Below, in pieces: positions 1 through 64,000 of a stretch of 64,000 nucleotides of DNA. The notes beneath the pieces are model-generated. The model worked only from the letters and a program-made list of their open reading frames with translations. It had not been told where the DNA came from and did not search any database. This DNA comes from an uncultured Dehalococcoidia bacterium (GTDB lineage: Bacteria; Chloroflexota; Dehalococcoidia; SZUA-161). The stretch covers positions 1,976 through 65,975 of the forward strand of contig CAYVQT010000006.1 in NCBI GenBank assembly GCA_964453665.1. Reading direction: 5' to 3'. The translations under genes were made by a program, and so were the position numbers. The stretch's first letter is position 1. Each line of letters opens with the position of its first letter.

Positions 1-150
1 GTAACAGTTGTCATCGTACGGGGCGACCTGGTCGAGAGCCTCCCTGCGGAAAGCCACATTACCATTGGAGAAAAACGGGGAAAGCAACGTATATTTTTCT
101 CTTCTTAAATACCCTTCCTCAAAAAGATTGGACATTATCTGTATTATCAT
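1..150 (-). pseudogene. C-terminal half of a family-2 glycosyltransferase. It lies in a different frame from the N-terminal half (split or frameshifted gene) and runs off the window edge.
   Basis: Hand translation of the minus strand from the ATG at comp(148..150) gives MIIQIMSNLFEEGYLRREKYTLLSPFFSNGNVAFRREALDQVAPYDDNCY... The NxAFRRE..D segment is the part of GT2 enzymes that normally follows the DxD region. The ATG overlaps the TGA of ORF 147..596 (ATGA). This ORF is not in the supplied track. Confidence 0.5.
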
Positions 151-596
151 CGCTTACTATCCGCCCTCTGACCTGAAGTCATATTCTGAATGTAGAAAGC
201 CTCGAGCATATCATCTCCGATCTTAAAATAGGATATCTCTCCTCCCACCACCCCGACATGCGGGTCTTTAATAAAAGGAATCTCCAGTTGCCTCAGCCAG
301 TTTTCATCAGCTACACAATCATCGTCTATGAAGGCAATAATGTCACCCCCGGCGTTCTGAATCCCGGCGTTTCTGGCATGCGGTATACCTCTCTTTGCTT
401 CATAAACGTACTTAAGATTCAGGCTGTCAACGAAATTCAGGGCAATGTCTCTGGTGTGATCGCTGGACGCATTATCAACCACGACCACTTCATCAGGCTT
501 GCGGCTCTGCCTGGTCAGAGAGTCCAGGGTATCCCTCAGAGACTCCGCCCGGTTACGGGTGGCAATTACTACCGAGACAATAAAATTAGTTGCCAT
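147..596 (-). CDS. Family-2 (GT-A) glycosyltransferase, N-terminal half only (149 aa)
   Basis: It has VSVVIATRNRAESLRDTLDSLTRQ and VVVVDNASSD, with AFIDDDC as the DxD motif. It stops where GT2 proteins normally continue. Confidence 0.75.
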   Translation of the reverse strand: MATNFIVSVVIATRNRAESLRDTLDSLTRQSRKPDEVVVVDNASSDHTRDIALNFVDSLNLKYVYEAKRGIPHARNAGIQNAGGDIIAFIDDDCVADENWLRQLEIPFIKDPHVGVVGGEISYFKIGDDMLEAFYIQNMTSGQRADSKR

Positions 597-624
597 GATT
601 TTCCGACCAATCCCTCCAATAGAA

Positions 625-2319
625 TTACATATGCCTTAATAGATCGACCGATTTTGAGAAGAAACGATATGCCTCGCCCTCTTCACCCAGCAACTCCTTT
701 ATATATTCTCTATGCAGGTCATTTAACCAATCTGAATCACCGGGGGAGAACTCGACCAGTGCGTCAAAAATTTGCCTGCTCGTCAGTGGAATACGAATCT
801 CGCCGGATTCCAGAGAGCGGAACAGCAGCTTGGTCCTGGCTGCTCCCCAGAAGAAAGCGAGGAAGTCCAGAGTCCTCATCTTGTATACGTTTCTGCCTGA
901 TATCATGACGTCGATTTTAGCCGTTCTCTTTCTTATCGTTTCCTCAAAGGTATCCGGAGGTAGACAACAACGAATGGGAGTACCATTTTTTTTACGGGCA
1001 ATTTCGAGAGGACTCGATACCATTTCATCCAGCATAGCGAAAAACAACGGGTATTTCCCGGGGCTTTTAACCTTAATGGTGTTAGAGACGCTGTCCGCCT
1101 GCAGCGAAAATGCGATACCACCGTCGGCGACAATGAATGGCTCTATATTCCCGGGGCACAGGCTGCCGCCGAAAAACGAGCGAAAGCCCCTCAGCTTTTC
1201 GATCGGCACATAACCATCCTCTTTTAACACGAGATAGAATGAATCTATGTCAGAATTGGAAAGTACATCCAACTCGAACTCAACCTGCGGGATTAGAGCA
1301 ACAGAGTCCAGATATGGCTCTAACTCGGTTCTAATGATGGTCCCCACTTTGTCAAGTATACCATCGCGTTTAGTATCCGCTATCAGCTCACGACTGCCGG
1401 GGACTCTCGCTATTACCGCTTTGCCCTTCGACCCTGTGTATACCTTGCGCTCCATCTCCGAGTAACTCTTACCAACCATCGTCATAAACAACTTCATCAG
1501 TTCATCCGCTAACACATCCTCGTCTGAAGTTAAATGCCTCAAGAAGCTCTGCACTCTATCAACGTGACAACTTTGTTCATCAGGCAGATGGCTTTTAACC
1601 TGCGACAAAGCGGCATCTCTGCTCTGAGCATCCTCACCGTGGCAAACCAGCAGATAAACCCTGGCTGCCTCGGCAATAGCCTTATACCACAAATACCTTC
1701 TCCTGAATGGAGGACTATAAGTGCCAGATATAAACTCCTCGTTGAGCAGTGCCCACCATTTCCTCAATTCTTCGGTTGCCGGTAGATACAGCTCGGAAGC
1801 TTCGAGCTCCGGAAGCTCACTTACCAGATCCCTGCCGAACAGCAACTTCCACGTATGCTTGCCCTCATTGAACCTGTACCTGTGGAAATCATAGTCCTCA
1901 TACATATCGTAGAACTCTGAGAGGGAATATACCCCGAGTTCCGTGACGCTGCTTGGGAAAAGCGGGATAATACGTGAGAGCTTCTGATAAACTGCCCTGA
2001 CCGTATCTTTCGCTGCCTGCTCTTTCTCGCCCAGATCCGCGATGATTACCGACAGGTCTATGTCACTCAGCCCGTAAACAATCTCCCCCCGGGCGACACC
2101 GCGGCGCAGATAGACCGTTATCACTCCATCCACGCGTCTGAGCAACAGCGAGGCAACCAGGATAGACAGGTCATAGAACTTCCTGTAAAAACAGGTCAGG
2201 GGGAAGAAACTGGTGCCGAGAACTATGCGCTGGATTACGTCCTGGACGCTTGACTTCATGAGCGTATCGTCAGCAATCAGAGGCTGGCTTGCTACCAGAC
2301 AGTATGGTTCGATTAACAA
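625..2319 (-). CDS. Hypothetical 564-aa protein with an N-terminal Pol-beta-type nucleotidyltransferase motif
   Basis: GVARGEIVYGLSDIDLSVII fits the G[SG]-x(n)-D-x-D NTase signature. The rest has no motif I recognise. The start could be the internal MKSS. Confidence 0.45.
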   Translation of the reverse strand: MLIEPYCLVASQPLIADDTLMKSSVQDVIQRIVLGTSFFPLTCFYRKFYDLSILVASLLLRRVDGVITVYLRRGVARGEIVYGLSDIDLSVIIADLGEKEQAAKDTVRAVYQKLSRIIPLFPSSVTELGVYSLSEFYDMYEDYDFHRYRFNEGKHTWKLLFGRDLVSELPELEASELYLPATEELRKWWALLNEEFISGTYSPPFRRRYLWYKAIAEAARVYLLVCHGEDAQSRDAALSQVKSHLPDEQSCHVDRVQSFLRHLTSDEDVLADELMKLFMTMVGKSYSEMERKVYTGSKGKAVIARVPGSRELIADTKRDGILDKVGTIIRTELEPYLDSVALIPQVEFELDVLSNSDIDSFYLVLKEDGYVPIEKLRGFRSFFGGSLCPGNIEPFIVADGGIAFSLQADSVSNTIKVKSPGKYPLFFAMLDEMVSSPLEIARKKNGTPIRCCLPPDTFEETIRKRTAKIDVMISGRNVYKMRTLDFLAFFWGAARTKLLFRSLESGEIRIPLTSRQIFDALVEFSPGDSDWLNDLHREYIKELLGEEGEAYRFFSKSVDLLRHM

Positions 2320-2444
2320 CGTCTGTCAAGGAAACATGCCCCACTACTACATCCCTAACCATCCGGGGCGCTTACATAGGGGCACATTCATCCCCGAGAG
2401 ACCTTCACCATTTTTATCCGACTAGTAAAAAAGCGCAGTCCATA

Positions 2445-2473
2445 TTGCTACACGGCACACCAGATGTTAGAAT
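2445..2473 (+). promoter_or_regulatory. Candidate sigma-70-type promoter for the oligosaccharyltransferase gene
   Basis: TTGCTA (2445-2450), a 17-nt spacer, then TAGAAT (2468-2473). It lies about 100 nt upstream of the ATG at 2577. Confidence 0.45.
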
Positions 2474-2576
2474 CGAGAGGATTTAGCACGCCGGCTGTTC
2501 CCCGGTCTCTCAGCGATATGTAAAGCAAAGTCGAGTGCACGTACGGCGGCGGTAGAGCCTGGCGCAACAGCGAAAG

Positions 2577-4994
2577 ATGAGCAGACTCAGCATTAAGGCA
2601 AAGACATCGGCCAACAGCCTGTACGGACTCGCCCTGGCTCTCCTCATGGGCATCGCTTTCTTCCTGCGTGTTTACTTCCCCTATGATAACGTCTTCACCG
2701 GTGACTGGGTCAGGTTTAAGTGGTTCGATTCATGGTATCATATGCGGCTTGTAGAGAATCTTCTTCATCACTTCCCTCAGCGCATTTACTTCGATCCCTA
2801 TACCCGTTATCCCCAGGGGCAAGACGTATTCTTCGCGCCCTTTTATGACCTGCTCCTCGGCTTTTTCGCATGGGTTGTCGGAGCCGGTTCCCCATCCACG
2901 GGAACTATCGAGACGCTGGGAGCCTATTTCCCGGCAATATTGGGCACACTGGTCACCATACCGGTTTATTTCGTAGGAAAGGAGCTATTCAACAGAAAGG
3001 TAGGGCTGATCGCTGCAGCTTTAGTTATCATACTACCGGGCCAATTCCTGCTGCGCTCACTCCTCGGGTTCACTGATCACCATGTAGCCGAAACCCTGTT
3101 CAGTACACTGACCATGCTGTTCCTGATACTGGCAGTAAAAAGCTCGAAGCAGAAAGAGATCTCCTTCAACAGCCTTTTAACGAGAGACTGGGGAACATTA
3201 AAGAAACCTCTGTTCTACACAGTGCTGACAGGCATATCGCTGGGGCTCTACCTCCTTTCCTGGGTGGGCGGCTTCATTGTTGTATTCGCAATACTACTCT
3301 ATGCTTTCATTCAGTACATGGTCGATCACGCCAGAGGTAGATCAACCGATTACTTATGCATCATCGGCGTGCCCGTCTTCCTCATAACTCTATTGTTTGT
3401 CCTGCCCTTCCTGGGACAATACGGAATGGGTGAAACCCAGATAGCATTCCTGATCATCAGCATGCTGGTGGTTATTGCCCTTAGCGCCTTTTCCCGCCTG
3501 TTCGCCAGGTGGGGTATAAAACGAGCCTACTATCCCGTGGCGCAAATACTTCTGGCAGTCATCGCCTACGGGGTCTTGTACCTTGCGACGCCTTCGCTGC
3601 ACAACATGGTACTGGGCCTGCTCGACTGGCTCAATCCAACCGGATGGCAGCGCACAATCGGTGAGATGATGCCGCTCTCACTATCAATGGTATGGGATGA
3701 ATTCACTACGAGTTTTTACATTGCGCTAATATCACTTGCGGTAATAGCCTACCTGGTCATTAGAGACGGCGCTTCCGATAAAACGCTGCTGCTGGCATGG
3801 AGCATTACCATGCTGGCAGCTACACTGGGGCAGAACCGCTTTGCATACTATTTCGCAGTAAACGCTTCGCTCCTTACCGCCTACCTGGCATGGACAGCTT
3901 TCACGCTTGTTGGCGCCAAGGTGACCTCTGAAATGAGTAGAGGGGAAAACATCGCCGGGAGTGAGAAAGCGGTAACGGGTAAGGACAAATCAAGTAAAAA
4001 GGCAAAGCGTAAAATTGCCAAAGACCCAAGAATGAGACCGGGAACGCTGGTAACAAGATACCCCTTGAGCAGGTATGTCTACAGCGCCGCGGTGGCAATT
4101 GCCATATTCTTTCTGGTGTTCTACCCCAATATCGGGATGGCGATTGACATCGCAAGACAACCCAGCCACCCCAGGCAGGACTGGTACGATGCACTGACCT
4201 GGATGAGAGAGAATACCCCGGACCCCTTCCAGGATGCCGATTTTTACTATGAGCTATACGAAAGGCCACCCGGCGAAGAGGACTACAACTATCCGGAATC
4301 GGCATACGGGGTTATGAGCTGGTGTAACTACGGCCACTGGATTACCTATATCGCTCACCGCATACCAAACGCCAATCCCCACCAGCAAGGCGCGGTGGAG
4401 GCCGCCCATTTTTTCACAACAAATGACATATCCCAGGCAAGTGAACTGCTCGACGAGCTGGGCTCAAGGTACATAATAATAGATATACTCATTGCCCTAC
4501 ATGAGATGCCTACGGAACCCGTCACTTACGGCACTTTCCACGGTGTGATAGAGTGGGCCCGCAGAGACATAAATGACTTCTTTGAGGTGTACTATCAGGA
4601 GACCGAACCGGGGAGCTATAGTTCCATAATGCTGTACTATCCCGAATACTATCAATCTATGAGTTCCAGGCTGTTCAATTTTGAAGCGGAGCAATGGGAC
4701 CCGCAAGAAACCCTCGTCATATCATGGGCTGAGGAAGATTTAACAGGCAGTAAGGGGAACAAGTTCAGGGCAAAGGTTATCACCGACCGCAGGCTGTTTT
4801 ACGACTACAATGACGCTAAAGCATTTATTGATAATAATCCGGGCTACCTGATAGTGGGCGTAAACCAGTTCGTCAGCCCCGTACCTCTCGAGGAAATAGA
4901 GCATTACGAGATGGTTTATGAGACGCCAACAAAGGCAGAGGTCTGGGGAGGTGAAACCGTCTCCACTGTCAGGATATTCGAATATATACCTTAG
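2577..4994 (+). CDS. STT3/AglB/PglB-family oligosaccharyltransferase (archaeal AglB-like), 805 aa
   Basis: There is a multi-TM N-terminal region. Motifs present are FDSWYHMR (first acidic loop), FTDHHVAE (second DxH motif), TIGE (TIXE motif, 3654-3665) and SWCNYGHW in place of WWDYG (4320-4334). A soluble C-terminal domain follows. Confidence 0.85.
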   Translation: MSRLSIKAKTSANSLYGLALALLMGIAFFLRVYFPYDNVFTGDWVRFKWFDSWYHMRLVENLLHHFPQRIYFDPYTRYPQGQDVFFAPFYDLLLGFFAWVVGAGSPSTGTIETLGAYFPAILGTLVTIPVYFVGKELFNRKVGLIAAALVIILPGQFLLRSLLGFTDHHVAETLFSTLTMLFLILAVKSSKQKEISFNSLLTRDWGTLKKPLFYTVLTGISLGLYLLSWVGGFIVVFAILLYAFIQYMVDHARGRSTDYLCIIGVPVFLITLLFVLPFLGQYGMGETQIAFLIISMLVVIALSAFSRLFARWGIKRAYYPVAQILLAVIAYGVLYLATPSLHNMVLGLLDWLNPTGWQRTIGEMMPLSLSMVWDEFTTSFYIALISLAVIAYLVIRDGASDKTLLLAWSITMLAATLGQNRFAYYFAVNASLLTAYLAWTAFTLVGAKVTSEMSRGENIAGSEKAVTGKDKSSKKAKRKIAKDPRMRPGTLVTRYPLSRYVYSAAVAIAIFFLVFYPNIGMAIDIARQPSHPRQDWYDALTWMRENTPDPFQDADFYYELYERPPGEEDYNYPESAYGVMSWCNYGHWITYIAHRIPNANPHQQGAVEAAHFFTTNDISQASELLDELGSRYIIIDILIALHEMPTEPVTYGTFHGVIEWARRDINDFFEVYYQETEPGSYSSIMLYYPEYYQSMSSRLFNFEAEQWDPQETLVISWAEEDLTGSKGNKFRAKVITDRRLFYDYNDAKAFIDNNPGYLIVGVNQFVSPVPLEEIEHYEMVYETPTKAEVWGGETVSTVRIFEYIP

Positions 4995-4999
4995 CAGCT

Positions 5000-5031
5000 C
5001 CGCCTCTACTACTGAACATGGATAGAGGCGG
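5000..5031 (+). terminator. Hairpin just after the OST stop codon (weak terminator candidate)
   Basis: CCGCCTCTA (5000-5008) pairs with TAGAGGCGG (5023-5031), giving a 9-bp stem. There is no clear T-tract afterwards. Confidence 0.3.
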
Positions 5032-5087
5032 CAACCCGTTTACAACTCTAACCCTTTTACACATCGAATCTTCCATAAGGAACAACT

Positions 5088-6368
5088 TTGAACATTACAC
5101 AGCTAAGGCGCCAGATTCAGGACCCTTTATACCGTAATTCTCTACTCCTTATGGTCAATACCGCCGTGACTACCGGAATGGGCTTTATATTCTGGATGGT
5201 AGTTGCGAGGTATTACACAGAGTATGAAGTGGGCCTGGCGGCTGCAATCATATCAGCCATCAGCCTGCTAGCTCTGATTAGCAGCCTCGGTCTGGATGTT
5301 GCTCTAATCCGCTTCCTCTCCAAAGCCAGGGAACCCGTGAAGATGATCAACTCCTGCTTCACCATAAGCGGAATCGTAGCCCTCGCAGTAGCAGGCATCT
5401 TCCTCGCTGGCCTGGACCTGTGGTCTCCGGCCACCGAATTCGTAAGGGGTAATATCAGGTTCCTTTTGGCCTTCATTCTCTTCGTTGTCTGCTGGCCCCT
5501 GTCGGGGCTCATGGCGTCCGTATTCGTAGCAGGGCGAAGAGCCGAATTTGTTCTGGTTAAAAGCACCATCTTTTCGCTGCTTAAAATCCCTCTCCCGATC
5601 CTCCTGGCCTATTACTTTCATGCCTTTGGCATCGTGGGCTCGTGGGGCGTCGCCGCAGTTGCAGCCTTCATCATTTCCCTTTTCCTCTTTATACCACGTA
5701 TTCAAAAATCATACAGGCCAGTGCCCAGGCTTGACTTGAGCATAATTCGGGACATCTGGAAATACTCCGCAGGCAACTACTTTGTCTCCATTTTCGCGGC
5801 AGCACCCTACTTCCTCTTGCCGATCATAGTAGTAAACCTTATCAGTGCGGAGCAGAACGCCTACTTCTATGTAGCGTGGATGATGGCCGGGCTGGTCTAT
5901 GCTATACCCGTAGCTGTTTCCGCATCTTTGTTCGCCGAGGGCTCGCATGCTGAAGAAGCACTGGTCGCTAATGCACGCAGGTCTTTCCGCTTCATCATCC
6001 TGTTGCTGGTGCCAGCCATCATTCTTCTGGTCGCCCTGGGTAAATGGCTCCTGTTACTGTTCGGTGAGAACTACTCGTCTAATGGCCTGACATTATTATG
6101 GATTCTAGGCGCTTCGGGCCTATTCATAGCGGTAAACGACGTTTACTATAGCATCCTGCGCGTGCGGGGCAGAATCCGGGAACTCTTTTTTATCCGAGCA
6201 CTGATATCCATTGCCGTGGTTGTTGCAGGCAGCCTCATTGCGCCAAAGATAGGAATTGTGGGCATTGGCTACGCCTGGATCTCGGCACAGGCGGTCGCCA
6301 GCATCTACGTCCTGCTAAGAGTGAGGGTGCGCTACCGCGCAATGAAGGCTCAGCGTATTGATAGTTGA
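5088..6368 (+). CDS. Wzx-like oligosaccharide/polysaccharide flippase (MOP superfamily)
   Basis: It is 426 aa and highly hydrophobic with about 12 predicted TM stretches. The N-terminus (RNSLLLMVNTAVTTGMGFIFWMVVAR) is typical of polysaccharide-biosynthesis flippases. Its context also fits. Confidence 0.75.
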   Translation: MNITQLRRQIQDPLYRNSLLLMVNTAVTTGMGFIFWMVVARYYTEYEVGLAAAIISAISLLALISSLGLDVALIRFLSKAREPVKMINSCFTISGIVALAVAGIFLAGLDLWSPATEFVRGNIRFLLAFILFVVCWPLSGLMASVFVAGRRAEFVLVKSTIFSLLKIPLPILLAYYFHAFGIVGSWGVAAVAAFIISLFLFIPRIQKSYRPVPRLDLSIIRDIWKYSAGNYFVSIFAAAPYFLLPIIVVNLISAEQNAYFYVAWMMAGLVYAIPVAVSASLFAEGSHAEEALVANARRSFRFIILLLVPAIILLVALGKWLLLLFGENYSSNGLTLLWILGASGLFIAVNDVYYSILRVRGRIRELFFIRALISIAVVVAGSLIAPKIGIVGIGYAWISAQAVASIYVLLRVRVRYRAMKAQRIDS

Positions 6369-6514
6369 CGTTATCGCGAATACAGTCAACCAAGTCACCG
6401 TAGTTACCCTGTCCCGTCTATGGTTCCAGGCATCGGTATCAATATCGCGATACTCTGCAAGTTACCCATGCCATACTCCTGTCCTCAGCCGCTAAGATGT
6501 CCGTCCACAAGTGG

Positions 6515-7720
6515 TTACTGCTCTGTCTTACTCAACGCTTTGTTGTAGACCTCTACAACCCTGTCAACCCATTCAGGTATGGAGAATTCGGCTTCCACGA
6601 GTTCACGGTTAGTCTTTGCCGCCAGTTTCTTATCATCATCACTCAGCGACAGCAGCCTTATAACGGCTTCAGCAAGTCCGCCAATATCACCGGGAGGCAC
6701 CATGATACCGCCTGTGCCATCGAGCCCCAGTTCAGGGGCCAGCCCCGTGGCTGTCGCGACAACGGGCCTGCCACAGGCCATTCCCTCCAGAACGACCAGC
6801 CCAAATGACTCGTGAAGCGAGGGTATCACCAGCAGGTCACATGCCGAGTACAGCTTGATAAGCTCATCCTCCGGTAAAAAATCGATGAACATCATATGGT
6901 CTCCGAAACCATCATCTTCCGCTTGCTTACGTATATGAGCCTTCACAGAGCCGTTAAAAGGAGCGCTGTTCGTATCCCGACCCACCAGGACAAACCTGGT
7001 CGCAGGAATAGTTCTAATAATCCCGGGGATGGCCCGGCAAAGTATGTGAACGCCCTTTCTCGCCTCCAGCCTGCCCACGAATAAAACCAGCGGAGTGTTC
7101 CGGGGTATTTCAAGCCTCTCCCTTATATCAGATTCAACGTAGCTGTATTTCGCAGCATCCACAGAGTGGTGAACAACTTCAATTTTTTCAGGGTCGATAC
7201 GCAGCTTTTCAATCAACGGCGCACACTGTCCCTTTGTGGTCGCCACTACACGGTCTGCCCGTCTGGCGCTGAAATCCTCCAGGAAAGAGAGGATTTTGAG
7301 ACTCACCTGCTCCTTTATCCCGGAGTATGTTCCCGTCCTTAAAACGTCTGACGCCGATGAAGCGACCCTGACCGCTAATGGTGTGCGTCTACTTAAACCA
7401 TAGAGAAGGGCTTCAGCCCCCCAGTAGGCTGCTTCCACTATCTCTATGTCATACCGCTTGATGATTTCCCGCAGCTTGAGCCAGGCATGGAAGCTATAGT
7501 TAATTCGCGCCACGGCGCTATAACGCTTCGGGTTCGTTCCCACCCTGTGAACCAGGACTCCGTTATCTATCAAGTCTCCAGGAGTATCTACCGCCTGGCA
7601 GACTACATGAACCTCGTGACCCCGCCGGGCTAAGGCAGAGGCCAGGCTATAGTACATTGCCGCAATCCCGCCCCATGCCGTATCGGGGGGGTACTCCCGT
7701 GAAAGAAAAGCCACTCTCAC
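6515..7720 (-). CDS. GT4-family (GT-B) glycosyltransferase
   Basis: MRVAFLSREYPPDTAWGGIAAMYYSLASALARRGHEVHVV is present, with the C-terminal ESFGLVVLEGMACGRPVVAT motif (E-x7-E region). Confidence 0.85.
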   Translation of the reverse strand: MRVAFLSREYPPDTAWGGIAAMYYSLASALARRGHEVHVVCQAVDTPGDLIDNGVLVHRVGTNPKRYSAVARINYSFHAWLKLREIIKRYDIEIVEAAYWGAEALLYGLSRRTPLAVRVASSASDVLRTGTYSGIKEQVSLKILSFLEDFSARRADRVVATTKGQCAPLIEKLRIDPEKIEVVHHSVDAAKYSYVESDIRERLEIPRNTPLVLFVGRLEARKGVHILCRAIPGIIRTIPATRFVLVGRDTNSAPFNGSVKAHIRKQAEDDGFGDHMMFIDFLPEDELIKLYSACDLLVIPSLHESFGLVVLEGMACGRPVVATATGLAPELGLDGTGGIMVPPGDIGGLAEAVIRLLSLSDDDKKLAAKTNRELVEAEFSIPEWVDRVVEVYNKALSKTEQ

Positions 7721-7789
7721 TATATCAACTCGTTATCGATTCGAAAAACGAACCGGCTAACAAGGCTGTGATTATCCCTTTTCTTTTCA

Positions 7790-8809
7790 TCAACAACCTG
7801 CCACTTCCTCAATAAGCCCTATCCAGTCCGACTCAAATCTTTCCACCGTGAAATCTTTAGCAAACTCATACCCCCTCTCACCCAGTTCGGGATGCTCCAG
7901 CGCGTATTCAACACATTTCCTCAACTCACCGAAACCCGGACAAACAATCTGCCGGCCACCATCAAGAAGTTCCTTCATTCCGCACACCCCAGAACCAACT
8001 ACCGTAGTCTTGCAAAGCATAGCTTCGTGGGCAGTCCTGCTCCAGCCTTCCTTGAGCTTCGACATCGTGACAACAACCGAAGACGCCTTAAGAAGTCTCT
8101 GATAATCGCGGTAATCAAGGCTTAAATTCATCGCCGGTATATTCACTTTCTTATCACCGCTGGTCACGAGATTCAGGTCCATGCCCTTCAGATGCTTATA
8201 TGCTTCGACAACACCCTTACCTCTTTGACAATTCCCAATATATACAATGGGCTTCCCTGCGAGGCCATATTTACGAACAAAATCCGCGATTTCCTGTTCC
8301 GTGAATGTGAAGCTGGCTACATCAAAGGGATTGTAGATAACCCTTACATCGGGATGGCCCTTCGCTTCAAAGTGCGCTTTCCAATACTTCGACACTGTGA
8401 CTACCGCATCGACCCTATTAAGGTTACGATAGAAAAGCCTCTCCAGTAAGTAACCCTTCCCAAGCAGGAGCGTACTAAGTACAGGCTCGTATGTATCTCT
8501 AGTATCAATGTGATGTATTAGCAGGATGTTCTTGCCAACCGTCCTATCTAACGGCAGGGTTATCGTGGATAGAAACCCTCTAATCCATATGTCGTTAACA
8601 CCCCTGAGCCCGAAGAGTCTGCAAGCCAGCCTCGTGCGTTGAAACAGCCAGTTTCCTTTGCCCAGAAGTATCCCCAACGGTTCAACGTTAAATCTCTTGC
8701 CCAGCGCCTCTAAAAGGAATCTCCGGTAGAGGTCGCCACCGCTTTCTACTCTCCACGGGGAACCTCTCGGACATTCAACGTCGGCAATATTCAACGCGGG
8801 GTTTACCAT
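7790..8809 (-). CDS. GT-B fold glycosyltransferase (GT1/GT4-like)
   Basis: The C-terminal EGWSRTAHEAMLCKTTVVGSGVCGMKELL resembles the nucleotide-sugar-binding segment of GT4 enzymes. Confidence 0.7.
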   Translation of the reverse strand: MVNPALNIADVECPRGSPWRVESGGDLYRRFLLEALGKRFNVEPLGILLGKGNWLFQRTRLACRLFGLRGVNDIWIRGFLSTITLPLDRTVGKNILLIHHIDTRDTYEPVLSTLLLGKGYLLERLFYRNLNRVDAVVTVSKYWKAHFEAKGHPDVRVIYNPFDVASFTFTEQEIADFVRKYGLAGKPIVYIGNCQRGKGVVEAYKHLKGMDLNLVTSGDKKVNIPAMNLSLDYRDYQRLLKASSVVVTMSKLKEGWSRTAHEAMLCKTTVVGSGVCGMKELLDGGRQIVCPGFGELRKCVEYALEHPELGERGYEFAKDFTVERFESDWIGLIEEVAGC

Positions 8810-8823
8810 GATGCAACCAGTGG

Positions 8824-9771
8824 TTATAGCGGTCTTTTACGACCCGCAACGCGCTCTCCAGCATACCCACAAACAAACCCAAGGCCTACGCTCACAATGG
8901 AAGCGACAAGGACCGCAAGTTTCTTCAGTTCCTCTACGCGATAGAGGCGCTTCATCCTAAGTGGGATGTACTTCACGAGCAGTATCCTGAGATAAGACTT
9001 CTCCGTAGCCATCGAGTCAGCCGAGACATTCAGCTTGCTCAGCAAAGCCTTTGAGTACCCCTGATAGAAAGACCTCCCTAAAAGAACCCTGATACCTAAT
9101 TTCGATTTCGGGACTCTGTGATAGACAATGGCATGCGGATTATATATGACACCTTTGCCTAGAGTCCGCTTCATCTTCAAGGCCAACTCCGGTTCCTCGG
9201 CCTGTATATAGGAGGCTCCCCTTCTGGCAAAGCCGAGGCTTTCGTTGAATCCGCCCACCTTATCGAAAACCTCCCTTTTAAAACTCATGTTCGGCCCAAA
9301 TGTGTTGCGTACTTCGACGACTTCCTCCCCGGCGAAGCCATCATGGGTTACGCCAACCAGCCAGTACAGCTCCTCCGGCAAATAGTCCGGTTTCTTATCA
9401 AGCCAGACGGGCAAGACCTTCCCTCCAACTGCAACAGCGTCGTAATCCAGGTAGGTACTCAGGAGGTTCTCAATCCAATGTCTCTCCGCGACAGCATCAT
9501 CGTCCATGAAAGCGATAATTTCGCCCCGTGCAATCCCGACACCGGCATTCCTCGCTGCAGAAACACCTGCGTTATCCTTCAAGAGTACAGTCCTCACGGT
9601 TTCCCGGCCGCCGTAATCCGACGTAACTTTACTGTAGAATTCCTTGTTGCCATCAATAGCTATGATAACCTCTAATTCTCGATGGGTTTGCTCCAGCAGG
9701 CTATTCACAGCCCCGACGAGGTTCTGATAGTTTTCGGGGCTATGGGCGCATATGACAGTGGATACCAACAT
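8824..9771 (-). CDS. Family-2 glycosyltransferase with a C-terminal membrane anchor
   Basis: VSTVICAHSPENYQNLVGAVNSLLEQT, AFMDDD (DxD) and NMSFKREVFDKVGGFNE are present, followed by a hydrophobic tail. Confidence 0.85.
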   Translation of the reverse strand: MLVSTVICAHSPENYQNLVGAVNSLLEQTHRELEVIIAIDGNKEFYSKVTSDYGGRETVRTVLLKDNAGVSAARNAGVGIARGEIIAFMDDDAVAERHWIENLLSTYLDYDAVAVGGKVLPVWLDKKPDYLPEELYWLVGVTHDGFAGEEVVEVRNTFGPNMSFKREVFDKVGGFNESLGFARRGASYIQAEEPELALKMKRTLGKGVIYNPHAIVYHRVPKSKLGIRVLLGRSFYQGYSKALLSKLNVSADSMATEKSYLRILLVKYIPLRMKRLYRVEELKKLAVLVASIVSVGLGFVCGYAGERVAGRKRPL

Positions 9772-9789
9772 GATTATGTCAAGATTTCG

Positions 9790-10476
9790 CTATCTGTGAC
9801 GAAACCTACGCCTCACAAGCGTCCTCCCAATCCTAAACCCATCTCTCAAAGAGTTTAACTTGGTGCGGGTCCCCCTCCTCCTGTAGTCAATGGGCACCTC
9901 TGTTATCCTGTAACCATTCCTTGCTATTTCCGTCAACATATTTACCTCGATGTCGAACCCTCTGGCCTCCAGTTTCAACTGCTTGACTACCTCCGCTCTC
10001 AGACCCCAGCAGCCGGTGCAGGGATCGCTTATTTTTGTCCCGTACAAAACGTTAGTCATCAGAGCCAGCAAATGGTTACCTACCAGGTTCAGAGGAGTCA
10101 TCGCACCCTCAGCCATACAACCCCTCAACCTGGAACCCATCACCACGTCGCATCCTTCTTCCAGAATCTCAAGCATCTGCGGTATGTGGCCAGCCGGATA
10201 AGTATAGTCCGAATCTAATATAAATGCGTAATCGCAGCTCATGGCCTCAAATCCAGCCCTAATAGCCATCCCCTTCCCCCTCCTCGGCTCCCAGATAATC
10301 CGTGCACCTTTCTCCCTGGCAACCTCCTCAGTCCTGTCATTACTTCCATTGTTGACCACCATGACATCTACCTTGTAGCCCCTCCCCTCCATCTCTTTCA
10401 CAGGTATCTCATCTATGACCATACCTATAGTGCCCTCCTCATTAAGAGCAGGCAGGATTACGCAGACTTCCTTCAT
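9790..10476 (-). CDS. Polyprenol-phosphate hexose synthase-like GT2 (DPM1/AglD/AglJ-like)
   Basis: It is 228 aa. VILPALNEEGTIGMVIDEI, VVNNGSNDRT and ILDSDYTYP are present, with the compact DPM1-like size. Confidence 0.85.
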   Translation of the reverse strand: MKEVCVILPALNEEGTIGMVIDEIPVKEMEGRGYKVDVMVVNNGSNDRTEEVAREKGARIIWEPRRGKGMAIRAGFEAMSCDYAFILDSDYTYPAGHIPQMLEILEEGCDVVMGSRLRGCMAEGAMTPLNLVGNHLLALMTNVLYGTKISDPCTGCWGLRAEVVKQLKLEARGFDIEVNMLTEIARNGYRITEVPIDYRRRGTRTKLNSLRDGFRIGRTLVRRRFRHR

Positions 10477-10705
10477 TAAACGATTATCCTTTCACATGCT
10501 GGCCTTCAGCATTCTCATAGCACGAACCCGAACTGATGGCCCTGACCCGAATTGTAATACACTTGTAATATCTTCGCAATTTTTCATCCATACCCTTTAT
10601 CGTTTCTTAATATTCTGCATTTATACTTCAAGCAATGACGGCAGGGTTTTATAAATCACTTACACTCCAGCACTAAGAGACGGTGATGTAATTCGCCTCC
10701 AGTGT

Positions 10706-11242
10706 ATGGCGGAAAATTACCGTCATGTGTCCAGAGATTCAAGTAGGACGATGGTCATCACACATAAGCCAGGGAGGGGAGGGGACAAAGCGGATATGAA
10801 CGAATTGGAGACCGCCAAAAACACACTGGAAAGGGTAATGAGCAATCAGGATGAAATAACGAGGCTTACAGACAACCAGATAGACCTGCTGATCCGGGTA
10901 GCGCTGGGCAAAACCAATTCGCAGATAGCAGACGAGCTTTGTTTACAGGAACAGACCGTAAAGAACAGGGTCACCAGACTGCTGAAGAAGCTGCACGTGG
11001 ATAACAGGGTGCATATAGCGACCTTCGCCTGTTTGGGATACCCGCCGTCGGAATCACAACTAAGGTTCCGTTGGAGAGACCTCAATAAAAAGGCCGTATC
11101 CTCTGGCAACTCAAGCCATCTTAAGATTAGCAGCAGTTATAATCAGCATTTGCGCATACAGCCCCGAAGACGCAACGTCAGAACCCTGGAAACACAGAAG
11201 CTGCTTGGCCTGCGCAATAAGACCACTTCCACGAATAGATAA
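10706..11242 (+). CDS. LuxR/GerE-type HTH transcription regulator (start uncertain; ATG 10796 is possible)
   Basis: LTDNQIDLLIRVALGKTNSQIADELCLQEQTVKNRVTRLLKKLHVDNRVHIA is a canonical GerE HTH. A low-complexity tail of about 70 aa follows. Confidence 0.7.
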   Translation: MAENYRHVSRDSSRTMVITHKPGRGGDKADMNELETAKNTLERVMSNQDEITRLTDNQIDLLIRVALGKTNSQIADELCLQEQTVKNRVTRLLKKLHVDNRVHIATFACLGYPPSESQLRFRWRDLNKKAVSSGNSSHLKISSSYNQHLRIQPRRRNVRTLETQKLLGLRNKTTSTNR

Positions 11243-11545
11243 CGTTAATCCCCACCCCTAATTGTTCTTCCGTGTCAATGAATTATAGCTTAGAGATTCG
11301 GAATGCTTCTTTATCTGAGTCTTTCCAACAATCGCTAAACGGGACTATTAATCAATACAGCACGCAGTTTTTATAATACCTCTGCACATTATTTCTATCA
11401 TTTTTCCCCGTAGAACTCTTGTGTTACGGTACATATCGCAGTAGAATATCGCAATAAATTCGCTTTATATAAGCGTATTATTAATAAGGTATAATCGGGA
11501 GGCAGGGCAAGTAAACGCCTCAACATGACAAAAGGAGGGTTTGCT

Positions 11546-12652
11546 GTGAAGAAGATAGAGGTAAATGCAATCAGAGTCTCGAGCCAAACCTGTATAGTTG
11601 AAATGCCGGGCGAAGTCACAGATTACGATGAGTCCCCTATTGTTAAAGCCTGCGAGCAGGCAGTTCCGGGTAATCTGAGAAACGTTATCCTGGACTTCAG
11701 CTCCGTGAGGAAAATGAACGGGCTTGGGGCAAGCATGCTTGTCAAATTAAGCGCTGAAGCCAGGAATCGAGGACAAAAAACATCGGCGTTCAACCTCAGC
11801 GATCATTACAGGGGCGTTTTTCAAATTACCGGTTTGTACAGGACCGTCCACGTTCACCAAAGCAAGGAGCAGGCATTAACGGCAGCTGGAGAGCTTTCAA
11901 CCGTTTCCACCCTGGATAGACCGGAAGGGACTAAGGAAGTCAATACAGATGACATAGCTAGCTGGTCGGAACCAGTCTCTGAAATCAGAGTCCCCGACAT
12001 GCCCGCCGAAGCTGTTAATTTAAACGTCGAGGGGCTACGTCCCGTTGGACCGGTTGAAGGATTCGGCCAGATGTGGCAGAAGATATATCGACAGCGTCTC
12101 ACGGGCATAAACATCGAACCCGGTGAGGCCCTGAGGGTTCTCAAGGAGAATTTCCCGAACTTTCAACCAGCCGAAAATCGTTTTTATCCCTCGGCAGCCG
12201 GTATACAGCCGGGAGAGGTAGTGCTTATTAACTCTTCGACCCCCGGCGGGCCTATATACACAGGGGTCTTAGTGCTCTATTCCGATGATGAATCATTTAC
12301 CTTCATAACTCCCCAGGGACATCCCGAGTCGGGATGGGTCTCTTTTAACGCATATGACGAAGATGGAGCCACCATCGTGCAGATTCTTGGCCTGGCACGC
12401 GCTAACGACCCCGTATACGAGGCGGCGTTTCGTTTAGCAGGTGCCAGGGTTCAGGAGAAAATATGGCGACACGTATTATCCTCCATGGCCAGCCATCTCA
12501 GCGTGCAGCCGGACGTAGAAGTGCAGAAAATCTGCGCAGATACCAAATTGCAGTGGTCCGGAATAAAAAATATATGGTATAACGCCCAGATTCGCAGCAT
12601 GGTCTACACGATGGTTGCTCCACTGCGCTGGGTCCGCAGAACACTGAAGTAA
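11546..12652 (+). CDS. STAS-domain protein fused to a C-terminal domain of about 230 aa and unknown function (possibly DUF1990-like)
   Basis: NVILDFSSVRKMNGLGASMLVKLSAEARNRGQK resembles SpoIIAA/STAS. The GTG at 11546 sits 7 nt after AAAGGAGGG. The track ORF starts at 11525. Confidence 0.6.
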   Translation: MKKIEVNAIRVSSQTCIVEMPGEVTDYDESPIVKACEQAVPGNLRNVILDFSSVRKMNGLGASMLVKLSAEARNRGQKTSAFNLSDHYRGVFQITGLYRTVHVHQSKEQALTAAGELSTVSTLDRPEGTKEVNTDDIASWSEPVSEIRVPDMPAEAVNLNVEGLRPVGPVEGFGQMWQKIYRQRLTGINIEPGEALRVLKENFPNFQPAENRFYPSAAGIQPGEVVLINSSTPGGPIYTGVLVLYSDDESFTFITPQGHPESGWVSFNAYDEDGATIVQILGLARANDPVYEAAFRLAGARVQEKIWRHVLSSMASHLSVQPDVEVQKICADTKLQWSGIKNIWYNAQIRSMVYTMVAPLRWVRRTLK

Positions 12653-12671
12653 CAAATCACATCGTTGCAAT

Positions 12672-14102
12672 ATGGCAAAGAAGAGTGAGTACGATGCAGT
12701 AGTCGTTGGTTCGGGACCGAACGGTCTCGCTGCCGCCATAACACTGGCCCAAAAAGGGCTCTCTACAATCGTTCTGGAAGCCAGGGACACTGTAGGCGGC
12801 GGTACTCGAACGGCGGAGCTTACTCTGCCTGGATTTCTTCACGATATTTGCTCGGCAATACATCCCCTGGGGGCCAGTTCACCGTTCTTTTACCCATTAA
12901 GCCTTAAAGATTATGGACTTGAGTGGATTTATCCCCGGGCTGCGCTTGCACACCCCCTTGACGACGGAACAGCTATTCTGCTCGAGAGAAGTATCGAGGA
13001 AACAGCACAATCACTGGGCGCAGACAGCGCATCATATAAAAAGGTGATGGAACCTTTAATCAAAGACTGTGACAGGATAATCAGAGACCTGTTAAGGCCC
13101 TTAAGCTTCCCCAGTCACCCAATCTCATTTATTAAGTTCGGCCGGTATGCTTTCCGGTCAGCGTACGGATTAGCGAACAGCCTGTTTCAGGAAGAGCGCG
13201 CTAAGGCATTGTTTGCAGGTTTGGGTGCGCATTCAATTATGCCTCTGGAACGACATTTCACGGCATCCTTCGCTCTCATGCTTGGCTCACTGGGGCACGC
13301 TGTCGGCTGGCCCGTAGCTAAGGGAGGCTCTCAACTAATCGCCGACGCACTGGCAGAATACCTGCGTTCGCTTGGAGGCCACATAGAAACGGGCACCCTT
13401 ATTCAATCACTGGATGATTTGCCGAAGGCAAGAGCTACTCTATTTGACATCACTCCCCGACAATTCACACGGATTGCGGGACAGAGATTAAGCAGCAGAC
13501 ATCTAAAAGGCTATCGCAATTTTAAATACGGGCCAGGCGTATTTAAGATTGATTGGGCATTGGACCGCCCAATTCCATGGAAAGCATCGGAATGCGCTTC
13601 GGCTGCTACCGTTCATATAGGTGGTACGTTAGAGGAGATAGCAGCATCTGAAGACGCTGTATGGAGGGGGGATAATCCCGAGAGGCCATTCGTTATCCTC
13701 GCCCAGCAAAGCTTATTCGACCCTACAAGGACGCCGGATGGCAAACATACAGCCTGGGCGTACTGCCATGTACCAAACGGCTCCACTTTTAGTATGACCG
13801 AACGAATTGAGGCCCAGGTAGAACGATTTGCGCCCGGATTCAGCGAGATTATACTCGCAAAGCATATAATGAACCCATCCGATTTTGAGGAATATAACCC
13901 TAACTACAAAGGAGGAGACATCGCAGGCAGGACTCAGGACTTCTGGCAAATATTCGCCAGACCAGCTTTAAGACTTAAGAGCCCGTATGCTACTCCAGTT
14001 AAAGGACTCTACCTGTGTTCCTCATCTACACCGCCGGGCGGTGGTGTACACGGTATGTGCGGGCACTATGCAGCGTTAGCGGCGCTTCGTGACATTCATT
14101 AA
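12672..14102 (+). CDS. FAD/NAD(P)-dependent oxidoreductase of the phytoene-desaturase (CrtI-like) family
   Basis: YDAVVVGSGPNGLAAAITLAQKG is the dinucleotide-binding motif. The length (476 aa) and the C-terminal GGGVHGMCG are typical. Confidence 0.8.
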   Translation: MAKKSEYDAVVVGSGPNGLAAAITLAQKGLSTIVLEARDTVGGGTRTAELTLPGFLHDICSAIHPLGASSPFFYPLSLKDYGLEWIYPRAALAHPLDDGTAILLERSIEETAQSLGADSASYKKVMEPLIKDCDRIIRDLLRPLSFPSHPISFIKFGRYAFRSAYGLANSLFQEERAKALFAGLGAHSIMPLERHFTASFALMLGSLGHAVGWPVAKGGSQLIADALAEYLRSLGGHIETGTLIQSLDDLPKARATLFDITPRQFTRIAGQRLSSRHLKGYRNFKYGPGVFKIDWALDRPIPWKASECASAATVHIGGTLEEIAASEDAVWRGDNPERPFVILAQQSLFDPTRTPDGKHTAWAYCHVPNGSTFSMTERIEAQVERFAPGFSEIILAKHIMNPSDFEEYNPNYKGGDIAGRTQDFWQIFARPALRLKSPYATPVKGLYLCSSSTPPGGGVHGMCGHYAALAALRDIH

Positions 14103-14176
14103 TCCGGACAAAAAGAAGGTTTATACATGGATATCCGATCTTCATATCGAATCGCGATGTATAAATGCTCGCTTAT

Positions 14177-14620
14177 TCAGTCAGGATAAAGCTCCCAGAC
14201 ATCTTTAAAGCTGCTTATAACATATTTTTTTATTACTATTCTAATTAGAGCGTTATCCGGGGAATCGACGAAATTTACCAGATTGGGATGTTTCTTGAGG
14301 TATATCTTTGCCAGATTATCCCTGTCAACGCCCCGGGCTTCCGTTGCCCTGCCAATAGCAGTTACTGCCACAGCGCGCTCAAAATCAGACTCCATATTCG
14401 ATCTGTTATCTATCAATATGGAGACCCGGGGATTGGCCTTTAACTCATTATATTTACGCGTGGAACGTGACGTAGAGAACAGCAAATCTTTAAGGTCTAC
14501 CGTACCGGCTATCGCCACCAGACAATTATAAGGTTGTTCGTCCTTTTGTGTCGCTAAAACGGCCAGCTTCTGCGAAACAAGCAACTTCCTTATTCTGTCG
14601 CTCAGTTGTGACTTATTCAT
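14177..14620 (-). CDS. Pyridoxamine-5'-phosphate-oxidase-fold (FMN-binding split barrel) family protein
   Basis: It is 147 aa. LAVLATQKDEQPYNCLVAIA...KANPRVSILIDN is a pattern typical of PNPOx-like proteins. Confidence 0.6.
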   Translation of the reverse strand: MNKSQLSDRIRKLLVSQKLAVLATQKDEQPYNCLVAIAGTVDLKDLLFSTSRSTRKYNELKANPRVSILIDNRSNMESDFERAVAVTAIGRATEARGVDRDNLAKIYLKKHPNLVNFVDSPDNALIRIVIKKYVISSFKDVWELYPD

Positions 14621-14965
14621 ATCACCTCCAATGGACTATTGGAATATATCGATAAATATATAATAAGCAATTCCTGCATGGCTATAAATTCATACGCCCC
14701 GACAATCTATCGTATAGCAACCAGCTACAAGCGATTTCAAATCTATACAGCACTTGTGAATAATAACCGGCTCACCATTATTCTACCATTTCTGAGTTGC
14801 AACCGTTCTTTTTTAAATACAACAAAATGCCCAGGCTCGATGCCCGGAGGGCTTTTTTATATCCCCAGAAAAAAGCTGGGTTCCCAAACGGTGTTGACAA
14901 ATGGAATGCTAGAGCATAGCTTATTGGAATCACGGAATATTACATCGAGAAAGGAAAAGTTTAAC

Positions 14966-15430
14966 ATGCTTCTTCATCATGTTGCCATAAGCGTACAGGA
15001 CATAGAAAAGTCACTCGTGTTCTACAGAGATGCGCTGGGACTGACTGTATTCCAGGATGAAGTAATCTCAGGCCTCGACGTCGATACCGGTCTTATGGAG
15101 AAATATGCCAGGGTCCGCATGGTCCTACTGATGGATGAAGCAGGAAATATGATTGAATTACTCGACTGGCAGTCGCCGACTGTAAGAGAAAGACCGTATG
15201 AGCATAGGAATTTCACTTCAACCGGTCTGGTGGAGGTATGTTTTATGGTACCCGACCTGCAGAAGGTCGAGAAGGACCTTTTAAGAAACGGTTTCAGCTT
15301 CAGGACTCCGGTCTGGCCATTCGGTAAGGATACCGGAACCTATGGGGGAGGTTACGCCGCAATCAGATATGCGGAGGACCCCAATGGAGTGAATGTTGAA
15401 TTTATACAGGTCGTCGAAGCCGCTAAATAA
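14966..15430 (+). CDS. VOC/glyoxalase-family protein
   Basis: MLLHHVAISVQDIEKSLVFYRDALGLTV is present. The ATG at 14966 is preceded by AAGGAAA. The 109-codon upstream extension in the track lies in an AT-rich, non-coding-looking region. Confidence 0.75.
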   Translation: MLLHHVAISVQDIEKSLVFYRDALGLTVFQDEVISGLDVDTGLMEKYARVRMVLLMDEAGNMIELLDWQSPTVRERPYEHRNFTSTGLVEVCFMVPDLQKVEKDLLRNGFSFRTPVWPFGKDTGTYGGGYAAIRYAEDPNGVNVEFIQVVEAAK

Positions 15431-15461
15431 TGTAACCTCTGCACCTGCGGGACTTCAATAA

Positions 15462-16154
15462 ATGAAAACAATAGGCCTACTCGGTGGAATGATCTGGGAA
15501 AGCACAGGGCTCTACTATCGATATATTAACCAGGGTGTGAAAGCCAGGCTTGGCGGCCTGCACTCGGCCCGAATTGCTATGGTGAGTGTCGATTTTCAAG
15601 AAATCGAGGGGTTGCAGCATAGCGGCGACTGGGTTCGTGCCGGAGAAATACTGGGTGAGGCCGCCCGCGGTATTGAAGCAGCAGGCGCCGATTTCCTGGT
15701 TATATGCACAAATACAATGCACAAGGTCGTACCGCAGATTGAGCGCGTAATCAGTATCCCTATATTTCACATAGCTGATGCTACGGCCCGCCGGATAAAG
15801 GAACGGGGGATGAATACGGTCGGGCTGTTGGGCACCAGGTTTACGATGGAGCAGGACTTCTACAGGGGTCGCCTCAGTGAAAGACATGGACTGAACGTTA
15901 TAGTTCCGTCCGAATCAGAGCGCGAGGTCATCGACCGCATTATTTACGAGGAGTTGTGTCTGGGTATTATTAAGGATAAGTCCCGCAAGCGGTATCTGAG
16001 GATAATGGACGGGCTGCGCGAGCAGGGCGCTGAAGGGATCATCGAAGGTTGTACAGAGATCGCCATGCTTGTGCAGCAGGAACACACAGTCATTCCGCTG
16101 TTTGACACCACGGCCATTCACGCTGAAGAGGCGGTATCTTTAGCCCTGACGTAG
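15462..16154 (+). CDS. Aspartate/glutamate racemase-family protein (aspartate racemase-like)
   Basis: MKTIGLLGGMIWESTGLYYRYIN, VICTNTMH and IIEGCTEI show the two catalytic Cys regions. Confidence 0.85.
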   Translation: MKTIGLLGGMIWESTGLYYRYINQGVKARLGGLHSARIAMVSVDFQEIEGLQHSGDWVRAGEILGEAARGIEAAGADFLVICTNTMHKVVPQIERVISIPIFHIADATARRIKERGMNTVGLLGTRFTMEQDFYRGRLSERHGLNVIVPSESEREVIDRIIYEELCLGIIKDKSRKRYLRIMDGLREQGAEGIIEGCTEIAMLVQQEHTVIPLFDTTAIHAEEAVSLALT

Positions 16155-16212
16155 CCGCTCGTACAGACGCAAAGTGTGATGTTTTTGGAGGCTTTCATCC
16201 CCCTCCCTCTAA

Positions 16213-16235
16213 CTCCCTCCCGCCAGGGGAGGGAG
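16213..16235. repeat. GC-rich hairpin (9-bp stem)
   Basis: CTCCCTCCC (16213-16221) pairs with GGGAGGGAG (16227-16235). Confidence 0.6.
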
Positions 16236-16245
16236 GAATAATACC

Positions 16246-16273
16246 GTAGGGGCACGGTCACCGTGCCCGCTAC
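16246..16273 (+). repeat. REP-like palindrome, class 1 (GTAG-GGGCACGG / CCGTGCCC-g-CTAC)
   Basis: The sequence is GTAGGGGCACGGtcaCCGTGCCCGCTAC, an 8-bp stem capped by GTAG and CTAC. Confidence 0.7.
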
Positions 16274-16328
16274 ATTGTGCATGGTACATACGTGTAGCGA
16301 TCATATGTCGGTGGTCTTCGCTAAGTCC

Positions 16329-16356
16329 AGGGGCGACCTCATCGGGTCGCCCCTAC
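16329..16356 (-). repeat. REP-like palindrome, class 1
   Basis: The sequence is aGGGGCGACCtcatcgGGTCGCCCCTAC, a 9-bp stem ending in CTAC (GTAG on the other strand). Confidence 0.7.
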
Positions 16357-16453
16357 ATGCTGCCGCTCATAGGATGTAATTGATCCCCTATCTCTCGATG
16401 GGAGAGGCTAAGCTTGCCCTGAGCCTGCCGAAGGATGAGGGTGAATCGATATT

Positions 16454-16485
16454 GGTGGGTTGCGTTGTCACTCCACCCACCCTAC
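16454..16485 (-). repeat. REP-like palindrome, class 2 (GTAG-GGTGGGT)
   Basis: The sequence is GGTGGGTtgcgttgtcactccACCCACCCTAC. It lies 5 nt from the stop of the 16490..17164 gene. Confidence 0.65.
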
Positions 16486-16489
16486 TCGA

Positions 16490-17164
16490 CTATTTATTGT
16501 TAGACAAATTGCTTCCTTCGAGCTCCTCACCCCACAGACTCAGCTTACCCAAAAAATCCAAAGCCGTCTGGTAGTTTTGGAATGCTTCTTGGATCTCTAA
16601 TGATGAAGTCCCTCTTAATATCAACTGTGGATGTCGAACTAGATCCTCTTCCGTAATCTTGTTAGGTAACTCTTCACCATCAAAATCAGGAAGTCCCAAG
16701 GGCTCTATATAGTCCGGAGAGGAATGGAGAACCGAATTCCGATATTCGAAGAGCGCACGCACCCTTTTGAGCAGCACCTTATCCCGCTTAATGTGTGGGC
16801 AAAACTCACATGCGAATTCAATTTTCTGCGGCAATGTAAGTCGTGAGTGTTTCGTTACTAGCACGCCCAAGAATCGCCGAATGTTTGCATCCCTAATGAG
16901 CAGAATTGGAATGGTAATAAACAAGTTTAGCCCCGTTTCGATGGCAGCTGCTGAGAATATGCTAGTCACAATGGCATGGTCTAGTTTTAGGTCGCCGGGG
17001 ACGGTAATTGTCTTTGCCCGAGACTTCTTAATATAGCCGAGATGTCTCTTGGCTATGGCAAGCAATCTCCTTACCTCGCTATCCGAGTCAATAGCAAATC
17101 TGTCTGACATATCCCATCCCGTTCTGACTTTACGAGGCTGTGAGACTGAATCTATAAGACTCAA
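16490..17164 (-). CDS. Orphan 224-aa protein with an RNxxxH motif (HEPN-like putative RNase)
   Basis: FEYRNSVLH (R142-H147, nt 16724-16741) fits the HEPN Rx4-6H motif in a mostly helical-looking sequence. A 60-nt sample I counted (16561-16620) is about 40% GC, against about 58% in neighbouring genes. Confidence 0.45.
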   Translation of the reverse strand: MSLIDSVSQPRKVRTGWDMSDRFAIDSDSEVRRLLAIAKRHLGYIKKSRAKTITVPGDLKLDHAIVTSIFSAAAIETGLNLFITIPILLIRDANIRRFLGVLVTKHSRLTLPQKIEFACEFCPHIKRDKVLLKRVRALFEYRNSVLHSSPDYIEPLGLPDFDGEELPNKITEEDLVRHPQLILRGTSSLEIQEAFQNYQTALDFLGKLSLWGEELEGSNLSNNK

Positions 17165-17224
17165 ACTCCAAGCTTCGGTGCCATTTTAAACCTGATGGCT
17201 ACGCTGGCACAAGGGCAAAGGTAT

Positions 17225-17255
17225 GTAGGGTGGGTTCCGCAAAGCTGAACCCACC
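17225..17255 (+). repeat. REP-like palindrome, class 2
   Basis: The sequence is GTAGGGTGGGTTCcgcaaagctGAACCCACC, a 9-bp stem with a 5' GTAG. Confidence 0.65.
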
Positions 17256-17267
17256 TTTAACCCCTCC

Positions 17268-19709
17268 TCACCTCTCAGTCTGCACCCACAGCCTTTCGCC
17301 GTCGGTGATAAGCTCGATGGTCCCGTGCTCCGATGTGAGATACAGGTTATCATCTCCAACTACACCCACCAGCCTCTCAACCACATCTGCGCTGGGATGG
17401 CCGAACTCGTTTTCCGCTCCCACCGAGATAACCGCCACCTGAGGCTCAACCTCAGTGAGAAATTCAGCACAGCTTGAGGTAGCGGAACCGTGGTGGGGGA
17501 CTTTGAGCGCCACGCTACTAAGCATCGACCTGCTGTCGAGCAGACATTGCTCCGCCTCCTCGAAAATGTCCCCAGTAAGCAGCAGGCTGAAGTCGCCACA
17601 CACCAGTCTCACCACGACAGAGTTGTTGTTCGCATCGGAAGCCGTGCCCCGAAGCAGGTCTGCCCCGGGATTGAGCACCTCCAGATACACATCTTCAGCC
17701 AGCTCGACCCGCTGTCCGGCCCCGGCGACAGTACATGCGATGGCTCTCTCTTCAATTACCCTGAACCACTCCCCGCAGACCAGGGAACCGCATTCCTGCT
17801 CACTCAACAGGACCTGATTTACCTCATATCGCTGAATGACCTCAACCAGCCCTGTCAGGTGGTCCGCCTCATGGTGGGTAAGGATTACGAGTTCAATTGT
17901 ACGATCATAGAAAGGCAGCCTATCGCCAAGCTCAAGACATATGCTCTCCGCGTCAGGGCCGCCATCAATAAGTACCTGCTGGTGGCCTTTCTGAACAAGG
18001 ATGGCGTCGCCCTGCCCGACGTCGAAGAAAAAAACATGGAGCCGGTTATACGGAGCAGTGAACGCAGCAGTCCACACCAGCGCAGCCACGACAATAAGAG
18101 GGAAGATGACGAACCTGGCCGGCACCAGCCTGAAGTGTTCATATATCGAAAATATGCCCGCTTTTACCCTGCGCATTTTAGTTCCCAAACTTGACCGGTT
18201 GATTCCCATCCACAGTACCGCACCCAGGATAGCATAGTACACCCAGACAAAGGAAGAACCGACCTCCTTCAGTTCAACGGAGGCAAAGGGGAGGGACGAG
18301 AAGAATCCGGTCACCTCTATTATGTAGCTGATAAACAGCCAGGCGACCCACCCCAGAACCTGCGCCAGAGCCGGGGCAAAGAGCCCGATAAACGCAACAG
18401 CGGCCGCGGTGCCAATCGCGCCCGGCAGTGCGGGCAGGGCGAACAGGTTCGCGGGGAGAGCCACCAGAGAGACCTGATGGAAGTAGTAGGCGATGATGGG
18501 CATGATGGCAAGGACAGCGCCCAGTGTGAACGAAAGGCTATCGACAACAAAGCCCAACGCTGTTCTACGCCCCTCCGTGATGCCGCATGTTCTTCTGCTC
18601 CACGACTGTATGTGCGGGGTCAGGATTATGATCCCCGCCATAGCCGCAAAGCTCATCTGGAAGGATACATCATTCAAAATGGATGGGCTAAACCCTATCA
18701 TGATTGCGGCGGCAAAGAGCAGCCAGGGCAGGGCGCTGCGCGGTCTGCCGAGATAATAGGCAAGAAGCCACAGGCTGACCATGATGGCGGCACGTACCGC
18801 TGAGATCTGTGCCCCGCTGAGCAGGATATAGCCCCAGGTGGCCAGGAAGGGCAGCCAGAAGTAAAACGAGCGTCTTCTGCCGAAAACCGCCACAACGAGG
18901 CTGAACACGACTCCGCAGACGATAAAAATGTGTAGCCCGGAAATGGCGAGGATATGCGCCGTCCCCGCCTGTGAAAGTGAGGCCCTCAGTTCGTCGGGGA
19001 TTGTGCTGCGTTCGCCGAGGAGAACAGCCTGCGCCAGCGATGCCTGCGGTTCGTGGAGAGCGCTCTCCAGAGATTGGGACATCCTGTCCCTGAGCTGGTA
19101 AATCCACTCTTGAAACTTGAAGCCCTGCCCCGTTTCGAGAATCTCCACACGACCAGGATAGCTGATAAGCGAGTGTATACCCCGTCGGGCGAGGTAATCC
19201 CGCCAGTCGAAGTCCTCGAATTCGGGAGGGGTCTCCACCTCACCTTCGACCTGAAGCAGATCGCCGTATCGATAATAGGGTGAATCGCGCGATACCTGAG
19301 AAGGCAGAGAGTCGGGAGGAGATAACCCGGGCAGGTATACCAGGGCTGTCCCTGAGACCTCTCTCCATTCATCTCCTGCACTTATCTCCCGAGCCTCGAG
19401 GTGAAGAGCTACAAGGCCGTTTGTCGTTTCGGGGTCGGCATCTACCAGCCCCCTTATCTGCACCGTGCCCCCGTCGTTATAGAACCGGAGTGCGCTTTCA
19501 TCCACAGAAGGAACCGCTGCCTGGAAGCGAAAGAAGCCGCCCAGAAGAGCGGCGAGGCACAGCAGTAGAAGTATTACCCGGCCGCCGCGCAGGAGAATGC
19601 CGAGAAGCGCGACCCCCGCGATGACGGCGATGGCTACCCAGTAGGAGCCAGCCCACATACCCGAGTAAATCCCGACGATCCAGGACGAACTCAGGTAGAT
19701 GAGCTTCAT
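17268..19709 (-). CDS. comEC: ComEC/Rec2 DNA internalisation channel with a C-terminal metallo-beta-lactamase domain
   Basis: It is 813 aa with a multi-TM competence domain (TAHILAISGLHI). The C-terminal MBL motif is HHEADHLTG...VPHHGS. Confidence 0.9.
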   Translation of the reverse strand: MKLIYLSSSWIVGIYSGMWAGSYWVAIAVIAGVALLGILLRGGRVILLLLCLAALLGGFFRFQAAVPSVDESALRFYNDGGTVQIRGLVDADPETTNGLVALHLEAREISAGDEWREVSGTALVYLPGLSPPDSLPSQVSRDSPYYRYGDLLQVEGEVETPPEFEDFDWRDYLARRGIHSLISYPGRVEILETGQGFKFQEWIYQLRDRMSQSLESALHEPQASLAQAVLLGERSTIPDELRASLSQAGTAHILAISGLHIFIVCGVVFSLVVAVFGRRRSFYFWLPFLATWGYILLSGAQISAVRAAIMVSLWLLAYYLGRPRSALPWLLFAAAIMIGFSPSILNDVSFQMSFAAMAGIIILTPHIQSWSRRTCGITEGRRTALGFVVDSLSFTLGAVLAIMPIIAYYFHQVSLVALPANLFALPALPGAIGTAAAVAFIGLFAPALAQVLGWVAWLFISYIIEVTGFFSSLPFASVELKEVGSSFVWVYYAILGAVLWMGINRSSLGTKMRRVKAGIFSIYEHFRLVPARFVIFPLIVVAALVWTAAFTAPYNRLHVFFFDVGQGDAILVQKGHQQVLIDGGPDAESICLELGDRLPFYDRTIELVILTHHEADHLTGLVEVIQRYEVNQVLLSEQECGSLVCGEWFRVIEERAIACTVAGAGQRVELAEDVYLEVLNPGADLLRGTASDANNNSVVVRLVCGDFSLLLTGDIFEEAEQCLLDSRSMLSSVALKVPHHGSATSSCAEFLTEVEPQVAVISVGAENEFGHPSADVVERLVGVVGDDNLYLTSEHGTIELITDGERLWVQTER

Positions 19710-19731
19710 GCTTATCCCTCAGACGGAATTC

Positions 19732-19818
19732 GTCGCCACAGGCGTTTCGCCCTGAGGCTCTCTACGAGCCTGAGCCTCAGAGCAGAGGGCAAGCCCGAAG
19801 GGAGTGGCAACGCTACGT
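19732..19818 (-). repeat. 87-nt long palindromic repeat (class 4), copy A
   Basis: Its reverse complement matches 49385-49471 with 6 mismatches in 87 nt by my hand alignment. It has a GTAGCGTTGCCAC head, the inner stem CTGAGGCTC/GAGCCTCAG and the outer stem GTTGCCA/TGGCAAC. Confidence 0.75.
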
Positions 19819-19826
19819 TAGCGTGG

Positions 19827-20351
19827 TCAGCGCACGGTTATTTTATCCCTCAGGTTCTCGAGGGTCGCCGGGCCGATTCCATCCACTCTCGTCAGGTCGT
19901 CGATCTGCTGAAAAGGGCCGTTCTCGCCGCGATAGTCTATGATTCTCTGGGCGAGGACCTCACCGATTCCGGGCAGGGCCTCCAGCAACCACGCATCAGC
20001 GGTGTTGAGGTTGATCTTTTGAGGGACATCGCCTATTCCATAGACATGGATCCGGTTACTGTCTCTCAGAGAGGCAGCGAGATTGACCGTGCCCTGGTCC
20101 GCATAGGAGGTAAAGCCACCGGCAGCCTGGATAGCATCCTCGATGAGGCCGCCATCCGCCAGTGTGTAGACTCCCGGATTGGCTACCTCTCCCTCGACAT
20201 AGACAGTAATCTCAGACGATGGCGATGATATGACAACCTCGGTAGAGTGGGGCAAAGAGGTCAGGCGATAGAGCAGCACAGCCCCGCCAATAACGATAAT
20301 GATTACTAATATAACAATACTGTACGTGCGGTAACGCTTCAACCGGCTCAT
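19827..20351 (-). CDS. comEA: ComEA-family DNA receptor (SLBB plus helix-hairpin-helix)
   Basis: There is an N-terminal TM segment. INLNTADAWLLEALPGIGEVLAQRIIDYRGENGPFQQIDDLTRVDGIGPATLENL is the HhH region. Confidence 0.85.
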   Translation of the reverse strand: MSRLKRYRTYSIVILVIIIVIGGAVLLYRLTSLPHSTEVVISSPSSEITVYVEGEVANPGVYTLADGGLIEDAIQAAGGFTSYADQGTVNLAASLRDSNRIHVYGIGDVPQKINLNTADAWLLEALPGIGEVLAQRIIDYRGENGPFQQIDDLTRVDGIGPATLENLRDKITVR

Positions 20352-20433
20352 AGTCTATACCAGGGTTAATGCCCTATCACTCCCTCTTCATATTGATGCC
20401 CAACAAATCTGCCTCATCGCACTTTGCCTATTA

Positions 20434-21036
20434 TCATCTGTCAGATTCAGAGTCCCGCGAAGCCCCCGCATCCAGTCGAGACATCCTGAGCAGAAGTCCG
20501 AAAAGGCCGTCCTCAAGCTTCTGCCGCTCTTCGGCAACCTTCCTCAACTCACGCTTATTTTCAGTTGGCCGCCATATCTTATGCTCGCCCCGTGCGGGGC
20601 CCGCCGTAACGTCCAGCGTAACCCTGGCATCGCTGACTACATCCAGCACCTCACTCTGGACAGGGCTCTGTGCTTCCCCCCTGGTGCTGTAGGCCTCCCC
20701 TTCTACGCTTATCCTGGCAATTGTCCTCATGGTATACCGACTCTGTCTGATGAACTGTGTACCCAAATTTGTCAGCAGAATTGTGGGCAGCAGAAGAATG
20801 CCAAACCAGAGATAAGCCAAATCACGACGTGGGAAATCGCTCTTTCCCAGAAGCTCACTCTTGAATATAGCCATGCTGCCGATAGCGTCAGGCTCTGCTT
20901 TCAGCGGCTCGTACTCATGCACATAGCCCAGTTCATCCAGGAAATCGTGCAGAGCCCTGAACAGCTTCCGAGGGGAAGCTACCCTGACGTCCCATTTCCT
21001 CTGCGTTGAAGCGACCTCCGATTTAGACGAAGCCAA
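20434..21036 (-). CDS. Hypothetical protein with one central TM segment
   Basis: A TTG start sits 4 nt after GGAGGTG. AYLWFGILLLPTILLTNLG is hydrophobic. I recognise no family. Confidence 0.5.
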   Translation of the reverse strand: MASSKSEVASTQRKWDVRVASPRKLFRALHDFLDELGYVHEYEPLKAEPDAIGSMAIFKSELLGKSDFPRRDLAYLWFGILLLPTILLTNLGTQFIRQSRYTMRTIARISVEGEAYSTRGEAQSPVQSEVLDVVSDARVTLDVTAGPARGEHKIWRPTENKRELRKVAEERQKLEDGLFGLLLRMSRLDAGASRDSESDR

Positions 21037-21318
21037 TATTCACCTCCATCATGGTGCTGGAGTCCAATAGGTCAATAGTCGGCAATTACAGTAACACTTC
21101 TTGAGATATTCTATTGCGATGCATATACTATCACAAGAAGCCTTGTATCGAAAATACCGCAGCCATGTAAATCCTCAAGTCATTGCAGGACACTTCGAAG
21201 CATTAGTATAAAACTGAATATATGAACATCGAAAAGTAATCTATAGTCGATTTCGTGGTCCGTTCTGGTAATCTCACAACAGGTCGGGTTGCATTTCACC
21301 ACTTCTGCCCCGCTTCAC

Positions 21319-21348
21319 TTGATACCGAAGTCCAAAATATGATAAGAT
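21319..21348 (+). promoter_or_regulatory. Candidate promoter for the small + strand ORF
   Basis: TTGATA (21319-21324), an 18-nt spacer, then TAAGAT (21343-21348). Confidence 0.35.
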
Positions 21349-21370
21349 ACACAAGGCTTAGGAGTTTGTT

Positions 21371-21550
21371 TTGCGCTTAGTGAAGTTAATCAGTAAAAAA
21401 AACCTCTCGTGTTCCTACTGCTCTCAGCAGATCGATGCGGGAGAGGTGTATATCAACCTTAAGGGTACACCAAAAGAAACACAGGGGCTGTCGGGCCCGC
21501 TGCACTTCTCTTGCTTCACTCACTGGTTCAACCGCGTGCCTGCTAAATAG
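21371..21550 (+). CDS. Small (59 aa) Cys-containing protein, possibly zinc-ribbon-like. It is not in the ORF track and competes with antisense ORF 21386..21631.
   Basis: My translation is (M)RLVKLISKKNLSCSYCSQQIDAGEVYINLKGTPKETQGLSGPLHFSCFTHWFNRVPAK*. A TTG start sits 6 nt after AGGAG. A CxxC motif is present and a promoter-like site lies upstream. Confidence 0.3.
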   Translation: MRLVKLISKKNLSCSYCSQQIDAGEVYINLKGTPKETQGLSGPLHFSCFTHWFNRVPAK

Positions 21551-21825
21551 CTGACGAATGCACATACATGGCTGACCAGAGTAACCGTCAGGGCCAGCGG
21601 CAGCGATAGGATTGCCGTTTATCATCTTCACCTCGCCAATCAGTATCCAATCAGCCCAGGCATTTCAGGCCGGGACATCATGTACGGATACTTTTCCTTC
21701 TCATGAACTCAATTGTCGATGGTTTATACTATCCAACGAAAAATGCGAATTAGCATGCCTGAAACCGAACTCTAAATGAGTTTCAATGCAGACTGTCACG
21801 CGAAACGAGATTGCAGGAGGCACTC

Positions 21826-22131
21826 ATGGATAAGCGCATAATAGAAGAACTGACCAACGTCGACTACCTAAATTCGGAATTGAAAGATATCTTTCTTCAC
21901 AAACTTGAGGTGCTGGTTGGAACAGCTCAAGCATATGTAACAAACGAGTCCCCAATAGCAGGCAAGAAGCTTGCTGACCTGCTGAAAACCCTTGAGGAAG
22001 CAACAGAGGAGGCGGGTGCGGATAGACTCATAACAATACTTCCCCTACTTGTTGAACTGATGGCCGACTCACTCGTCGAGCTTATTGCCGATAATAACCG
22101 CCGCCTTCTGGAGCTGCTGGCCAAAGACTAG
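21826..22131 (+). CDS. Hypothetical 101-aa, probably all-helical acidic protein
   Basis: The ATG is preceded by GCAGGAGG. I recognise no family. Confidence 0.5.
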   Translation: MDKRIIEELTNVDYLNSELKDIFLHKLEVLVGTAQAYVTNESPIAGKKLADLLKTLEEATEEAGADRLITILPLLVELMADSLVELIADNNRRLLELLAKD

Positions 22132-22256
22132 ATAGCAGGAGAGCAGCGCACTTCCGGACCAGTTTTACCAGGCAAAATTCAGGGGTTATTCCGAACTTCT
22201 CTAAGCGGGCAACGCCGAGGCGCTCATAACTGTCATGTTACTAAACCTTCCGCCTC

Positions 22257-23078
22257 CTACGCCTTCAACTTCATAAGTTCCTTCCAGGTATTCCTCTCCA
22301 GGAAGCTTCCCGGCACACTCGCTTCCATCTCCTCAAACATCACTAAGGGGACAGCGAAGGTCATTAGATCGTCCTTGAGCTGGCGTTTTATCTGGACCCT
22401 TGCGGAGATATCAACCAGACCGACCACCGCTCTCGGCTTTTCCCTTCGAGCCTCACTGAAGGGATAGATGCCGATCGACTGGCAGCCGGCGGCATATGGA
22501 ATAATCACGCTCTCGTTGTCACCCCTACCGTAGTTGGCCAGTATGACCAGTGCCGAGAGCTGGTCGGCATCGGCGAGGAAGACTATAACCTCAGGCTTTT
22601 CCTTCTCCAGGTCGACATCCCTGAGCGGCTTGAACACGACATATTCGAACGGCACATCGACTATGGGCAGGCAGTCGACGAACTTCTTCACCAGCTCCGG
22701 GGTCTTTAAGTATCTCTCGCCGTGGACAAGGTCATCATAGAGTTCTTCACCAACGAACGGCTTTATCTGCTCGACCAGCTTCATGCCCGGCTCCCATTGC
22801 TCGTAGCCCACCGATAAAAAGTAACAGAACCCCTCCACTCCTCCGGGGAAGTTCAGGTACTGGTTTCCAAATCCGAGTCCGGTCCCGCCGCCGGGGCAGC
22901 CGAAGGTCCTGCGGTCAAACACGGCCGTGTTTCCGCGGACGGCTGTCGCCAGCATAGACATGACACAGCCGAACTTCCCTTCCTTGAACTGCTTCGCACC
23001 CCCGGGTCTTTCGTTCGTCAGCATTATAGCCACAGGCTCGTATTTAAGAGACAGTGCCTCAGTAATTGTGCTTTCCAT
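22257..23078 (-). CDS. DUF169-family protein
   Basis: LKYEPVAIMLTNERPGGAKQFKEGKFGCVMSMLATAV and the later GCPGGGTG are typical of DUF169. Confidence 0.7.
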   Translation of the reverse strand: MESTITEALSLKYEPVAIMLTNERPGGAKQFKEGKFGCVMSMLATAVRGNTAVFDRRTFGCPGGGTGLGFGNQYLNFPGGVEGFCYFLSVGYEQWEPGMKLVEQIKPFVGEELYDDLVHGERYLKTPELVKKFVDCLPIVDVPFEYVVFKPLRDVDLEKEKPEVIVFLADADQLSALVILANYGRGDNESVIIPYAAGCQSIGIYPFSEARREKPRAVVGLVDISARVQIKRQLKDDLMTFAVPLVMFEEMEASVPGSFLERNTWKELMKLKA

Positions 23079-23175
23079 TTTCTTACCCCCAGTACTGAAT
23101 CTTACATCAAGGCCTTCTAAATATATATATCGATAATCTGGCTAATCCCGGTGGAATTCCGCATGGCAATTTATG

Positions 23176-24651
23176 CTAGCTTTGACGTGCGATGCCGAGG
23201 TATTCACTGTACTCGACCAGGTGCCTGAGTGTTCTGACAGCCCTTTCCGGGATGGAGTAAAAATTAAGGTTGTTTTCCTTCAGCTTACTGTAGGCCCTGC
23301 CCCTCTTTGCAGCGCCGATAACCTGCGTGACGAAGAGGATGGGCTTTTGGTACTTCCTCATCAGCTCGATGGTCTTCTCCAGGTCCCGGACCTCCAAGTC
23401 CTCGATGGCTTTTTTCCGCTCCATCGCACCTTCCCTTGCCGAAGGAGGCAGCTTAATCCAATTAGGGAAGCTAGCGACCATTCCCACGCCGCCAATAATA
23501 ATAATGGCATCGATGTTCTTATCCTCCAGCATCGGCCAGAGAGCATGGTAACTGACGAGGTCACCGCCCGGATCTATCGGGTTGCCGCGAGACCATCTTA
23601 CCGACATAATCTTGTTCAATTTCTTCATGGTGACAGGCGAGAACGGCGGCATCTCCAGTCCTTCTCTCCTCACAACATCCGCGGCCATGACCGCCATGCC
23701 GCCACCCATCGCCAGCACTCCTACTCTTCTGCCACGCGGCAGAGGCTGGCCAAGCAACGCCACAGCTACATCGACCAGTTCGCTAAGCTCATCCACCCTG
23801 ATCACTCCACACTGCTTAAACGCCGCATCAAGAACCGCATCCGACCCTGCCAGGGAAGCTGTGTGCGACTTTGCCGCTCTCACTCCTGTATCGGTGCGCC
23901 CTGACTTCATGATGACTACGGGCTTCTTCCTGGTAATCTCTTTCGCCAGCTCAAAAAAGCGCCTGCTTTCCCTGAAACCCTCGACATATCCCAGAATTAC
24001 TTCCGTTTTGGCGTCATCAGCCAGATACTCCATATAATCTTCGAAGTGCAGGTCAGCTTCATTTCCGGTGCTGACAAACTTGCTGAAGCCGATGCCCATC
24101 TGCCCTCCGTAGTTAGTAACCGACTGGCTGGAGTTACCGCTCTGGGAGATGAAGGCTACATTCCCCTTTTTCATACCGGGCAGGAACCCGACAGTGCGAA
24201 CGTTGGTGTGTGTATCTATATGCCCCAGGCAATTAGGTCCGACGAGGCGCATCCCTCCCCGGCTGGCGATCCCGATGATCTCCTTCTCAAGCTTAGCCCC
24301 CTCCCCACCTATCTCCGCAAGCCCGCTGGTGATGACAATAGCAACCTTGACCCCTTTGCGGACACAGTCATGCATGACCTCAACAATGGCTTGAAAAGGC
24401 ACCGTTATCACGGCAAGGTCTACCGGCCCGGGAACGTCAGCTACACTTTTATAGGCCCTGAGGCCGAGTACTTCGGCCTCCTTTTTATTTATGGCGTAGA
24501 GAGGCCTTCCGCTTCTGCTCGCCTGCAGGCGAGCGAGTATAATGTAACCCCACTTGCCAAGCTGATTGGACGCGCCGATTACCGCCACCGAACGGGGATT
24601 AAAAAGATAATCCAGCTGCTCTTTGAGACTCATACCATGCACCATTCCCAT
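23176..24651 (-). CDS. ADP-forming acetyl-CoA synthetase (ACD) alpha-type / CoA-binding protein
   Basis: LFNPRSVAVIGASNQLGKWGYIIL is the CoA-binding part. ISQSGN and KSHTASLAGS form the succinyl-CoA-synthetase-like His loop. No ATP-grasp (beta) part is present in this ORF. Confidence 0.8.
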   Translation of the reverse strand: MGMVHGMSLKEQLDYLFNPRSVAVIGASNQLGKWGYIILARLQASRSGRPLYAINKKEAEVLGLRAYKSVADVPGPVDLAVITVPFQAIVEVMHDCVRKGVKVAIVITSGLAEIGGEGAKLEKEIIGIASRGGMRLVGPNCLGHIDTHTNVRTVGFLPGMKKGNVAFISQSGNSSQSVTNYGGQMGIGFSKFVSTGNEADLHFEDYMEYLADDAKTEVILGYVEGFRESRRFFELAKEITRKKPVVIMKSGRTDTGVRAAKSHTASLAGSDAVLDAAFKQCGVIRVDELSELVDVAVALLGQPLPRGRRVGVLAMGGGMAVMAADVVRREGLEMPPFSPVTMKKLNKIMSVRWSRGNPIDPGGDLVSYHALWPMLEDKNIDAIIIIGGVGMVASFPNWIKLPPSAREGAMERKKAIEDLEVRDLEKTIELMRKYQKPILFVTQVIGAAKRGRAYSKLKENNLNFYSIPERAVRTLRHLVEYSEYLGIARQS

Positions 24652-24679
24652 GTAGGGACACGGCGTGCCGTGCCCCTAC
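24652..24679. repeat. REP-like palindrome, class 1
   Basis: GTAGGGACACGGcgtgCCGTGCCCCTAC lies between the ACD start and the gap stop. Confidence 0.65.
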
Positions 24680-24700
24680 AATATATCCAACGTCCTTTAA

Positions 24701-25714
24701 TCAAAGGCCCTTGTTAGCGATATAAACCGCAAGGTCACCGATGCGGCAGCTGTAAGCCCACTCGTTGTCATACCAGCTAAGCACCTTGACCATGTTGCCG
24801 CCGATGACCATAGTGCCCATACCATCGACGATGGAGCTTGCGGGATTCTCCTTGAAGTCCACACTGACCAAAGGCTCCTCGCAGAACTCCAGAATCCCCT
24901 TCAATGAGCCCTCGGCAGCCGTGCGCAGGGCCTTGTTGACATCCTCAACCGTAACGTCCTTTTCCAGATCGGCTACAAAGTCAACCAGCGAAACTGTGGG
25001 GGTCGGCACCCTTAAGGCAAGCCCATGTATTTTGCCCTGTAACTCGGGGATAACCACAGTCACTGCTTTAGCAGCCCCGGTGGTGGTGGGAATGATGTTC
25101 AACGCCGCTGCCCGCGCGCGGCGCAGGTCGCTATGGACCGTGTCGAGTACCACCTGATCATTAGTATAGGAGTGTATCGTGTTCATCAATCCCTTACTCA
25201 CCCCAAAGCTATCGTGAAGAACCTTAACAACCGGAGCAATGCAGTTGGTGGTACAGGAGGCGTTGGAGATTATGCGATGCTTCGCCGGATCGTACCGTCC
25301 CTCGTTGACTCCGAGGACGATAGTGATATCCTCCTCCTTCGCCGGAGCAGTGATGAGTACCTTCTTGGCCCCTCCCTCGAGATGCCCGGCGGCTTTGGGC
25401 CCCGCCGTGAACAGGCCCGTAGACTCCACAACTATCTCGACGCCGAAATCCCGCCAGGGAATCTTGGACGGATCCCGCTCGGCTATGACCCTCACCTTCT
25501 TGCCATCGATGATTATCGAGTCCTCGGTAGCTTCCACTTTGCCCGGATAGCGTCCGTAGTTACTGTCGTACTTGAACAGGTGGGCGTTGGTCTCGGTGCT
25601 CGTCAGGTCGTTGACCACCACAACCTCCAGCTCATTGGGGTGCTGGTCGTTCATCGCCTTCAGTACCTGCCTGCCGATCCGGCCAAAACCATTGATTCCG
25701 ATCTTGGGCGCCAT
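24701..25714 (-). CDS. gap: Type I glyceraldehyde-3-phosphate dehydrogenase
   Basis: [17 protein letters not shown] and the SNASCTTNC active site are present. Confidence 0.95.
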
Positions 25715-25753
25715 CTTAGTACCTCCTGTATTATTTATTTTTACGTACGCTGC

Positions 25754-26833
25754 TTACTTTCCAGCCCTGGCTGATGCTCCACTTGTCGCCGCCGACCGCC
25801 TTTTCAGCATGTCGATAAAAGCCTCAACCCTCGTTCTTAGGTGTTGATTGAGCACGAAGTCGTTGTTGCCCTCCAGAGTCAACACAGGCACGTCTATCGC
25901 ACTACGAAATACGATGTCTCCTATCCCCCGGTGACAAAATGCCTGGACATAATGGATAACGCCATCCACGCGCCTCCGTCGCAGCTGGCCGACGATATCA
26001 TCGACACGGCCGTATATGGAGTAAGGATATGTGTAGCTGTAGTACTGTTCGGCTAGAGAACGGCGAGGGTCGGGCATTGCAAACTGACGCTGCACCTCGT
26101 TGAAGACGACTCTGGCCCCATTACGCTCGATATACTGGTAAAGATCGCCGGGGAATACCGGGGGCACGCCGATAAATGCCAGCCGGAGGAGCTCATCGGG
26201 ATAGGGCTCCCGTTTTCCGGCTTCTTTCAGGAATTCGCCCAGACGGCGCTCGTATTCCATATAGTCTCCATTAAAATCCGAGGCAGTGACCAGTGACAGA
26301 TGATTCTCCAGGCCGCTCACAACCCCTTCCCTCCAGGTTAAATCATCAACCTTCAGGGCAAGCCGCCTTGCCTCATCCAGCTCTGTCCTCACCTCCTCTG
26401 CCCTTGCCAGAGTCGTACCCAGCCTCCCTGCCAGTGTCTCCAGCGCACGTTGCATCAGGCCGATATCGGGCTGATCGGGATAGGCAAAGGGTATGACCTC
26501 AAGCCCCCTCAGCTTGAGCACCTCCATTAGCATGACAGTATTGGAGCAGTCGCCGCTGGTGACACATAAGACAGTCTCGATGCCATGCTCCATACAAACT
26601 CCGTAGATACCCTTAATCCAGGTACAGCAGTTCTGAGGGAAACCGGCCCTCTCCGCGATATTCACCAGGTGTTCCCGGTCAGCGCTACTTATGAAAATGT
26701 TATTCAGGTCAAGAGGCGTATAGCCTGCCGCCATCAAGACCTCTATAGGGACAGTGGTGGTTATGCCGATTTTTTTAGCCACCTGGTTTGCCTCCTCCTC
26801 GCTTCCCCGCTCGCTGTGGATGTTATTATCCAC
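25754..26833 (-). CDS. 2-hydroxyacyl-CoA dehydratase / benzoyl-CoA reductase (BcrC/BadD/HgdB) family protein
   Basis: KKIGITTTVPIEVLMAAGYTPLDLNNIF...CCTWIKG...CVTSGDCSN...FCHRG shows family-typical Cys positions. It is 359 aa. Confidence 0.6.
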   Translation of the reverse strand: MDNNIHSERGSEEEANQVAKKIGITTTVPIEVLMAAGYTPLDLNNIFISSADREHLVNIAERAGFPQNCCTWIKGIYGVCMEHGIETVLCVTSGDCSNTVMLMEVLKLRGLEVIPFAYPDQPDIGLMQRALETLAGRLGTTLARAEEVRTELDEARRLALKVDDLTWREGVVSGLENHLSLVTASDFNGDYMEYERRLGEFLKEAGKREPYPDELLRLAFIGVPPVFPGDLYQYIERNGARVVFNEVQRQFAMPDPRRSLAEQYYSYTYPYSIYGRVDDIVGQLRRRRVDGVIHYVQAFCHRGIGDIVFRSAIDVPVLTLEGNNDFVLNQHLRTRVEAFIDMLKRRSAATSGASARAGK

Positions 26834-26869
26834 AGCCTTTATGCTACCCCTTTGTACAGGGGGAATTAC

Positions 26870-28637
<1,768 letters not shown>

Positions 28638-28654
28638 TTACTCTCCTTTAAAGT

Positions 28655-28691
28655 AAAACTAAAATAGCCCAGAGGATAAATCAACTGGGCT
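28655..28691 (-). terminator. Rho-independent terminator downstream of xerD
   Basis: On the minus strand, AGCCCAGttgatttatccTCTGGGCT is followed by ATTTTAGTTTT. Confidence 0.55.
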
Positions 28692-28785
28692 TGCCAAATC
28701 GCTATTATTCGATCAATCTTTTAGCCGCTATATCGCGGACTGATGTCGACACTTTGATCTCAGTGCTTTTGCTCACCTGAAGAAT

Positions 28786-29727
28786 CTACTCCGCGCGGGG
28801 GTGGGCACTATTATAGACCCGACGCATGCGCTCGGTTGTGAGATGGGTATAAATCTGTGTGGTGGAGATATTGGCGTGACCCAGAAGCTCCTGGAGCTCC
28901 CTGAGGTTCATCTTGCCGCTATGCAGCAAATGGGTCGCTATGCTGTGGCGCAATACGTGGGGTGTGAGCTCCATAGTTATATTGGCCTTTTTAGCGTACC
29001 CCTTTAAGATAAGCCAGAACCCCTGCCTGGTGAGCCTCTGCCCCCGCCGGTTGAGGAATAGCGCTGTCTCACCGGTTGCGCCCAGGAGACGAGCACGACC
29101 GTCATCAACATAGCTCTTAACCGCCTTGATCGCTTTATTATGGATGGGGATAAGCCGCTCCTTAGACCCCTTGCCGAAACACCTTACGTATCCTGCTCTC
29201 AGATTCACATCGCGCACATTAAGTGACACCAGTTCAGTCACCCTCATCCCGGTGGCATAAATCAGTTCCAGCATAGCCTTGTCCCGTTTAGCCTCCGGGG
29301 TGGAAAGCTTACCGGACTGCTCCAAGAGTCTCTCGACCTCTTCAACAGAAATCGCTCTGGGCAGGGACTTACCAACCTTGGGGCCGGTTATGCCCTCGGC
29401 CGGGTTCTTCTCCAGCGTTCCTTCGGAGACAAGGAAGTTAAAGAAAGATTTAACCGCAGCCACCTTTCGCGCCATCGTTGCCGGGGCATAGCTCCGCTCC
29501 TTGAGATTGACCATATAGTTAAGCAGCAAAGAGCGATCAACCGATGCCCAGCTTACCTCAGGCCCATCGTCCTTGGAACTTCGCTCACGTATAAACGCGG
29601 CGAACTGGTTGAGGTCGTTTTTATATGCCTCGAGTGTGTTGTTGGAAAAACCCTTTTCTATAGAGAGAGCTGAAAGAAAGCTTGTAATCGCCCCATCCAT
29701 CTCATTCCTCCGATTTATGAAATGCAC
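28786..29727 (-). CDS. xerD: Tyrosine recombinase XerD/XerC type
   Basis: FLSALSIEKGFSNNTLEAYKNDL is present at the N-terminus. The C-terminal part is HVLRHSIATHLLHSG...LLGHANISTTQIYTH, giving the R-H-R-Y catalytic set. Confidence 0.85.
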   Translation of the reverse strand: MHFINRRNEMDGAITSFLSALSIEKGFSNNTLEAYKNDLNQFAAFIRERSSKDDGPEVSWASVDRSLLLNYMVNLKERSYAPATMARKVAAVKSFFNFLVSEGTLEKNPAEGITGPKVGKSLPRAISVEEVERLLEQSGKLSTPEAKRDKAMLELIYATGMRVTELVSLNVRDVNLRAGYVRCFGKGSKERLIPIHNKAIKAVKSYVDDGRARLLGATGETALFLNRRGQRLTRQGFWLILKGYAKKANITMELTPHVLRHSIATHLLHSGKMNLRELQELLGHANISTTQIYTHLTTERMRRVYNSAHPRAE

Positions 29728-30974
29728 TAGCCCGATATTTTCAAAGGGGGCAAGTTAAAACATCCTTCCTTGCACACCTCTAAATAGATAAGAGCCAACT
29801 CTTTGCTGAATAGCGCCCGCTTCCGCTTAACAGCCAGGGCTCGAGCGCGTGCCAGGATCTCGCGAACTGATTCATCATCGAGTTCAATCCCGAACTCGCT
29901 GGCGAATTTATAACGAATAGCATTAGATCCGCTGTGCTTGCCAACCACAATCCGCCGCTCCAGGCCCACCTCTTCAGGAGAAAAGGCCTCATATGTGGCC
30001 GGATGCTTAAGCACCCCATCAGCATGCATGCCCGATTCATGGGCAAAGATATTGTCCCCGATAATCGCCATGCTGACCGGCAAGGGCCGCCTGGCGGCCC
30101 CAGCTACAAACCGGGAAATAGCACGAAGTCGTGTAGTATCGATGCCGAGATCGATTTTCTCGACCTGCTTCAGCGCCATTACCACTTCGGCGAGGCTTGC
30201 GTTGCCCGCCCTTTCACCCAAGCCATTGACCGTGGTATTCACATATCTGGCGCCTGCCTTAATACCCGCCAGTGCGTTAGCGGTAGCCATACCAAAGTCG
30301 TTATGAGTATGCATCTCGATATCGATGCCAACATCTTCGATCAAGCGGTGGACTGATTCATAGGTTCTGAAAGGCTCCAGGACGCCAACCGTGTCACAAT
30401 ACCGCAGGCGGTCGGCACCGGCCTCCCTGGCATTCTGAGCGAAGTAGAGAAGAAAATCAGGGGAAGCCCTCGAGGCATCCTCAGCGTTAACCGAGACATA
30501 CAGGTCATGTCGTTTGGCGTATCTGGCTGCCTTTCTAACGCTCTCCAGCACCCATTCCCGGCTCTGCCCGAGCCTGCGTTCTATGTGCATATCCGACACA
30601 GGAATACTAATGGCAACCGCCTGGCTTCCACACCTCAGCGATGCATCGATATCTGAGATAACAGCCCGATTCCAAGTAAGGATTCTTGCCCGCAGCCCCA
30701 GAGCGATGATGCTGATGATGGCCTCCTTCTCATCGCCCCCCATAGCGGGGATGCCTGCCTCGATCTCATGTACCCCAATCTCATCGAGCATCCGGGCAAT
30801 GTGCACCTTCTCCTCGTTGGTGAACACCACCCCCGGCGTCTGCTCCCCATCTCTCAGAGTGGTATCATCAATAAATAGATTCAATCCACCCCCAGGAATG
30901 CACTTTTTCACGTGTATACAGTAGTAATCAGGGCAAAGCTTTCTAAACATAACACAATATATTGGGGTGGTCAA
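29727..30974 (-). CDS. Homocitrate synthase / short isopropylmalate-synthase-family enzyme (NifV-like). Re-citrate or citramalate synthase activity is possible.
   Basis: IDDTTLRDGEQTPGVVF and EMHTHNDFGMATANALAG are the DRE-TIM metallolyase motifs. The true start is probably internal to the 415-aa ORF. Confidence 0.8.
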   Translation of the reverse strand: MTTPIYCVMFRKLCPDYYCIHVKKCIPGGGLNLFIDDTTLRDGEQTPGVVFTNEEKVHIARMLDEIGVHEIEAGIPAMGGDEKEAIISIIALGLRARILTWNRAVISDIDASLRCGSQAVAISIPVSDMHIERRLGQSREWVLESVRKAARYAKRHDLYVSVNAEDASRASPDFLLYFAQNAREAGADRLRYCDTVGVLEPFRTYESVHRLIEDVGIDIEMHTHNDFGMATANALAGIKAGARYVNTTVNGLGERAGNASLAEVVMALKQVEKIDLGIDTTRLRAISRFVAGAARRPLPVSMAIIGDNIFAHESGMHADGVLKHPATYEAFSPEEVGLERRIVVGKHSGSNAIRYKFASEFGIELDDESVREILARARALAVKRKRALFSKELALIYLEVCKEGCFNLPPLKISG

Positions 30975-31033
30975 GGGGAAAAATCGGGGGGTTCTCTTGC
31001 AAACAGGTGTAGCTTCTCTTATACTTCGCTACG

Positions 31034-31618
31034 ATGCGAACCTCAACTTGGTTAAGCCTCTGGTTTTTGGGGGTGGGTATTTTGATTAGCCACTTCATTG
31101 TAGAAAACCCCCTACTTGTAATTGGCAGTTTAATAATGGCTGTTAGCACAATAGGGCTTATATACAACTATCGCTCTATTGTGATTGGTTATCCTATAAG
31201 AAGGTTAACAAACATAATACCAGAACGGATGGGAATGTTATTAACCACACAGGATTCCTTTGCTGATAATCTGGATATGCAAGTAACCAGTTCTAATATT
31301 GTGGCTGTAGAAAGGGAAAAACATTTTGGATTCTCAATAGAGTTATCCTTGACCGTTATTACTCCACCAGTGAAGATAACCGATTTGTATTTGCTCGTAG
31401 GTAACGAAGTTATAGAGCCGGTTGGTCAAATTTTACCATTTGAACTTAAGCAGAAAACAGAACAACATACATTCAGGTTCGAAGTGTCTCATGTCATAGC
31501 CAGAGAAGCCACTATTCGGTTTAATTGGTATGAAGTGAGAATTTACGCTTCAATCAGGGGGCATAGGAGAGAGTTTTGTTCAGGAAAATTCATAATTCCC
31601 TCGTCTTCCTCGTTATGA
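31034..31618 (+). CDS. Orphan membrane protein (2 N-terminal TM segments) in an AT-rich islet
   Basis: WLSLWFLGVGILISHFIV and LLVIGSLIMAVSTIGLIY are the hydrophobic stretches. A 60-nt sample I counted (31081-31140) is about 37% GC. I recognise no family. Confidence 0.4.
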   Translation: MRTSTWLSLWFLGVGILISHFIVENPLLVIGSLIMAVSTIGLIYNYRSIVIGYPIRRLTNIIPERMGMLLTTQDSFADNLDMQVTSSNIVAVEREKHFGFSIELSLTVITPPVKITDLYLLVGNEVIEPVGQILPFELKQKTEQHTFRFEVSHVIAREATIRFNWYEVRIYASIRGHRREFCSGKFIIPSSSSL

Positions 31619-31856
31619 CGTCCTGTTAGTTATAGATATGAAGACTACACCAAGATGCAAGAGTACCAATCGGGGGTGAAAGTACAACTCAGATGACCTT
31701 GATAAATCCCGGTATCACTGCGCAACTCCTCAACACCAATCTGGGTGCTCCCCCTCTTAAACACGTACATGGGTTTAACATAAACGTAATGTGTTTGTAA
31801 CAATCCAGCGATATTGTTTACATCAGGCAGCAACTAACCGAGAGGATGTCTTTTGA

Positions 31857-31885
31857 TTGACATATTATCCGATGTCGCTAATAAT
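31857..31885 (+). promoter_or_regulatory. Candidate promoter for the ferredoxin-GltS operon
   Basis: TTGACA (31857-31862), a 17-nt spacer, then AATAAT (31880-31885). Confidence 0.4.
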
Positions 31886-31895
31886 TATCATGAAC

Positions 31896-31928
31896 CCGCA
31901 ATAACCCGGGGCAGTCAGGTTATTGCGG
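31896..31928 (+). other. Perfect 11-bp stem-loop in the 5' leader of the ferredoxin gene
   Basis: CCGCAATAACC (31896-31906) pairs with GGTTATTGCGG (31918-31928) around an 11-nt loop. There is no T-tract. Confidence 0.5.
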
Positions 31929-31991
31929 CTTGAGTATGTTTACTGAATCTGCATCATATATTCTTTATAATTACGATGTCGGGGGCCAACA

Positions 31992-32441
31992 TTGAGGAGA
32001 GTACTCGTCAAGGAAGAGGTCTGCATGGGCTGTGGCCTTTGCCGCGTCTATTGCCAGGTCGAACACTCCAACTCTAAGGACATAATTAAGGCTTTCAAGC
32101 GCGAGGCTAATCGCCCATTGCCCAGGATTCGCGTTGAGAGAAATGGAGAGACCTGCTTTTCTATTCAGTGTCGCCATTGCGATGAGCCCTGGTGTGTTTA
32201 TTCATGCCTTACAGGAGCTATGCGCAGGGACCGGTCAAGCGGCGCAGTGACCATTGACGCGGAGAAATGCATTGGGTGCTGGACCTGTATTCTGGCTTGC
32301 CCTTATGGAGCATTGACAAAGGATGATAACAGGAAGGTTGTCGCCAAGTGTGACCTCTGTCCTGATCATGAGGTGCCGGTTTGTGTTGCCAACTGCCCTA
32401 ACGAAGCGCTAGTTCTCTGCGTGGACGGGGAAGAAAAGTGA
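31992..32441 (+). CDS. Polyferredoxin (four Cys clusters, [4Fe-4S]-type)
   Basis: The four Cys clusters are CMGCGLCRVYC, CRHCDEPWCVYSC, CIGCWTCILACP and CDLCPDHEVPVCVANCP. Confidence 0.85.
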   Translation: MRRVLVKEEVCMGCGLCRVYCQVEHSNSKDIIKAFKREANRPLPRIRVERNGETCFSIQCRHCDEPWCVYSCLTGAMRRDRSSGAVTIDAEKCIGCWTCILACPYGALTKDDNRKVVAKCDLCPDHEVPVCVANCPNEALVLCVDGEEK

Positions 32442-32543
32442 TTCGGATAATCGGCTGTGGGGCTGGAAATCCGCTATGAGCATTGCAATGCTCACCATGA
32501 AGGATAATAATGCTGTTTTTTAAAATAACCAAGATTCAAGACA

Positions 32544-32576
32544 CCGTTCATGGTGAGCTTGTCGAACCATGAACGG
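32544..32576 (+). repeat. Perfect 11-bp stem-loop inside the 232-nt intra-operon spacer
   Basis: CCGTTCATGGT (32544-32554) pairs with ACCATGAACGG (32566-32576). It is followed by CAGGGCTCAGGGC (32607-32619), whose near reverse complement GCCCTGAGCCTG occurs at 16416-16427. Confidence 0.55.
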
Positions 32577-32673
32577 CTCTTCGACAGGACTGCCCTGATT
32601 TTATTGCAGGGCTCAGGGCGAATTGTTCAGGTCCTATTTTAGGAGCAATGGCGAGGTTGAAGAGGTGGATGAT

Positions 32674-34008
32674 ATGACAAAAGCAGAGCTAATTGAAACG
32701 CGATACCTCATCATCGGGAATTCGGCCGGTGGCATCGGAGCCGCCGAAGCGATACGCGAGTCAGACAAAGTGGGTTCTCTCACCATAGTCTCTGACGAAC
32801 CCTATCCGAGCTATTCCCGTCCGCTTATCTCAAAGTATCTAACCAGGGAGCGCGTACTCGACGGCATGCTCTTTCGCCCGCCTGATTTCTACGAGCTGAA
32901 CAATATCAACACCCTGCTTGGTGTAAAGGTTATAAGCTTGAACCTTAGCGAGCATACCGCCGAACTCGAAAGCGGTGAGATTATTACCTGGGAGAAGCTT
33001 CTGATCGCCAGTGGCGGAGTACCTATAGTCCCCGGCGTTGTCGGAATAGAGAAAAGGGGCGTGTTCAACTTCATTACCCTTGACGACACCAAGGCGATCG
33101 ATGAGTTTCTCGACGGTTCCAATGAAGCTGTGGTTATAGGCGGTGGACTCATCGGTATCAGCGTAACCGAGGCGCTGGTGAAAAGAGGAGCTAAGGTCAC
33201 TGTGGTGGAAATGAAGGAGAGAATCCTGAATACCATCCTCGACGAGCAGGCGTCCTTGATTGTTGAGGGAACCCTCAAGGAGTCTGGGGTCAGGATCGTT
33301 ACGGATAGTACGGTAGCTGAGATCGTAGGCAAGGAGTGGGTAACAGGTGTAGTGCTGGACAATGAGGAGGACATATCCTGCAACCTGGTGGTAGTGGCGA
33401 TAGGTGTACTGCCACGCACCGAGCTTGTAAAGGGAACGGACATCGAGGTGAGACGCGGCATAGTGGTAGACCGCAATATGACTACGAGCCACCCCGATGT
33501 CTATGCCTGCGGGGACGCAGCCGAGGCCTATGATTTCGTCTATGGCACAAACCGACTGACCCCTATCTGGCCTAACGCTTACATAGGAGGCAGGATCGCA
33601 GGTCTTAACATGGCTGGCATTAAAACTGAATACCCCGGTGGCACAGCTATGAATTCGCTGAATTACTTCGGGATTGACATCGCTGCGGCGGGCATAGCCA
33701 CCCCCCCGGATGACGACGGTTATGAGTCCATAAGCAGCCAGGAGGAAGACATCTACAAGAAGCTCGTCCTGAAAGACAATGTCATAGTAGGGATGATATG
33801 CATTGGCGATATTGAGAAGTCAGGGATACTATTCAGCCTGATGAGAGATAGGGTTAATGTGTGCGACTTCAGGCAGACGCTGCTGGCGGATGACTTCGGT
33901 CTGGTATCGTTGCCCCGGAAGCTGTGGCAGGAGCGATTAGGAGCGCCGCAGGGGCGGGTTTTGGAACTACCCACCGAAGATATTGGAGAGGATGTCTCCG
34001 ATGAGTAA
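32674..34008 (+). CDS. FAD-dependent pyridine-nucleotide-disulfide-family oxidoreductase (NADH-oxidase-like)
   Basis: YLIIGNSAGGIGAAEAIRE is the FAD site and AVVIGGGLIGISVTEAL the NAD(P) site. ACGDAAEA is also present. The ATG at 32674 sits 6 nt after GAGGTG. Confidence 0.8.
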   Translation: MTKAELIETRYLIIGNSAGGIGAAEAIRESDKVGSLTIVSDEPYPSYSRPLISKYLTRERVLDGMLFRPPDFYELNNINTLLGVKVISLNLSEHTAELESGEIITWEKLLIASGGVPIVPGVVGIEKRGVFNFITLDDTKAIDEFLDGSNEAVVIGGGLIGISVTEALVKRGAKVTVVEMKERILNTILDEQASLIVEGTLKESGVRIVTDSTVAEIVGKEWVTGVVLDNEEDISCNLVVVAIGVLPRTELVKGTDIEVRRGIVVDRNMTTSHPDVYACGDAAEAYDFVYGTNRLTPIWPNAYIGGRIAGLNMAGIKTEYPGGTAMNSLNYFGIDIAAAGIATPPDDDGYESISSQEEDIYKKLVLKDNVIVGMICIGDIEKSGILFSLMRDRVNVCDFRQTLLADDFGLVSLPRKLWQERLGAPQGRVLELPTEDIGEDVSDE

Positions 34009-34032
34009 TAACCTGGTTTTGGAGCGCCGAGG

Positions 34033-35184
34033 ATGAATGACTTAAACAAGATAAATAATCCCTACTCCGAAGGTAAGGTTATAGATGCCTGCTCTATCTT
34101 CGGGATGATGGATACCGCAGGTAACTGCTTCTCCGGAGAGAACGTTATTAAGGCCATCGCCAATATGCACTTTCGCGGCAATGGCCTGGGCGGCGGTTTT
34201 GCCATCTACGGGCTCTACCCGCAATATCCCGCTCACTACGCTTTCCACGTAATGTACCTCAGCCACGAGGGGAAGGCCGAGGTAGAATCTTTCCTCAAGC
34301 AGCGATTCCACATCGAAGCTGCTGAGGAGGTGCCGACCCGAGCGACGCCTGCTATCATGAACCCTCCTCTTGTATGGCGCTACTTCCTCGAAGTAAAACA
34401 CGATAAGTGTGATAAAAATTCAGAGGACAATTATGTCGTAGACAGGGTCATGGAGATCAACACCGATATTAAGGACTCCTTCGTCTTCTCCAGCGGGAAG
34501 AACATGGCGGTGTTCAAGGGCGTCGGATATCCCGAGGACATAGCCGAATACTTCTGCCTGGAGCAGTACAAGGGATACCTGTGGACAGCCCACGGTAGAT
34601 TTCCCACCAACAGCCCCGGCTGGTGGGGTGGGGCACACCCCTTCAATATCCTTGACTGGACCGTGGTGCACAATGGGGAGATATCCTCTTACGGTATAAA
34701 CCGGCGATACCTGGAGGGATTTGGCTACCATTGCACCATGCAGACCGATACCGAGGTGGTAGCCTATGCCATCGACCTCCTGATTCGAAGGCACGACCTT
34801 CCAATTGAGATAGTAGCAAAGATACTGGCCCCACCTTTCTGGGATGATATAGAGCGTAGCCCCGAGCGTGAGCAAAAGCTGTTTCGCACTCTACGCCAGG
34901 TATATGGCAGTCTGCTATTGAACGGCCCTTTCACAGTAATAATAGCGCACCGGGGTGAAATGATAGGGCTCACTGACAGAGTAAGGCTGCGCCCGCTCAC
35001 CGTAGGAACGAAAGGCACCACGCTCTACCTCTCCTCGGAGGAGTCGGCCATTCGTCTGGTTTGCCCTGATCTCGAGCGGGCCTGGATTCCCGTGGGCGGC
35101 GAACCCATCGTTGGAAGCCTTGAAAGACCTCTCGGTGCCAAGGAGCTCGCTGTTACAGGAGAGATAAAACCTCGTGTTAATTAA
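34033..35184 (+). CDS. Archaeal-type glutamate synthase, glutamine amidotransferase (class II, Ntn) subunit
   Basis: There is a short propeptide before CSIFGMMD. RGNGLGGGF and HGRFPTNS...GAHPF are present. Confidence 0.85.
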   Translation: MNDLNKINNPYSEGKVIDACSIFGMMDTAGNCFSGENVIKAIANMHFRGNGLGGGFAIYGLYPQYPAHYAFHVMYLSHEGKAEVESFLKQRFHIEAAEEVPTRATPAIMNPPLVWRYFLEVKHDKCDKNSEDNYVVDRVMEINTDIKDSFVFSSGKNMAVFKGVGYPEDIAEYFCLEQYKGYLWTAHGRFPTNSPGWWGGAHPFNILDWTVVHNGEISSYGINRRYLEGFGYHCTMQTDTEVVAYAIDLLIRRHDLPIEIVAKILAPPFWDDIERSPEREQKLFRTLRQVYGSLLLNGPFTVIIAHRGEMIGLTDRVRLRPLTVGTKGTTLYLSSEESAIRLVCPDLERAWIPVGGEPIVGSLERPLGAKELAVTGEIKPRVN

Positions 35185-35232
35185 AAAAGGGGATTCCCAT
35201 AAGGAAGGCAGTATCCGAAGGAGGGGCCGAAG

Positions 35233-36738
35233 GTGAAAACCTATCTGCCGCCAAAGTTTATAGTTGAGCGAGACCCTGAGCGCTGTATCCAGTGTCAGGT
35301 GTGTGTTGACCAGTGCAGTTTCGACACACATTACTACGATGCTGAGGACGACGAGGTTAGAAGCCGCGAGGGTAGCTGCGTCGGCTGCCATCGCTGTGTC
35401 CTCTTTTGTCCCACTAATGCCCTGAATGTAAGAGGCGTTCCACTGGACTACAGAGATAACTATAACTGGCGTCCCGAAATCATCGAGGACATCGTCAAGC
35501 AGGCCGAGACCGGAGGCGTCCTTCTTACGGGGATGGGCAACGACAAAGAGTATCGCGTCTATTGGGACCACCTGGTTCTTAACGCCAGCCAGGTAACCAA
35601 CCCGTCAATAGACCCGCTAAGAGAGCCGATGGAACTCACCACCTATATCGGTCGAAAACCAGACAGGGTCGATATAGACCCCGACTCCGTGAGCATTAAA
35701 ACGGAGCTTGCGCCGCAGGTCAGGATCGAGGTGCCGGTTATGTTCTCTGCTATGTCCTACGGCGCAGTGAGCTTGAATGTGCACGAGTCGCTGGCACGGG
35801 CAGCTACCGAGGCGCAGACGCTGTGGAACACCGGCGAGGGAGGACTCCATCCCAAGCTATATAAATACGGGGCTAACACAATCGTCCAGGTGGCATCAGG
35901 GCGGTTTGGTGTGCATGCGGACTACCTTGACGCAGCCAGAATAGTAGAGATAAAGATCGGTCAGGGGGCAAAACCCGGTATAGGGGGGCACCTTCCCGGC
36001 GAAAAAGTAAGCGCCGATGTTTCCTGGACCAGAATGATTCCGCAGGGTACAGACGCCTTATCACCTGCGCCGCAGCACGACATCTATTCCATCGAGGACC
36101 TGGCTCAGCTTGTACACGCTTTAAAAGAGGCCACTAACTATACCAAGCCGATATCAGTAAAGATAGCCGCTGTCCATAACTCGGCCGCTATTGCCAGCGG
36201 GATGGTACGAGCGGGGGCGGACATGATAGTGCTCGATGGTCTGCGGGGCTCAACCGGCGCTGCGCCCAAAATCATACGCGACAATGTCGGCATTCCCATC
36301 GAGATGGCTCTCGCCTCAGTAGATACCCGCTTGAGGCAGGAAGGCATCCGTAATCAGGCCTCCGTTGTGATTGCCGGGGGAATCAGGAACAGCGGAGATG
36401 TGGCCAAGGCGATCGCCCTCGGCGCCGATGCCGTATATATCGGGACAGCGGCTCTCGTCGCCCTGGGTTGCTGTCTCTGCCAGCAGTGCCACACAGGGAA
36501 GTGCGCCTGGGGTATATGCACAACCGATCTCAGGCTGACCAAGAGGATCAATCCTGACATCGGAGCCAGACGGCTGGCCAACCTGCTGCGCGGTTGGAAC
36601 CTGGAGCTAAAAGAAATACTGGGCGGTATGGGCGTCAACGCCCTTGAGAGCCTGAGAGGCAACCGCCTGCACTTGAGAGGGGTCGGACTGACGGATACGG
36701 AACTCGAAATCCTGGGAGTAAAAATGGCAGGTAGCTGA
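35233..36738 (+). CDS. Archaeal-type glutamate synthase, FMN/Fe-S (GltB domain 2) subunit with an N-terminal 2x[4Fe-4S] ferredoxin module
   Basis: CIQCQVCVDQC and CVGCHRCVLFCP form the ferredoxin module. EIKIGQGAKPGIGGHLPGEKV and the C-terminal CCLCQQCHTGKC are present. The GTG start follows GGAGGGG. Confidence 0.9.
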   Translation: MKTYLPPKFIVERDPERCIQCQVCVDQCSFDTHYYDAEDDEVRSREGSCVGCHRCVLFCPTNALNVRGVPLDYRDNYNWRPEIIEDIVKQAETGGVLLTGMGNDKEYRVYWDHLVLNASQVTNPSIDPLREPMELTTYIGRKPDRVDIDPDSVSIKTELAPQVRIEVPVMFSAMSYGAVSLNVHESLARAATEAQTLWNTGEGGLHPKLYKYGANTIVQVASGRFGVHADYLDAARIVEIKIGQGAKPGIGGHLPGEKVSADVSWTRMIPQGTDALSPAPQHDIYSIEDLAQLVHALKEATNYTKPISVKIAAVHNSAAIASGMVRAGADMIVLDGLRGSTGAAPKIIRDNVGIPIEMALASVDTRLRQEGIRNQASVVIAGGIRNSGDVAKAIALGADAVYIGTAALVALGCCLCQQCHTGKCAWGICTTDLRLTKRINPDIGARRLANLLRGWNLELKEILGGMGVNALESLRGNRLHLRGVGLTDTELEILGVKMAGS

Positions 36739-36739
36739 G

Positions 36740-37513
36740 ATGGCAGAGAACGTTTATCACGAAAACGCAAACCAGGCGGTTAAAATCGACGCCTATGGTG
36801 ACACTCACCGCGAGCTAAACGCCAAGCTGCGGGATGCAGTTTCGAATGGAACCCGGAGGATCGAGCTTCTGAACGTCTATGGGCAGAGATATATCGGAAC
36901 GGACCTGGACAGACCGGTGGATATCGAGATATTCGGTGTTCCCGGCAATGATCTGGGGGCTTTCATGAACGGGCCGAGGATTACTGTCCGCGGTAATGCC
37001 CAGGATGGCTGCGGAAACACTATGAATAACGGGGAGATAATAGTCCACGGTCATGCAGGGGACATCATCGGCCTCTCGGCCCGGGGAGGAAAGATCTTTG
37101 TCCGGGAAGATGTCGGCTACAGGGCCGCCATCCATATGAAGGAGTACCAGGACAAGAAGCCAGTGCTGGTCATCGGAGGCACCGCCCAGGACTTCTTCGG
37201 CGAATATATGGCGGGGGGAATCGTGATCCTGCTCGGCCTCAATCTGAAGGAAGGAGAACGCCACAAGGCCAGGTTCATCGGAACCGGGATGCACGGGGGG
37301 GTCATCTACCTGAGGGGCAGTGTAGATGATTTCCAGCTAGGCAAAGAGGTGGGCGTTGCCGAGCTGGAAGAGGATGACCGCCAGCTTGTCCGGCAATTCG
37401 TCAGCGAGTATGCGTCCCATTTCGATTGCGACGCCGAGGTGATACTGAAGAGCAATTTTATCAAGCTGTTCCCCCTTTACCTCAGACCTTACGGGAGACT
37501 CTACGCGTACTAA
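36740..37513 (+). CDS. Archaeal-type glutamate synthase, GXGXG (GltB domain 3 / FwdC-like) subunit
   Basis: It has repeated beta-helix GxGxG-type turns (GVPGNDLGAFMNG, VRGNAQDGCGNTMNNG, VHGHAGD). The start lies 1 nt after the upstream stop. Confidence 0.85.
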   Translation: MAENVYHENANQAVKIDAYGDTHRELNAKLRDAVSNGTRRIELLNVYGQRYIGTDLDRPVDIEIFGVPGNDLGAFMNGPRITVRGNAQDGCGNTMNNGEIIVHGHAGDIIGLSARGGKIFVREDVGYRAAIHMKEYQDKKPVLVIGGTAQDFFGEYMAGGIVILLGLNLKEGERHKARFIGTGMHGGVIYLRGSVDDFQLGKEVGVAELEEDDRQLVRQFVSEYASHFDCDAEVILKSNFIKLFPLYLRPYGRLYAY

Positions 37514-37657
37514 GCGAGGGCTCGAAAGATAATAGGCCTGGGTAATTTTCTTTCTTCCCTGTTCAATCTTCCAGATAAACGTTTGTCCTCCTCACACGGA
37601 ATAAGCTATTTCATATACCGCCAAACATATAAATTGTAGCAGACGATTAAAGGATAT

Positions 37658-37687
37658 TTGCAAAATGAATTACGAATTTGATATACT
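37658..37687 (+). promoter_or_regulatory. Candidate internal promoter ahead of korD
   Basis: TTGCAA (37658-37663), an 18-nt spacer, then TATACT (37682-37687). A 7-bp stem-loop, CTGCACC/GGTGCAG (37707-37739), follows in the leader. Confidence 0.35.
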
Positions 37688-37822
37688 GAGACCTGTGGAC
37701 GAGTGACTGCACCTGACGGATTGCTTCCTTACGGTGCAGCTAAGACCTGACAAGCGATATCATGGTGGTAAATCCTCTGGAACCTATGACTACCGCGGGA
37801 TATCAATATAGAAGGTACTGCT

Positions 37823-38089
37823 ATGAAGTTGTGGAGAACACCATTCGATCAGGCGGAAAAGGCCACCAGGCCAGCGAAAGTCCTGATCGACAAGGAAAGA
37901 TGCAAAGGATGCGGCTTCTGCGTGGAGTTCTGCCCGAGAGGGACGCTTGTGATGAGCGACGAACTGAGCTCCAAGGGCTATACTCTTGCTGCAGTAGCGG
38001 ACGAAAGCAAGTGCCTCGGCTGCGGCCTGTGTGATATCCTCTGCCCCGAATTCGCCATCCACCTGGTATTAAACAACAACGAAAGCTAG
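37823..38089 (+). CDS. korD: 2-oxoacid:ferredoxin oxidoreductase delta subunit (2x[4Fe-4S])
   Basis: CKGCGFCVEFCP and CLGCGLCDILCP are present. It is 88 aa and sits immediately upstream of the alpha subunit. Confidence 0.8.
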   Translation: MKLWRTPFDQAEKATRPAKVLIDKERCKGCGFCVEFCPRGTLVMSDELSSKGYTLAAVADESKCLGCGLCDILCPEFAIHLVLNNNES

Positions 38090-38101
38090 CAGGATTATTG
38101 T

Positions 38102-39253
38102 ATGTCTGAAGACGGAGTGCTCTGCGGAACGTTCTTTATGAACGGCGATGTGGCCTGCGCCGAAGGGGCTATCAGCGCGGGTTGTCGTTTCTTCGCCGGC
38201 TACCCCATCACGCCAGCCACAGAGGTGGCCGAGAGAATGAGTGAACGACTCCCTCACGTGGGAGGTATCTATATCCAGATGGAGGATGAGATCGCCTCTA
38301 TGAATGCCATACTGGGTGCATCCTGGGCGGGGAAGAAAGCAATGACATCCACCTCCGGCCCCGGATTCAGCCTGATGATGGAGAATCTAGGCCTGGGAGT
38401 GATGCTGGAAACACCCTGCGTCCTGGTCAATATACAACGGGCCGGCCCGTCTACCGGGTTGCCCACGCTGGCGGCCCAGGGGGACATGATGCAAGCGCGA
38501 TGGGGCTCACACGGCAGCTACGAGATTATCGCCCTTGCACCCAGCTCTCCGCAGGAGATATTCGATTTTACTATTACAGCGTTTAACCTTTCGGAGAGAT
38601 ATCGGGTTCCTGTGCTGGTGATGTCCGACGAAGCCGTAGGTCATATGAGCGAGAAGGTTGTGATACCTCGCATAGCACCCGAAGAGCTTGTAAGCAGGCG
38701 ACGCCCGGAAGTAGCGCCGGAGGAATATCTGCCCTACAAAGCCGACGGGGATCTAGTTCCACCTATGGCTATAGCCGGCGAAGGTTACCGCTTCCACGTC
38801 ACCGGCCTTACCCACGATGAGAGGGGTTACCCTATAATGACCGCAGAGGTCCAGGACCAGCTTGTGCGCCGTCTGGTGGATAAAATCAGGCTCAACAGGA
38901 AAGACATAATAAGCTATGAAGAGATAGGGATTGAAGATGCAGAAGTCATAGTCTGCGCCTACGGAATTACCGCGCGCGTCGCCCGTCTCGCAGTGCAACA
39001 GGCACGCGATGCAGGAATTCGAGCGGGTATGCTGCGGCTGATAACAGTCTGGCCATTTGCCGAAGACCGCATCAGAGAGCTAGCGGAGCAGGTCAAGGCA
39101 TTCGTGGTCCCCGAGATAAACTACGGCCAGATTGTACTAGAGGTCGAGAGATGTACAGCAGGAAAGGCCAGTACGCTACTCGTGCCCCATATGGGAGGCG
39201 GCGTGCACCATCCACTGACCATCCTGAAAGCCATAAAGGAAGCAGTGCAATGA
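38102..39253 (+). CDS. korA: 2-oxoacid (probably 2-oxoglutarate):ferredoxin oxidoreductase alpha subunit
   Basis: NGDVACAEGAISAGCRFFAGYPITPATE and TSGPGFSLM are present. The substrate assignment rests on architecture and context only. Confidence 0.85.
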   Translation: MSEDGVLCGTFFMNGDVACAEGAISAGCRFFAGYPITPATEVAERMSERLPHVGGIYIQMEDEIASMNAILGASWAGKKAMTSTSGPGFSLMMENLGLGVMLETPCVLVNIQRAGPSTGLPTLAAQGDMMQARWGSHGSYEIIALAPSSPQEIFDFTITAFNLSERYRVPVLVMSDEAVGHMSEKVVIPRIAPEELVSRRRPEVAPEEYLPYKADGDLVPPMAIAGEGYRFHVTGLTHDERGYPIMTAEVQDQLVRRLVDKIRLNRKDIISYEEIGIEDAEVIVCAYGITARVARLAVQQARDAGIRAGMLRLITVWPFAEDRIRELAEQVKAFVVPEINYGQIVLEVERCTAGKASTLLVPHMGGGVHHPLTILKAIKEAVQ

Positions 39254-40098
39254 CAACTCCAATAACAGAAGAGGAAAATAAATTTAACTCCCTGATACGG
39301 TTAGATAGGATGCCGCACATCTGGTGTGCAGGCTGCGGTATAGGGCCAGCAGTGGGGTGCTTCATCAGGGCTATAGAGAGTTCCGGGCTGGATCCGGATA
39401 AAATAGCGCTGATTTCAGGGATAGGCTGTGCCGGCAGGGCGGCTGGTTATGTCAAGCTGGATTCCTTCCACACCACGCACGGTCGCGCCCTTCCTTTCGC
39501 CACTGGCTTGAAGGTGGGAAATCCCGACTTGAACGTGGTGGTCTTCTCCGGAGATGGTGACCTGGTAGCCATAGGCGGTAATCACCTCATACACTCGGCG
39601 CGCCGTAATATTGATATAACTGTCATCTGCATAAACAATTTCAATTACGGCATGACCGGCGGGCAGATGGGGCCTACTACTCCCCTCGACGCCCGAAGCA
39701 CCACCACACCCTACGGCAACGTCGAGTATCCCTTCAACGTACCGTACCTGGTAGCCGCAAGCGGCGCTACCTACGTTGCCCGCTGGACTGTGCTGCACGC
39801 GCGTCAACTGGAGTGGTCCATTACTGAGGCCTTGATCAAACCGGGATTCAGCTTCATTGAGGTGCTCGCTCCCTGCCCAACGCTATATGGACGCATGAAC
39901 AAGGAACCACAGGGGATGAACACGATGCACTCATACCAGGAAAGAAGCGTAGTTAAAGACGGGGCCGATCCCAAGGATGTGGCCATTAATTACGACGGCC
40001 AAATTGTTGTTGGCAAGTTCATTGACACTGAGCGCCAGACCTTCGGGGACCAATGCAAGCTGGTGCTTGATAGGGCAAAGGAGAAGAAAAAAGGATAG
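39250..40098 (+). CDS. korB: 2-oxoacid:ferredoxin oxidoreductase beta (TPP-binding) subunit
   Basis: WCAGCG, GIGCAGR and FSGDGDLVAIGGNHLIHSARRN (TPP motif) are present. The ATG at 39250 overlaps the korA stop (ATGA). Confidence 0.9.
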   Translation: MTTPITEEENKFNSLIRLDRMPHIWCAGCGIGPAVGCFIRAIESSGLDPDKIALISGIGCAGRAAGYVKLDSFHTTHGRALPFATGLKVGNPDLNVVVFSGDGDLVAIGGNHLIHSARRNIDITVICINNFNYGMTGGQMGPTTPLDARSTTTPYGNVEYPFNVPYLVAASGATYVARWTVLHARQLEWSITEALIKPGFSFIEVLAPCPTLYGRMNKEPQGMNTMHSYQERSVVKDGADPKDVAINYDGQIVVGKFIDTERQTFGDQCKLVLDRAKEKKKG

Positions 40099-40149
40099 CC
40101 AGCATAAAGGAGTCCGGGGCTATTCGGCAATAAAACACGGTGAAATAAC

Positions 40150-40713
40150 TTGGGTATAAAAGAGATAAGAATAGCAGGTTTCGGCGGACAGGGAGTGGTC
40201 CTATCCGGGCTGATACTCGGGCAGGCTGCATCCATATATGATGATGGTTTCTCCGCTCTTACACAGAGCTACGGGCCAGAGGCCCGCGGTGGCTCATGTA
40301 CAACAGAGATAGTGATATCTGATGAGCCTATAGGTTATCCATACGTGCAGAGTCCTAATATACTCATCGTCCTATCACAGGAAGCCTACAACAAGTACTG
40401 TAACGATCTGCCCGCAGGGGCCCTGATGATCATAGACCCGGACCTGGTGAAACACGACCAGTCACAAAACCCGGCACCACTCTCCATACCAGCTACCAGA
40501 ATGGCGCGGGATATGGGGCGGGCAGTGGTCGCTAACATTATAATGCTGGGGTTCCTGGCAGCAGTGAGTGACCTGGTTTCTCCCGAGGCTCTCAAGAAGT
40601 CAGTACTAACGTCTGTCCCCAAGGGAACCGAGGAATTCAATACCCGAGCTTTCGAAACGGGATACAACTACGGACTGGAACACAGCGGCAAAGGCAAGGT
40701 TACAGATGGCTAG
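40150..40713 (+). CDS. korC: 2-oxoacid:ferredoxin oxidoreductase gamma subunit
   Basis: IRIAGFGGQGVVLSGLILGQAA...SYGPEARGG is present. Confidence 0.85.
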   Translation: MGIKEIRIAGFGGQGVVLSGLILGQAASIYDDGFSALTQSYGPEARGGSCTTEIVISDEPIGYPYVQSPNILIVLSQEAYNKYCNDLPAGALMIIDPDLVKHDQSQNPAPLSIPATRMARDMGRAVVANIIMLGFLAAVSDLVSPEALKKSVLTSVPKGTEEFNTRAFETGYNYGLEHSGKGKVTDG

Positions 40714-43700
40714 GGGAATCGCGGTAATAGGTGATGGTGCGGGCGCGGCACAGGCAGCCCTCACACTGACAGAGCTGGGTGTAGAGGTCAAGCTAATCAT
40801 GTCCTCTCAGGCACTGAGCTTAGACAATGTCACTGACAGCGCCTCAGTCACTGCCCCGGAGAAACTATGTAGCGTGTGGCCCCTGCTACTGCGTGCGGCG
40901 AGCCACCCACTGGTTACCCTTCATACCAACTCCAGGGTCAGGGCCATAGCCGGCAAACAGGGCAAATTCACGGTAAGGCTAACCACATACCCTCGCTATG
41001 TGCAAGCGGATTTATGCACGGCCTGCGGCCGCTGCGAGGAGGCGTGCTCGGTACAGGTACCATTCATCCTGGACGGCCGAAAGGTAACCCGGAGTGCCAT
41101 CCACGCACCCGTTCCAGGTAAAAAAACGATACCCTCAGCCTACTATATAGAGAAAAGCGGGGTCGCACCCTGTCGGGCGTCATGCCCACTCGGTATAAAT
41201 GTTCAAGGATTTGTATCGCTGCTGTCTAAGGGCAAGGTGGATGAGGCTCTAAGCCTTATAAACGAAGTGGCGCCTCTCGCTGGAGTGCTCGGACGCGTAT
41301 GCACCCATCCCTGCGAGGATAATTGCAAACGCAGTGAAGTTGACAGCCCTGTATTCATCCCAGCCCTACATCGCTATGCTGCTGACAATGCACCCAGCGG
41401 CATCAACTATAAACGTAAGGCCCCTGCCAGGTCCCGCAAGGAAAAAATTGCTATCGTCGGAAGCGGCCCCGCCGGGCTTGCCGCCGCCTGGGAACTGGCA
41501 CGCCGCGGTTATGGACCCACCATATTCGAATCCCATGCGGTGGTAGGTGGTATGGTGGCTACAGGTATTCCCAGATTCCGTCTGCCCCTCGAGGTCCGGG
41601 AGAGAGAAGTGGCGGCGATCAAAGACCTGGGTGTGGATATAATGACCGGGGTGATGGTAGGCCGCGATGTGACAATTTCCGATCTGAGAGAACGGGGATA
41701 CCGAGCTTTCTTCCTGGCCATAGGCGCCCACCAGAATAGGGGTCTGGGCATCCCGGGTGAAGAACTCGAAGGCGTAGTGGACGCCATCTCCCTGCTGTTC
41801 GCACTGAACCTGAAAGTGGGCGCCTCAGTAGGCTCCAATGTGGTAGTCATTGGCGGCGGCAACAGCGCCGTGGATTCCGCCAGAACCGCCAAGAGGCGGA
41901 GCAAGGGAGTTGTGCGTATACTCTACCGCCGCACAATGGAAGAGATGACCGCAGTAGCAGACGAGGTGCAGGAGGCAATAAACGAAGGCATATCTATTGA
42001 ATATCTAACAAATCCGCTGGAGATTCTGGGCGATGGAACCAAGGTAACCGGAATACGCTGCCAGCGGATGAAAATGGGCGATATGGGAGAGGATGGCCGC
42101 CGCAGGCCCGAGCCTATACCGGGCTCGGAGTTCGTGATCGACGCGGACCACGTGGTGATAGCTATAGGACAGCGGCCCAACACCTCAATGCTCAACATCA
42201 GGTGGCTTGAGATCGATAGCGACGACTCTACTATAAAAGTGGACCCTTTAACACTCGAGACCAGGATTCCTGGCATCTTTTCCGGTGGCGATTGTGTCAC
42301 AGGCCCCAACAACGTCGTCGAAGCTGTTGCCGCCGGACTGCGAGCCGCAGAGTCAATAGACCGGTATTTAAGAGGACGCGATTTGAGGAAGGGACGCAGT
42401 CTGGAGAAACCTCAAACTGTTGAGGTCGATATCAGGGAAAGAGATGCTGCCTACTACAAGCGAGCCCGTATGCCCGCTATCCCGCCTTATAAGAGGATGG
42501 GTAAATTTGAGGAAATAGCCCTGGGATTACCATTAGACGTAGGGAGACGCGAGGCCGAGCGCTGCCTCAACTGTGCCTTATGCAGTGAATGCATGGAATG
42601 TGAACAGGTGTGCGAACTGGGGGCGGTTCTCCACAAGGACAGGGAGGAGCACGTAGATATCGGAGCCGAACTCATAATCAATTTTGCCTCGGACGACGGT
42701 GAAAGTGAATACTACCTCGAGGTGCCTGAAACCGCCCAGAGCATTGCCACGCAGACCCCGAGACCGGGTGTCTATACAGTGGAGTTATTCGAAGGCCACA
42801 GCCTGCAAAGCGAGCTCGCACAGGCCTCCGCTACAGCCCTTGAAGCCGCCGCTGAACTCAGGCTCAAAGAGGGAGCCATACCCGCAGCTCAGGATAACCC
42901 AGATGGCTCAGATGACCATTCGGACCATAATCTTTGGAAGGCAGAAGCCGTCAGTACCGACAAAGCGCGCATCGGTGTTTTCCTGTGTCGCTGCGGTGGC
43001 AGCATTAACTCAGTGATTGATTTCAATCAAGTGACCAATGAACTCTTACAACTTCCCGGCCTCTGCACCGTTCAGGAGACAGCGCAGGCGTGCAGCGAGG
43101 AGGGAGCGAACAGGATGGCGGCCCGAGCTGCGGAGTGGAAGCTTGACAAGATGGTGCTTGCCGCCTGCCGATGCTGCGGGCTGGATCAGATATGCTTCAG
43201 CTGCACCGACAGGCGAGTGATGTGCCAGCAGAACCTTGGCAATTACATCGCCACATACCTGGGAAGCAATGTGGAGTTCGTAAATATACGTGAGCAATGC
43301 GCTCTAGTTCACGAAGATGACCCCGCTGGCGCTACACGCAAGGCAATAGACATAATTTCGGCGGGCGTCGCCCGGTCCAAAAAAGCCTCTGCTGTTACCC
43401 GCGAGGAGCGTCCTCTGACTGGAGGTGCGCTAATACTGGGTGCAGGGATTCGAGGGCTTGCAGCAGCAAAGAACCTGGCCTCCCAAATTTATTCCGTAAC
43501 AGTGATTGCCGGCCCCGAAGCAGACACTGCCGGAGAATCGCAGCGCTCCGAATACCTGGAAAACAGAGAGAGCCTACTTAAACAGCTCGATGAGCAGGGT
43601 ATCACTGTCAGGCCGTGGCCTCAGAACCTGGAACTGGACGGCTCGCCGGGCAATTACAATGCTGTGCTGAATGACGGCTCACAGAACAGCCAGGTTGAAG

Positions 43701-44233
43701 CTGGAGCGATAATACTGGACATCGGGAAGATGCAAGGGGAAGTCCCCCCAGAAGTCATCACCAAACCGGGAAAAAGCCGCCTCGGCCGCATATTTACCCG
43801 AAGGATCGGCTCCAAAGGCCTGGAGGATATGCAATTCGCCATCAAGGATACTGCAGGTATATTCGTCATGTATCCGGATGAAGAAGACACACCGTGGGAA
43901 CAGGTCCTTAAGGGAGCGTCTATGGCGGCTAGAGCGTCAGGTTATCTGTACCGGGGTAGCCTTAGCCCAATGTCCAACGCAGTTAGCATCGACAGCAAAC
44001 TATGTCGCGGCTGCGGCGACTGTGCGGCCGTATGCTCTTACATAGAGATGAGAGAATCCGGCAATGGTACAGCTTGCGCCTATGTCGACCGGGCGTTGTG
44101 CCTCGGCTGTGGAGTTTGTATCGCACACTGTCCCACAGGTGCCATAACTCAAGCTTTCCAGAGCGACGCAAACCTAAGCTCCACGCTTGAAGCGTTGCTG
44201 GGAAAGACATCCTATATGGTTGAAGTGGCATGA
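40706..44233 (+). CDS. 1175-aa mosaic flavo-iron-sulfur protein. It combines HdrA-like segments, a GltD/NfnB-like NAD(P)H:FAD module, an HdrA N-domain-like Cys module and a C-terminal 2x[4Fe-4S] ferredoxin.
   Basis: The motifs, in order, are:
- IAVIGDGAGAAQAAL
- CTACGRCEEAC
- CRASCPLGINV...GRVCTHPCEDNC (GltD N-terminus)
- IAIVGSGPAGLAAAWELARRG and VVVIGGGNSAVDSA
- CLNCALCSECMECEQVC
- RIGVFLCRCGGSIN...FVNIREQCALVH (HdrA N-domain-like)
- ILGAGIRGLAAA
- CRGCGDCAAVC and CLGCGVCIAHCP
The start overlaps the korC stop by 8 nt. Confidence 0.8.
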   Translation: MARGIAVIGDGAGAAQAALTLTELGVEVKLIMSSQALSLDNVTDSASVTAPEKLCSVWPLLLRAASHPLVTLHTNSRVRAIAGKQGKFTVRLTTYPRYVQADLCTACGRCEEACSVQVPFILDGRKVTRSAIHAPVPGKKTIPSAYYIEKSGVAPCRASCPLGINVQGFVSLLSKGKVDEALSLINEVAPLAGVLGRVCTHPCEDNCKRSEVDSPVFIPALHRYAADNAPSGINYKRKAPARSRKEKIAIVGSGPAGLAAAWELARRGYGPTIFESHAVVGGMVATGIPRFRLPLEVREREVAAIKDLGVDIMTGVMVGRDVTISDLRERGYRAFFLAIGAHQNRGLGIPGEELEGVVDAISLLFALNLKVGASVGSNVVVIGGGNSAVDSARTAKRRSKGVVRILYRRTMEEMTAVADEVQEAINEGISIEYLTNPLEILGDGTKVTGIRCQRMKMGDMGEDGRRRPEPIPGSEFVIDADHVVIAIGQRPNTSMLNIRWLEIDSDDSTIKVDPLTLETRIPGIFSGGDCVTGPNNVVEAVAAGLRAAESIDRYLRGRDLRKGRSLEKPQTVEVDIRERDAAYYKRARMPAIPPYKRMGKFEEIALGLPLDVGRREAERCLNCALCSECMECEQVCELGAVLHKDREEHVDIGAELIINFASDDGESEYYLEVPETAQSIATQTPRPGVYTVELFEGHSLQSELAQASATALEAAAELRLKEGAIPAAQDNPDGSDDHSDHNLWKAEAVSTDKARIGVFLCRCGGSINSVIDFNQVTNELLQLPGLCTVQETAQACSEEGANRMAARAAEWKLDKMVLAACRCCGLDQICFSCTDRRVMCQQNLGNYIATYLGSNVEFVNIREQCALVHEDDPAGATRKAIDIISAGVARSKKASAVTREERPLTGGALILGAGIRGLAAAKNLASQIYSVTVIAGPEADTAGESQRSEYLENRESLLKQLDEQGITVRPWPQNLELDGSPGNYNAVLNDGSQNSQVEAGAIILDIGKMQGEVPPEVITKPGKSRLGRIFTRRIGSKGLEDMQFAIKDTAGIFVMYPDEEDTPWEQVLKGASMAARASGYLYRGSLSPMSNAVSIDSKLCRGCGDCAAVCSYIEMRESGNGTACAYVDRALCLGCGVCIAHCPTGAITQAFQSDANLSSTLEALLGKTSYMVEVA

Positions 44234-44643
44234 GCGAGTCAGCGATACATTTAGTCGTGTTCGCCTGCAACTGGGATGGCCTCAGTTGCCTGGAAGAGGC
44301 AGCCAGAGGGGGATTAGGCTACCCTGCCTCTGTGAGGGTAGTCAGGGTAAGCTGTCTCTCACGGTTGCATCAAGGCCTTATGCTCAAGGCCTTTGAACTG
44401 GGTGCGGATGGTGTAATGCTTCTGGGATGTGAACCGGGCAACTGCCAGTATGACATCGATGCCGGACTTATTACGCAAGAGTTCGAAAAAGCGCAGACAG
44501 TATTAAAGCTGCTTGGGCTGGGAGAAGAAAGACTGGTCCTCTGTCAGACAGCTCGCGGGGATGGGCCAGGATTTGTAAGGCGGGTAACAGACTTTGCCAA
44601 AGAGATCGAGCAGATGCAACCTGCCGTCACCGCTGGAGCCTAG
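44230..44643 (+). CDS. mvhD: MvhD/FlpD-like [2Fe-2S] protein
   Basis: VVFACNWDGLSCLEEAA...VRVVRVSCLSRL...GADGVMLLGCEPGNCQY is present. There is an ATGA overlap with the upstream gene. Confidence 0.85.
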   Translation: MSESAIHLVVFACNWDGLSCLEEAARGGLGYPASVRVVRVSCLSRLHQGLMLKAFELGADGVMLLGCEPGNCQYDIDAGLITQEFEKAQTVLKLLGLGEERLVLCQTARGDGPGFVRRVTDFAKEIEQMQPAVTAGA

Positions 44644-44717
44644 CAGCTAAAGGCTCACTAAGCCATCTATGATGAATATAGAAGAATTATTTTTTAAGGA
44701 CAGGATACAGATCAAAG

Positions 44718-45863
44718 GTGTTCAATACTGAACGAGAGATAAGTGAAAGCAAGATACGCCTCTGCCTTGACTGCGGCAAGTGCACGGTGGTATGTCCGGT
44801 CGCCCAGAACGACCCGGCATTCAACCCGCGTCTCATAGCACAGAGAAGGTTATCGCAAAATAAACACAGTCCGCAGGACGAGACAATCTGGGAATGCCTC
44901 AGTTGCTACATGTGCGTTGAACGCTGCAACTACCGTGTGGATTTTCCCGCATTTATTCACAGTCTGAGAGCCGAGGCGCTCACTGAAGGCGCTGAATTGC
45001 AGTGCAGCCACGGCGGAACGCTCCAGGCGCTCCAGCACCTGATGGCGCGTGAAGACCTGCAGCAGGACCGACTGAACTGGCTCCCGCAGGACATTGAACT
45101 GTCTGAACAAAACGACGTAATATTCTTTGTAGGCTGTGCTCCCTATTTTGATACCGTGTTCAGCGATCTGGAAGTGAACACCCTCGGCGGTGTAGAAGGT
45201 GCGCTAAGGCTGCTTAACCGCGCCCAGGTGCCCTTTAACATTCTTGCCAATGAACGCTGCTGCGGGAGAGACCTGCTGCTCCAAGGCGATCGAGAAGGAT
45301 TTCTGGCTCTGGCGAAAGCCAATATGCGCGAGTTCAGTAAACACGGCGTCAGCAAGATTATCACTAACTGTCCTGAATGCTACCATACGCTGAAGGTTGA
45401 ATACCCCGATATGCTGGGGGCTACGGGTATCCAGGTAATGCATCTGACAGAGGTTATAGCACCGCTCGTTCAAAGCGGAGACCTTAGTCTCGGCGAACTT
45501 GAGCAAAGGGTCACATATCACGATCCCTGCACGCTGGGCAGATGCTCCAGGATATTCGATGAGCCCCGCCAGATTCTACGGGCTGTATCAGGACTAGACA
45601 TAGTAGAGATGGAGCAGAACCGTGAGAAGGCGCTGTGCTGCGGTGCAAGCCCCTGGGTGCACTGCGGTGCGGTGAACCGGCAGATACAGGAGCAGCGCCT
45701 CGCCCAGGCTGCGGCCACTGGGGCAGATATACTTGTGACCGCATGCCCCAAGTGCCAGATACATCTGAGGTGCGCCCAAAAAAGTCACGATGGTAAAATT
45801 CCCCAGGTCGAGATCCAGGACATAGCATTTCTGGCAGCCCGGGCTCTGGATAGTAGGAGGTGA
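44718..45863 (+). CDS. HdrC-HdrB fusion (HdrD-like soluble CCG-domain Fe-S protein)
   Basis: The N-terminal CLDCGKCTVVCP and CLSCYMCVERC form the HdrC-like part. Two CCG boxes follow (ERCCGRD; ALCCGAS) with flanking Cys residues (VGCAPYF, HDPCTLGR, CPKCQ). Confidence 0.8.
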   Translation: MFNTEREISESKIRLCLDCGKCTVVCPVAQNDPAFNPRLIAQRRLSQNKHSPQDETIWECLSCYMCVERCNYRVDFPAFIHSLRAEALTEGAELQCSHGGTLQALQHLMAREDLQQDRLNWLPQDIELSEQNDVIFFVGCAPYFDTVFSDLEVNTLGGVEGALRLLNRAQVPFNILANERCCGRDLLLQGDREGFLALAKANMREFSKHGVSKIITNCPECYHTLKVEYPDMLGATGIQVMHLTEVIAPLVQSGDLSLGELEQRVTYHDPCTLGRCSRIFDEPRQILRAVSGLDIVEMEQNREKALCCGASPWVHCGAVNRQIQEQRLAQAAATGADILVTACPKCQIHLRCAQKSHDGKIPQVEIQDIAFLAARALDSRR

Positions 45864-48334
45864 GTTGGTTGGCTGAAGAGGAACTGAGAATAGGCGTATT
45901 TGTATGCGATTGTGGACTCAACATAGCAGGGTCGGTTGACACGGAGGAGGTGCGGGAAGCAGCAGAAAAGCTGCCCGATGTCGTGGTCTCGGTGAGAAAT
46001 AAATATACCTGCGCCGACCCCGGGCAGGAAGAGATAAAGAGGCACATACGCGAATATAATCTGAACCGCGTGGTGGTGGCCTCCTGTACCCCCCTGCTCC
46101 ATGAGTCAACCTTCCGCAACTGCGTGGCAGAGGCCGGGCTTAACCCTTACCTCTTTTCGATGGCCAGCATCAGGGAGCATTGCAGCTGGGTACACCTCCA
46201 CGACCGTGAGGCCGCCACCAGGAAGGCTAAAGATATCGTTAAGATGGCAGTAGCCCGCGCTCGCTTACTCGAAGCCCAGAAGGAGATGGAGATACCAGTC
46301 ACCGATGCCGCTCTGGTGATCGGCGGTGGGGTGGCTGGAATTCAGGCAGCCCTGGACCTGGCCGATGCCGGGCACCAGGTATACCTGGTGGAAAAGGAGC
46401 CCTCTATCGGGGGCATAATGGCGCAACTGGACAAGACATTCCCAACCATGGACTGTTCGATATGTGTGCTCGGGCCCAAGATGATGGACGTGGACCGCCA
46501 CCCTCTAATCGAACTACTCGCCTACAGCGAAGTCGAGGCGGTTTCAGGCTACGTCGGCAATTTCAAGGTACGTGTGCGCAGAAAAGCACGATATGTGAAC
46601 GAGGACGATTGCACCGCCTGCGGCGACTGCGCTGAGGTCTGCCCGGTGGTATTGCCCGATGAGTTTCAGCAGGGCTTTTCCTCGCGCAAAGCAGCTTACA
46701 TACCGCTACCTCAAGCAGTGCCCCCAGCCTATCTTATCGATATGGAGCACTGCCTGGGTAATAACCCCATAGCCTGTGACAAGTGCCTTAAAGCCTGCGA
46801 GAAGCAATGTATCGACCTGAATATGCATGACCGGATAGTTGAATTGGATGTAGGCACTATAATCGTGTCTACGGGCATGGGGATATACGACCCCACTCCA
46901 CTTGACGAGTACGGTTACACGCGCTTTGAAAATGTTATCACCAGCATGGAGTTTGAACGGTTGATATGCGGCGGTGGACCCACCGACGGACATCTGGTGC
47001 GCCCCTCTGACCACCGGACACCGGCGCGCATCGGCTTCATCCAGTGCGTTGGCTCCAGGACAGAGAACCGCGGCAATCCCTATTGCTCCAACGTTTGCTG
47101 TATGAATACGGTGAAGGACAGCCTGCTTATAAAAGAGCATCACCCAGACGCAGAGATCTATGTCTTCTACATGGACATCCGAGCCTTCGGCAAAGGCTTC
47201 GAAGATTTATTCCGGCGTTCCAAGGAGGAGGACGTTCACTACATCCGCGGCCTGCCCGGTGAAATTACCGAAGACCCTGTTACAAAAAACCTGCGCATCA
47301 AAGTAGAAAACACCACCGCAGCGCGTGTAGAGGAATACGAGCTGGACCTGGTGATCCTGTCGTTAGGCCTGGAGCCCAAGGCTGACCTGAAGCAGCTAGC
47401 CAACATGCTGAATATCTCCCAGACCAGCGATGGCTTCGTAATGGAGGCTCATCCCAAGCTGAGGCCGGTGGATGCGCCCACGCCGGGTATCTTCTTCGCC
47501 GGCTGTGTGGAGGCACCCAAAGACGTAAAGGACAGCGTAACCCAGGCCGGGGCGGCAGCCGCCAGAAGCTCAATTATACTGAACTCAGAGATCCTCAAAA
47601 TGGAGGCCCTCAAGGCAGTAATAGACCTTGACAAATGCACGTCCTGCGGCGTCTGCGCCAAGGTCTGCCCCTACGGGGCGATCAAGGTAGATATTAAGGC
47701 CAAGACAGGCGCGCAGGTGGTGGCCGCGGCATGTGCCGGCTGCGGCACCTGCGCTGCGGAGTGCCGCTTTGACGCCATAACCATGCAGCACTTCAGCGAT
47801 GCACAGATACTGACCCAGATAGACGCCGCTCTGGAGGAAGAGCCTGAGAAGAAGATCATAAGCTTCCTGTGTAACTGGTGCAGCTATGCGGGAGGTGATC
47901 TGGCGGGGGTCTCGAGGCTGCAGTATCCGCCCAACAACCGATTCATCCGCACCATGTGCAGCGGAAGAGTGGACGAGAAGTTCATCCTCCACGCCTTCGA
48001 GAAAGGAGCTCCCCTGGTGCTTCTCTCGGGATGCCACATAAATGACTGCCACTACATCAGCGCCAACCACTGGACCAAGCGCCGCGCAGAGAAGCTATGG
48101 AAGCGCCTGGAAAAGCTCGGAATCCGGCAGGAACGCCTACAACTGCAATGGGTCAGCGCCGCCGAGGGCCCCAGGTTCGCCCAGCTAATGCGCGATTTGG
48201 AGGAGATGCGGCAGCAGGTCACGCCCGAGGAGATAGAGCACACCAAGCAGGTGCTTGCCGAGCAGAGGCTGGCGAAGGCAAAGGAAGAGGAGGAGGAGGC
48301 GGAATCTCTCGAACCACAGGTTGAAGCAGCATAA
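45860..48334 (+). CDS. hdrA: HdrA-MvhD fusion (heterodisulfide-reductase A-like flavoprotein with a C-terminal MvhD domain)
   Basis: IGVFVCDCGLNIAG, ALVIGGGVAGIQAALDLADAG, GGIMAQLDKTFPTMDCSICVLGPKM, CTACGDCAEVCP and CTSCGVCAKVCP are present. The C-terminal MvhD part is ISFLCNWCSYAGGDLAG...LLSGCHINDCHY. The GTG start overlaps the upstream TGA; the alternative TTG at 45869 sits 8 nt after AGGAGG. Confidence 0.9.
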   Translation: MSWLAEEELRIGVFVCDCGLNIAGSVDTEEVREAAEKLPDVVVSVRNKYTCADPGQEEIKRHIREYNLNRVVVASCTPLLHESTFRNCVAEAGLNPYLFSMASIREHCSWVHLHDREAATRKAKDIVKMAVARARLLEAQKEMEIPVTDAALVIGGGVAGIQAALDLADAGHQVYLVEKEPSIGGIMAQLDKTFPTMDCSICVLGPKMMDVDRHPLIELLAYSEVEAVSGYVGNFKVRVRRKARYVNEDDCTACGDCAEVCPVVLPDEFQQGFSSRKAAYIPLPQAVPPAYLIDMEHCLGNNPIACDKCLKACEKQCIDLNMHDRIVELDVGTIIVSTGMGIYDPTPLDEYGYTRFENVITSMEFERLICGGGPTDGHLVRPSDHRTPARIGFIQCVGSRTENRGNPYCSNVCCMNTVKDSLLIKEHHPDAEIYVFYMDIRAFGKGFEDLFRRSKEEDVHYIRGLPGEITEDPVTKNLRIKVENTTAARVEEYELDLVILSLGLEPKADLKQLANMLNISQTSDGFVMEAHPKLRPVDAPTPGIFFAGCVEAPKDVKDSVTQAGAAAARSSIILNSEILKMEALKAVIDLDKCTSCGVCAKVCPYGAIKVDIKAKTGAQVVAAACAGCGTCAAECRFDAITMQHFSDAQILTQIDAALEEEPEKKIISFLCNWCSYAGGDLAGVSRLQYPPNNRFIRTMCSGRVDEKFILHAFEKGAPLVLLSGCHINDCHYISANHWTKRRAEKLWKRLEKLGIRQERLQLQWVSAAEGPRFAQLMRDLEEMRQQVTPEEIEHTKQVLAEQRLAKAKEEEEEAESLEPQVEAA

Positions 48335-48448
48335 CGCCACGATTAGATAATTCCAATAGATACACAGGATGGGTGCAGTAAGGCGGAACCCACCGAATCA
48401 TCTCCAAATTAGGAGCGTGCTGTTTCACTATGCATGCCTTACCTCCAC

Positions 48449-48478
48449 TTGACACCCTCTCTCACTAGAAGCTATAAT
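48449..48478 (+). promoter_or_regulatory. Near-consensus sigma-70-type promoter for rpsU
   Basis: TTGACA (48449-48454), an 18-nt spacer, then TATAAT (48473-48478). Confidence 0.6.
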
Positions 48479-48527
48479 CAAGGGGTTCTGTGAATAAAGA
48501 AAGGGCTGTAAAGGGGGTGTTTTGTGA

Positions 48528-48710
48528 GTGACTGAAGTATGGGTTGGAGATAACGAGCCTTTTGAGATCGCGCTGAAGCGATTTAATAAAAAAGTCCAAC
48601 AAGATGGCGTCCTTTCCGAGGCTCGGCGCAGGGAACACTTCGAGAAGCCGAGTATTAAGCGTAAGAAGAAAGAGGCTACCAAAAGGCGGAAGAGTTCCAG
48701 AAGTTCCTGA
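48528..48710 (+). CDS. rpsU: 30S ribosomal protein S21
   Basis: [37 protein letters not shown] is present. It has a GTG start. Confidence 0.9.
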
Positions 48711-48749
48711 ACAGCATCGATAGCGCAGGTAAATGTCGGGAAAGAGAAG

Positions 48750-49202
48750 ATGTTGCAAGAGAAATTGATTGCTGACCTCAGGCACGCTATGAAGAGTGGC
48801 GACAAGAAACGCGTCGAAGTGCTCCGGATGGTGAGAGCAAATATCAAGAACGCCGAGATAGCGCAGCAGAAAAGCCTGGATGATCCTGATGTTCTCGGAG
48901 TAATCACCAAGGAGGTCAAGCAGCATCGAGAGAGCATCACCGAGTTCAAAAAGGGTAACCGGCAGGATTTAGTCGACAAGGAGGAAGCGGAGCTAGATAT
49001 ATTACTCGAGTACCTGCCGGAGCAAGTATCCCGTGATGAGATCGTCGCTGCTGCCCGACAGGTGATCGAGGAGGTGGGAGCACGAGGGGCCGGGGATAAG
49101 GGCAAGGTCATGCAGAAGCTCATACCTCAACTTAAGGGTAAGGCCGAAGGGCGCGAGATAAACGAGGTGGTAACCGAGCTACTTAGCGGCTCGACAGGAT
49201 AA
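48750..49202 (+). CDS. yqeY: GatB/YqeY-domain protein
   Basis: LIADLRHAMKSGDKKRVEVLRMVRANIKNAEI is typical of YqeY, and the gene follows rpsU as in many bacteria. Confidence 0.85.
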   Translation: MLQEKLIADLRHAMKSGDKKRVEVLRMVRANIKNAEIAQQKSLDDPDVLGVITKEVKQHRESITEFKKGNRQDLVDKEEAELDILLEYLPEQVSRDEIVAAARQVIEEVGARGAGDKGKVMQKLIPQLKGKAEGREINEVVTELLSGSTG

Positions 49203-49329
49203 GAGGGTAACCCTGAAAAGGTTTGGCAAGGGAACAAAAGAGCAAGCCATAGACTTGTCCTATTGTTCCCTTTCGCATTTCCATATCAGACGCATCATGC
49301 AGTTGCGCACGAGCCGTAGCCAGAGAATT

Positions 49330-49361
49330 CTCCGTCGTTACAGGAGTCACGACGCTACAGG
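49330..49361 (-). repeat. REP-like palindrome, class 3 (GTAG-CGTCGTnAC), left copy
   Basis: The sequence is CTCCGTCGTTACaggaGTCACGACGCTACAGG. The stem is CGTCGTtAC/GTCACGACG, followed by CTAC. Confidence 0.65.
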
Positions 49362-49384
49362 CAGATGTTCGGTTGTAGGCTATC

Positions 49385-49471
49385 CGTAGCGTTGCCACTC
49401 CCTTCGGGCTTGCCATCGGCTCTGAGGCTCAGGATCGTAGAGAGCCTCAGAGCGAAACGCCTATGGCAACG
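49385..49471 (+). repeat. 87-nt long palindromic repeat (class 4), copy B
   Basis: The sequence runs CGTAGCGTTGCCAC...CTGAGGCTCaggatcgtagaGAGCCTCAG...ATGGCAACG. It is about 93% identical to the reverse complement of 19732-19818. Confidence 0.75.
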
Positions 49472-49476
49472 AAGGC

Positions 49477-49508
49477 TCTCGTCGTGACAGGAGTCACGAC
49501 GCTACAGG
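49477..49508 (-). repeat. REP-like palindrome, class 3, right copy
   Basis: CTCTCGTCGTGACaggaGTCACGACGCTACAGG is a near-identical direct repeat of 49330-49361. Confidence 0.65.
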
Positions 49509-49559
49509 TGGTTTGTACCGCCCACCGACATGTATCGCAGTATATAGAAGGGGTCTGAG

Positions 49560-50279
49560 ATGAGATTCGGCGTTATCATCTTTCCCGGCACCTGGAGTGA
49601 CAGGGACTGTCATTATGTGCTGGATAAGGTTCTGGGGCAGAAGGTAGAATATATATGGCATAAGGACACCGACCTGTCAGGGTTCGATTGTATTATCCTC
49701 CCCGGGGGCTTCTCCTACGGCGACTATCTACGCCCCGGCGCCATCGGGCGCTTCTCGCCGGTGATGACTGCGGTGCATAATTTCGCTATGGCAGGCAAGC
49801 TGGTGCTCGGTATCTGCAACGGCTTTCAGATACTTTGCGAGTCCGGCCTCCTGCCCGGAGCCCTGATACGAAACAACCACCTCCAGTATAGATGTCAGTG
49901 GACCTACCTGCGAACAGAGAACGCCTCCCTGCCCTTCACCTCACGAGCTAAGAAAGGACAGGTGCTTCACATACCCATCTCACATCACGAGGGCAGCTAC
50001 TACGCCGACGAAGACACCTTGAAAGGACTTGAAGCCAATAACCAGGTTGTCTTCCGCTACTGCACTGCGACAGGCGAGATAACAGAGGCAGCTAGCCCCG
50101 ACGGCTCCCTGAACAATATCGCCGGCATTGTCAACAAAGCGGGAAATGTCCTGGGTATGATGCCATATCCCGAGAGGGCGTGCGAGGAGATCGTCGGCGG
50201 CCTGGACGGCAAAGTAATTTTCAAGTCCATTATCGAAGAAGTTACAACCAGAGCGATGGGCTGCATAAAAACTCCCTAG
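49560..50279 (+). CDS. purQ: Phosphoribosylformylglycinamidine synthase I (glutaminase subunit)
   Basis: [27 protein letters not shown] (catalytic Cys) and MPYPER are present. Confidence 0.92.
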
Positions 50280-50282
50280 CCC

Positions 50283-50311
50283 TTGACATAATAGAACACC
50301 TGTGCTAGAAT
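50283..50311 (+). promoter_or_regulatory. Candidate promoter ahead of purL
   Basis: TTGACA (50283-50288), a 17-nt spacer, then TAGAAT (50306-50311). A leader of about 110 nt follows. Confidence 0.5.
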
Positions 50312-50424
50312 TCCCGTGAATAAGCTCTGTCTAAAAAATAATAGTATTTAAAATACTTGAATACCCGGCTAAATAATAGCTCGGGGGCGGGTTCCTAAAG
50401 TGATAAGGAATTAAAGGAAACAAC

Positions 50425-52626
50425 ATGACCATCGCCAAAGAGATACTCGATGAGGTTGCCCTGAGCGAAGAGGAATACGAGCAAATCGTGCAGGAACTGG
50501 GCCGGGAGCCCAATCTTGTCGAGATAGGGCTGTTCGGCAGCCTGTGGAGCGAGCACTGCGGCTACAAGCACTCAAAGCTGCTCCTGAAGCAGCTCCCCCA
50601 TTCCTCTCCCACCGTACTGATAAATCCGGGCGAGGAGAATGCCGGCGCTGTTGACATCGGTGACGGCCTCTGCATAGTTATGAAAATGGAGTCCCACAAC
50701 CACCCCTCGGCCATCGAGCCTTACGAAGGGGCGGCTACCGGTGTGGGGGGGATAGTGCGCGACATATTCACCATGGGGGCAAGGCCCATCGCACTGCTCA
50801 ACTCACTGAGGTTCGGCCCACTGAATGAGCCGCGAAACCGTTACCTCTTTAGCGGGGTGGTGTCGGGGATAGGCAGCTACGGTAACTGCCTGGGCATACC
50901 GGATGTTGGCGGAGAGGTCTATTTCTCCCCTGCCTACTCGGCCAACCCGCTGGTCAACGTTATGTGCGTAGGCATCGCCGAAAAGAAAAGGCTTATCAGG
51001 TCCAGGGCCAGCGGTAAAGGCAACCTGCTGATGCTTGCTGGTGCCGACACAGGTCGCGACGGATTACACGGCGCTTCGGGTCTGGCCTCACGGCCTTTTG
51101 AGAACGATAGTGAACCAAGGCCAACAGTCCATACAGGCGATCCCTTCATGGAGAAACTGCTGCTTGAGGCATGTCTTGAGCTTGCCGATACGGATTACAT
51201 CGTGGGCCTGCAGGACCTCGGCGCCGCCGGAATTACCAACTCCGCTATTGACTCAGCTTCTAAAAGCGGCAGCGGTTTGATAATCGACATCGCCAAGGTC
51301 CACCTGCGTGAGGATGATATGACGCCCTACGAGATAATGCTCTCCGAATCGCAGGAGCGTATGCTGGTCATTGTCAAGAAGGGATTCGAGGATAAGGTTA
51401 AGGCCATTTTCGACAAGTGGCAGATACGCTCCAACATCATCGGCGAGGTGACCGATGACGGCATGGTCCGGATTAAGGAAGGGGAGAAACTGGTCGCCGA
51501 GGCTCCCGTTGAGCTACTCACCACCCCACCCCTCTACCGCCCCAAGGGAATAAAACCGACATGGCTTAACGCGCTTCAGAAATTCGACCTCAATACAATT
51601 GCCGATGTAGGGAAAGACGCCTCCTCAGTTCTACTGCAATTGCTCGCCTCGCCCAACATAGCGAGCAGAGAATGGGTCTACAGCCAATACGACCATCAGG
51701 TCCAGACCAACACCACCGTTCCACCGGGCAGCGATGCCGCCGTGCTCAGGATCAAGGGCACAAAGAAAGCCATCGCCCTGACCGCAGACGGCAACGGGCG
51801 CTACTGCTACCTCAACCCGTACAATGGTGGAGCTATAGTAGTCGCCGAGGCCGCGCGCAATCTGGCATGCGCCGGCGCAGTGCCTCTGGCAGTCACCGAC
51901 TGCCTCAATTTCGGCAATCCCGAGAAAACCGATGTTTACTATCAGCTCGAGCAATGCATCCGGGGTATAGCCCAAGCCTGTAAAATGCTGAACATCCCGG
52001 TCATCAGCGGCAACGTAAGCCTGTACAACGAAACCAGCGACGAGCCCGTTTATCCCACCCCCGTAGTGGGTATGCTGGGACTGCTCGATGACATCGACCA
52101 GCGCAGCCCGATGGGCTTTAAACATGAGGGCGACCTGGTGGTAATGCTCGGAGGTAACGACAGTGGCACCGACAGTCTGGGAGGCAGCGAGTATCTCGAA
52201 CTGATTCACGAGATCGTCGTCGGAGTTCCTTCCATCGACCTCGACCTGGAGAAGCGGGTACAGCAATGCTGTCTCGACGCCATCAGGGAGGGGCTCATCA
52301 ACTCAGCACACGATTGCTCCGATGGCGGACTTGCCGTAGCGCTGGCCGAGAGCTGTATCGCCGGAGGTGTCGGCATCAGGGGGAAGTGGAAAATAACGGG
52401 CAGAATCGACGCCGAGCTTTTCGGCGAAGCGCAGTCGCGGATTGTGGTCTCGCTGAAGCCGTCTCGACTGGGCGAACTTAGAAAGCTGGCTGTGAGACAC
52501 AGGATTCCCCTCAAAGAGCTCGGTTCCGTTGGAGGAAAACGCTTCTTAATCAAAGGCGTAATAGATTTGCCACTCGATGACATGGTTAATGCGTGGAGAA
52601 ATGGCCTGGCAGCGGTAATGGGATAA
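50425..52626 (+). CDS. purL: Phosphoribosylformylglycinamidine synthase II
   Basis: [27 protein letters not shown] and [25 protein letters not shown] are present. It is 733 aa. Confidence 0.95.
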
Positions 52627-52745
52627 ACCCTTCCGTGGATAACTTTCGTGGAAAAGTAAAAGGGGGCGGCTGCCAAACGGTTGACAACTCCGTTTATAAA
52701 TATGTTGACCCGCAATTAGCGGCAAGGAATAGAATAGGAGGCAAA

Positions 52746-53258
52746 ATGAAGGTGGTTTTTCTCCAGGATGTTCCCAGCGTAGCCAGTGCCGGCACTATAA
52801 AAGAGGTGGCCAATGGCTACGCCAGGAATTTTCTATTTCCCAAGAAGCTCGCTGTTCTCGCCACCCCTGCCGAGCTGAAGAAATTGGATTCCCGGCGGGA
52901 AGCGGATGCCCGCCGCCATGCCACTCTCGAGCAGGAGGCTGAGGCCCTGGCCCAGGTGCTGAATAGCCTATCCGTAGGCTTGAGAGTTCGTGCCGGTACC
53001 AAAGGCCGTATCTATGGCTCGGTGACAAGCGCGGCCATTTCCAAGGAAATAAAACGTCTCAGTGGACATGAGATCGACAAGCACTCCATAGAAATCGAAG
53101 AACCGATACGGGAGCTGGGTAGCCACCAGGTATCGATTAGATTGACCAAGAATGTGATAGCTACGATAAATGTCCTCATCGAACCGAAGGAAGAGGCCGA
53201 GAAGAAGCCTAAATCGGAGACTGAACAGGGAAAGGAGCCAGAGGGAGATAAAGAATAG
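52746..53258 (+). CDS. rplI: 50S ribosomal protein L9
   Basis: [36 protein letters not shown] is present. The ATG at 52746 follows AGGAGG. The track ORF is extended upstream. Confidence 0.92.
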
Positions 53259-53260
53259 GC

Positions 53261-54664
53261 ATGTATAGCGAGGGCGGCGAATCGCAGTCAAACGTAAAGC
53301 TTCCCCCTCACGACCTCGATGCCGAAGAGGCCGTGCTGGGTTCCCTTCTCATCGATCCCGAGGCCATATTCAAAATTGTTACCATACTCAAGGCCGAGGA
53401 CTTCTACCGGGAGAAGAACCGCTGGACCTACGAGAGCTGCTTTGAACTCTACGATCGCAAAGAGGCTATAAATCAAATCACTGTAGCTCACGAGCTAGCG
53501 CGCAAGCAACAACTGGAGGCTGCCGGGGGAGCTGCATACCTCAGCCACCTGGTTTCCCAGGTCCCCACCTCGGTGCATGTCGAGTACTACGCCAATATTG
53601 TCAGGCGGCTGTCCATGATGCGCCGGCTGATCTCCGCCTCCAACCAGATCGCTTCCATCGGTTATGAGTCCCCTCCGGATACAGATGATGCCCTTGATAG
53701 AGCAGAGGGCATTCTATTCAGGCTAAGGTACGGACAGAGCCAGCGTGACTTCGTCCACATCCGGGAGGTGCTCGATCGCTATTTCGAGGAAAGCAGCCTG
53801 GCCCCACATCCCGATGGCTACCTCCCCCATGTTCCGACCGGCTTCGCCGATTTGGACAAGATACTTGGCGGCATGCAGCGCTCGGATATGGTCGTGCTTG
53901 CGGCAAGACCCAGCCTGGGAAAGACCAGCCTGGCACTGAATATCGCCCGCAATGCTGCGATGGACCACGGTGCCAAGGTAGCGCTGTTCAGCCTGGAGAT
54001 GTCCAAGATGGAGCTCGCCTATCGCTTTTTATCTTCCGAGTCGGGTATAGACACCAAGAGGCTAAGGCTCGACGAGCTAACCGAACGACAGCGAGAGAAC
54101 ATAATGGAGACCATGGGGTTACTCTCCGAGACCTCCATCTATATCGACGACTCGCCCTTCCTTAGAGATTCAGATATGCGCAGTAAGGCGCGCCGGCTGC
54201 ACAGCGAGAAAGGCGGGATCGACCTCATCATACTGGACTACCTCCAACTCATGCGCTCGAGCAGGTATACCGACAACCGGGTGCAGGAGATGAGCGATAT
54301 CTCCCACTCGATGAAGGAAATCGCCCGAGAGCTTGATGTGCCTGTCCTGGCTGTTTCCCAGTTAAGCCGTGCGGTGGAAGCGCGCCACCCCCATACCCCT
54401 ATGCTTTCCGACCTCAGAGAGAGCGGCTCAATCGAACAGGATGCTGATGTCGTGCTGTTCATCTACCGCGAAGACGTTTACTTCACCGAGGAGGAATGGA
54501 ACAGCAAATTTCCCGACAAGCCTTATCCGAAGGGGGTAGCAGAGCTCATAGTCGCCAAGCACAGAAACGGCCCGGTGGGGCGAGCACACCTTTTCTTCCG
54601 GGAGCGAGTAGCGAAGTTTGAGAACCTTGAGAAAGTTAAAGATGAAAGACCGAGCCTGCTATGA
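53261..54664 (+). CDS. dnaB: Replicative DNA helicase DnaB
   Basis: PPHDLDAEEAVLGSLLIDP, ARPSLGKTSLALNIA (Walker A), IILDYLQLM and SQLSRAVE are present. Confidence 0.95.
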   Translation: MYSEGGESQSNVKLPPHDLDAEEAVLGSLLIDPEAIFKIVTILKAEDFYREKNRWTYESCFELYDRKEAINQITVAHELARKQQLEAAGGAAYLSHLVSQVPTSVHVEYYANIVRRLSMMRRLISASNQIASIGYESPPDTDDALDRAEGILFRLRYGQSQRDFVHIREVLDRYFEESSLAPHPDGYLPHVPTGFADLDKILGGMQRSDMVVLAARPSLGKTSLALNIARNAAMDHGAKVALFSLEMSKMELAYRFLSSESGIDTKRLRLDELTERQRENIMETMGLLSETSIYIDDSPFLRDSDMRSKARRLHSEKGGIDLIILDYLQLMRSSRYTDNRVQEMSDISHSMKEIARELDVPVLAVSQLSRAVEARHPHTPMLSDLRESGSIEQDADVVLFIYREDVYFTEEEWNSKFPDKPYPKGVAELIVAKHRNGPVGRAHLFFRERVAKFENLEKVKDERPSLL

Positions 54665-55368
54665 AGAACTTCGGCGGTTTCCCGGGCAAGACGAAATATA
54701 CGCCTATTCCCAACACGTTCTTCAGCGCTGTGCTGCCCCAGATCGATGATATTGCCGAGCTTAAAGTAACGCTTCATATCTTCTGGGTTGTGTACCAGAA
54801 GCGTGGCTACCCCCGTTTCGTTACGTACAGCGAACTGCTCGCCAGCTCGGTTCTGAAGAGGAAACCGGGGGACGAAGGCCCCCTGGATGAGCTGCTGCAA
54901 CACAGCCTGGACCAGGCGATAGAGCGTGGAACGCTATTACGCTTGACCATGGAGCGTGACGGGCAGGTTGATGACCTCTATTTCGTGAATACCGAGGCCG
55001 ACAGGCGCGCTGTTGATAGAATAAGGAGCGGCGAACTCGAGATAGGGAAGCTGGTCACGAGCGAGCCTTACCCGGCAGGCCAGGAACAGCCCAACATCTT
55101 CGCCCTATACGAGCAGAACATCGGCATGCTTTCCCCGATAATAGCCGAGGAGCTTAAGGAGGCGGAGAGAACCTATCCTGCTTCGTGGATTCAGGACGCC
55201 TTCAGGGAAGCAGTTGACCTCAATAAGCGTAACTGGAGATATATTTCCCGGATACTGGAGAGATGGGCAGCGGAGGGCAAAGACCATGGAGAGCATAGGC
55301 GACATACTAAAGCGGAGTCTGACCCCGAAGAGTACTACAGAAGGTACGGACACCTCCTCAAGAGATAA
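54661..55368 (+). CDS. DnaD-domain replication/primosome protein
   Basis: The C-terminal IFALYEQNIGMLSPIIAEELKEAERTYPASWIQDAFREAVDLNKRNWRYISRILERWAAEGK is the DnaD/DnaB_2 signature. The ATG overlaps the dnaB stop. Confidence 0.7.
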   Translation: MKNFGGFPGKTKYTPIPNTFFSAVLPQIDDIAELKVTLHIFWVVYQKRGYPRFVTYSELLASSVLKRKPGDEGPLDELLQHSLDQAIERGTLLRLTMERDGQVDDLYFVNTEADRRAVDRIRSGELEIGKLVTSEPYPAGQEQPNIFALYEQNIGMLSPIIAEELKEAERTYPASWIQDAFREAVDLNKRNWRYISRILERWAAEGKDHGEHRRHTKAESDPEEYYRRYGHLLKR

Positions 55369-56692
55369 CGCTGCCGAAGGAGCAAACGGGGAGGATGAGT
55401 GCCCTCTGTGCAAAGGGAGAGGCTGGTTGCGCTTCGACGTACCCTTCGGGCATCCCGACTTCGGCAGACTGGTACCCTGTAAGTGTACCGAGAGGGAGTT
55501 CGAGGATGAGCACCTCACTCGACTCGAACGATACAGCAATCTGGGACCGCTGACCCGTCTTACCTTCGACAATCTGCTGCCCCGGGGCCGCAGCAGTGAC
55601 CCTCAAAATCAGGAGAGGTTCGCTCAATGTTACCAGGTGGCAACAGGCTTTGCCCGGGAGCCCAAAGGGTGGCTGGTCCTGAGAGGACCGAGCGGTTGCG
55701 GCAAGACCCACCTGGCGGCATCCATAGCCAATCAGCGGCTACAGGAAGGGCACCAGGCATTCTTCATGATTGTCCCCGACCTTCTCGACCACCTGCGTAC
55801 CACGTTCAGCCCCAACAGCGATATCGCCTATGACGAGCTTTTCGAACGGGTGCGCAACGCCTCACTACTGGTGCTCGACGACCTGGGCAGTCAGAGCAGC
55901 ACCCCCTGGGCCGAGGAGAAGCTGTTCCAGATACTGAACCACAGGTTTAACGCGGAACTGCCGACGGTGGTCACAATCAACAGCATGGAAGAGCTGGATG
56001 AGCGACTGGCGGCCAAGCTACAGGACCCCGCCATAGCCCGGCAGTGCGAACTGGAGAAGCCCCAGGCGCCGCTCTTCCAGCAGGTGGGCGGCCTGAGCCC
56101 CGAATTCCTGGCCGACAAGACCTTCGAAACATTCGATACGCGGGGAATGAACGCTGACGAAAGGGGCAGGGAGAGCCTCCAGACTGCCTGGAGGGAAGCG
56201 CGCCAGTTCGCCGATACACCCGAGAACTGGCTCGTTTTCCTGGGTGTGCACGGCTGCGGCAAGACTCACCTGGCAGCGGCCATAGCCAACCACCAGCTAA
56301 GGGCGGGACGTCCCGTCTTCTTCGCCGTAGTGCCCGACCTCCTCGACCACCTGCGCTCCACCTTCAGCCCCGAAAGCAGGGTAACCTACGATCACGTCTT
56401 CGAAGGGGTGAAGACAAGCCCCCTGCTCATACTTGACGACCTGGGTATCGAGAGCAACACGCCCTGGGCGCAGGAGAAGCTCTATCAGATATTGAACTAC
56501 CGCTACAATTCCCGGATGCCGACAGTCATCACCGTCGGCGGCTTTCTGGAGGAGATAGAAGGACGTCTGAGTTCCCGGTTGACCGACCCCAAGCTGAGCA
56601 ACGTGATTTCCATCTACGCCCCCGACTACCGAAGCCAGATGAGGGCGACGGAGAATCCCAAGCCCCGCCGCCAGCCCCGCAGAGGGCGTTGA
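55286..56692 (+). CDS. DnaC/DnaI-like helicase loader with an N-terminal Zn-finger and two tandem AAA+ modules
   Basis: CPLCKGRGW...VPCKC is the Zn-finger. Module 1 is GPSGCGKTHLAASIAN...LLVLDDLG (nt 55559-56053). Module 2 is GVHGCGKTHLAAAIAN...LLILDDLG (nt 56117-56614). The only in-frame start before the Zn-finger is the ATG at 55286, which overlaps the DnaD-like ORF by 83 nt. Confidence 0.8.
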   Translation: MESIGDILKRSLTPKSTTEGTDTSSRDNAAEGANGEDECPLCKGRGWLRFDVPFGHPDFGRLVPCKCTEREFEDEHLTRLERYSNLGPLTRLTFDNLLPRGRSSDPQNQERFAQCYQVATGFAREPKGWLVLRGPSGCGKTHLAASIANQRLQEGHQAFFMIVPDLLDHLRTTFSPNSDIAYDELFERVRNASLLVLDDLGSQSSTPWAEEKLFQILNHRFNAELPTVVTINSMEELDERLAAKLQDPAIARQCELEKPQAPLFQQVGGLSPEFLADKTFETFDTRGMNADERGRESLQTAWREARQFADTPENWLVFLGVHGCGKTHLAAAIANHQLRAGRPVFFAVVPDLLDHLRSTFSPESRVTYDHVFEGVKTSPLLILDDLGIESNTPWAQEKLYQILNYRYNSRMPTVITVGGFLEEIEGRLSSRLTDPKLSNVISIYAPDYRSQMRATENPKPRRQPRRGR

Positions 56693-56747
56693 CCGGGCGA
56701 AGCTTGGGTTCCCACTATGGTGTTCACACCGTTTACACATGGTAAAC

Positions 56748-56776
56748 TTGACCTATTCCCATCTGTTGGATACAAT
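56748..56776 (+). promoter_or_regulatory. Candidate promoter for the tRNA-Ser pair
   Basis: TTGACC (56748-56753), a 17-nt spacer, then TACAAT (56771-56776). Confidence 0.5.
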
Positions 56777-56853
56777 ATGTGTTTGGTGTTAGTCAGCGAC
56801 TAATACTATGCTACCGGTATTAAAGCAGATAACAGCACATACGGGGCGGACCG

Positions 56854-56940
56854 GGAGAGGTGTCCGAGTGGTTTAAGGTGCCGCTCTCGAAAAGCGGTGT
56901 TGCTTTATGGCAACCGTGGGTTCGAATCCCACCCTCTCCG
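56854..56940 (+). tRNA. tRNA-Ser (anticodon CGA)
   Basis: The acceptor stem is GGAGAGG/CCTCTCC with discriminator G. The anticodon stem-loop is CCGCT-CTCGAAA-AGCGG. There is a long variable arm (TGTTGCTTTATGGCAACCG) and the T-arm GTGGGTTCGAATCCCAC. CCA is not encoded. Confidence 0.9.
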
Positions 56941-56941
56941 T

Positions 56942-57028
56942 GGAGAGGTGCTGGAGTGGACGATCAGGCGCGCCTGGAGAGCGCGTGGCCGGTTTACCGG
57001 CCCGTGGGTTCGAATCCCACCCTCTCCG
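56942..57028 (+). tRNA. tRNA-Ser (anticodon GGA)
   Basis: It has the same acceptor stem and T-arm. The anticodon stem-loop is CGCGC-CTGGAGA-GCGCG. There is a long variable arm (GGCCGGTTTACCGGCC). It starts 1 nt after the first tRNA. Confidence 0.9.
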
Positions 57029-57129
57029 CTTTCCTATCATCATCCCGGCGCAGGTGCAGACAGGTCGAATGGCAGATATCCAGGGGAATGGCATCTAACC
57101 GGATGCCCGGATTTACAGGGTTTTAGAGA

Positions 57130-58407
57130 ATGCCGGCAATAGCCATAATCGGTGCACAATGGGGGGACGAGGGGAAGGGGAAGATAGTAGACCTTCTCTC
57201 CGAAAACGTAAAAGTAGTCGTAAGGTTCTCCGGAGGAAACAACGCAGGGCATACCGTAGTCAACCAGTTCGGTGAGTTCCGGATGCACCTTATCCCCTCC
57301 GGTATATTCCATCCAGACGTGACTTGTATCATTGGCAACGGCGTCGTCGTCGACGCTGACGCTCTGTTAAGCGAAGTGGAAACCCTCAAGCAAAGCGGAA
57401 TCAGCACGAGCAATCTCCTGGTAAGCGACCGAGCCCACCTTATCATGCCCTATCATGTCCTTCTTGACGGACTTGAAGAAGAGGCACGGGGCAGCGGAGC
57501 TATAGGTACTACCCGCAAGGGTGTTGGCCCGGCATTTGCCGACAAGACCTCGCGCATGGGTATACGAGTCTGCGACCTGCTTGACACGGATTCTTTTCGA
57601 AAGCGTCTTGGCTTCGTTCTGGAATACAAGAACAGCATCTTGACCAAACTATATGGCGCTGCTCCTCTTTCCTTCGATGAGCTCTACCAGACCTACTGCC
57701 AGTACGGTGAGCGCCTGGCTCCCTTTGTGCGCGAGACCGACGTGATAACAAGGGAAGCGCTGGAGAGGGGCGACCGGGTCCTGCTTGAGGGAGCACAGGG
57801 CACCATGCTCGACCTCGATTTCGGCACTTATCCCTATGTTACCTCAGCGCTATCAGGCGGGGTATCCCTGGGACTGGGGATGAGCCCGTCAAATATCAAA
57901 GATGTGGTCGGAGTGTTCAAGGCATACACCACGAGGGTAGGAAGCGGCCCCATGCCTACAGAGCTTAAAGATGAGTACGGAGAGACACTCAGAGAACGCG
58001 GGCACGAGTACGGCACCACTACCGGGCGTCCCCGCAGGTGCGGCTGGTTTGACGCCGTCATCACCCGTTACTCCGCCGACGTGAACGGCTTCACCTCGGC
58101 CGCCATTACTAAATTCGACATCCTCGACGAATTTTCTACAATAAAGGTCTGCACAGCATATGAATTAGACGGGACTGTCTATACCCGCCCTCCAGCCAAC
58201 CCGGCCCTGCTCGAGAGGTGTCAGCCGGTCTATGAAGAGCTGCCGGGCTGGCAGCATAACACCAGTGATATTCGCCGTTTCGAAGAGCTGCCCGCTCAGG
58301 CTCAAGCATACGTGAAAAGAATAGAGGAGCTAATCGGGTGCCCGGCCTGTCTGGTCTCCGTCGGCCCCGGACGAGAGCAAACAATCATGGTCAGACCCAT
58401 TACGTGA
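57130..58407 (+). CDS. purA: Adenylosuccinate synthase
   Basis: IIGAQWGDEGKGKIVD, GGNNAGHTV and GTTGRGIGP-like TTRKGVGPAFADK are present. It is 425 aa. Confidence 0.95.
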   Translation: MPAIAIIGAQWGDEGKGKIVDLLSENVKVVVRFSGGNNAGHTVVNQFGEFRMHLIPSGIFHPDVTCIIGNGVVVDADALLSEVETLKQSGISTSNLLVSDRAHLIMPYHVLLDGLEEEARGSGAIGTTRKGVGPAFADKTSRMGIRVCDLLDTDSFRKRLGFVLEYKNSILTKLYGAAPLSFDELYQTYCQYGERLAPFVRETDVITREALERGDRVLLEGAQGTMLDLDFGTYPYVTSALSGGVSLGLGMSPSNIKDVVGVFKAYTTRVGSGPMPTELKDEYGETLRERGHEYGTTTGRPRRCGWFDAVITRYSADVNGFTSAAITKFDILDEFSTIKVCTAYELDGTVYTRPPANPALLERCQPVYEELPGWQHNTSDIRRFEELPAQAQAYVKRIEELIGCPACLVSVGPGREQTIMVRPIT

Positions 58408-58460
58408 TATTCGTTCAGCATGAGCAACCACCCACAAAGAATACAGGATATAAGAGGACC

Positions 58461-58490
58461 TGAACAGGTATCAGTTCTCTATGTTATAAT
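58461..58490 (+). promoter_or_regulatory. Candidate extended -10 promoter for the MaoC-like gene
   Basis: TGAACA (58461-58466), an 18-nt spacer, then TGtTATAAT (58482-58490). Confidence 0.4.
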
Positions 58491-58528
58491 AACCGCATAG
58501 GCGGCAAGAGTATCTAGGAGGTCAAAAA

Positions 58529-59662
58529 GTGACAGAAGTGTCAGACAAGCCTGAAGTAACCTTTGGCAAAATAACCGAAGAAGGCCTGGCCAAGATGAGG
58601 GCCAAGTTCGGCGTGCCCTACTACCCCATCCGGCAGAACGAAGTAGCCTCAAAGGACTCCATAAGGCAGTTCTGCAACGGGATAGGAGACGAAAACCCTC
58701 TATTTCGTGACCCCGAATACGCCACGAGAACCAAGTGGGGGCACATAATTGCGCCGCCCATGTTCCTGTACGCCGTTGCCTGCCCGCAGGGGATGGAAGG
58801 TCTGCCAGGAGTACACGCGTTCTACTGCGGCTGTAACTGGGAATGGTTCCAGCCTATCCATGTCAACGATGAGCTTAAGGTTGTCGACGTCCCCCTTGAT
58901 CTCATAGAGAAGCAGGGCAAGATGGGCGGACGCCAGTTCCTGCAGATCGGCAGGACGATATACTACAATCAGAGAGGCGAGGTCGTAGGCACTCAAAAAA
59001 GGGAAACCATGCGGGTTGATAGAGGGGCGGCCAAGGAGAGAGGTAAGTACGACCACGTGACCAAATACAAGTATACCCCTGAGGAGCTACAGAGGATCGA
59101 CGAGGCCTATAATAATGAGGAAATAAGGGGAGCGAATCCCCGTCTCTGGGAGGATGTAAACGTTGGCGACGAGGTGACGCCTGTTGTGAAAGGTCCGCTC
59201 GGCCAGACCGATATGGTGGAGTGGTGGGTAGGTATCGGCGGCGGTCAGGGTGCTCACCGCATACGCCGCAAGTATATGAAGCGACATCCAATGTGGGGCG
59301 TCAAGGACGCTCAAACGGGCACGTCTGAACCTATGGCCGACGTCCACTACGAATCGGACAAATCTGATGCTATAGGTGTTCCCGTTGCTTACGATCTGGG
59401 CATGCAAAGATTTTCATGGGGGGGCCATCTGATGACCAACTGGATGGGAGATGAAGGCTTTCTCAAGAAGCTGAGCGCCCGGTGCATTCGCTTCAATGTT
59501 TTCGGAGATACGCAGTTTGTCGGGGGAACGGTCACCAAGAAGTACCAGGAGAACGACGAGTATCTGGTCGACGTCGAGATAAAGACTGTTAACCAGCGAG
59601 GAGAGGAGACAATGCCCGGTAAAGCAACCGTTTCTCTCCCCTCGAAGGTAAGGTGGGTCTAG
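58529..59662 (+). CDS. MaoC/FAS1-like double hot-dog (acyl dehydratase family) protein
   Basis: IRQFCNGIGDENPLFRDPEYA is typical of the MaoC-dehydratase N-terminal domain. The GTG start sits 7 nt after AGGAGG. Confidence 0.65.
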   Translation: MTEVSDKPEVTFGKITEEGLAKMRAKFGVPYYPIRQNEVASKDSIRQFCNGIGDENPLFRDPEYATRTKWGHIIAPPMFLYAVACPQGMEGLPGVHAFYCGCNWEWFQPIHVNDELKVVDVPLDLIEKQGKMGGRQFLQIGRTIYYNQRGEVVGTQKRETMRVDRGAAKERGKYDHVTKYKYTPEELQRIDEAYNNEEIRGANPRLWEDVNVGDEVTPVVKGPLGQTDMVEWWVGIGGGQGAHRIRRKYMKRHPMWGVKDAQTGTSEPMADVHYESDKSDAIGVPVAYDLGMQRFSWGGHLMTNWMGDEGFLKKLSARCIRFNVFGDTQFVGGTVTKKYQENDEYLVDVEIKTVNQRGEETMPGKATVSLPSKVRWV

Positions 59663-59669
59663 GAATTCC

Positions 59670-59695
59670 GGGCAAACACATAGGTTTGCCCCTAC
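59670..59695 (-). repeat. REP-like palindrome, class 1
   Basis: The sequence is GGGCAAACacatagGTTTGCCCCTAC. Confidence 0.7.
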
Positions 59696-59719
59696 GGTGT
59701 TCACGTATGATTTTGGTCA

Positions 59720-59745
59720 GGGCAGACACACGGGTCTGCCCCTAC
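59720..59745 (-). repeat. REP-like palindrome, class 1 (tandem with 59670-59695)
   Basis: The sequence is GGGCAGACacacggGTCTGCCCCTAC. It ends 2 nt before the pyrK stop codon. Confidence 0.7.
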
Positions 59746-59747
59746 GG

Positions 59748-60563
59748 TTAGCGATCGTGTCTGTTAATCAGCGCCTCCCGAGTGGGAGGCGCTACTACTT
59801 TATCCCAGATAATATCGCTCAGGTCGAAGACAGGGCCGTCCTTACATACCAGTTTCCGGCCATGTCCGGTCTCGACGGCGCAGCTCAGGCAAGCGCCGAC
59901 ACCACAACCCATAACCGCCTCCAGAAGTACCTGCACTGGCATGTTCCCCCGTTGACCGCACATCTCAGCCATCCTCCGATACATGGGAAGAGGGCCACAG
60001 GCAAAAACCTGGTCAGCACCAGAAACAAACTGTGGTATAAGATCGGTCACCATTCCCTTCAAGCCCAGGGAACCATCCTCGGTGGCGACAACAACCTTGA
60101 TTTCGGATGGTAATAAACGTTCGGGATATATTCGGGCTTTGTTTTTATCTCCCATAAGAAGGGTTACCGAGGAACCGGTGGCGACAGCAGACTCGGCCAG
60201 TGCTATCAACGGGGCGATGCCGATACCACCGGCTACCAGGAGCAGGTTTTTCGACGAGGGCGCAATATCGAAGCCATTACCCAGCGGACCGAACAGGTCA
60301 AGCGAGTCTCCCTGCTTGCGCTGTGCGAGCCATTCCGTGCCACGGCCCACCACCGCAAAGAGAAAGGCCACGCCACCCTTTCGGGATGTCCTGTGAACGC
60401 TCAAAGGCCGCCGTAACGGCATTTCATCCCCCTCACCACACCGCACCATTACGTACTGTCCGGGACGAGCCACATCGGCTATCTCAGGAGATTGAGCCCA
60501 GAGGACATACGCCTCGGGACACAGCTCTTCATTAGAAATAACAGTTGCACCGGCTAACTTCAC
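59748..60563 (-). CDS. pyrK: Dihydroorotate dehydrogenase electron-transfer subunit (FAD/[2Fe-2S])
   Basis: RPGQYVMVR...PLRRPLSV is the FAD site, GGIGIAPL the NAD-type site, and CGVGACLSCAV...CKDGPVF the 2Fe-2S site. Confidence 0.85.
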   Translation of the reverse strand: MKLAGATVISNEELCPEAYVLWAQSPEIADVARPGQYVMVRCGEGDEMPLRRPLSVHRTSRKGGVAFLFAVVGRGTEWLAQRKQGDSLDLFGPLGNGFDIAPSSKNLLLVAGGIGIAPLIALAESAVATGSSVTLLMGDKNKARIYPERLLPSEIKVVVATEDGSLGLKGMVTDLIPQFVSGADQVFACGPLPMYRRMAEMCGQRGNMPVQVLLEAVMGCGVGACLSCAVETGHGRKLVCKDGPVFDLSDIIWDKVVAPPTREALINRHDR

Positions 60564-60635
60564 CTGATTCTATCAACTCCTTTAACTTTTATACCACCGC
60601 GAGCTGAGTTAAGCTAACCACCCGTTTTTACCGCA

Positions 60636-63600
60636 TCAGATGTCCGCGTGGTATTCCTGAAGGCTCCTGACCCCTGCATGTCCCTTCCGGTGGGCAGCGA
60701 TACCCTTGGCAGCGGAAACCGCTGCCGTGGTGGTGGTGATATATGGAACCTTGTATTTAATTGCTGCTTTTCTGATATATGAGTCATCTTCAACACTCAG
60801 CTTGCCGCTGGGCGTATTGACGACGAGCTGAATCTCGCCGTTCGCTACCGCGTCAGTTATATTGGGTCGCCCTTCGTGTCTCTTCAGAATCAGCTCCGAA
60901 TCAATGCCGTGGTCGGCGAAATACTGCCGGGTCCCCACTGTGGCCTTGATCTCAAATCCGAGTTCGGTAAAACGCCGCGCCACTTCCAGTGCACGGGCCC
61001 GGTCGAGCTCGGACACTGTAATAAGGACTGTGCCACTCAAAGGCAGGCGCTGTTTGGCAGCCTCCTGAGCCTTGTAGTACGCAAGGCCCGCGTTCTCGGC
61101 CATGCCCAGAACTTCCCCCGTCGAGCGCATCTCGGGGCCGAGCACGGGATCCACCTCAGGGAACATATCAAAGGGGAAGACCGCCTCCTTAACCCCGAAA
61201 TGAGGGATTGGCCTGCGCTGCAGGTTTAGCTCGCTCAGCTTCTTACCCAGTATAACCTGGGTGGCTACGCGCGCCATAGGAATGTTGCAGACTTTGCTTA
61301 CCAGCGGCACAGTACGGCTCGCCCGGGGATTTGCCTCGAGGATGTAAACCCTGTCCTCATAGATGGCGTACTGGATGTTCATCAGCCCCACGACATTGAG
61401 CTCCACCGCAATCTTCCTGGTGTACTCCTCAATGGTATCTATATGTTTCCGGGGAATGCTGACCGGCGGGATTATGCATGCGGAGTCACCGGAGTGAATG
61501 CCGGCAAGTTCGATATGCTCCATGACGGCCGGTACGAAGGCGTCGGTCCCGTCTGCAATAGCATCAGCCTCCGCTTCTATGGCATTGTCCAGGAACTTGT
61601 CAATCAAAATCGGACGTTCGGGAGAGATATCCACCGCCGCTTTAACGTACTCGCGCAGCATCTCTTCATCGTGTACCACTTCCATCGCACGCCCGCCAAG
61701 AACATAGGACGGGCGGACAATCAGAGGGTATCCGATATCACCGGCAATGGCTAAGGCCTCCTCCATGTTGCTGGCCATGCCCGACTCAGGTTCAGGGATG
61801 CCCAGTTCCTTCATTATCTTTCGGAACCTGTCGCGGTCTTCGGCAAGGTCGATGGTCTCAGGGCTCGTGCCCAGAATCCTGACACCGGCAGCTTCAAGCT
61901 CGGCCGCGATATTAAGGGGCGTCTGCCCGCCGAACTGGCAGATAATGCCCTCGGGCTTCTCCTTCTCGTAGATAGCCAGGACATCTTCGACCGTAAGCGG
62001 CTCGAAGTACAGTTTGTTCGAGGTGTCGTAGTCGGTGGACACGGTCTCGGGGTTGCAGTTGACCATGACGGACTCGTAACCCTCGTCGCGAAGGGCGAAG
62101 GCTGCGTGTACGCAGCAGTAATCGAACTCAATCCCCTGACCGATACGGTTAGGGCCACCCCCGAGCACCATGACCTTCCTGGCGCTGCTGACCCCCACTT
62201 TATCCGGCGCATTATAGGTAGAGAAGTAGTAAGCGGCATCCTCCACACCACTAACCGGCACAGGTTCCCACCCCTCAACGACGCCCAGAGCAGTGCGCCT
62301 GGCTCTAATCTCTACCTCCAGCACTCCGAGGATCTGGGACAGATACTTGTCGGCGAAGCCGTCCTTCTTGGCCTGCACCAGAAGCTCATCAGGCGGCAGC
62401 TTGCCTTTGTACTCCAGCAGCTGCTCCTCCAGTTCCACCAGCTCCTTCATCTGCTCGATAAACCAGGGCTTTATGTAAGTTCGCTCATAAAGGTCGCTGA
62501 CATCCGCCCCCTTGCGCAGAGCTTCGTACATAATGAACTGCCGCTCGCTGGTGGGTTCGGAGAGCAGGCTCATCAGTTCCTCCAGCGGCTTTTCATGAAA
62601 GTCCCTGGCAAACCCCAGGCCGTAACGGCGGTTTTCCAGCGACCGGATAGCCTTTTGAAAGGCTTCTTTGTAATTCTTGCCAATGCTCATGACCTCGCCA
62701 ACGGCACGCATCTGCGTGCCCAGCCTGTCCTCAGCGCCCTTGAACTTCTCAAATGCCCAGCGCGCGAATTTTACGACCACGTAATCACCCGAGGGCGTAT
62801 ATTTCTCCAACGTCCCTTCCCGCCAGTAGGGTATCTCGTCCATTGTCAAGCCTCCGGCCAGCATCGAGGAAACCATCGCAATGGGGAATCCCGTTGCCTT
62901 TGATGCCAGCGCCGATGAACGCGAGGTACGCGGGTTGATCTCGATCACCACCACCCGCCCCGTTTTCGGGTCATGGGCAAACTGGATGTTTGTCCCACCG
63001 ATGACCTCGATGGCATCGACAATGTCATAGGAATACTTCTGAAGGCGCTGCTGCAGTTCCTGATCAATGGTCAGCATGGGCGCTGTGCAGTAAGAATCTC
63101 CGGTGTGCACGCCCATTGCGTCAACGTTCTCGATGAAACAGACGGTGATCTTCTGGCCTTTGGCGTCACGCACGACCTCAAGTTCTAACTCCTCCCAACC
63201 AAGTACGGACTCCTCCACCAGGACCTGGCCGACGATACTGGCAGACAGGCCCCGGCTCCCGACCGTGCGCAGTTCCTCTACATTGTAGACCAACCCGCCT
63301 CCAGTGCCGCCCATGGTGTAGGCAGGACGGAGAACAACCGGGTATCCGAGTTTGTCGGCAATCGCTTCCATCTCCTCAACGCTGCGGGCTATCTCGCTCC
63401 GCGGCATCTCTATACCGAGGCGCATCATGGTCTCCTTGAAGACCAGGCGGTCCTCGCCGCGCTCGATAGCGTCTATGTTCACACCGATTACCCTGACGCC
63501 GTATTTCTCCAGTACCCCCGCTTTAGCCAACTCCGAGGAGAGATTCAACCCTGACTGCCCGCCGAGGTTCGGGAGCAGGGCATCGGGGCGTTCCTTCTCG

Positions 63601-63833
63601 ATAATCCTGGTCATTGTCTCGAGGTTGAGCGGCTCGATGTAGGTCACGTCCGCCGTGCCCGGATCGGTCATGATCGTGGCGGGATTCGAATTGACGAGCA
63701 CGATCTCATACCCCAGCTTCCTCAGCGCCTTGCATGCCTGAGTCCCCGAATAGTCGAACTCGCAGGCCTGGCCGATGATTATGGGGCCGGAACCGATGAT
63801 CATTACTTTCTTAATGTCATCGCGCTTGGGCAT
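60636..63833 (-). CDS. carB: Carbamoyl-phosphate synthase large subunit
   Basis: MPKRDDIKKVMIIGSGPIIIGQACEFDYSGTQACKAL is present. It has duplicated ATP-grasp halves and an MGS-like C-terminus. The ATG at comp(63831-63833) sits 6 nt after AAGGAG. The track ORF is extended by 31 codons. Confidence 0.97.
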   Translation of the reverse strand: MPKRDDIKKVMIIGSGPIIIGQACEFDYSGTQACKALRKLGYEIVLVNSNPATIMTDPGTADVTYIEPLNLETMTRIIEKERPDALLPNLGGQSGLNLSSELAKAGVLEKYGVRVIGVNIDAIERGEDRLVFKETMMRLGIEMPRSEIARSVEEMEAIADKLGYPVVLRPAYTMGGTGGGLVYNVEELRTVGSRGLSASIVGQVLVEESVLGWEELELEVVRDAKGQKITVCFIENVDAMGVHTGDSYCTAPMLTIDQELQQRLQKYSYDIVDAIEVIGGTNIQFAHDPKTGRVVVIEINPRTSRSSALASKATGFPIAMVSSMLAGGLTMDEIPYWREGTLEKYTPSGDYVVVKFARWAFEKFKGAEDRLGTQMRAVGEVMSIGKNYKEAFQKAIRSLENRRYGLGFARDFHEKPLEELMSLLSEPTSERQFIMYEALRKGADVSDLYERTYIKPWFIEQMKELVELEEQLLEYKGKLPPDELLVQAKKDGFADKYLSQILGVLEVEIRARRTALGVVEGWEPVPVSGVEDAAYYFSTYNAPDKVGVSSARKVMVLGGGPNRIGQGIEFDYCCVHAAFALRDEGYESVMVNCNPETVSTDYDTSNKLYFEPLTVEDVLAIYEKEKPEGIICQFGGQTPLNIAAELEAAGVRILGTSPETIDLAEDRDRFRKIMKELGIPEPESGMASNMEEALAIAGDIGYPLIVRPSYVLGGRAMEVVHDEEMLREYVKAAVDISPERPILIDKFLDNAIEAEADAIADGTDAFVPAVMEHIELAGIHSGDSACIIPPVSIPRKHIDTIEEYTRKIAVELNVVGLMNIQYAIYEDRVYILEANPRASRTVPLVSKVCNIPMARVATQVILGKKLSELNLQRRPIPHFGVKEAVFPFDMFPEVDPVLGPEMRSTGEVLGMAENAGLAYYKAQEAAKQRLPLSGTVLITVSELDRARALEVARRFTELGFEIKATVGTRQYFADHGIDSELILKRHEGRPNITDAVANGEIQLVVNTPSGKLSVEDDSYIRKAAIKYKVPYITTTTAAVSAAKGIAAHRKGHAGVRSLQEYHADI

Positions 63834-63847
63834 ATACTTCTCCTTCT

Positions 63848-64000
63848 CTAAAATTTGCTGAGTTCTGCGTGCTGCCTCAACTGTGTCTGCCCTTCTTCCG
63901 TAAAATACTCCTTGTAGCTTGACCACCTGTAAGCACGGGGCGACAGAACCAATCCAGTCTTTACAGGATTGCCATGGATATAGTTGAGCTTCTCCAGAAG
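63848..64000 (-). mobile_element. 3' end of a REP-associated tyrosine transposase (RAYT) / IS200-like Y1 transposase gene (partial, continues beyond the window)
   Basis: Hand translation of the minus strand gives ...LLEKLNYIHGNPVKTGLVLSPRAYRWSSYKEYFTEEGQTQLRQHAELSKF*. YIHxNPVKxGLV...WSSY is the characteristic C-terminal (catalytic Tyr) region of this family. The stop lies at comp(63848-63850). It is not in the ORF track because there is no start inside the window. Confidence 0.6.

Follow-up and report, generated by a model that had tools for sequence, protein, structure and literature searches.

An archaeal AglB-type oligosaccharyltransferase and a putative Agl-like glycan-assembly locus in a Dehalococcoidia bacterium

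The closest described relative of the oligosaccharyltransferase (OST) analysed here is AglB-L of Archaeoglobus fulgidus (AfAglB; 3WAK, 5GMY, 7E9S). The Ser/Thr pocket of such enzymes is made up of the WWDYG and DK motifs (PMC8342417, PMC3703281), with the DK-motif Lys forming the pocket, and an interrupted type of DK motif has been described for Halobacteria, Archaeoglobi and Methanomicrobia (PMC3703281). In Haloferax volcanii, AglJ, AglG, AglI and AglE assemble the glycan on dolichol phosphate, and aglB and aglJ stand at the bounds of the agl cluster (PMC5867893). At least two transfers of OSTs from archaea to bacteria have been inferred (Lombard 2016, PMC4973528), and archaellum gene clusters were transferred from Methanotecta archaea to Dehalococcoidia and Anaerolineae, where O-glycosylation of the bacterial archaellin is reported and an OST is not mentioned (Nat Microbiol 2025, PMC12488501). 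Dehalococcoidia reportedly lack peptidoglycan and have an S-layer. Here we describe a bacterial Dehalococcoidia AglB locus that is built like those of salt-loving and methane-cycle archaea.

Composition of the locus

The window is the whole 64,000-nucleotide stretch of DNA that was analysed. The core locus (2577-10476) encodes AglB, Wzx, two GT4 enzymes, an AglG-like GT2 and an AglJ-like GT2, and its genes and left-hand neighbours are as follows.

1-150, minus strand: C-terminal half of a split GT2, continuing beyond the window's left edge (public record L001, 1519-2214)
147-596, minus strand: N-terminal (nucleotide-sugar-binding) half of the split GT2, 149 aa (PF00535 positions 1-120/168)
625-2319, minus strand: nucleotidyltransferase-like protein, ORF of 564 aa, roughly 545 aa likely (AF2 fold)
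2320-2576, unstranded: divergent intergenic region between the nucleotidyltransferase-like gene and aglB (promoter scan)
2577-4994, plus strand: AglB-type OST (GT-C, STT3 family), 805 aa (Pfam STT3 and AglB_core, TIGR04154, AF2 fold)
5088-6368, plus strand: Wzx/MOP-type flippase candidate, 426 aa (PF01943, 39.8 bits, cutoff 28.2; PF13440)
6515-7720, minus strand: GT4 (GT-B) glycosyltransferase, ORF of 401 aa (PF00534, 127 bits; PF13439)
7790-8809, minus strand: divergent GT4-like GT-B protein, 339 aa (PF13439, PF13692 and PF00534, weak matches above cutoff)
8824-9771, minus strand: AglG-like GT2, 315 aa (NF041394 AglG_Halo, 332 bits, cutoff 440)
9790-10476, minus strand: AglJ/Dpm1-like polyprenyl-phosphate glycosyltransferase, 228 aa (best NCBIfam matches)

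The 805-aa protein is an STT3/AglB-family OST, as the initial annotation had proposed from its hallmarks. A TM domain (approximately aa 1-515) precedes a globular C-terminal domain (aa 516-805), and the protein carries FDSWYHMR (aa 50-57), TDHHVAE (166-172), TIGE (360-363) and, at the WWDYG position, WCNYG (582-586). Searches returned Pfam STT3 at 113.7 bits (cutoff 24.5), AglB_core at 83.8 bits (cutoff 27) and NCBIfam TIGR04154, [quoted passage not shown], at 657 bits (cutoff 450). AfAglB-L was the best match by sequence, profile and fold, with 36% identity over 562 aligned residues, 7e-81 against PDB sequences and 4e-108 in the profile search; STT3B reached only 1e-16. An AF2 model (pLDDT 85.8) matched it with E 2e-35 and TM 0.71. 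Apart from its altered pocket, the OST differs from AfAglB-L in its bacterial host, in a Phe for AfAglB H81 and in an extra disordered, Lys-rich loop of ~45 aa (aa 451-496) before the last TM helix.

The annotated Wzx-like flippase candidate directly follows the OST gene and has 11 strongly hydrophobic segments. The first GT4 protein is 380 aa long in the public gene call, which starts at 7657; no homolog of the second was found in related loci, and it is therefore assigned to a variable block. The AglG-like GT2 carries DDD at aa 90 and a single C-terminal TM helix, aligns with NF041394 over its full length (1-303/304), although below cutoff, and shares 61-71% identity with its positional orthologs. 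JGI names its homologs "glucosyl-dolichyl phosphate glucuronosyltransferase", and we regard it as a candidate transferase of a second sugar, perhaps a hexuronic acid, onto lipid-linked hexose. The AglJ-like GT2 has DSD at aa 88 and is without a TM helix; its top NCBIfam matches, TIGR04182 AglJ (185 bits, cutoff 325) and the Dol-P hexose transferase NF041391 (135 bits), agree with its earlier description as a DPM1/AglD-like polyprenol-phosphate hexose synthase. Because both GT2 proteins score under the equivalog cutoffs, we treat them as relatives of AglJ and AglG whose orthology is not proven. All of the two GT-B and two or three GT2 proteins annotated earlier were located, but the 149-aa GT2 is half of a split protein.

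Positions 1-2319, containing the nucleotidyltransferase-like gene and the split GT2, form a separate conserved module that is also found away from AglB. The nucleotidyltransferase-like protein likely starts at M21, near position 2259, and had no match in Pfam or NCBIfam. Its AF2 model (pLDDT 85.4) has an N-terminal half of the ANT(3'')(9)/AAD(9) type (E 7e-5, TMt 0.58), and G83-S85-D86-D88 is invariant among its 78 homologs. Two loci (L087, L088) contain this gene without AglB. The halves of the split GT2 overlap by 4 nt (ATGA) at the stop of the N-terminal half, the C-terminal half has TM segments and matches positions 229-307 of an MftF-type GT2, and L004, L087 and L088 show the same division into two ORFs. 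Of the locus originally drawn at 625-10476, the core stands; 625-2319 encodes a protein with the nucleotidyltransferase fold, as annotated, but belongs to the neighbouring module. The three transcription units proposed for the locus correspond to three co-oriented gene blocks and are based on gene orientation only, as promoter and terminator scans performed no better than on shuffled sequence. A promoter-like sequence at 2445-2473 (plus strand), which includes an extended -10, is a consensus match only, in a region not enriched relative to shuffles. Elsewhere, the window carries an HdrA2-type gene.

Comparison with described pathways

Like the H. volcanii cluster (AglJ, AglG, AglI, AglE, AglR, AglB), the core locus runs from aglB to an aglJ-like gene and has AglJ and AglG as the best family matches of its GT2 pair, together with a Wzx/AglR-type membrane protein and no phosphoglycosyltransferase (PGT). 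It differs in the sub-cutoff scores of the GT2 enzymes, in extension enzymes that are GT4 proteins and not AglI/AglE orthologs, and in that no AglD/AglS-type outside step was identified. In a Dehalococcoidia bacterium, an undecaprenyl-type carrier would be more likely than dolichol. Campylobacter PglB is likewise a bacterial single-subunit STT3-family OST within a glycan-assembly cluster, but it matches the present OST only at the fold level (E about 1e-11), with no sequence match at E<=1, and the pocket of the Dehalococcoidia clade is of the DK type, not the MI type. The flippase also differs, Campylobacter PglK being of the ABC type and the present candidate of the Wzx type. The Dehalococcoidia AglB was probably acquired from archaea independently of PglB.

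The central claim of the initial annotation, an N-glycosylation-type locus around an archaeal AglB-like OST in a bacterial genome, is supported. We suggest, with a probability of roughly 0.6, that the core locus encodes a euryarchaeal-type (Agl-like) lipid-carrier glycan assembly with en bloc transfer in a Dehalococcoidia-related chromosome. The AglJ/Dpm1-like GT2 would place the first sugar on polyprenyl monophosphate at the cytoplasmic face, with no PGT needed. The AglG-like GT2 would add the second sugar and the two GT4 enzymes would extend the glycan. The Wzx-like protein would then flip the glycan on its lipid outwards, and the OST would attach it to the Asn side chains of envelope proteins that are exported. 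The analysis itself establishes the family, fold and residue assignments, the bacterial host, the synteny and the purifying selection; the order of these steps, the monophosphate carrier, protein Asn as the acceptor and the changed specificity are what we infer. An acceptor gene, an S-layer gene, an archaeosortase and a PGF-CTERM partner or tail were sought in 1.3 Mb of sequence and none was found.

As annotated, no initiating PGT is encoded in the window: searches with PF00953 and PF02397 found none among window ORFs of at least 150 aa or among the locus ORFs, and no PGT family is found repeatedly around AglB across 83 loci, unlike UDP-glucose dehydrogenase, sugar nucleotidyltransferases and epimerases. 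A PGT could be encoded in the genome outside the 72.5-kb contig. The absence is best accounted for by AglJ-type initiation on polyprenyl monophosphate and not by a missing gene; as in Haloferax, the "missing" primer is probably the AglJ-like glycosyltransferase acting on polyprenyl monophosphate. Since a PglC-type primer is lacking, the carrier is probably a monophosphate instead of the undecaprenyl diphosphate of pgl. Alternatively, the AglJ-like enzyme could, like AglD, provide just one sugar on a lipid for decoration on the outside.

Active site and acceptor pocket

The residues that bear on catalysis and acceptor recognition were placed by alignment.

2727-2729, plus strand: codon of D51 (AfAglB D47, first acidic catalytic motif; alignment to 3WAJ/5GMY)
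3075-3080, plus strand: codons of D167-H168 (AfAglB D161/H162, metal site; alignment to AfAglB structures)
3654-3665, plus strand: TIGE, the TIXE motif of external loop 5 (E363 is AfAglB E360; alignment to AfAglB)
3837-3839, plus strand: codon of R421 (AfAglB R426, phosphate site; alignment to AfAglB)
4320-4334, plus strand: WCNYG replacing WWDYG (W582-C583-N584 are AfAglB W550-W551-D552), one wall of the Ser/Thr pocket
4482-4547, plus strand: degenerate interrupted DK motif, D636-I-L-I639 ... G652-T653-F-H-G-V657 (alignment to family)

The equivalents of AfAglB D47, D161/H162, E360, R426 and Q571 (Q603 in the OST) are all conserved, and D51 is kept in all complete sequences among 84 family members, the region being absent from three fragments. 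In AfAglB, D161A and H162E leave <3% activity and R426A leaves 1.2% (PMC8342417 Suppl. Data 3).

The annotated WWDYG-position motif is present, with the soluble domain after it, but reads as a noncanonical WCNYG, and T653 replaces the DK-motif Lys (AfAglB K618). Most of the Dehalococcoidia clade carries an interrupted DK motif like that of AfAglB-L, D-x-x-M ... G-K-F-Y-A-M (more generally G-K-[FY]-Y-A-M). WCNYG is restricted to this OST and to orthologs that share at least 79% identity with it. WWDYG is retained in the positional orthologs L004, L007, L008 and L013, which have the same gene neighbours, and the genomes of the closest relatives (L015, L017, L018, L024) encode a second, canonical paralog (WWDYG ... 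GKFYAM). The WCN codons differ synonymously among three lineages, and dN/dS of the OST gene is ~0.18 overall and 0.15-0.17 in the C-terminal domain, indicating that the altered pocket is maintained under purifying selection and that the gene therefore retains some function. Since the changes from WWD to WCN and from DK Lys to Thr remodel the Ser/Thr(+2) pocket, the acceptor rule of the OST in this lineage is probably altered or relaxed relative to N-X-S/T; canonical N-X-S/T glycosylation by the WCNYG enzyme is not assured, and the OST may follow a different targeting rule.

AfAglB D552A has only 2.6% OST activity but still 53% free-glycan release (PMC8342417 Suppl. Data 3), so replacing D by N and W by C, as in the natural enzyme, could cripple peptide glycosylation. 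The OST would then be inefficient on proteins and would mainly hydrolyse the lipid-linked glycan, giving free oligosaccharide outside, or use a non-peptide acceptor, leaving N-glycosylation to a canonical AglB paralog elsewhere. The three pocket replacements, the paralogs of the closest relatives and the persisting selection would all fit. We nevertheless consider this unlikely, as Asp to Asn is much milder than Asp to Ala and still allows hydrogen bonds, AfAglB K618A keeps 66% OST activity (PMC8342417 Suppl. Data 3), and the TIXE motif, which pairs with the acceptor backbone, is intact together with Q603. WWDYG in the positional orthologs with the same neighbours also suggests that the whole locus serves protein glycosylation.

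It is more doubtful still that 5088-10476 makes a Wzx-dependent surface polysaccharide or glycolipid and that AglB merely adjoins it, functionally uncoupled. Genes of the Wzx, GT2 and GT4 types are general components of polysaccharide loci, and the glycosyltransferase genes that separate Wzx from the AglG-like gene vary between genomes, but N-glycan clusters, too, typically vary in their middle part (PMC5867893). The window lacks a Wzy polymerase, a chain-length regulator and a priming PGT, and the GT2 pair specifically resembles the starters of the Haloferax N-glycan. In addition, Wzx is directly downstream of AglB in 19 related loci, and an AglJ-like GT2 gene is found beside AglB, often 44-470 bp downstream, in at least 18 loci of different paralog classes.

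Host and distribution

The host is a bacterium. The contig is not a chimera, because independent assemblies of Dehalococcoidia (L004, L007, L013, L037) show the same gene order, AglB-Wzx-...-AglG-like-AglJ-like-ComEC. The remainder of the window is clearly bacterial, as first described, with DnaB, DnaC/IstB-like, DnaD-like, ribosomal protein L9, ComEC and ComEA. An archaeal fragment joined to bacterial DNA in assembly or binning might be suspected from the archaeal-family annotations (TIGR04154, AglJ-like, AglG-like) and the HdrA2-type gene, but this reading is effectively refuted: JGI and ENA assemblies yield the same contig, no sharp GC break occurs along the window, and the locus is linked to ComEC/ComEA on 1.35- and 1.75-Mb contigs and in further MAGs assigned to Dehalococcoidia or Chloroflexota. 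GTDB genomes contain at least 212 related loci; of the 80 best, 79 carry a Chloroflexota or Dehalococcoidia label. An ArnT- or PMT-type enzyme of lipid A modification or O-mannosylation, which would share the GT-C fold and has distant relatives among the fold matches (PMT4, E 1e-5; DPY19, E 1e-9), is refuted as the identity of the 805-aa protein by the lack of any ArnT or PMT match at E<=1 in the PDB profile search, the absence of PMT/PMT_2 Pfam domains from the OST, the OST-specific TIXE motif and AglB core domain, and an AfAglB-L fold match at least 24 orders of magnitude better than that of PMT.

We found no published study of a Dehalococcoidia OST or of its glycoprotein, glycan or lipid. 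As the loci are common and auto-annotated in Dehalococcoidia databases, the gene family itself was already on record but is unstudied. The archaellum transfer (PMC12488501) shares its recipient class with the AglB locus, and its donor group is compatible with the interrupted DK motif. In both cases a cell-surface system of archaea operates in a bacterium that has one membrane and an S-layer. The window contains no archaellum genes, and a link between the two transfers is speculation.

An archaeal-type oligosaccharyltransferase in a bacterial chromosome

The 805-aa GT-C protein at the left end of the window had been read as an STT3/AglB-type oligosaccharyltransferase (OST), and family models, motifs and fold all bear this out. 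The genes considered here are listed with their window positions, strand and the evidence for each.

147-596, minus strand: 149-aa GT2 fragment (family scan)
625-2319, minus strand: 564-aa ORF, no family match (Pfam and NCBIfam scans)
2577-4994, plus strand: 805-aa GT-C protein, STT3/AglB (Pfam STT3 and AglB_core)
5088-6368, plus strand: Wzx-like protein (PF01943 39.8 bits, cutoff 28.2; PF13440 28.5 bits, cutoff 23; 11 hydrophobic segments)
6515-7720, minus strand: GT4 (family scan)
7790-8809, minus strand: divergent GT4-like protein (family scan)
8824-9771, minus strand: 315-aa GT2, AglG-like (NF041394)
9790-10476, minus strand: 228-aa GT2, AglJ-like (TIGR04182)

The OST, of family GT66, matched PF02516 (STT3 transmembrane domain; 113.7 bits, cutoff 24.5) and PF22627 (AglB/STT3 core C-terminal domain; 83.8 bits, cutoff 27), and it passed NCBIfam TIGR04154 with 657 bits against a cutoff of 450, aligned over residues 19-805. 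That model is titled 'oligosaccharyl transferase, archaeosortase A system-associated'; a PGF-CTERM-like C-terminus (PG[FYLW] plus a hydrophobic tail) was found in 0 of 1381 ORFs in 1.32 Mb of the window and related loci. The expected motifs were located at aa 50-57 (FDSWYHMR), 166-172 (TDHHVAE) and 360-363 (TIGE), followed by WCNYG at 582-586. When all PDB sequences were searched, the only strong matches were Archaeoglobus fulgidus AglB proteins, with AglB-L (hereafter AfAglB-L, our solved reference) at 7e-81 by sequence and 4e-108 with a 12-sequence profile; human STT3B followed at 1e-16, and the profile search returned no PglB, ArnT or PMT chain at E<=1. The AlphaFold (AF2) model (pLDDT 85.8, pTM 0.85) has a GT-C fold with an OST-type periplasmic domain and is closest to solved OSTs, with AfAglB-L as the best match (E 2e-35, TM 0.71), then STT3A/B (~1e-18 to 1e-13), PglB (~1e-11), DPY19 (~1e-9) and PMT4 (~1e-5). 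Clustering with the ArnT/PMT transferases, the alternative raised in the initial annotation, is thus not what was found: profile HMMs matched STT3, AglB_core and TIGR04154, neither Pfam nor NCBIfam gave a PMT/PMT_2 or ArnT match, and PMT4 appeared at the fold level only. The model also contains a disordered, Lys-rich loop of ~45 residues (aa 451-496, window 3927-4064, KDKSSKKAKRKIAKDPR; pLDDT <50) that precedes the last TM helix and is kept across the Dehalococcoidia OST family (the clade) with the consensus KKAKRKK, whereas AfAglB-L has only ~27 residues between the blocks flanking this position.

The host is clearly bacterial, as had been claimed, since the window encodes ComEC, ComEA, a bacterial DnaB helicase, DnaC/IstB-like and DnaD-like proteins and ribosomal protein L9. 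An archaeal/bacterial chimera is effectively excluded: the same 72.5 kb contig is present in both the JGI and ENA assemblies, GC content shows no break along the window, and the order AglB-Wzx-...-AglG-like-AglJ-like-ComEC recurs in four related loci of other genomes (L004, L007, L013 and L037), with L004 and L013 on contigs of 1.35 and 1.75 Mb. The best 120 OST homologs (48-79% identity) are, where named, from a 'Dehalococcoidia bacterium' or 'Chloroflexi bacterium', and the assignment of the contig to Dehalococcoidia is taken from such relatives. When GTDB species genomes were scanned with clade-specific patterns that do not reach archaeal OSTs, at least 212 related OST loci were found, with two or three paralogs in several genomes; the best 80 of the 212 are labelled as 79 Chloroflexota/Dehalococcoidia MAGs and one Actinomycetota MAG. 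The Actinomycetota-labelled locus (L065, CAYHAT010000036.1), with an OST 46% identical in alignment and 40% in the best tblastn segment, may reflect mis-binning of the contig or another transfer event.

Most of the clade carries an interrupted DK motif, D-x-x-M-(3 to 13 residues)-G-K-[FY]-Y-A-M, that aligns without gaps to AfAglB D611...K618-YYAM and is of a type described for Halobacteria, Archaeoglobi and Methanomicrobia (PMC3703281). AfAglB-L is 28-37% identical to clade members, and the remotest of these are ~40% identical to the query. The sequences would fit an old acquisition from archaea of the Halobacteria/Archaeoglobi/Methanomicrobia type, followed by duplication within Dehalococcoidia. 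The case for this archaeal origin consists of the family models, the type of motif and the ranking of PDB matches; nestedness cannot be tested with the NJ tree, which contains just one archaeal sequence. For the AglG-like GT2, no archaeal homolog was among the best 120 matches listed, which all come from the same uncultured clade (59-98% identity). Transfers of this kind have been inferred before, at least two of OSTs from archaea to bacteria (Lombard 2016; PMC4973528) and that by which the same classes of bacteria received the archaellum from Methanotecta archaea (PMC12488501).

Extent of the locus and probable start of the glycan

The locus had been placed at 625-10476. The core locus is 2577-10476, whose conserved ends are the AglB-Wzx and AglG-like-AglJ-like pairs with a glycosyltransferase block between them that varies among genomes, and 625-2319 proved separable. 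The genes at 1-2319 are a neighbouring module rather than a fixed component of the OST locus, because the same arrangement of the nucleotidyltransferase (NTase)-like gene and split GT2 occurs in L087 and L088 without AglB within 8 kb. Scans of 1-11600 for promoters (21 versus 13.5 +/- 4.3 in shuffles) and terminators (12 versus 9.4 +/- 3.1) gave shuffle-level counts and are uninformative on operon structure.

Positions of the neighbouring module and its split GT2 in the window, its own contig (L001) and related loci
Split GT2: window 1-596, minus strand; L001 1519-2660; L004 6974-8115; L087 9648-10796; L088 9750-10788
Module: window 625-2319, minus strand, and leftwards; L087 8001-15993; L088 8001-15253; L004 4773-9771

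The 564-aa NTase-like ORF belongs to a family of ~545-aa proteins (78 matches, no Pfam domain, invariant G-S-D-x-D). In the model of this ORF (pLDDT 85.4), the N-terminal half is of the ANT(3'')(9)/AAD(9) nucleotidyltransferase type, and for the C-terminal half no structural match was found. A 535-aa protein without Pfam domain near AglB in L005 was considered as its kin and is unrelated. The NTase-like gene always precedes a two-ORF GT2 and then radical-SAM/SPASM or Gfo/Idh/MocA genes; the 2,064 bp to which the contig extends left of the window hold the split GT2's C-terminal half, a Gfo/Idh/MocA oxidoreductase and a 91-aa ORF. The GT2 halves, an N-terminal one of 112-149 aa and a C-terminal one of ~231 aa that has 3 hydrophobic segments, meet in a 4-nt ATGA overlap or are separated by a short gap, and both resemble MftF-type GT2s. 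We rejected the possibility that the 149-aa GT2 is a frameshifted pseudogene and regard this as a real two-gene architecture, because the split is kept in relatives ~50-67% identical. Overall, the module comprises the NTase-like protein, the split GT2, Gfo/Idh/MocA and/or 1-3 radical-SAM/SPASM proteins and a ~340-aa protein of no family, is found with and without AglB, and has ORFs of 43-53 aa nearby. It could serve to modify a small molecule or a peptide; among the curated NCBIfam families, none was matched by the radical-SAM neighbours of this module.

Within the core, ORF listing and family scans confirmed the gene inventory described initially. The product of 5088-6368 is assigned by its Pfam matches to the Wzx/MOP family of polytopic membrane proteins and is a putative flippase. 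The 228-aa GT2 has TIGR04182 (AglJ) as its best NCBIfam match, with 185 bits, below the equivalog cutoff of 325, over positions 1-216 of 293 so that the C-terminal part is missing, and it also resembles the haloarchaeal Dol-P hexose transferase of NCBIfam. The 315-aa GT2 aligned to positions 1-303 of 304 of NF041394 (haloarchaeal AglG) with 332 bits, below the equivalog cutoff of 440. AglJ-like GT2 genes lie near AglB in at least 18 loci that span different paralog classes, in many cases 44-470 bp away, and AglB-adjacent GT2s of other loci match AglJ best (140-157 bits) and then PpgS. The noted absence of an initiating phosphoglycosyltransferase (PGT) was also confirmed, with no PF00953 or PF02397 protein in the window and none among the gene families recurring in at least 4 of 83 related loci.

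In Haloferax volcanii, AglJ, AglG, AglI and AglE assemble the glycan on dolichol monophosphate, AglB transfers it, and the N-glycan cluster extends from aglJ to aglB (PMC5867893). The AglJ-like and AglG-like GT2s of the locus, with scores below the equivalog cutoffs, may be counterparts of the Haloferax enzymes, and the window has no PGT. The most economical reading is that the glycan starts on polyprenyl monophosphate by a Haloferax-like logic: the AglJ-like GT2 would place the first sugar on the lipid and the AglG-like GT2 would add the second, as in the Haloferax-type pathway. A glycan begun on polyprenyl monophosphate would therefore need no PGT. The OST would then putatively transfer the lipid-linked glycan to protein Asn. 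Campylobacter-type pgl differs in having a PglC-type primer acting on undecaprenyl diphosphate, and its PglB is unlike the OST here, which is without a PglB match at E<=1 and whose clade has a pocket of the DK and not the MI type.

Several other genes adjoin AglB or the locus. In this genome a stretch of ~6.7 kb (10706-17164) separates the AglJ-like gene from ComEC, and its extra genes encode a LuxR-type regulator, STAS-DUF1990, an FAD oxidase, a PNPOx-like protein, a glyoxalase, a racemase and a 224-aa protein; L007 is without this block, and its ComEC follows ~0.6 kb after the AglJ-like gene. The LuxR regulator could control the adjoining locus. A rhomboid intramembrane protease gene adjoins AglB in 15 of 83 related loci (for example L060 364-972, minus strand), apparently mostly in a large OST group 37-47% identical to the query. 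Deletion of a rhomboid protease in Haloferax affects S-layer N-glycosylation. DUF1616 (PF07760), a membrane-protein family that Pfam calls archaeal, adjoins AglB in 8 Dehalococcoidia loci (L005 12424-13269, L006 4799-5647, L024 9104-9952 and others) and may be another archaeal-type partner of AglB.

Catalytic site and acceptor pocket

Aligned to AfAglB-L, the OST retains both acidic (DXD-type) metal motifs, the phosphate-site Arg and TIXE.

Active-site and pocket residues of AfAglB-L and their OST equivalents
D47, first acidic motif: D51, kept
D161/H162, metal site: D167/H168, kept
E360, TIXE (TIAE) of external loop 5: E363 in T360-I-G-E363, kept
R426, phosphate site: R421, kept
Q571, peptide site: Q603, kept
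W550-W551-D552, Ser/Thr pocket: W582-C583-N584, changed
K618, Ser/Thr pocket, DK motif: T653, changed

In STT3-family OSTs, WWDXG, with W-W-D invariant, is one wall of the Ser/Thr pocket, to which a DK or MI motif contributes Lys or Ile. The pocket that binds Ser/Thr is built by WWDYG and the DK motif (PMC8342417, PMC3703281). The motif claimed at the WWDYG position is present at aa 582-586, with an AglB core C-terminal domain, and its sequence is the non-canonical W582-C583-N584-Y-G; likewise, K618 is replaced by T653 and the Met of the motif by I639, so that neither a DK nor an MI motif is formed. By residue mapping to AfAglB-L, three of the four pocket residues for the +2 Ser/Thr are substituted (W-C-N plus Thr). 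Because WWD is lost, we class the OST as a homolog whose acceptor pocket is non-canonical and not as a canonical N-X-S/T OST. In AfAglB, D552A left 2.6% of OST activity and 53% of free-glycan release, and K618A left 66% of OST activity (PMC8342417).

W-W-D occupies the pocket positions in 115 of 121 homologs and 75 of 83 related GTDB loci, and the DK-motif Lys is present in 89 of the 121. Among these homologs WCNYG is restricted to the query and orthologs at least 79% identical to it. The nearest ortholog group (L007-L010) retains WWDYG and has already lost the DK Lys, and the genomes concerned also hold a canonical Lys-type paralog (L015, L017, L018 and L024); in the same-MAG sets L007/L018, L008/L015, L010/L017 and L009/L016/L024, Lys is replaced by N, D, H or Y in one copy versus the Lys type. 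Such coexistence contradicts the proposal of a single pocket type for all OST paralogs of an organism (PMC3703281). Compared with two 79%-identical orthologs, the OST gave a dN/dS of 0.18 overall and 0.15-0.17 in the C-terminal domain, with synonymous differences between lineages within the WCN codons. The WCN variant is neither an error nor a sign of a decaying gene, because dN/dS is low and the WCN codons differ synonymously.

We put at roughly one in four the chance that the class has euryarchaeal-type N-glycosylation throughout (lipid monophosphate, AglJ-type start, multiple OST paralogs per genome) and that the ComEC-linked paralog here follows a new acceptor rule. If so, this would be a natural OST whose sequon differs from N-X-S/T and an exception to the proposed rule that the OST paralogs of one organism all have the same pocket type (PMC3703281). 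For the question of how OSTs recognise their sequon, the rewired Ser/Thr pocket is a natural experiment, and the enzyme could supply a new specificity for glycoengineering.

A separate paralog class (L006, L014, L020-L023, L026 and L027) has PDYH, PDQH or PEYH in place of TDHH, the second metal-binding motif, with Tyr or Gln at the equivalent of AfAglB H162; the AfAglB H162E mutant had 1.5% activity left (PMC8342417). In this class an AglJ-like GT2 gene is typically directly downstream, with DUF1616 and a PilT-sized ATPase upstream in several loci.

Established and new elements, and other genes of the window

To our knowledge, experimental evidence for bacterial STT3-family N-glycosylation is confined almost entirely to PglB, in Campylobacterota and some Desulfobacterota. 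En bloc glycosylation by STT3-family enzymes is already known as a kind of system, and the OST gene family is already in public databases, auto-named by NCBI and JGI. In agreement with the view that the lineage is essentially unstudied, our full-text searches found no study of a Dehalococcoidia OST, their hits being co-occurrences of terms in reference lists, and the open literature found on S-layer glycosylation in Dehalococcoidia is speculation. An archaeal-style pathway, probably with a monophosphate basis, that is fixed in a bacterial class is new; so are its expansion into paralog classes and, in the window, an OST that is under selection with a rewired Ser/Thr pocket.

The pathway is of euryarchaeal type, distinct from the PglB kind, and is embedded in a Dehalococcoidia-related chromosome. 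Dehalococcoidia reportedly are without peptidoglycan, have an S-layer and obtained archaella from archaea of the same kind (PMC12488501). If active, the pathway would account for the way in which an archaeal-like glycoprotein envelope is made in these bacteria, and it would be a second, independent move of a whole surface system from archaea to bacteria.

Elsewhere in the window, an oxidoreductase block contains a gene for an archaeal-type HdrA2 (CoB-CoM heterodisulfide reductase; 45860-48334, plus strand; 1189 bits against a curated cutoff of 1100), with an HdrA/GltD-fusion gene and a CCG-domain (HdrB/D-like) gene as neighbours (40706-44233 and 44718-45863). A tyrosine recombinase of the XerC/D or phage-integrase type is encoded at 28786-29727 (minus strand), and two adjacent tRNA-Ser genes with anticodons CGA and GGA lie at 56854-57029 (plus strand).

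Follow-up and report, generated by a model that had tools for sequence, protein, structure and literature searches.

A conserved kor-hdr operon of Dehalococcoidia, set beside a genome-specific glutamate synthase block, may encode a single electron-bifurcating complex

A 16-kb same-strand run of redox genes in an uncultured Dehalococcoidia bacterium raises the question of whether glutamate synthase (GltS), a 2-oxoacid:ferredoxin oxidoreductase (Kor), and an Hdr module belong to one assembly. The run was analyzed within a 64,000-nucleotide stretch of contig CAYVQT010000006.1 (the window). It consists of two side-by-side independent transcription units, a GltS unit (about 31857 to 37513) and a kor-hdr unit (37658 to 48334). 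The initial annotation had counted fourteen genes; the unbroken + strand run contains 13 (ferredoxin, flavoprotein, three GltS pieces, korDABC, hdrL, mvhD, hdrCB, and hdrA2), with domain content as annotated according to profile matches. Position 31857 was rejected as a gene start because its frame has three in-frame stops; the ATG of the ferredoxin gene lies at 32025, and 31857 to 31885 holds a promoter-like site ahead of this gene on the same strand (TTGACA-17-AATAAT; 11/12 matches). Two larger gaps, of 232 nt (32442 to 32673) and 309 nt (37514 to 37822), agreed with the earlier description. So did the promoter-like site in the second gap, located at 37658 to 37687 on the + strand, which reads TTGCAA-18-TATACT with an upstream TG (extended −10) and has a leader of about 135 nt. 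Downstream, rpsU-yqeY forms the next unit; its promoter-like site (48449 to 48478, + strand) matches the consensus perfectly and sets the operon end.

The first unit encodes, all on the + strand, an archaeal-type glutamate synthase divided into separate pieces, plus a ferredoxin and an NAD(P)H flavoprotein of its own. The 138-amino-acid ferredoxin (32025 to 32441; Fer4_11, DmsB/HydN-like, four [4Fe-4S] motifs) is likely the electron carrier of the unit, and its start was set by homology, as the homologue in L166 matches from residue 1 (85.5%). The likely reductase is an FAD/NAD(P)H pyridine-nucleotide-disulfide oxidoreductase (32674 to 34008) that is PadH/NirB-N-like and carries a Rubredoxin_C domain; its best NCBIfam match was NF045765 PadH at 301 bits, under the cutoff of 475. 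This flavoprotein is kept beside the GltS pieces in L166 and L167. The GltS pieces themselves are a class II glutamine amidotransferase (34033 to 35184), an FMN/synthase piece with an N-terminal 2×[4Fe-4S] domain (35233 to 36738; Glu_synthase, E value, 1e−135), and, spaced from the latter by 1 nt as annotated, a GXGXG piece (36740 to 37513).

Together with an open reading frame at 31034 to 31618, these five genes make up a block of about 6.66 kb (6.7 kb; 30990 to 37650) that tblastx synteny and DNA alignments identified as private to this genome. It is flanked by a nifV-like gene on one side and the conserved kor promoter on the other. In the closest relatives, L081 and L001 (KorA 93% identical), no such block lies between the nifV-like gene and korD; tblastx synteny with both skips from window position 30905 to 37652, and DNA alignments fix both edges. 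Of 46 KorA-related loci whose upstream sequence extends for 1.5 kb or more, none had GltS genes upstream of kor (0/19 for 6 kb or more). In other Dehalococcoidia, homologous GltS blocks have amtB, glnB, and glnA as neighbors. The block is best read as an ordinary nitrogen-assimilation module, found at this site only in this genome.

These distributions bear directly on the KOR-Hdr-GltS assembly of the initial annotation, in which glutamate formation would be coupled directly to bifurcation-driven 2-oxoglutarate synthesis. The GltS block, the kor-hdr operon, and the nifV/citrate-synthase-like gene do adjoin here and all touch 2-oxoglutarate metabolism. GltS-like pieces also occur inside operons with HdrL-type proteins elsewhere (L033 and L027), but those clusters are MetFV-type systems without Kor. 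The GltS unit moreover carries promoter-like sites of its own, and between it and kor stands the conserved kor promoter. Such direct coupling is thus considered highly improbable. As a conserved arrangement it was rejected, since no related locus has the GltS block upstream of kor.

The second unit is the "nine-gene" operon korDABC-hdrL-mvhD-hdrCB-hdrA2 (eight gene names as listed), entirely on the + strand. The delta subunit gene korD (37823 to 38089; 2×[4Fe-4S]) best matched the OGOR_delta and OorD models, both under cutoff. The alpha subunit gene korA (38102 to 39253; POR_N and PFOR_II) matched NF006412 (581 bits; cutoff, 411), and korB (39250 to 40098) encodes a TPP-binding beta subunit with a GDGD motif and cluster cysteines. 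The gamma subunit gene korC (40150 to 40713) has a TTG start, with an alternative at 40195 that is the public call. Among profile matches to Kor, generic 2-oxoacid and 2-oxoglutarate-type models ranked on top, with the 2-oxoglutarate-specific cutoffs missed; the searches gave no reassignment to pyruvate or isovalerate types, an outcome that the initial annotation had named as counting against it.

The large gene that follows, hdrL (40706 to 44233), encodes a 1,175-amino-acid HdrA/NfnB(GltD) mosaic. Residues 6 to 158 align to HdrA residues 147 to 298, residues 154 to 633 form an NfnB-like module (FAD, NAD(P)H site, 2×[4Fe-4S]), residues 751 to 938 align to HdrA residues 1 to 177 with an extra Cys-rich loop, and residues 1093 to 1148 are a C-terminal 2×[4Fe-4S] domain. 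The NfnB FAD site, the NAD(P)H site, GGDC, and all Fe-S cysteine motifs are intact, and a YRR motif hints at NADPH. The two HdrA-derived Rossmann motifs are not conserved, which fits the role of an input and scaffold partner beside a genuine HdrA2. AlphaFold modeled HdrL poorly (pLDDT 55). Next come mvhD (44230 to 44643), a [2Fe-2S] electron connector of the FlpD family, and hdrCB (44718 to 45863), a soluble HdrD-like fusion with 2×[4Fe-4S] and two complete CCG domains whose best NCBIfam match was TfrB (167 bits, under cutoff). The last gene, hdrA2 (45860 to 48334), encodes HdrA with a C-terminal MvhD domain and an intact FAD motif (GGGVAG); it scored 1,189 bits with NF040770 (HdrA2; cutoff, 1,100), and its homologues are named HdrA2 by NCBI. 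Hdr modules have varied neighbors, namely Fdh, MetFV, and GltS-like proteins. The annotated overlaps of korA/korB (4 nt), korC with the mosaic gene (8 nt), and the mosaic gene with mvhD (4 nt) were all recovered. That of hdrCB/hdrA2 (4 nt) holds with the GTG at 45860 but not with the alternative start at 45869, the public call, which lies 5 nt past the hdrCB stop.

Gene neighborhoods then revealed that the adjacency of korC and the mosaic gene, far from being unique to this genome, is conserved across Dehalococcoidia/Chloroflexota. A search with HdrL gave 14 Chloroflexota/Dehalococcoidia genome loci, every one with the colinear order korDABC-hdrL-mvhD-hdrCB-hdrA2, and when KorA alone served as the query, hdrL came directly after korC in 30 of the 39 metagenome loci that were informative; kor-hdr colinearity spans more than 40 independent loci. 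This recurrence exceeds chance, and the GltS part does not recur. Over 43 loci the median korC-hdrL gap was 4 nt (28 nt or less in 40), and the remaining hdr junctions had medians of −9 to +20 nt. Tight korC-hdrL junctions persist where HdrL identity is down to 35 to 40%. Of the members, HdrA2 and KorA have evolved most slowly (73 to 93% identity versus 40 to 81% for HdrL). Variants include korDABC-mvhD-hdrCB-hdrA, without HdrL (L143, L144, and L140), and one locus (L153) with split hdrA-like genes and a 4-nt overlap with the korC stop. The genes flanking the operon are completely different among distant relatives. DNA identity with L081 and L001 begins exactly at the kor promoter (37658), and the element ATTTG[CT]AAA...TTTGATATACTGA upstream of korD is also present in L006, L007, L084, and L089. 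From these sequences, the operon has its own conserved putative promoter at 37658 to 37687.

There is about an even chance that the operon encodes one soluble flavin-based electron-bifurcating (or confurcating) multienzyme complex, and the same can be said of one Kor-Hdr redox complex having Kor at the low-potential port. NAD(P)H would be oxidized at the NfnB-like FAD of HdrL. HdrL would then relay the electrons over its iron-sulfur scaffold, and the MvhD [2Fe-2S] connectors would carry them on to the FAD of HdrA2, the site of bifurcation. The high-potential electron would leave via HdrCB to a disulfide, and the low-potential electron via KorD to KorAB, in place of free ferredoxin, where it could power the reductive carboxylation of an acyl-CoA (succinyl-CoA to 2-oxoglutarate being the likeliest reaction). 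The whole chain would be reversible in principle, 2-oxoacid and thiols then yielding NAD(P)H. We infer the single physical complex, along with its electron route, direction, and the identity of oxoacid and disulfide. Given the HdrL-less variants, NAD(P)H cannot be a universal third substrate. HdrL-MvhD fusion proteins were found (P0062, P0082, and P0103).

Linkage could instead reflect coregulation, with Kor and Hdr cotranscribed yet working as separate enzymes that draw on a common pool of soluble ferredoxin. The lack of Kor-Hdr fusion proteins among the 150 best KorC relatives, the 5 of 39 close KorA-homologue loci without downstream hdr genes, and the varied company of Hdr modules favor such separateness. 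It is nonetheless judged improbable, as korC and hdrL overlap or nearly abut in 40 of 43 loci, gene order is fixed over wide divergence, and the kor-hdr operon encodes no separate soluble ferredoxin besides KorD.

For a single Kor-Hdr complex, the reductive direction is rated slightly better than even and the oxidative direction slightly below it. The GltS neighbor is the sole local hint of the reductive direction, yet it is private to this genome. The nifV/Re-citrate-synthase-like neighbor is a hint that 2-oxoglutarate could be made oxidatively, in which case a 2-oxoglutarate synthase would be unnecessary. An ADP-forming acyl-CoA synthetase alpha gene 13 kb upstream in the window, with a counterpart nearby in L164, fits catabolic use. 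The best solved-structure match of KorA was 1yd7, the alpha subunit of a Pyrococcus furiosus 2-keto acid:ferredoxin oxidoreductase, and thus from a peptide-fermenting archaeon. Such oxidoreductases act oxidatively in peptide-fermenting archaea. The synthetase gene and the KorA match would suit Kor as electron donor in a catabolic nonbifurcating or confurcating reaction, where 2-oxoacid decarboxylation (e.g., in amino acid fermentation) feeds HdrA2/HdrCB. Kor electrons would reduce the disulfide and, through HdrL, NAD(P)+, or else Kor and thiol electrons would be confurcated onto NAD(P)+ (reverse electron transport). In HdrL-less variants (Kor, MvhD, HdrCB, and HdrA only), 2-oxoacid to disulfide would be the sole reaction without a further partner, and the free MvhD, which normally links a donor module to HdrA, is encoded directly 3′ of korC. 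HdrA2B2C2 bifurcates from F420H2 and uses ferredoxin, and its ferredoxin:heterodisulfide oxidoreductase activity is robust (PMC5296606); confurcation was favored for HdrL complexes in a Syntrophobacter fumaroxidans proteome study (PMC5947623). However, an oxidative oxidoreductase could reduce free ferredoxin, so a translationally coupled nine-gene complex is harder to justify, and passing −500 mV electrons to a disulfide is wasteful unless coupled. No disulfide-regenerating or thiol-consuming system is visible, no disulfide-forming enzyme is encoded near the operon, and the 64-kb window lacks hydrogenase and formate dehydrogenase, as annotated, along with DsrC. The donor role is therefore regarded as possible but rather unlikely.

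A precedent for the proposed Kor-Hdr complex is the Fdh-Hdr-Fmd supercomplex, which passes bifurcated electrons straight to a CO2-reducing enzyme; its structure, 7bkb, was among the structure matches. The mosaic protein is of the known HdrL type, as in sulfate reducers. This type is always followed by MvhD (PMC2702500), and HdrABC/HdrL and an oxidoreductase-linked "HdrAL/POR" cluster have been noted in S. fumaroxidans (PMC5947623). The claim of novelty should therefore be toned down, the kor-hdr operon being a fresh version of a known type of arrangement. Across Dehalococcoidia, the conserved gene order strongly supports a genetic link between Kor and Hdr, and in the complex proposed here Kor would occupy the low-potential port that is served by ferredoxin in the usual bifurcating systems.

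Between ∼31.9 and 48.3 kb of the window, 13 genes lie on the + strand, and their domain content, overlaps, and gaps are as described in the initial annotation. That annotation had counted 14 genes and taken 31857 as the first start; a promoter-like site instead begins at this position, and the frame read from it holds in-frame stops. The first gene, starting at 32025, encodes a DmsB/HydN-like four-cluster ferredoxin. It is followed by genes for a PadH/NirB-like FAD/NAD(P)H flavoprotein and for an archaeal-type glutamate synthase (GltS) in three pieces, namely, a class II GATase, an FMN/Glu_synthase protein with an N-terminal di-cluster domain, and a GXGXG protein (together the GltS block, 32025 to 37513). 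The remaining genes (37823 to 48334) are, in order, korD, korA, korB, and korC, encoding a 2-oxoacid:ferredoxin oxidoreductase (OFOR; Kor), hdrL, encoding a 1175-aa HdrA/GltD mosaic (40706 to 44233), mvhD, hdrCB, encoding an HdrC-HdrB fusion, and hdrA2, encoding an HdrA-MvhD fusion. The public gene call carries alternative starts for korC (40195) and hdrA2 (45869). Contigs in several metagenome assemblies match the window, and the closest relatives of its proteins are found in Chloroflexota/Dehalococcoidia MAGs.

An Rfam scan of the whole window identified two tRNAs only (56854 to 57028); the region ahead of korD matched no known riboswitch or leader family. The tRNAs are 1 nt apart and lie downstream of a DnaC/IstB-like ATPase gene (55214 to 56692). 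Elsewhere, a gene for an 805-aa STT3/AglB-like oligosaccharyltransferase (2577 to 4994), an archaeal/eukaryotic-type N-glycosylation enzyme present here in a Chloroflexota genome, adjoins glycosyltransferase genes and a polysaccharide flippase-like gene. A 359-aa protein (25754 to 26833, − strand) encoded between eno and gap has a weak match, far below cutoff, to a double-cubane-cluster anaerobic reductase (NF040772, 50 bits).

The kor-hdr operon is very common in Dehalococcoidia. In a scan using an HdrL alignment, with one genome per species, korD-korA-korB-korC-hdrL-mvhD-hdrCB-hdrA2 was colinear in 14/14 Chloroflexota/Dehalococcoidia loci, down to 40% HdrL identity, and kor was not found near the HdrL-like genes of non-Chloroflexota (Desulfobacterales, Thorarchaeota, Bathyarchaeota, Atribacteria, and others). 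A second sample, based on KorA, contained 39 loci reaching at least 1.5 kb past korC. hdrL directly followed korC in 30 of these, mvhD-hdrCB-hdrA without hdrL followed in two, a further two had other hdr genes nearby, and hdr genes were absent from five. Homologues of HdrA2 and HdrL number in the thousands, nearly all from Chloroflexota. This conserved synteny supports the Kor-Hdr part of the interpretation given in the initial annotation.

The genes of the unit are tightly packed, with a median korC-hdrL gap of 4 nt (≤28 nt in 40/43 loci and an 8-nt overlap in 8 loci) and median gaps between −9 and +20 nt at the hdr junctions; in the window, hdrL and mvhD share 4 nt at the hdrL stop. Flanking genes are unrelated among distant relatives. 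KorA (67 to 93% identity) and HdrA2 (73 to 93%) evolve slowly, and HdrL, MvhD, and HdrCB evolve faster. The closest relatives compared were L081, whose KorA is 93% identical to that of the window, and L001, from a Chloroflexota MAG. DNA identity with both restarts exactly at the −35 hexamer of a promoter-like sequence, TTGCAA-18-TATACT (37658 to 37687), and runs on through a ∼135-nt leader up to the korD ATG. Four further loci also carry the promoter element, ATTTG[CT]AAA...TTTGATATACTGA, 55 to 130 nt ahead of korD. The leader (37688 to 37822) is ∼80% identical to those of L081 and L001, has no Rfam match, carries the inverted repeat CTGCAC...GTGCAG, and may be regulatory.

Variant operons were also found. 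Three related loci, L143 (9580 to 16753), L144, and L140, carry korDABC-mvhD-hdrCB-hdrA without hdrL; the hdrA frame of L143 is broken once by an in-frame stop (ORFs at 14285 to 14902 and 14918 to 16753), possibly a selenocysteine codon. In a fourth, L153 (4917 to 13558), korDABC is followed by three ORFs (430, 426, and 562 aa) that resemble HdrA/HdrL and then by mvhD and hdrCB, and the first of these split HdrA-like ORFs shares 4 nt with the end of korC. Thus, the association of OFOR with Hdr genes is broader than the exact nine-gene form.

The initial annotation had also made GltS part of the Kor-Hdr assembly, and this could not be upheld, as the co-location is not conserved. By tblastx synteny, positions 22632 to 30905 (a DUF169 gene, acd, gap, eno, xerD, and a nifV-like gene) were colinear with L081 and L001, after which the match jumped straight to 37652. 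DNA alignments bounded the window-specific segment at ∼30990 and ∼37650. This segment of 6.66 kb contains an ORF (31034 to 31618) and the ferredoxin, flavoprotein, and three GltS genes; the GltS block is missing at the same site in both relatives. In a KorA-query metagenome scan, a sample unbiased as to GltS and Hdr, GltS genes were found upstream of kor in 0/46 loci with at least 1.5 kb of upstream sequence and in 0/19 with at least 6 kb. The ORF at the left end of the segment (194 aa) lies in a low-GC stretch (0.47), encodes hydrophobic N-terminal segments, has no family match, and is confined to contigs of this same genome. A mobile island was considered as an explanation of the cluster and rejected, since the xerD gene 1.3 kb upstream forms part of the stretch shared syntenically with relatives.

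The same set of split GltS pieces, ferredoxin, and flavoprotein is conserved in other Dehalococcoidia, where homologues of the flavoprotein (68 to 85% identical) adjoin ferredoxin and GltS genes within nitrogen assimilation neighborhoods. These include amtB, glnB, glnA, and NAD synthase genes in one related locus (L166) and an NrpR-like gene, asnB, amtB, and glnB in another (L167). An extra hisH-like class I GATase gene and a hisF-like gene are interleaved with the GltS pieces in these loci (L166, 8381 to 8995; L167, 8379 to 8999 and 11505 to 12272); no remnants of either were found in the 232-nt gap or the rest of the GltS block of the window. Compared with L166 and L167, the window copy differs in lacking the hisH-like and hisF-like genes and in having moved out of the amtB-glnB-glnA context. 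In the Thermotoga/Archaeoglobus type, a split archaeal-type glutamate synthase occurs with a ferredoxin and an NADH-oxidase-like flavoprotein, and the window set resembles it in having separate GATase, FMN, and GXGXG proteins beside a ferredoxin and a pyridine-nucleotide-disulfide oxidoreductase. Its absence beside kor in relatives, together with the amtB/glnB contexts elsewhere, shows that the GltS block is an ordinary, self-sufficient nitrogen assimilation module with its own reductase and ferredoxin, and its position beside kor is a rearrangement private to this lineage. Function should not be inferred from the GltS neighbor. The idea that the mosaic serves as the GltD small subunit of the neighboring GltS was likewise rejected, because the linkage is not conserved and a reductase is already encoded within the GltS block.

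All four OFOR subunits were identified using Pfam: alpha (POR_N and PFOR_II), beta (TPP binding, with the cluster cysteines), gamma (POR), and delta (two [4Fe-4S]). The GDGD and Cys motifs could be read in the sequences. KorA passed the generic 2-oxoacid alpha model NF006412 (581 bits; cutoff, 411). The best specific matches were to 2-oxoglutarate types, all of them sub-cutoff (NF007206, 381/579 bits; NF007207, 248/364; OGOR_delta, 65/125), and the pyruvate, isovalerate, and indolepyruvate models scored far lower. The profiles do not reassign Kor to the pyruvate or isovalerate types, and 2-oxoglutarate is a candidate substrate. The closest solved structures were the Pyrococcus furiosus 2-keto acid enzyme and 2-oxoglutarate enzymes. 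No Kor-Hdr fusion was present among the best 150 KorC matches from 1.84 billion representatives; among these 150 are fusions of the gamma subunit with other OFOR subunits. A NifV/homocitrate synthase-like gene (29727 to 30974, − strand; TIGR02660, 510 bits; cutoff, 463) is divergent to korD in the relatives L001, L081, L084, and L100. NifV-like proteins of Dehalococcoidia can be Re-citrate synthases; if this is one, it would link the neighborhood to 2-oxoglutarate metabolism.

HdrA2 scored 1189 bits on NF040770 (cutoff, 1100; residues 10 to 793 covered) and carries a FlpD domain (residues 666 to 782) and the canonical FAD motif GGGVAG, in agreement with the HdrA2 layout of an N-terminal Cys domain, a thioredoxin-reductase-like FAD domain, ferredoxin domains (one inserted, one C-terminal), and fused MvhD. 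HdrCB, with HdrC and HdrB in one chain, contains C-x-CCG-x-CxxC twice and CxxCxxCxxxC twice, and Pfam CCG matched in two stretches; with two ferredoxin-type and two complete CCG motifs, its disulfide-reducing site is intact. Residues 154 to 633 of HdrL form an NfnB/GltD module, which splits an inserted ferredoxin domain and matches NF009410/TIGR01316 and NfnB/GltD/DPD chains, including the NfnB-type large subunits 4ylf_B and 5jca_L (E = 1e−76 to 1e−85). On its flanks, residues 6 to 158 resemble HdrA residues 147 to 298 and residues 751 to 938 resemble HdrA residues 1 to 177, and a di-cluster domain at the C terminus corresponds to the C-terminal ferredoxin domain of HdrA. Across 21 HdrL homologues, the NfnB motifs for FAD and NAD(P)H, the GGDC motif, and every Fe-S cysteine show no variation, and neither of the HdrA-derived Rossmann motifs (aa 9 to 14 and 910 to 915) is conserved as GxGxxG. 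In the reading favored here, HdrL is a flavin-poor Fe-S scaffold derived from HdrA that carries a putative input module for NAD(P)H, and its probable partner is the genuine HdrA2. HdrL also contains a YRR motif, as is typical of NADPH sites; the NADPH reading was given low weight. The AlphaFold2 model of HdrL (21-sequence alignment) had a mean pLDDT of 55 and a pTM of 0.43 and was too poor for a fold search; the domain mapping therefore rests on sequence matches. Three metagenomic HdrL homologues (P0062, P0082, and P0103; 1270 to 1317 aa) carry a C-terminal FlpD/MvhD domain, and these HdrL-MvhD fusions support contact between HdrL and MvhD. The HdrA-N-terminal-like domain of HdrL contains an extra, invariant Cys-rich loop, CRCCGx3CxxCx6C (aa 821 to 840; window 41166 to 43225), which HdrA2 lacks and which could hold a further cluster.

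The window mosaic belongs to the HdrL type of Desulfobacterium autotrophicum, in which the type was named and HdrL1 to HdrL3 are already known to be followed by MvhD (PMC2702500); NAD(P)H has been proposed as its substrate (PMC2702500; PMC5947623). An HdrA with an NfnB insertion is also known from ANME-1 (PMC9012536), and an HdrABC/HdrL cluster (Sfum_0819-0824) is expressed in Syntrophobacter fumaroxidans (PMC5947623). The HdrL clusters of sulfate reducers share with the window operon a large HdrA/NfnB(GltD) fusion followed by mvhD, accompanied by hdrA, hdrB, and hdrC, and the absence of a hydrogenase. However, the partner here is a four-subunit OFOR, whereas there it is DsrABC, Fdh, or an Fe-S protein. 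In addition, the window operon encodes a single HdrC-HdrB chain and an HdrA with an attached MvhD domain, its HdrL has a shortened second HdrA-like half with degenerate Rossmann motifs, and the host is a member of Dehalococcoidia with Dsr genes absent nearby. The "HdrAL/POR" cluster of S. fumaroxidans (Sfum_0012-0018), which is uncharacterized, annotated as pyruvate type, and undetected in proteomes (PMC5947623), is alike by description only, in that a 2-oxoacid:ferredoxin oxidoreductase is encoded with HdrA/HdrL-type genes; with its seven genes, it is probably missing some of the nine-gene set. The window operon unites the HdrABC/HdrL and HdrAL/POR themes as one fixed unit, in another phylum and with a KOR-type OFOR.

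HdrA2B2C2 of Methanosarcina acetivorans can use reduced ferredoxin, and a two-electron carrier is its donor for bifurcation (PMC5296606). It resembles the window system in its fusion of HdrA to MvhD, and the window HdrA2 scores above the cutoff of the NCBIfam HdrA2 model. However, the Methanosarcina enzyme uses F420H2 and CoM-S-S-CoB, and Dehalococcoidia are not methanogens; the window system adds HdrL and a free MvhD, and Kor would replace free ferredoxin in the proposed model. FlxABCD-HdrABC of Desulfovibrio and NfnAB share NAD(P)H-linked, flavin-based bifurcation yielding ferredoxin-level electrons; the former differs in its NADH module and has no OFOR linkage, and the latter lacks an Hdr part, a disulfide site, and an OFOR linkage. 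A Kor-less colinear cluster common to a Bacteroidia MAG (L033, 1571 to 15562) and a Lentisphaerales MAG (L027, ∼550 to 14300) carries mvhD, metF, two GltS-FMN-like genes, a fused GATase and GXGXG gene (881 aa), hdrC, hdrB, an HdrA/NfnB mosaic gene (1488 aa), mvhD, and metV. It is a MetFV-HdrABC-MvhD type system with GltS-like pieces and an HdrL-type HdrA.

To our knowledge, all characterized HdrA complexes take a middle-potential two-electron donor and split the pair at the FAD, reversibly, into one ferredoxin-level and one disulfide-level electron. The mechanism that we infer for a Kor-Hdr complex, including physical association, direction, oxoacid, and disulfide, follows this scheme. HdrL would be the donor module where other complexes have a hydrogenase or formate dehydrogenase, MvhD would serve as connector, and HdrA2 would be the bifurcation site; HdrCB would form the high-potential arm, reducing a disulfide, and Kor, via KorD, would take the low-potential role otherwise held by free ferredoxin. 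On established potentials, the energetics would be of the usual kind (∼−320 mV twice versus ∼−500 mV and ∼−140 mV). As the initial annotation had noted, no hydrogenase, formate dehydrogenase, or disulfide-forming enzyme is encoded in the 64-kb window, and methanogenesis genes were also not found there. In Fdh-Hdr-Fmd, low-potential electrons bifurcated by HdrA reach a CO2-reducing enzyme inside one complex, without free ferredoxin. HdrL is matched by the HdrA chains of 7bkb, the Fdh-Hdr-Fmd supercomplex of Methanospirillum hungatei, and 5odc, Mvh-Hdr. The acceptor in those systems differs, being formylmethanofuran dehydrogenase reached via a polyferredoxin, and the donors are formate or H2; Fdh-Hdr-Fmd serves as a working analogy for the putative Kor-Hdr complex.

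The need for a dedicated complex with translational coupling is greatest where scarce low-potential electrons must be delivered, as in Fdh-Hdr-Fmd, and for this reason there is a slight lean toward the reductive direction, with NAD(P)H driving 2-oxoacid synthesis. The oxidative direction, with Kor as the donor, would fit the variants without HdrL, the Pyrococcus-like type of Kor, the ADP-forming acyl-CoA synthetase genes nearby, and the nifV/Re-citrate synthase-like neighbor; it is given clearly less than an even chance. Oxidation of the 2-oxoacid may, by analogy, also be the donor for bifurcation reaching potentials below that of ferredoxin, as has been proposed for class II benzoyl-CoA reductase. 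Within the reductive direction, a more specific and still tentative reading, given clearly less than an even chance, is that Kor-HdrL-MvhD-HdrCB-HdrA2 forms a ferredoxin-free supercomplex. NADPH-bifurcated electrons would pass straight into the OFOR, which would carboxylate succinyl-CoA, and a cellular disulfide, e.g., a thioredoxin-like protein or a CoA-type disulfide, would be co-reduced. If true, the energetic cost of a CO2-fixing step would be met in a new way.

A description of korDABC-hdrL-mvhD-hdrCB-hdrA2 in Chloroflexota was not found in open-access full text, to which the search was limited, and this is weak evidence of absence. A study of deep-sea Chloroflexi describes other Hdr clusters, i.e., MetFV, Fdh, and IFO. 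Precedents exist, and the operon is not classed as a categorically new system. An OFOR-linked HdrL was probably listed by Pereira et al. in 2011.

Genomes are almost the sole source of knowledge on the energy metabolism of Dehalococcoidia, which rank among the most abundant bacteria of anoxic sediments and the subsurface. The kor-hdr operon represents a widespread Hdr partner combination in this abundant, uncultured class, and the fixed Kor partner gives bacterial Hdr-like complexes assayable substrates (2-oxoacid, CoA, acyl-CoA plus CO2, and NAD(P)H). If Kor does receive bifurcated electrons directly, this would be the second case of ferredoxin-free channeling into a CO2-fixing enzyme, after Fdh-Hdr-Fmd; if Kor is instead the donor, the complex would explain how Dehalococcoidia dispose of low-potential electrons.

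Follow-up and report, generated by a model that had tools for sequence, protein, structure and literature searches.

What kind of protein carries a GltD/NfnB-like NAD(P)H module between stretches of HdrA, and what could it do for the genes around it? We address this question for a 1175-aa protein encoded in the window, a stretch of 64,000 nucleotides from an uncultured Dehalococcoidia bacterium. The preliminary description proposed an HdrA paralogue in which the flavin domain was replaced or interrupted by a GltD-type domain. The flanks do derive from HdrA, and the GltD/NfnB-type FAD/NAD(P)H module between them is complete. On the other hand, the flavin domain has not been replaced, as the module sits in the inserted-ferredoxin domain, and the protein is not one interrupted HdrA. 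By its alignments, it is a trimmed (reduced) member of the HdrL family, in which a single chain carries two HdrA-like units in tandem.

Domain order and family

The reading frame runs from ATG to stop and includes every motif that had been named in it, in the same order. These are IAVIGDGAGAAQAAL (residues 5-19), CTACGRCEEAC (104-114), CRASCPLG (156-163), GRVCTHPCEDNC (196-207), IAIVGSGPAGLAAAWELARRG (248-268), GIPRFRLP (287-294), VVVIGGGNSAVDSA (379-392), CLNCALCSECMECEQVC (620-636), RIGVFLCRCGGSIN (beginning at residue 755), and ILGAGIRGLAAA (910-921). Two CxxCxxCxxxC motifs near the C-terminus (1100-1110 and 1132-1142), together with the Pfam Fer4 match, bear out the C-terminal 2x[4Fe-4S] module, and its eight cysteines are invariant. 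The canonical HdrA stretch GGxMAQLDKTFPTxDCSxC is indeed absent, with SLDNVTDSASVTAPEKLCSVW in its place.

Homology to HdrA and to GltD/NfnB models is far above chance. Domain mapping, which the preliminary description had called for, reports Pfam matches to Pyr_redox_2 (1e-35) and Fer4_20 (1e-15), and NCBIfam matches to PRK12771 (6e-138, residues 150-654) and HdrA2 (3.5e-75), so that the center is GltD/NfnB-like and the flanks are HdrA-like. In BLASTP comparisons with the neighboring HdrA, residues 7-149 match its residues 153-294 (E 6e-20), and residues 1065-1165 match 558-658 (E 7e-11). The claimed collinearity with the N-terminal Cys domain of that HdrA also holds (residues 744-931 against 3-177, E 7e-23), at 31% identity for the domain. 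Matches of this domain to HdrA structures in the PDB cover 9sfi 4-176 and 5odc 3-169, with a whole-sequence E of about 1e-30.

The protein is collinear end to end with the ~1475-aa selenocysteine-containing HdrL of a Desulfobacterium (L076) at 36% identity, from which it differs by two deletions and one insert in MAFFT alignments that also covered L007. In HdrL, unit 1 is without the N-terminal Cys domain and has the GltD-like module nested in its inserted-ferredoxin domain. Here the module falls between the first (C104-C114) and the second (C626-C636) CxxCxxCxxxC of that domain, and the second motif stands just ahead of the point where the thioredoxin-reductase-like domain resumes. As a concept, this architecture has precedents: HdrL was published in 2009 and the ANME-1 HdrA-NfnB in 2022. 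For ANME archaea, both fused, self-dimerizing HdrAs and NfnB inserted into the ferredoxin domain of HdrA have been described (2022; PMC9012536). We looked in the literature for a description of the reduced HdrL variant, and found none. Table 1 collects the features of the protein and of its neighbors.

Table 1. Positions in the window of the gene cluster and of the predicted domains of the HdrL-type protein.
Feature	Positions	Strand	Evidence
OFOR delta, 2x[4Fe-4S] ferredoxin-like	37823..38089	+	best NCBIfam OGOR_delta and OorD, both below cut-offs
OFOR alpha	38102..39253	+	Pfam POR_N, PFOR_II; PRK08659 581 bits vs cut-off 411
OFOR beta, TPP-binding	39250..40098	+	Pfam TPP_enzyme_C
OFOR gamma	40150..40713	+	Pfam POR; 8-nt overlap with HdrL start
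Whole gene, reduced HdrL-type protein, 1175 aa	40706..44233	+	ORF; at least 120 full-length homologue clusters; collinear with long HdrL in L076
Unit 1, first half of HdrA thioredoxin-reductase-like FAD subdomain, residues 1-95, degenerate dinucleotide fingerprint	40706..40990	+	aligns to HdrA 5odc 147-240
First half of HdrA-type inserted-ferredoxin domain, residues 96-150	40991..41155	+	aligns to HdrA 5odc 241-297; C104, C107, C110, C114 invariant across homologues
GltD/NfnB-like module, residues 151-584	41156..42457	+	Pfam, NCBIfam, PDB sequence matches, Foldseek
Transposed N-terminal element of GltD fold, helix + EAERC620LNC623, residues 585-625	42458..42580	+	de-permuted construct alignment
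Second CxxCxxCxxxC of inserted-ferredoxin domain (C626, C629, C632, C636)	42581..42625	+	four Cys invariant; position equivalent in long HdrL
Unit 1 remnant of thioredoxin-reductase-like domain, residues 641-720	42626..42865	+	MAFFT vs L076, L007
Unit 2 HdrA N-terminal Cys domain, residues 753-900 (C761, C763, C796, C821, C865)	42962..43405	+	PDB HdrA matches; BLASTP
Subfamily Cys-rich insert, C821-R-C823-C824-x5-C830-x2-C833 ... C840	43166..43225	+	without counterpart in HdrA and long HdrL
Unit 2 reduced thioredoxin-reductase-like domain, residues 901-1090	43406..43975	+	alignments vs long HdrL
HdrA-type C-terminal 2x[4Fe-4S] ferredoxin domain, residues 1091-1175	43976..44233	+	Pfam Fer4; aligns to HdrA 5odc 545-649
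MvhD-like [2Fe-2S] protein	44230..44643	+	Pfam FlpD 6e-31; ATG overlaps HdrL stop (ATGA)
HdrD-like protein (HdrC-HdrB fusion)	44718..45863	+	Pfam; two CxxCxxCxxxC and two complete CCG motifs in translation
Complete HdrA2-type HdrA fused to MvhD domain	45860..48334	+	HdrA2 1189 bits vs cut-off 1100 (NCBIfam); Pfam

Flavin sites and a cysteine-rich insert

The HdrA segments had been called degenerate, and their FAD fingerprints have decayed. But there is more than decay: two separate deletions of ~200 aa, one per thioredoxin-reductase-like domain, are common to the whole subfamily to which the window protein belongs, and each takes an Fe-S motif with it. Relative to long HdrL, unit 1 has lost ~200 aa including the CSSVCC cluster motif, and unit 2 has lost ~190 aa including CSRICC. 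The missing region in both units, taken as what lies between the still alignable HdrA stretches, is equivalent to HdrA ~335-540, and should contain the flavin-contacting Lys409. Past the unit 1 deletion, residues 685-730 give a weak collinear BLAST match to HdrA 540-589.

In most homologues, the GxGxxG of unit 1 is changed to GxSxGA: G9 is kept in all 76 ungapped rows of the homologue alignment (one row is gapped), and of the 77 homologues, 38 have Ser and 26 have Gly at position 11. In the same alignment, beta2 does not end in an acidic residue, and a GG motif is missing as well. C55 aligns with HdrA Cys197, in a column that is Leu in 53/77 homologues. In unit 2, the window protein keeps an intact GAGIRG, and therefore may still bind FAD there; the motif is not conserved in the subfamily (GAELCS in L001, GWGKAA in L008, GDSEAS in L019). 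Overall, the decayed fingerprints and the deleted Lys409 region suggest that the HdrA-type flavin sites have been lost in the reduced subfamily. The structure of HdrA places a ferredoxin-output path and an MvhD-input path on either side of the FAD (summarized in PMC9012536). The cluster motif lost in the reduced subfamily is that of the cluster leading to HdrBC.

What has been gained is a CxCCx5CxxC insert of four to five Cys in the N-terminal Cys domain; every OFOR-linked reduced form that we examined carries it. In the size range 1000-1250 aa, 267 proteins have the insert, and neither the Cys197 motif nor CSxxCC occurs in any of them; proteins of at least 1400 aa have the opposite pattern in 17 of 19 cases. 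The insert is thus almost perfectly exclusive with the two motifs, and we read it as compensating for them. In an AlphaFold model of the protein (pTM 0.46), a fold is predicted for the unit 2 thioredoxin-reductase-like domain (pLDDT about 80-90); confidence is low at every Fe-S site, and therefore neither domain packing nor cluster-to-cluster distances can be read from the model.

The gene cluster and a proposed electron route

The HdrL gene is the fifth of an eight-gene cluster: OFOR delta-alpha-beta-gamma, HdrL, MvhD, HdrD-like, and HdrA2-MvhD. The cluster is complete in the window and in seven other loci (L001, L002, L003, L019, L083, L084, and L085), and three partial loci agree with it. 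It spans Chloroflexota and Desulfobacterota, including closed genomes of cultured Desulfonema. HdrL and MvhD are fused in P0062, P0082, and P0103, and further fusions tie MvhD to HdrD and HdrA2 to MvhD. Some genes of the cluster overlap at their start and stop codons, and gene spacing suggests co-transcription; promoter and terminator scans of the cluster stayed at chance level. The OFOR beta gene probably starts at the ATG at 39250, judging by start choice and homologue lengths. Farther upstream on the same strand, 3-6 kb away, are split glutamate synthase genes (GATase_2, Fer4 + FMN domain, GXGXG) at 34033-37513, and a Pyr_redox_2/Rubredoxin_C reductase gene (32623-34008) directly precedes them.

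An NAD(P)H entry or exit port for the Hdr complex, as proposed earlier, is the best-supported function for the predicted product. We consider it rather likely, though well short of settled, that the reduced HdrL is an input wire that delivers NADPH electrons, without bifurcation, to an HdrA2/HdrD core that has the OFOR as its low-potential partner. The reduced HdrL would no longer bifurcate, and electrons would pass linearly from NADPH to the GltD FAD, the two GltD [4Fe-4S] clusters, the two inserted-ferredoxin [4Fe-4S] clusters, the N-domain cluster(s), the two C-terminal [4Fe-4S] clusters, and the [2Fe-2S] cluster of MvhD. The Cys insert would stand in for the lost Cys197 ligand, bridge the site of the lost flavin, or both. 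The adjacent complete HdrA2-MvhD would be the core holding the bifurcating flavin, with the HdrD-like CCG protein leading to a high-potential thiol/disulfide branch, and the four-subunit OFOR, or ferredoxin, to a low-potential branch. The net reaction would be reversible: 2 NADPH + disulfide + acyl-CoA + CO2 <-> 2 NADP+ + dithiol + 2-oxoacid + CoA.

Such a linear NADPH-to-Fe-S wire would take the role that MvhAG hydrogenase or FlxABC has elsewhere, as the module through which electrons enter (or leave) an HdrA core. The GltD graft could also take up electrons instead of supplying them, because the inserted-ferredoxin domain is the ferredoxin exit in HdrA. And where MvhD is fused to HdrD, HdrL could feed HdrD directly, without HdrA2.

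The GltD-type flavin and competing readings

Could the GltD-type flavin itself bifurcate, as in NfnAB? NADPH electrons would then be split, one reaching ferredoxin or the OFOR through the Fe-S chain while the Hdr branch receives the other, and the cluster would have two bifurcation sites, an idea already published for the ANME-1 HdrA-NfnB fusions HdrA9-11. The module has a two-[4Fe-4S] Fer4_20 domain (C156, C160, C199, C203, C207, H222), an FAD Rossmann motif (GSGPAG, 252-257), and an NADPH Rossmann motif (GGGNSAVD, 383-390, then LYRRT). It is 41% identical to T. maritima NfnB with a TM of 0.74 (Foldseek TM 0.71-0.74, normalized to NfnB and NfnI). This flavin may bifurcate, because Arg292, the counterpart of NfnB Arg187, which contacts N5 of the bifurcating flavin, is invariant across homologues.

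Still, we find this reading unlikely. The position of the Glu ligand of the NfnB FAD-proximal cluster, Lys170 in StnC, is an invariant His222 here, with Lys in its place in other lineages. Only 2 GltD-motif proteins have Glu (395 proteins were fetched and part of them scored). The module matches StnC and NfnABC better (its PDB sequence matches are 9bov_A at 361 bits, 8oh5_C at 313 bits, and 4ylf_B at 293 bits), and shares their circular permutation: residues 585-623 joined to 152-234 align contiguously to T. maritima NfnB 12-122 (E 3e-18), and the two pieces of the GltD fold map apart in StnC, NfnABC, and 9n5u, just as they do here. By best PDB matches, permutation, and ligand-position residue, the module resembles the non-bifurcating StnC/NfnABC type. 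The StnC flavin keeps the Arg, yet experiment shows that it does not bifurcate (PMC10482914). Moreover, the cluster has no NfnA/PyrK-like partner gene by Pfam and NCBIfam, and a complete HdrA2 is always encoded alongside.

Similarly improbable in our view is that HdrL serves the upstream OFOR chiefly as its NAD(P)+-reducing subunit, the two forming a direct 2-oxoacid:NAD(P)+ oxidoreductase with separate or accessory Hdr genes. Phenylglyoxylate:NAD+ oxidoreductase (PadEFGHI), which has a GltD-like subunit, offers an analogy, and the PadG and PadE matches at the window are weak (NCBIfam). Wherever a reduced-form locus has enough flank, the four OFOR genes do lie directly upstream; in the window the gamma gene overlaps the HdrL start, and locus L015 combines an OFOR with only the GltD module and a ferredoxin-MvhD protein. 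However, all loci whose downstream flank is long enough continue with MvhD, HdrD-like, and HdrA2 genes, fusions join HdrL to MvhD and MvhD to HdrD, and a simple NAD(P)+ reductase would need to keep neither seven or eight Fe-S clusters nor the HdrA scaffold.

That the protein is the NADPH-donating small subunit (GltD) of the split glutamate synthase is very improbable: the GltB-type genes are nearby on the same strand and the center of the protein matches GltD models, but no GltD or gltA score in NCBIfam reaches its cut-off, the synthase genes are missing from the flanks of homologous loci, and in the window a separate reductase gene directly precedes them. Finally, an assembly chimera or a decaying pseudogene made of gltD and hdrA fragments, suggested only by the mosaic look and the degenerate motifs, is effectively refuted by hundreds of independent assemblies in which the architecture recurs at full length (two sets of at least 120 homologue clusters each, from two phyla in all, at 53-100% identity), by invariant cysteines flanking every junction, by the Desulfonema closed genomes, and by a frame free of internal stops in which GC content is steady at 0.55-0.57.

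Domain architecture of the window protein

The hdrL reading frame runs as a single frame from ATG to stop and encodes 1175 aa. Every motif quoted for it in the preliminary description is found in its product, in the order stated there. Pfam, NCBIfam, BLASTP and sequence matches to the PDB agree on the central claim of that description, that HdrA-derived domains and a GltD-type NAD(P)H module share one polypeptide. Pfam reports Pyr_redox_2 at residues 247-544 (E 1e-35), Fer4_20 at residues 153-229 (E 1e-15) and a C-terminal Fer4 pair, and the NCBIfam model PRK12771, for a GltD-like family, matches residues 150-654 with 461 bits. NCBIfam HdrA models match three separate stretches, without reaching the cut-offs: the HdrA2 model scores 253.6 bits (cut-off 1100), and the HdrA models 171-181 bits (cut-offs 1300-1400).

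Using the neighbouring 824-aa HdrA as BLASTP reference, we find three collinear pieces: residues 744-931 align with its residues 3-177 (31% identity, E 7e-23), residues 7-149 with 153-294 (36%, E 6e-20), and residues 1065-1165 with 558-658 (E 7e-11). Solved HdrA (5odc, 9sfi) gives the same mapping. Residues 6-157 correspond to 147-297 of the solved protein, the TrxR-like (thioredoxin-reductase-like) start together with the inserted-ferredoxin domain's first cluster motif; residues 753-931 correspond to 3-169, the N-terminal Cys domain and Rossmann start; and residues ~1060-1165 correspond to 545-649, the TrxR-like end as well as the ferredoxin domain at the C terminus. Judged by these alignments, the homology to the GltD and HdrA families is far above chance.

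A full-length AlphaFold2 model has mean pLDDT 65.9 and pTM 0.46, and all of its Fe-S regions are below 50. The GltD module and two trimmed Rossmann-like subdomains are predicted to fold, the half-domains that are kept having pLDDT ~80-90. With that pTM and such Fe-S regions, we discarded the model for domain packing and cluster distances. Foldseek bears out a GltD/NfnB-like central region, with TM 0.71-0.74 normalised to NfnB and NfnI; searched against the PDB, the multidomain model returns GltD/NfnB/DPD-type matches only, and adds nothing on the HdrA parts.

The preliminary description saw here an HdrA paralogue whose flavin domain was replaced or interrupted by a GltD-type NAD(P)H domain. 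The HdrA-GltD/NfnB mosaic as an NAD(P)H port has been published (2009, 2018, 2022), so this headline is not new. And while the GltD unit does lie inside HdrA-derived flanks, these are not the remains of one interrupted HdrA, for the protein aligns end to end with a tandem, two-unit HdrL. The comparison protein is the long HdrL of locus L076, from an uncultured Desulfobacterium sp. and not from strain HRM2 itself; this type of protein is the 'HdrL' of Strittmatter et al. Its translation of ~1475 aa reads as two complete tandem HdrA units. Unit 1 lacks an N-terminal Cys domain as well as a C-terminal ferredoxin domain, and holds the GltD module between both CxxCxxCxxxC motifs of its inserted-ferredoxin domain. 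MAFFT aligns the window protein with it from first to last residue, at 36% identity over 1131 aligned positions.

All eight segments occur in the same order in both proteins: HdrA TrxR start, ferredoxin motif, GltD module, ferredoxin motif, TrxR rest, N-terminal Cys domain, second TrxR domain and C-terminal ferredoxin. In both, too, the mvhD gene comes next, and an NAD(P)H-linkage role has already been proposed for HdrL. On the other hand, the window protein does not have the complete HdrA flavin (TrxR-like) domains of the long forms. About 200 aa are gone after residue ~660, taking away the second subdomain of unit 1's TrxR-like domain and its CSSVCC; about 190 aa are gone after residue ~1007, which removes the counterpart in unit 2 and its CSRICC. 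The conserved HdrA FAD fingerprints and the Cys/Sec197 motif are missing, the proximal-cluster position has His instead of Lys, a Cys-rich stretch, CxCCx5CxxC, is added at 821-840 (CRCCGLDQICFSCTDRRVMC), and the gene sits between OFOR (2-oxoacid oxidoreductase) and HdrD/HdrA2 genes. Given the two ~200-aa deletions and the decayed fingerprints, we file the window protein as a reduced HdrL variant, and we are confident of this assignment. The L076 gene itself (9974-14404) has an in-frame TGA (Sec) at ~10170-10190, exactly at HdrA Cys197 (…TNDCAM*IISPK…), and is followed at ~15337-18749 by a second tandem-HdrA gene and an mvhD.

The best solved relatives of the central module are NfnABC (9bov_A, 361 bits; 9n5u_A, 329 bits) and StnC (8oh5_C, 313 bits), ahead of T. 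maritima NfnB (293 bits), P. furiosus NfnI (263 bits) and GltD (204 bits). From the Pfam, PDB sequence and Foldseek matches, the module is predicted to adopt the GltD fold and to hold FAD, two [4Fe-4S] clusters and an NADPH site. It is circularly permuted: the N-terminal element of NfnB/GltD, a helix plus EAxRCLxC, stands after the module at residues 585-623, and a de-permuted construct (585-623 joined to 152-234) aligns unbroken with NfnB residues 12-122 (E 3e-18). StnC, NfnABC and 9n5u show the same two pieces ~400 residues apart. By this mapping C620 and C623 belong to the GltD clusters, and C626, C629, C632 and C636 are the second motif of the HdrA inserted-ferredoxin domain.

The module of StnABC (8oh5) and NfnABC (9bov, 9n5u) is thus alike in its NADPH and FAD sites, two [4Fe-4S] clusters, nesting in a host Fe-S domain, permutation with EAxRCLxC C-terminal, and a proximal-cluster ligand that is not Glu. 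In the window protein that position is His222, invariant in 77 homologues, where NfnB has its Glu ligand on the FAD-proximal [4Fe-4S] and StnC a strictly conserved Lys170. Lys takes this place in other HdrL lineages, whether reduced or long; Glu is rare. A Desulfobacterales HdrA-GltD protein (L005, ~10571), cut by the contig end and keeping the TrxR part after the GltD module, has His, and the other non-Dehalococcoidia forms have Lys, so the His/Lys difference does not strictly follow phylum or length class. Arg292, the counterpart of NfnB Arg187, is invariant. The motif pair GGGNSAVD...LYRRT, common to the NADPH-binding StnC/NfnABC modules, points to a preference for NADPH.

Decay of the flavin sites and the cysteine insert

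How far have the HdrA flavin sites decayed? In unit 1, across the 77 homologues, G9 is kept in 76/76 ungapped rows, and the second Gly of GxGxxG is Ser in 38/77 and Gly in 26/77; neither the acidic residue that closes beta2 nor the GG motif remains. C55 aligns with HdrA Cys197, in a column that is Leu in 53/77. The GxGxxG position of unit 2 reads GAGIRG in the window protein and GAELCS, GWGKAA, GDSEAS and GQSEAA in its relatives at L001, L008, L019 and L083, and such variation indicates that the motif is not under selection. Lys409 hydrogen-bonds to N5 of the HdrA flavin (PMC6405883), and the region containing it falls within the deletions of both units. The FAD site of HdrA (GxGxxG, GG and Lys409 region), its TrxR-domain [4Fe-4S] and its conserved Cys197 are therefore lost, unconserved or deleted.

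According to a summary of the HdrA structure, the TrxR-domain cluster leads to HdrBC, and the ferredoxin-output and MvhD-input sides flank the FAD (PMC9012536). The losses follow a pattern: the parts flanking the FAD site are retained, and the HdrBC-ward TrxR-domain cluster is lost.

A motif census scored the proteins with a GltD fingerprint among 395 collected proteins, a sample biased by two source searches seeded with reduced forms. In it, none of the 267 carriers of CxCCx5CxxC with 1000-1250 aa has a Cys197-type motif or CSxxCC. Among proteins of at least 1400 aa the situation is reversed in 17 of 19, which lack the insert and have two CSxxCC motifs along with one Cys197 motif. The mutual exclusion of the insert and the Cys197/CSxxCC motifs is nearly complete, despite the bias. 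The insert may supply a missing ligand of the N-domain cluster, or it may hold an extra cluster bridging the lost-flavin gap, or both. AlphaFold is uninformative on it (residues 825-836 have pLDDT <50). We do not claim it as a compressed CCG motif ('CC(G/N)...CxxC'), since the spacing is 5 residues instead of ~35 and there is no Pfam CCG match.

The reduced subfamily, for which we find no description in the searchable literature, is marked by HdrA-like units stripped of flavin, a Cys insert that goes along with the losses, and His or Lys at the proximal-cluster position. At loci with enough flanking sequence, it is also linked to OFOR, HdrD and HdrA2.

The gene cluster and the proposed electron path

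Eight genes stand close together on one strand, with hdrL in fifth place and start/stop codon overlaps at four junctions, and the gene next downstream is convergent. Long HdrLs also have mvhD next, with no OFOR adjoining. A promoter/terminator scan of window 37.3-49.3 kb gives counts at the level of shuffled sequence, and a weak candidate upstream of OFOR delta only (37658-37687). Directly upstream of the Kor-like OFOR lies a split archaeal-type glutamate synthase (32623-37513, +), an adjacency not conserved in related loci.

Genes of the OFOR-HdrL-HdrA2 cluster and of the adjacent glutamate synthase, with their positions in the window
Gene	Position	Strand	Remarks
Pyr_redox_2/Rubredoxin_C reductase	32623-34008	+	precedes glutamate synthase genes
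GATase_2 protein	34033-35184	+	glutamate synthase part
Fer4 + FMN/Glu_synthase domain protein	35233-36738	+	glutamate synthase part
GXGXG protein	36740-37513	+	glutamate synthase part
OFOR delta	37823-38089	+	
OFOR alpha	38102-39253	+	above PRK08659 cut-off
OFOR beta	probably 39250-40098	+	Pfam
OFOR gamma	40150-40713	+	Pfam
HdrL	40706-44233	+	ORF
MvhD	44230-44643	+	Pfam; overlaps HdrL stop codon
HdrD-like	44718-45863	+	two ferredoxin motifs, two complete CCG motifs
HdrA2-MvhD	45860-48334	+	1189 bits (cut-off 1100)

The eight-gene order is complete in four loci from Chloroflexota or metagenome contigs (L001, L002, L003, L085), and in those of a Desulfobacteraceae MAG (L019), Desulfonema ishimotonii (L083) and D. 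limicola (L084); the partial loci L008, L013 and L086 are consistent with it. Partner genes are fused in the combinations HdrL-MvhD (proteins P0062, P0082, P0103), MvhD-HdrD and HdrA2-MvhD. Both Desulfonema have an MvhD-HdrD-like fusion (12695-14278 in L083, 527 aa; 10917-12536 in L084, 539 aa), and in D. limicola two small genes (DUF4160, DUF2442) separate it from hdrL. A still more reduced arrangement occurs at L015 (390-5740), where a stop-to-stop ORF of 789 aa comes after OFOR delta-alpha-beta-gamma. This ORF combines a GltD module with a C-terminal ferredoxin and an MvhD domain; HdrA N-terminal and TrxR-like parts are not detectable in it.

From what is established, namely domain composition, deletions, motif decay, permutation and a conserved gene cluster, we infer a mechanism. 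The window protein would be a non-bifurcating wire, taking electrons from NADPH through the GltD FAD and seven or eight Fe-S clusters to MvhD. MvhD would pass them to the complete HdrA2, whose flavin would bifurcate between a disulfide branch, the HdrD-like CCG protein, and a low-potential branch, OFOR or ferredoxin. Textbook values of the midpoint potentials balance, 2 x -320 mV (NADPH) ~ -500 mV (acyl-CoA/2-oxoacid) + -140 mV (heterodisulfide). We lean towards the role of NADPH-input wire as a reasonably probable one; direct coupling to OFOR is possible, though we would not count on it.

In this role the window protein would be a functional counterpart of MvhAG or FlxABC. The proposed logic is that of MvhAGD-HdrABC and FlxABCD-HdrABC: electrons from a donor module enter an MvhD-like [2Fe-2S] protein and go on to a bifurcating HdrA, which serves a CCG-type disulfide reductase and a low-potential acceptor. 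The likeness is functional, and we claim no homology; the donor module is a hydrogenase (Mvh) or the Flx NADH dehydrogenase in those systems, and here a GltD-type NADPH site on an Fe-S scaffold derived from HdrA.

Bolder, and rather unlikely in our estimate, is that all eight genes encode one supercomplex, in which the flavin-less HdrA pseudo-dimer wires NADPH to the HdrA2/HdrD core, OFOR is docked in place of free ferredoxin, and the insert carries a cluster at the lost-flavin position. If true, NADPH oxidation and disulfide reduction would directly drive the reductive carboxylation of acyl-CoA, or the reverse, with no need for a soluble ferredoxin pool, and CxCCx5CxxC would bind a new Fe-S cluster at the electron-transfer position vacated by the HdrA flavin.

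Bifurcation could instead take place at the GltD flavin. NfnB of NfnAB (T. maritima 4ylf/4yry; P. furiosus NfnI 5jca) is similar in fold, 41% identical, and shares the Arg near the flavin N5 and the NADPH Rossmann motif followed by YRR. It differs in being unpermuted, in its Glu ligand and in pairing with NfnA; there is no NfnA gene at the window locus, and no NfnA partner (PyrK-like, [2Fe-2S] + FAD) among the genes Pfam-scanned in 32.6-59.7 kb. The GltD-like flavin of StnC has been shown experimentally to be non-bifurcating, the StnC module delivering electrons from NADPH along a linear route to a separate module that bifurcates (PMC10482914). We consider bifurcation at this flavin improbable. 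An equally poor prospect is a direct OFOR:NAD(P)+ reductase role; the OFOR genes do adjoin hdrL, and the conserved order extends to MvhD, HdrD-like and HdrA2 genes. That the protein is the small subunit of the neighbouring glutamate synthase is very hard to credit, and we reject it: the GltD models give 203 bits (TIGR01317; cut-off 448) and 260 bits (TIGR01318; cut-off 483), and GltB-like genes are not conserved in related loci. An assembly chimera, which the preliminary description had named as a way for its reading to fail, has next to no probability, with full-length homologues, invariant Cys flanking every domain junction (alignment A1, the 77 homologues) and a steady GC content of 0.55-0.57 across the ORF.

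A search of 5.8 billion proteins finds at least 120 clusters that cover 98-100% of the window protein at 53-100% identity. Nearly all are 1150-1190 aa long, and the few with organism names are Chloroflexota or Dehalococcoidia MAG proteins. In Desulfobacterota too the reduced subfamily is large, with at least 120 clusters that are 55-100% identical to the L019 protein, and Anaerolineae have the reduced form as well. A one-genome-per-species scan returns at least 600 stretches, mostly generic GSGPAGL matches, and is a sample rather than a census; among the matches listed, full-length relatives occur in Desulfobacterota, Clostridia, Actinomycetota, Bacteroidales, Anaerolineae and Chloroflexia, and many are ~1450-1540 aa.

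Related systems and other genes in the window

Related architectures have been published for ANME archaea (PMC9012536). ANME-1 HdrA9-11 have a ~500-aa NfnB-like insertion in the HdrA inserted-ferredoxin domain, at the same site as in the window protein, and ANME HdrA3/4 resemble it as a fused HdrA pair that would act as its own heterodimer with complementary domain loss. As described, however, insertion and tandem fusion are in different ANME proteins, while the window protein has both; the N-domain is carried by the N-terminal unit in HdrA3/4 and by the C-terminal unit here; and the ANME HdrAs all keep the FAD-contact residues that have decayed here. Loci L011 and L014 (~9995-13372) encode single-HdrA proteins of the HdrA9-11 type, with the N-terminal Cys domain kept and a GltD insertion. 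One belongs to a Desulfobacteraceae MAG and the other to an Actinomycetota MAG, which extends this form beyond archaea.

StnC and NfnABC differ in host and partners, which are NuoG/FdhF-like and HydBC-like, respectively, in contrast with an HdrA-like pseudo-dimer alongside MvhD, HdrA2 and HdrD. The window protein has neither Lys170 nor the NuoG/FdhF-like host, and there are no HydBC-like genes at the window locus. The HdrAL/POR cluster of Syntrophobacter fumaroxidans (Sfum_0012-0018), HdrA/HdrL-type and associated with pyruvate:ferredoxin oxidoreductase, was named without dissection and was not detected in the proteome (PMC5947623). It is probably the same gene cluster as the window's.

HdrL-type proteins have been annotated since 2009, and we find none purified or assayed in the searchable literature; a role for them has been proposed case by case in sulfate reducers, syntrophs, sulfur disproportionators and ANME archaea. 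The tandem HdrA pseudo-dimer with a permuted GltD graft gives the family an anatomical model. In it we would recognize a large subfamily with the bifurcation parts removed and a through-going Fe-S path kept, a natural dissection of HdrA into wire parts and bifurcation hardware. The linkage to OFOR and a complete HdrA2/HdrD suggests that NADPH and a thiol/disulfide pair are coupled, in a way so far undescribed, to 2-oxoacid/acyl-CoA chemistry at ferredoxin potential. The hosts, Dehalococcoidia and Desulfobacterota, are abundant in anoxic sediments, and cultured Desulfonema, which have the cluster, make the hypothesis open to experiment.

Further along the window, a perfect sigma-70 consensus (TTGACA, 18 nt, TATAAT; 12/12 matches) lies at 48449-48478 (+), inside a 231-aa minus-strand ORF without a Pfam match (48428-49123) and upstream of purQ-like and purL-like genes at 49560-52626. 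At 53261-56692 (+), a gene for a DnaB helicase precedes a DnaB_2/DnaD-like gene and, next, an ORF of 492 aa with two predicted AAA+ modules, a DnaA-type ATPase and an IstB/DnaC-like one, a candidate for an unusual tandem helicase loader.
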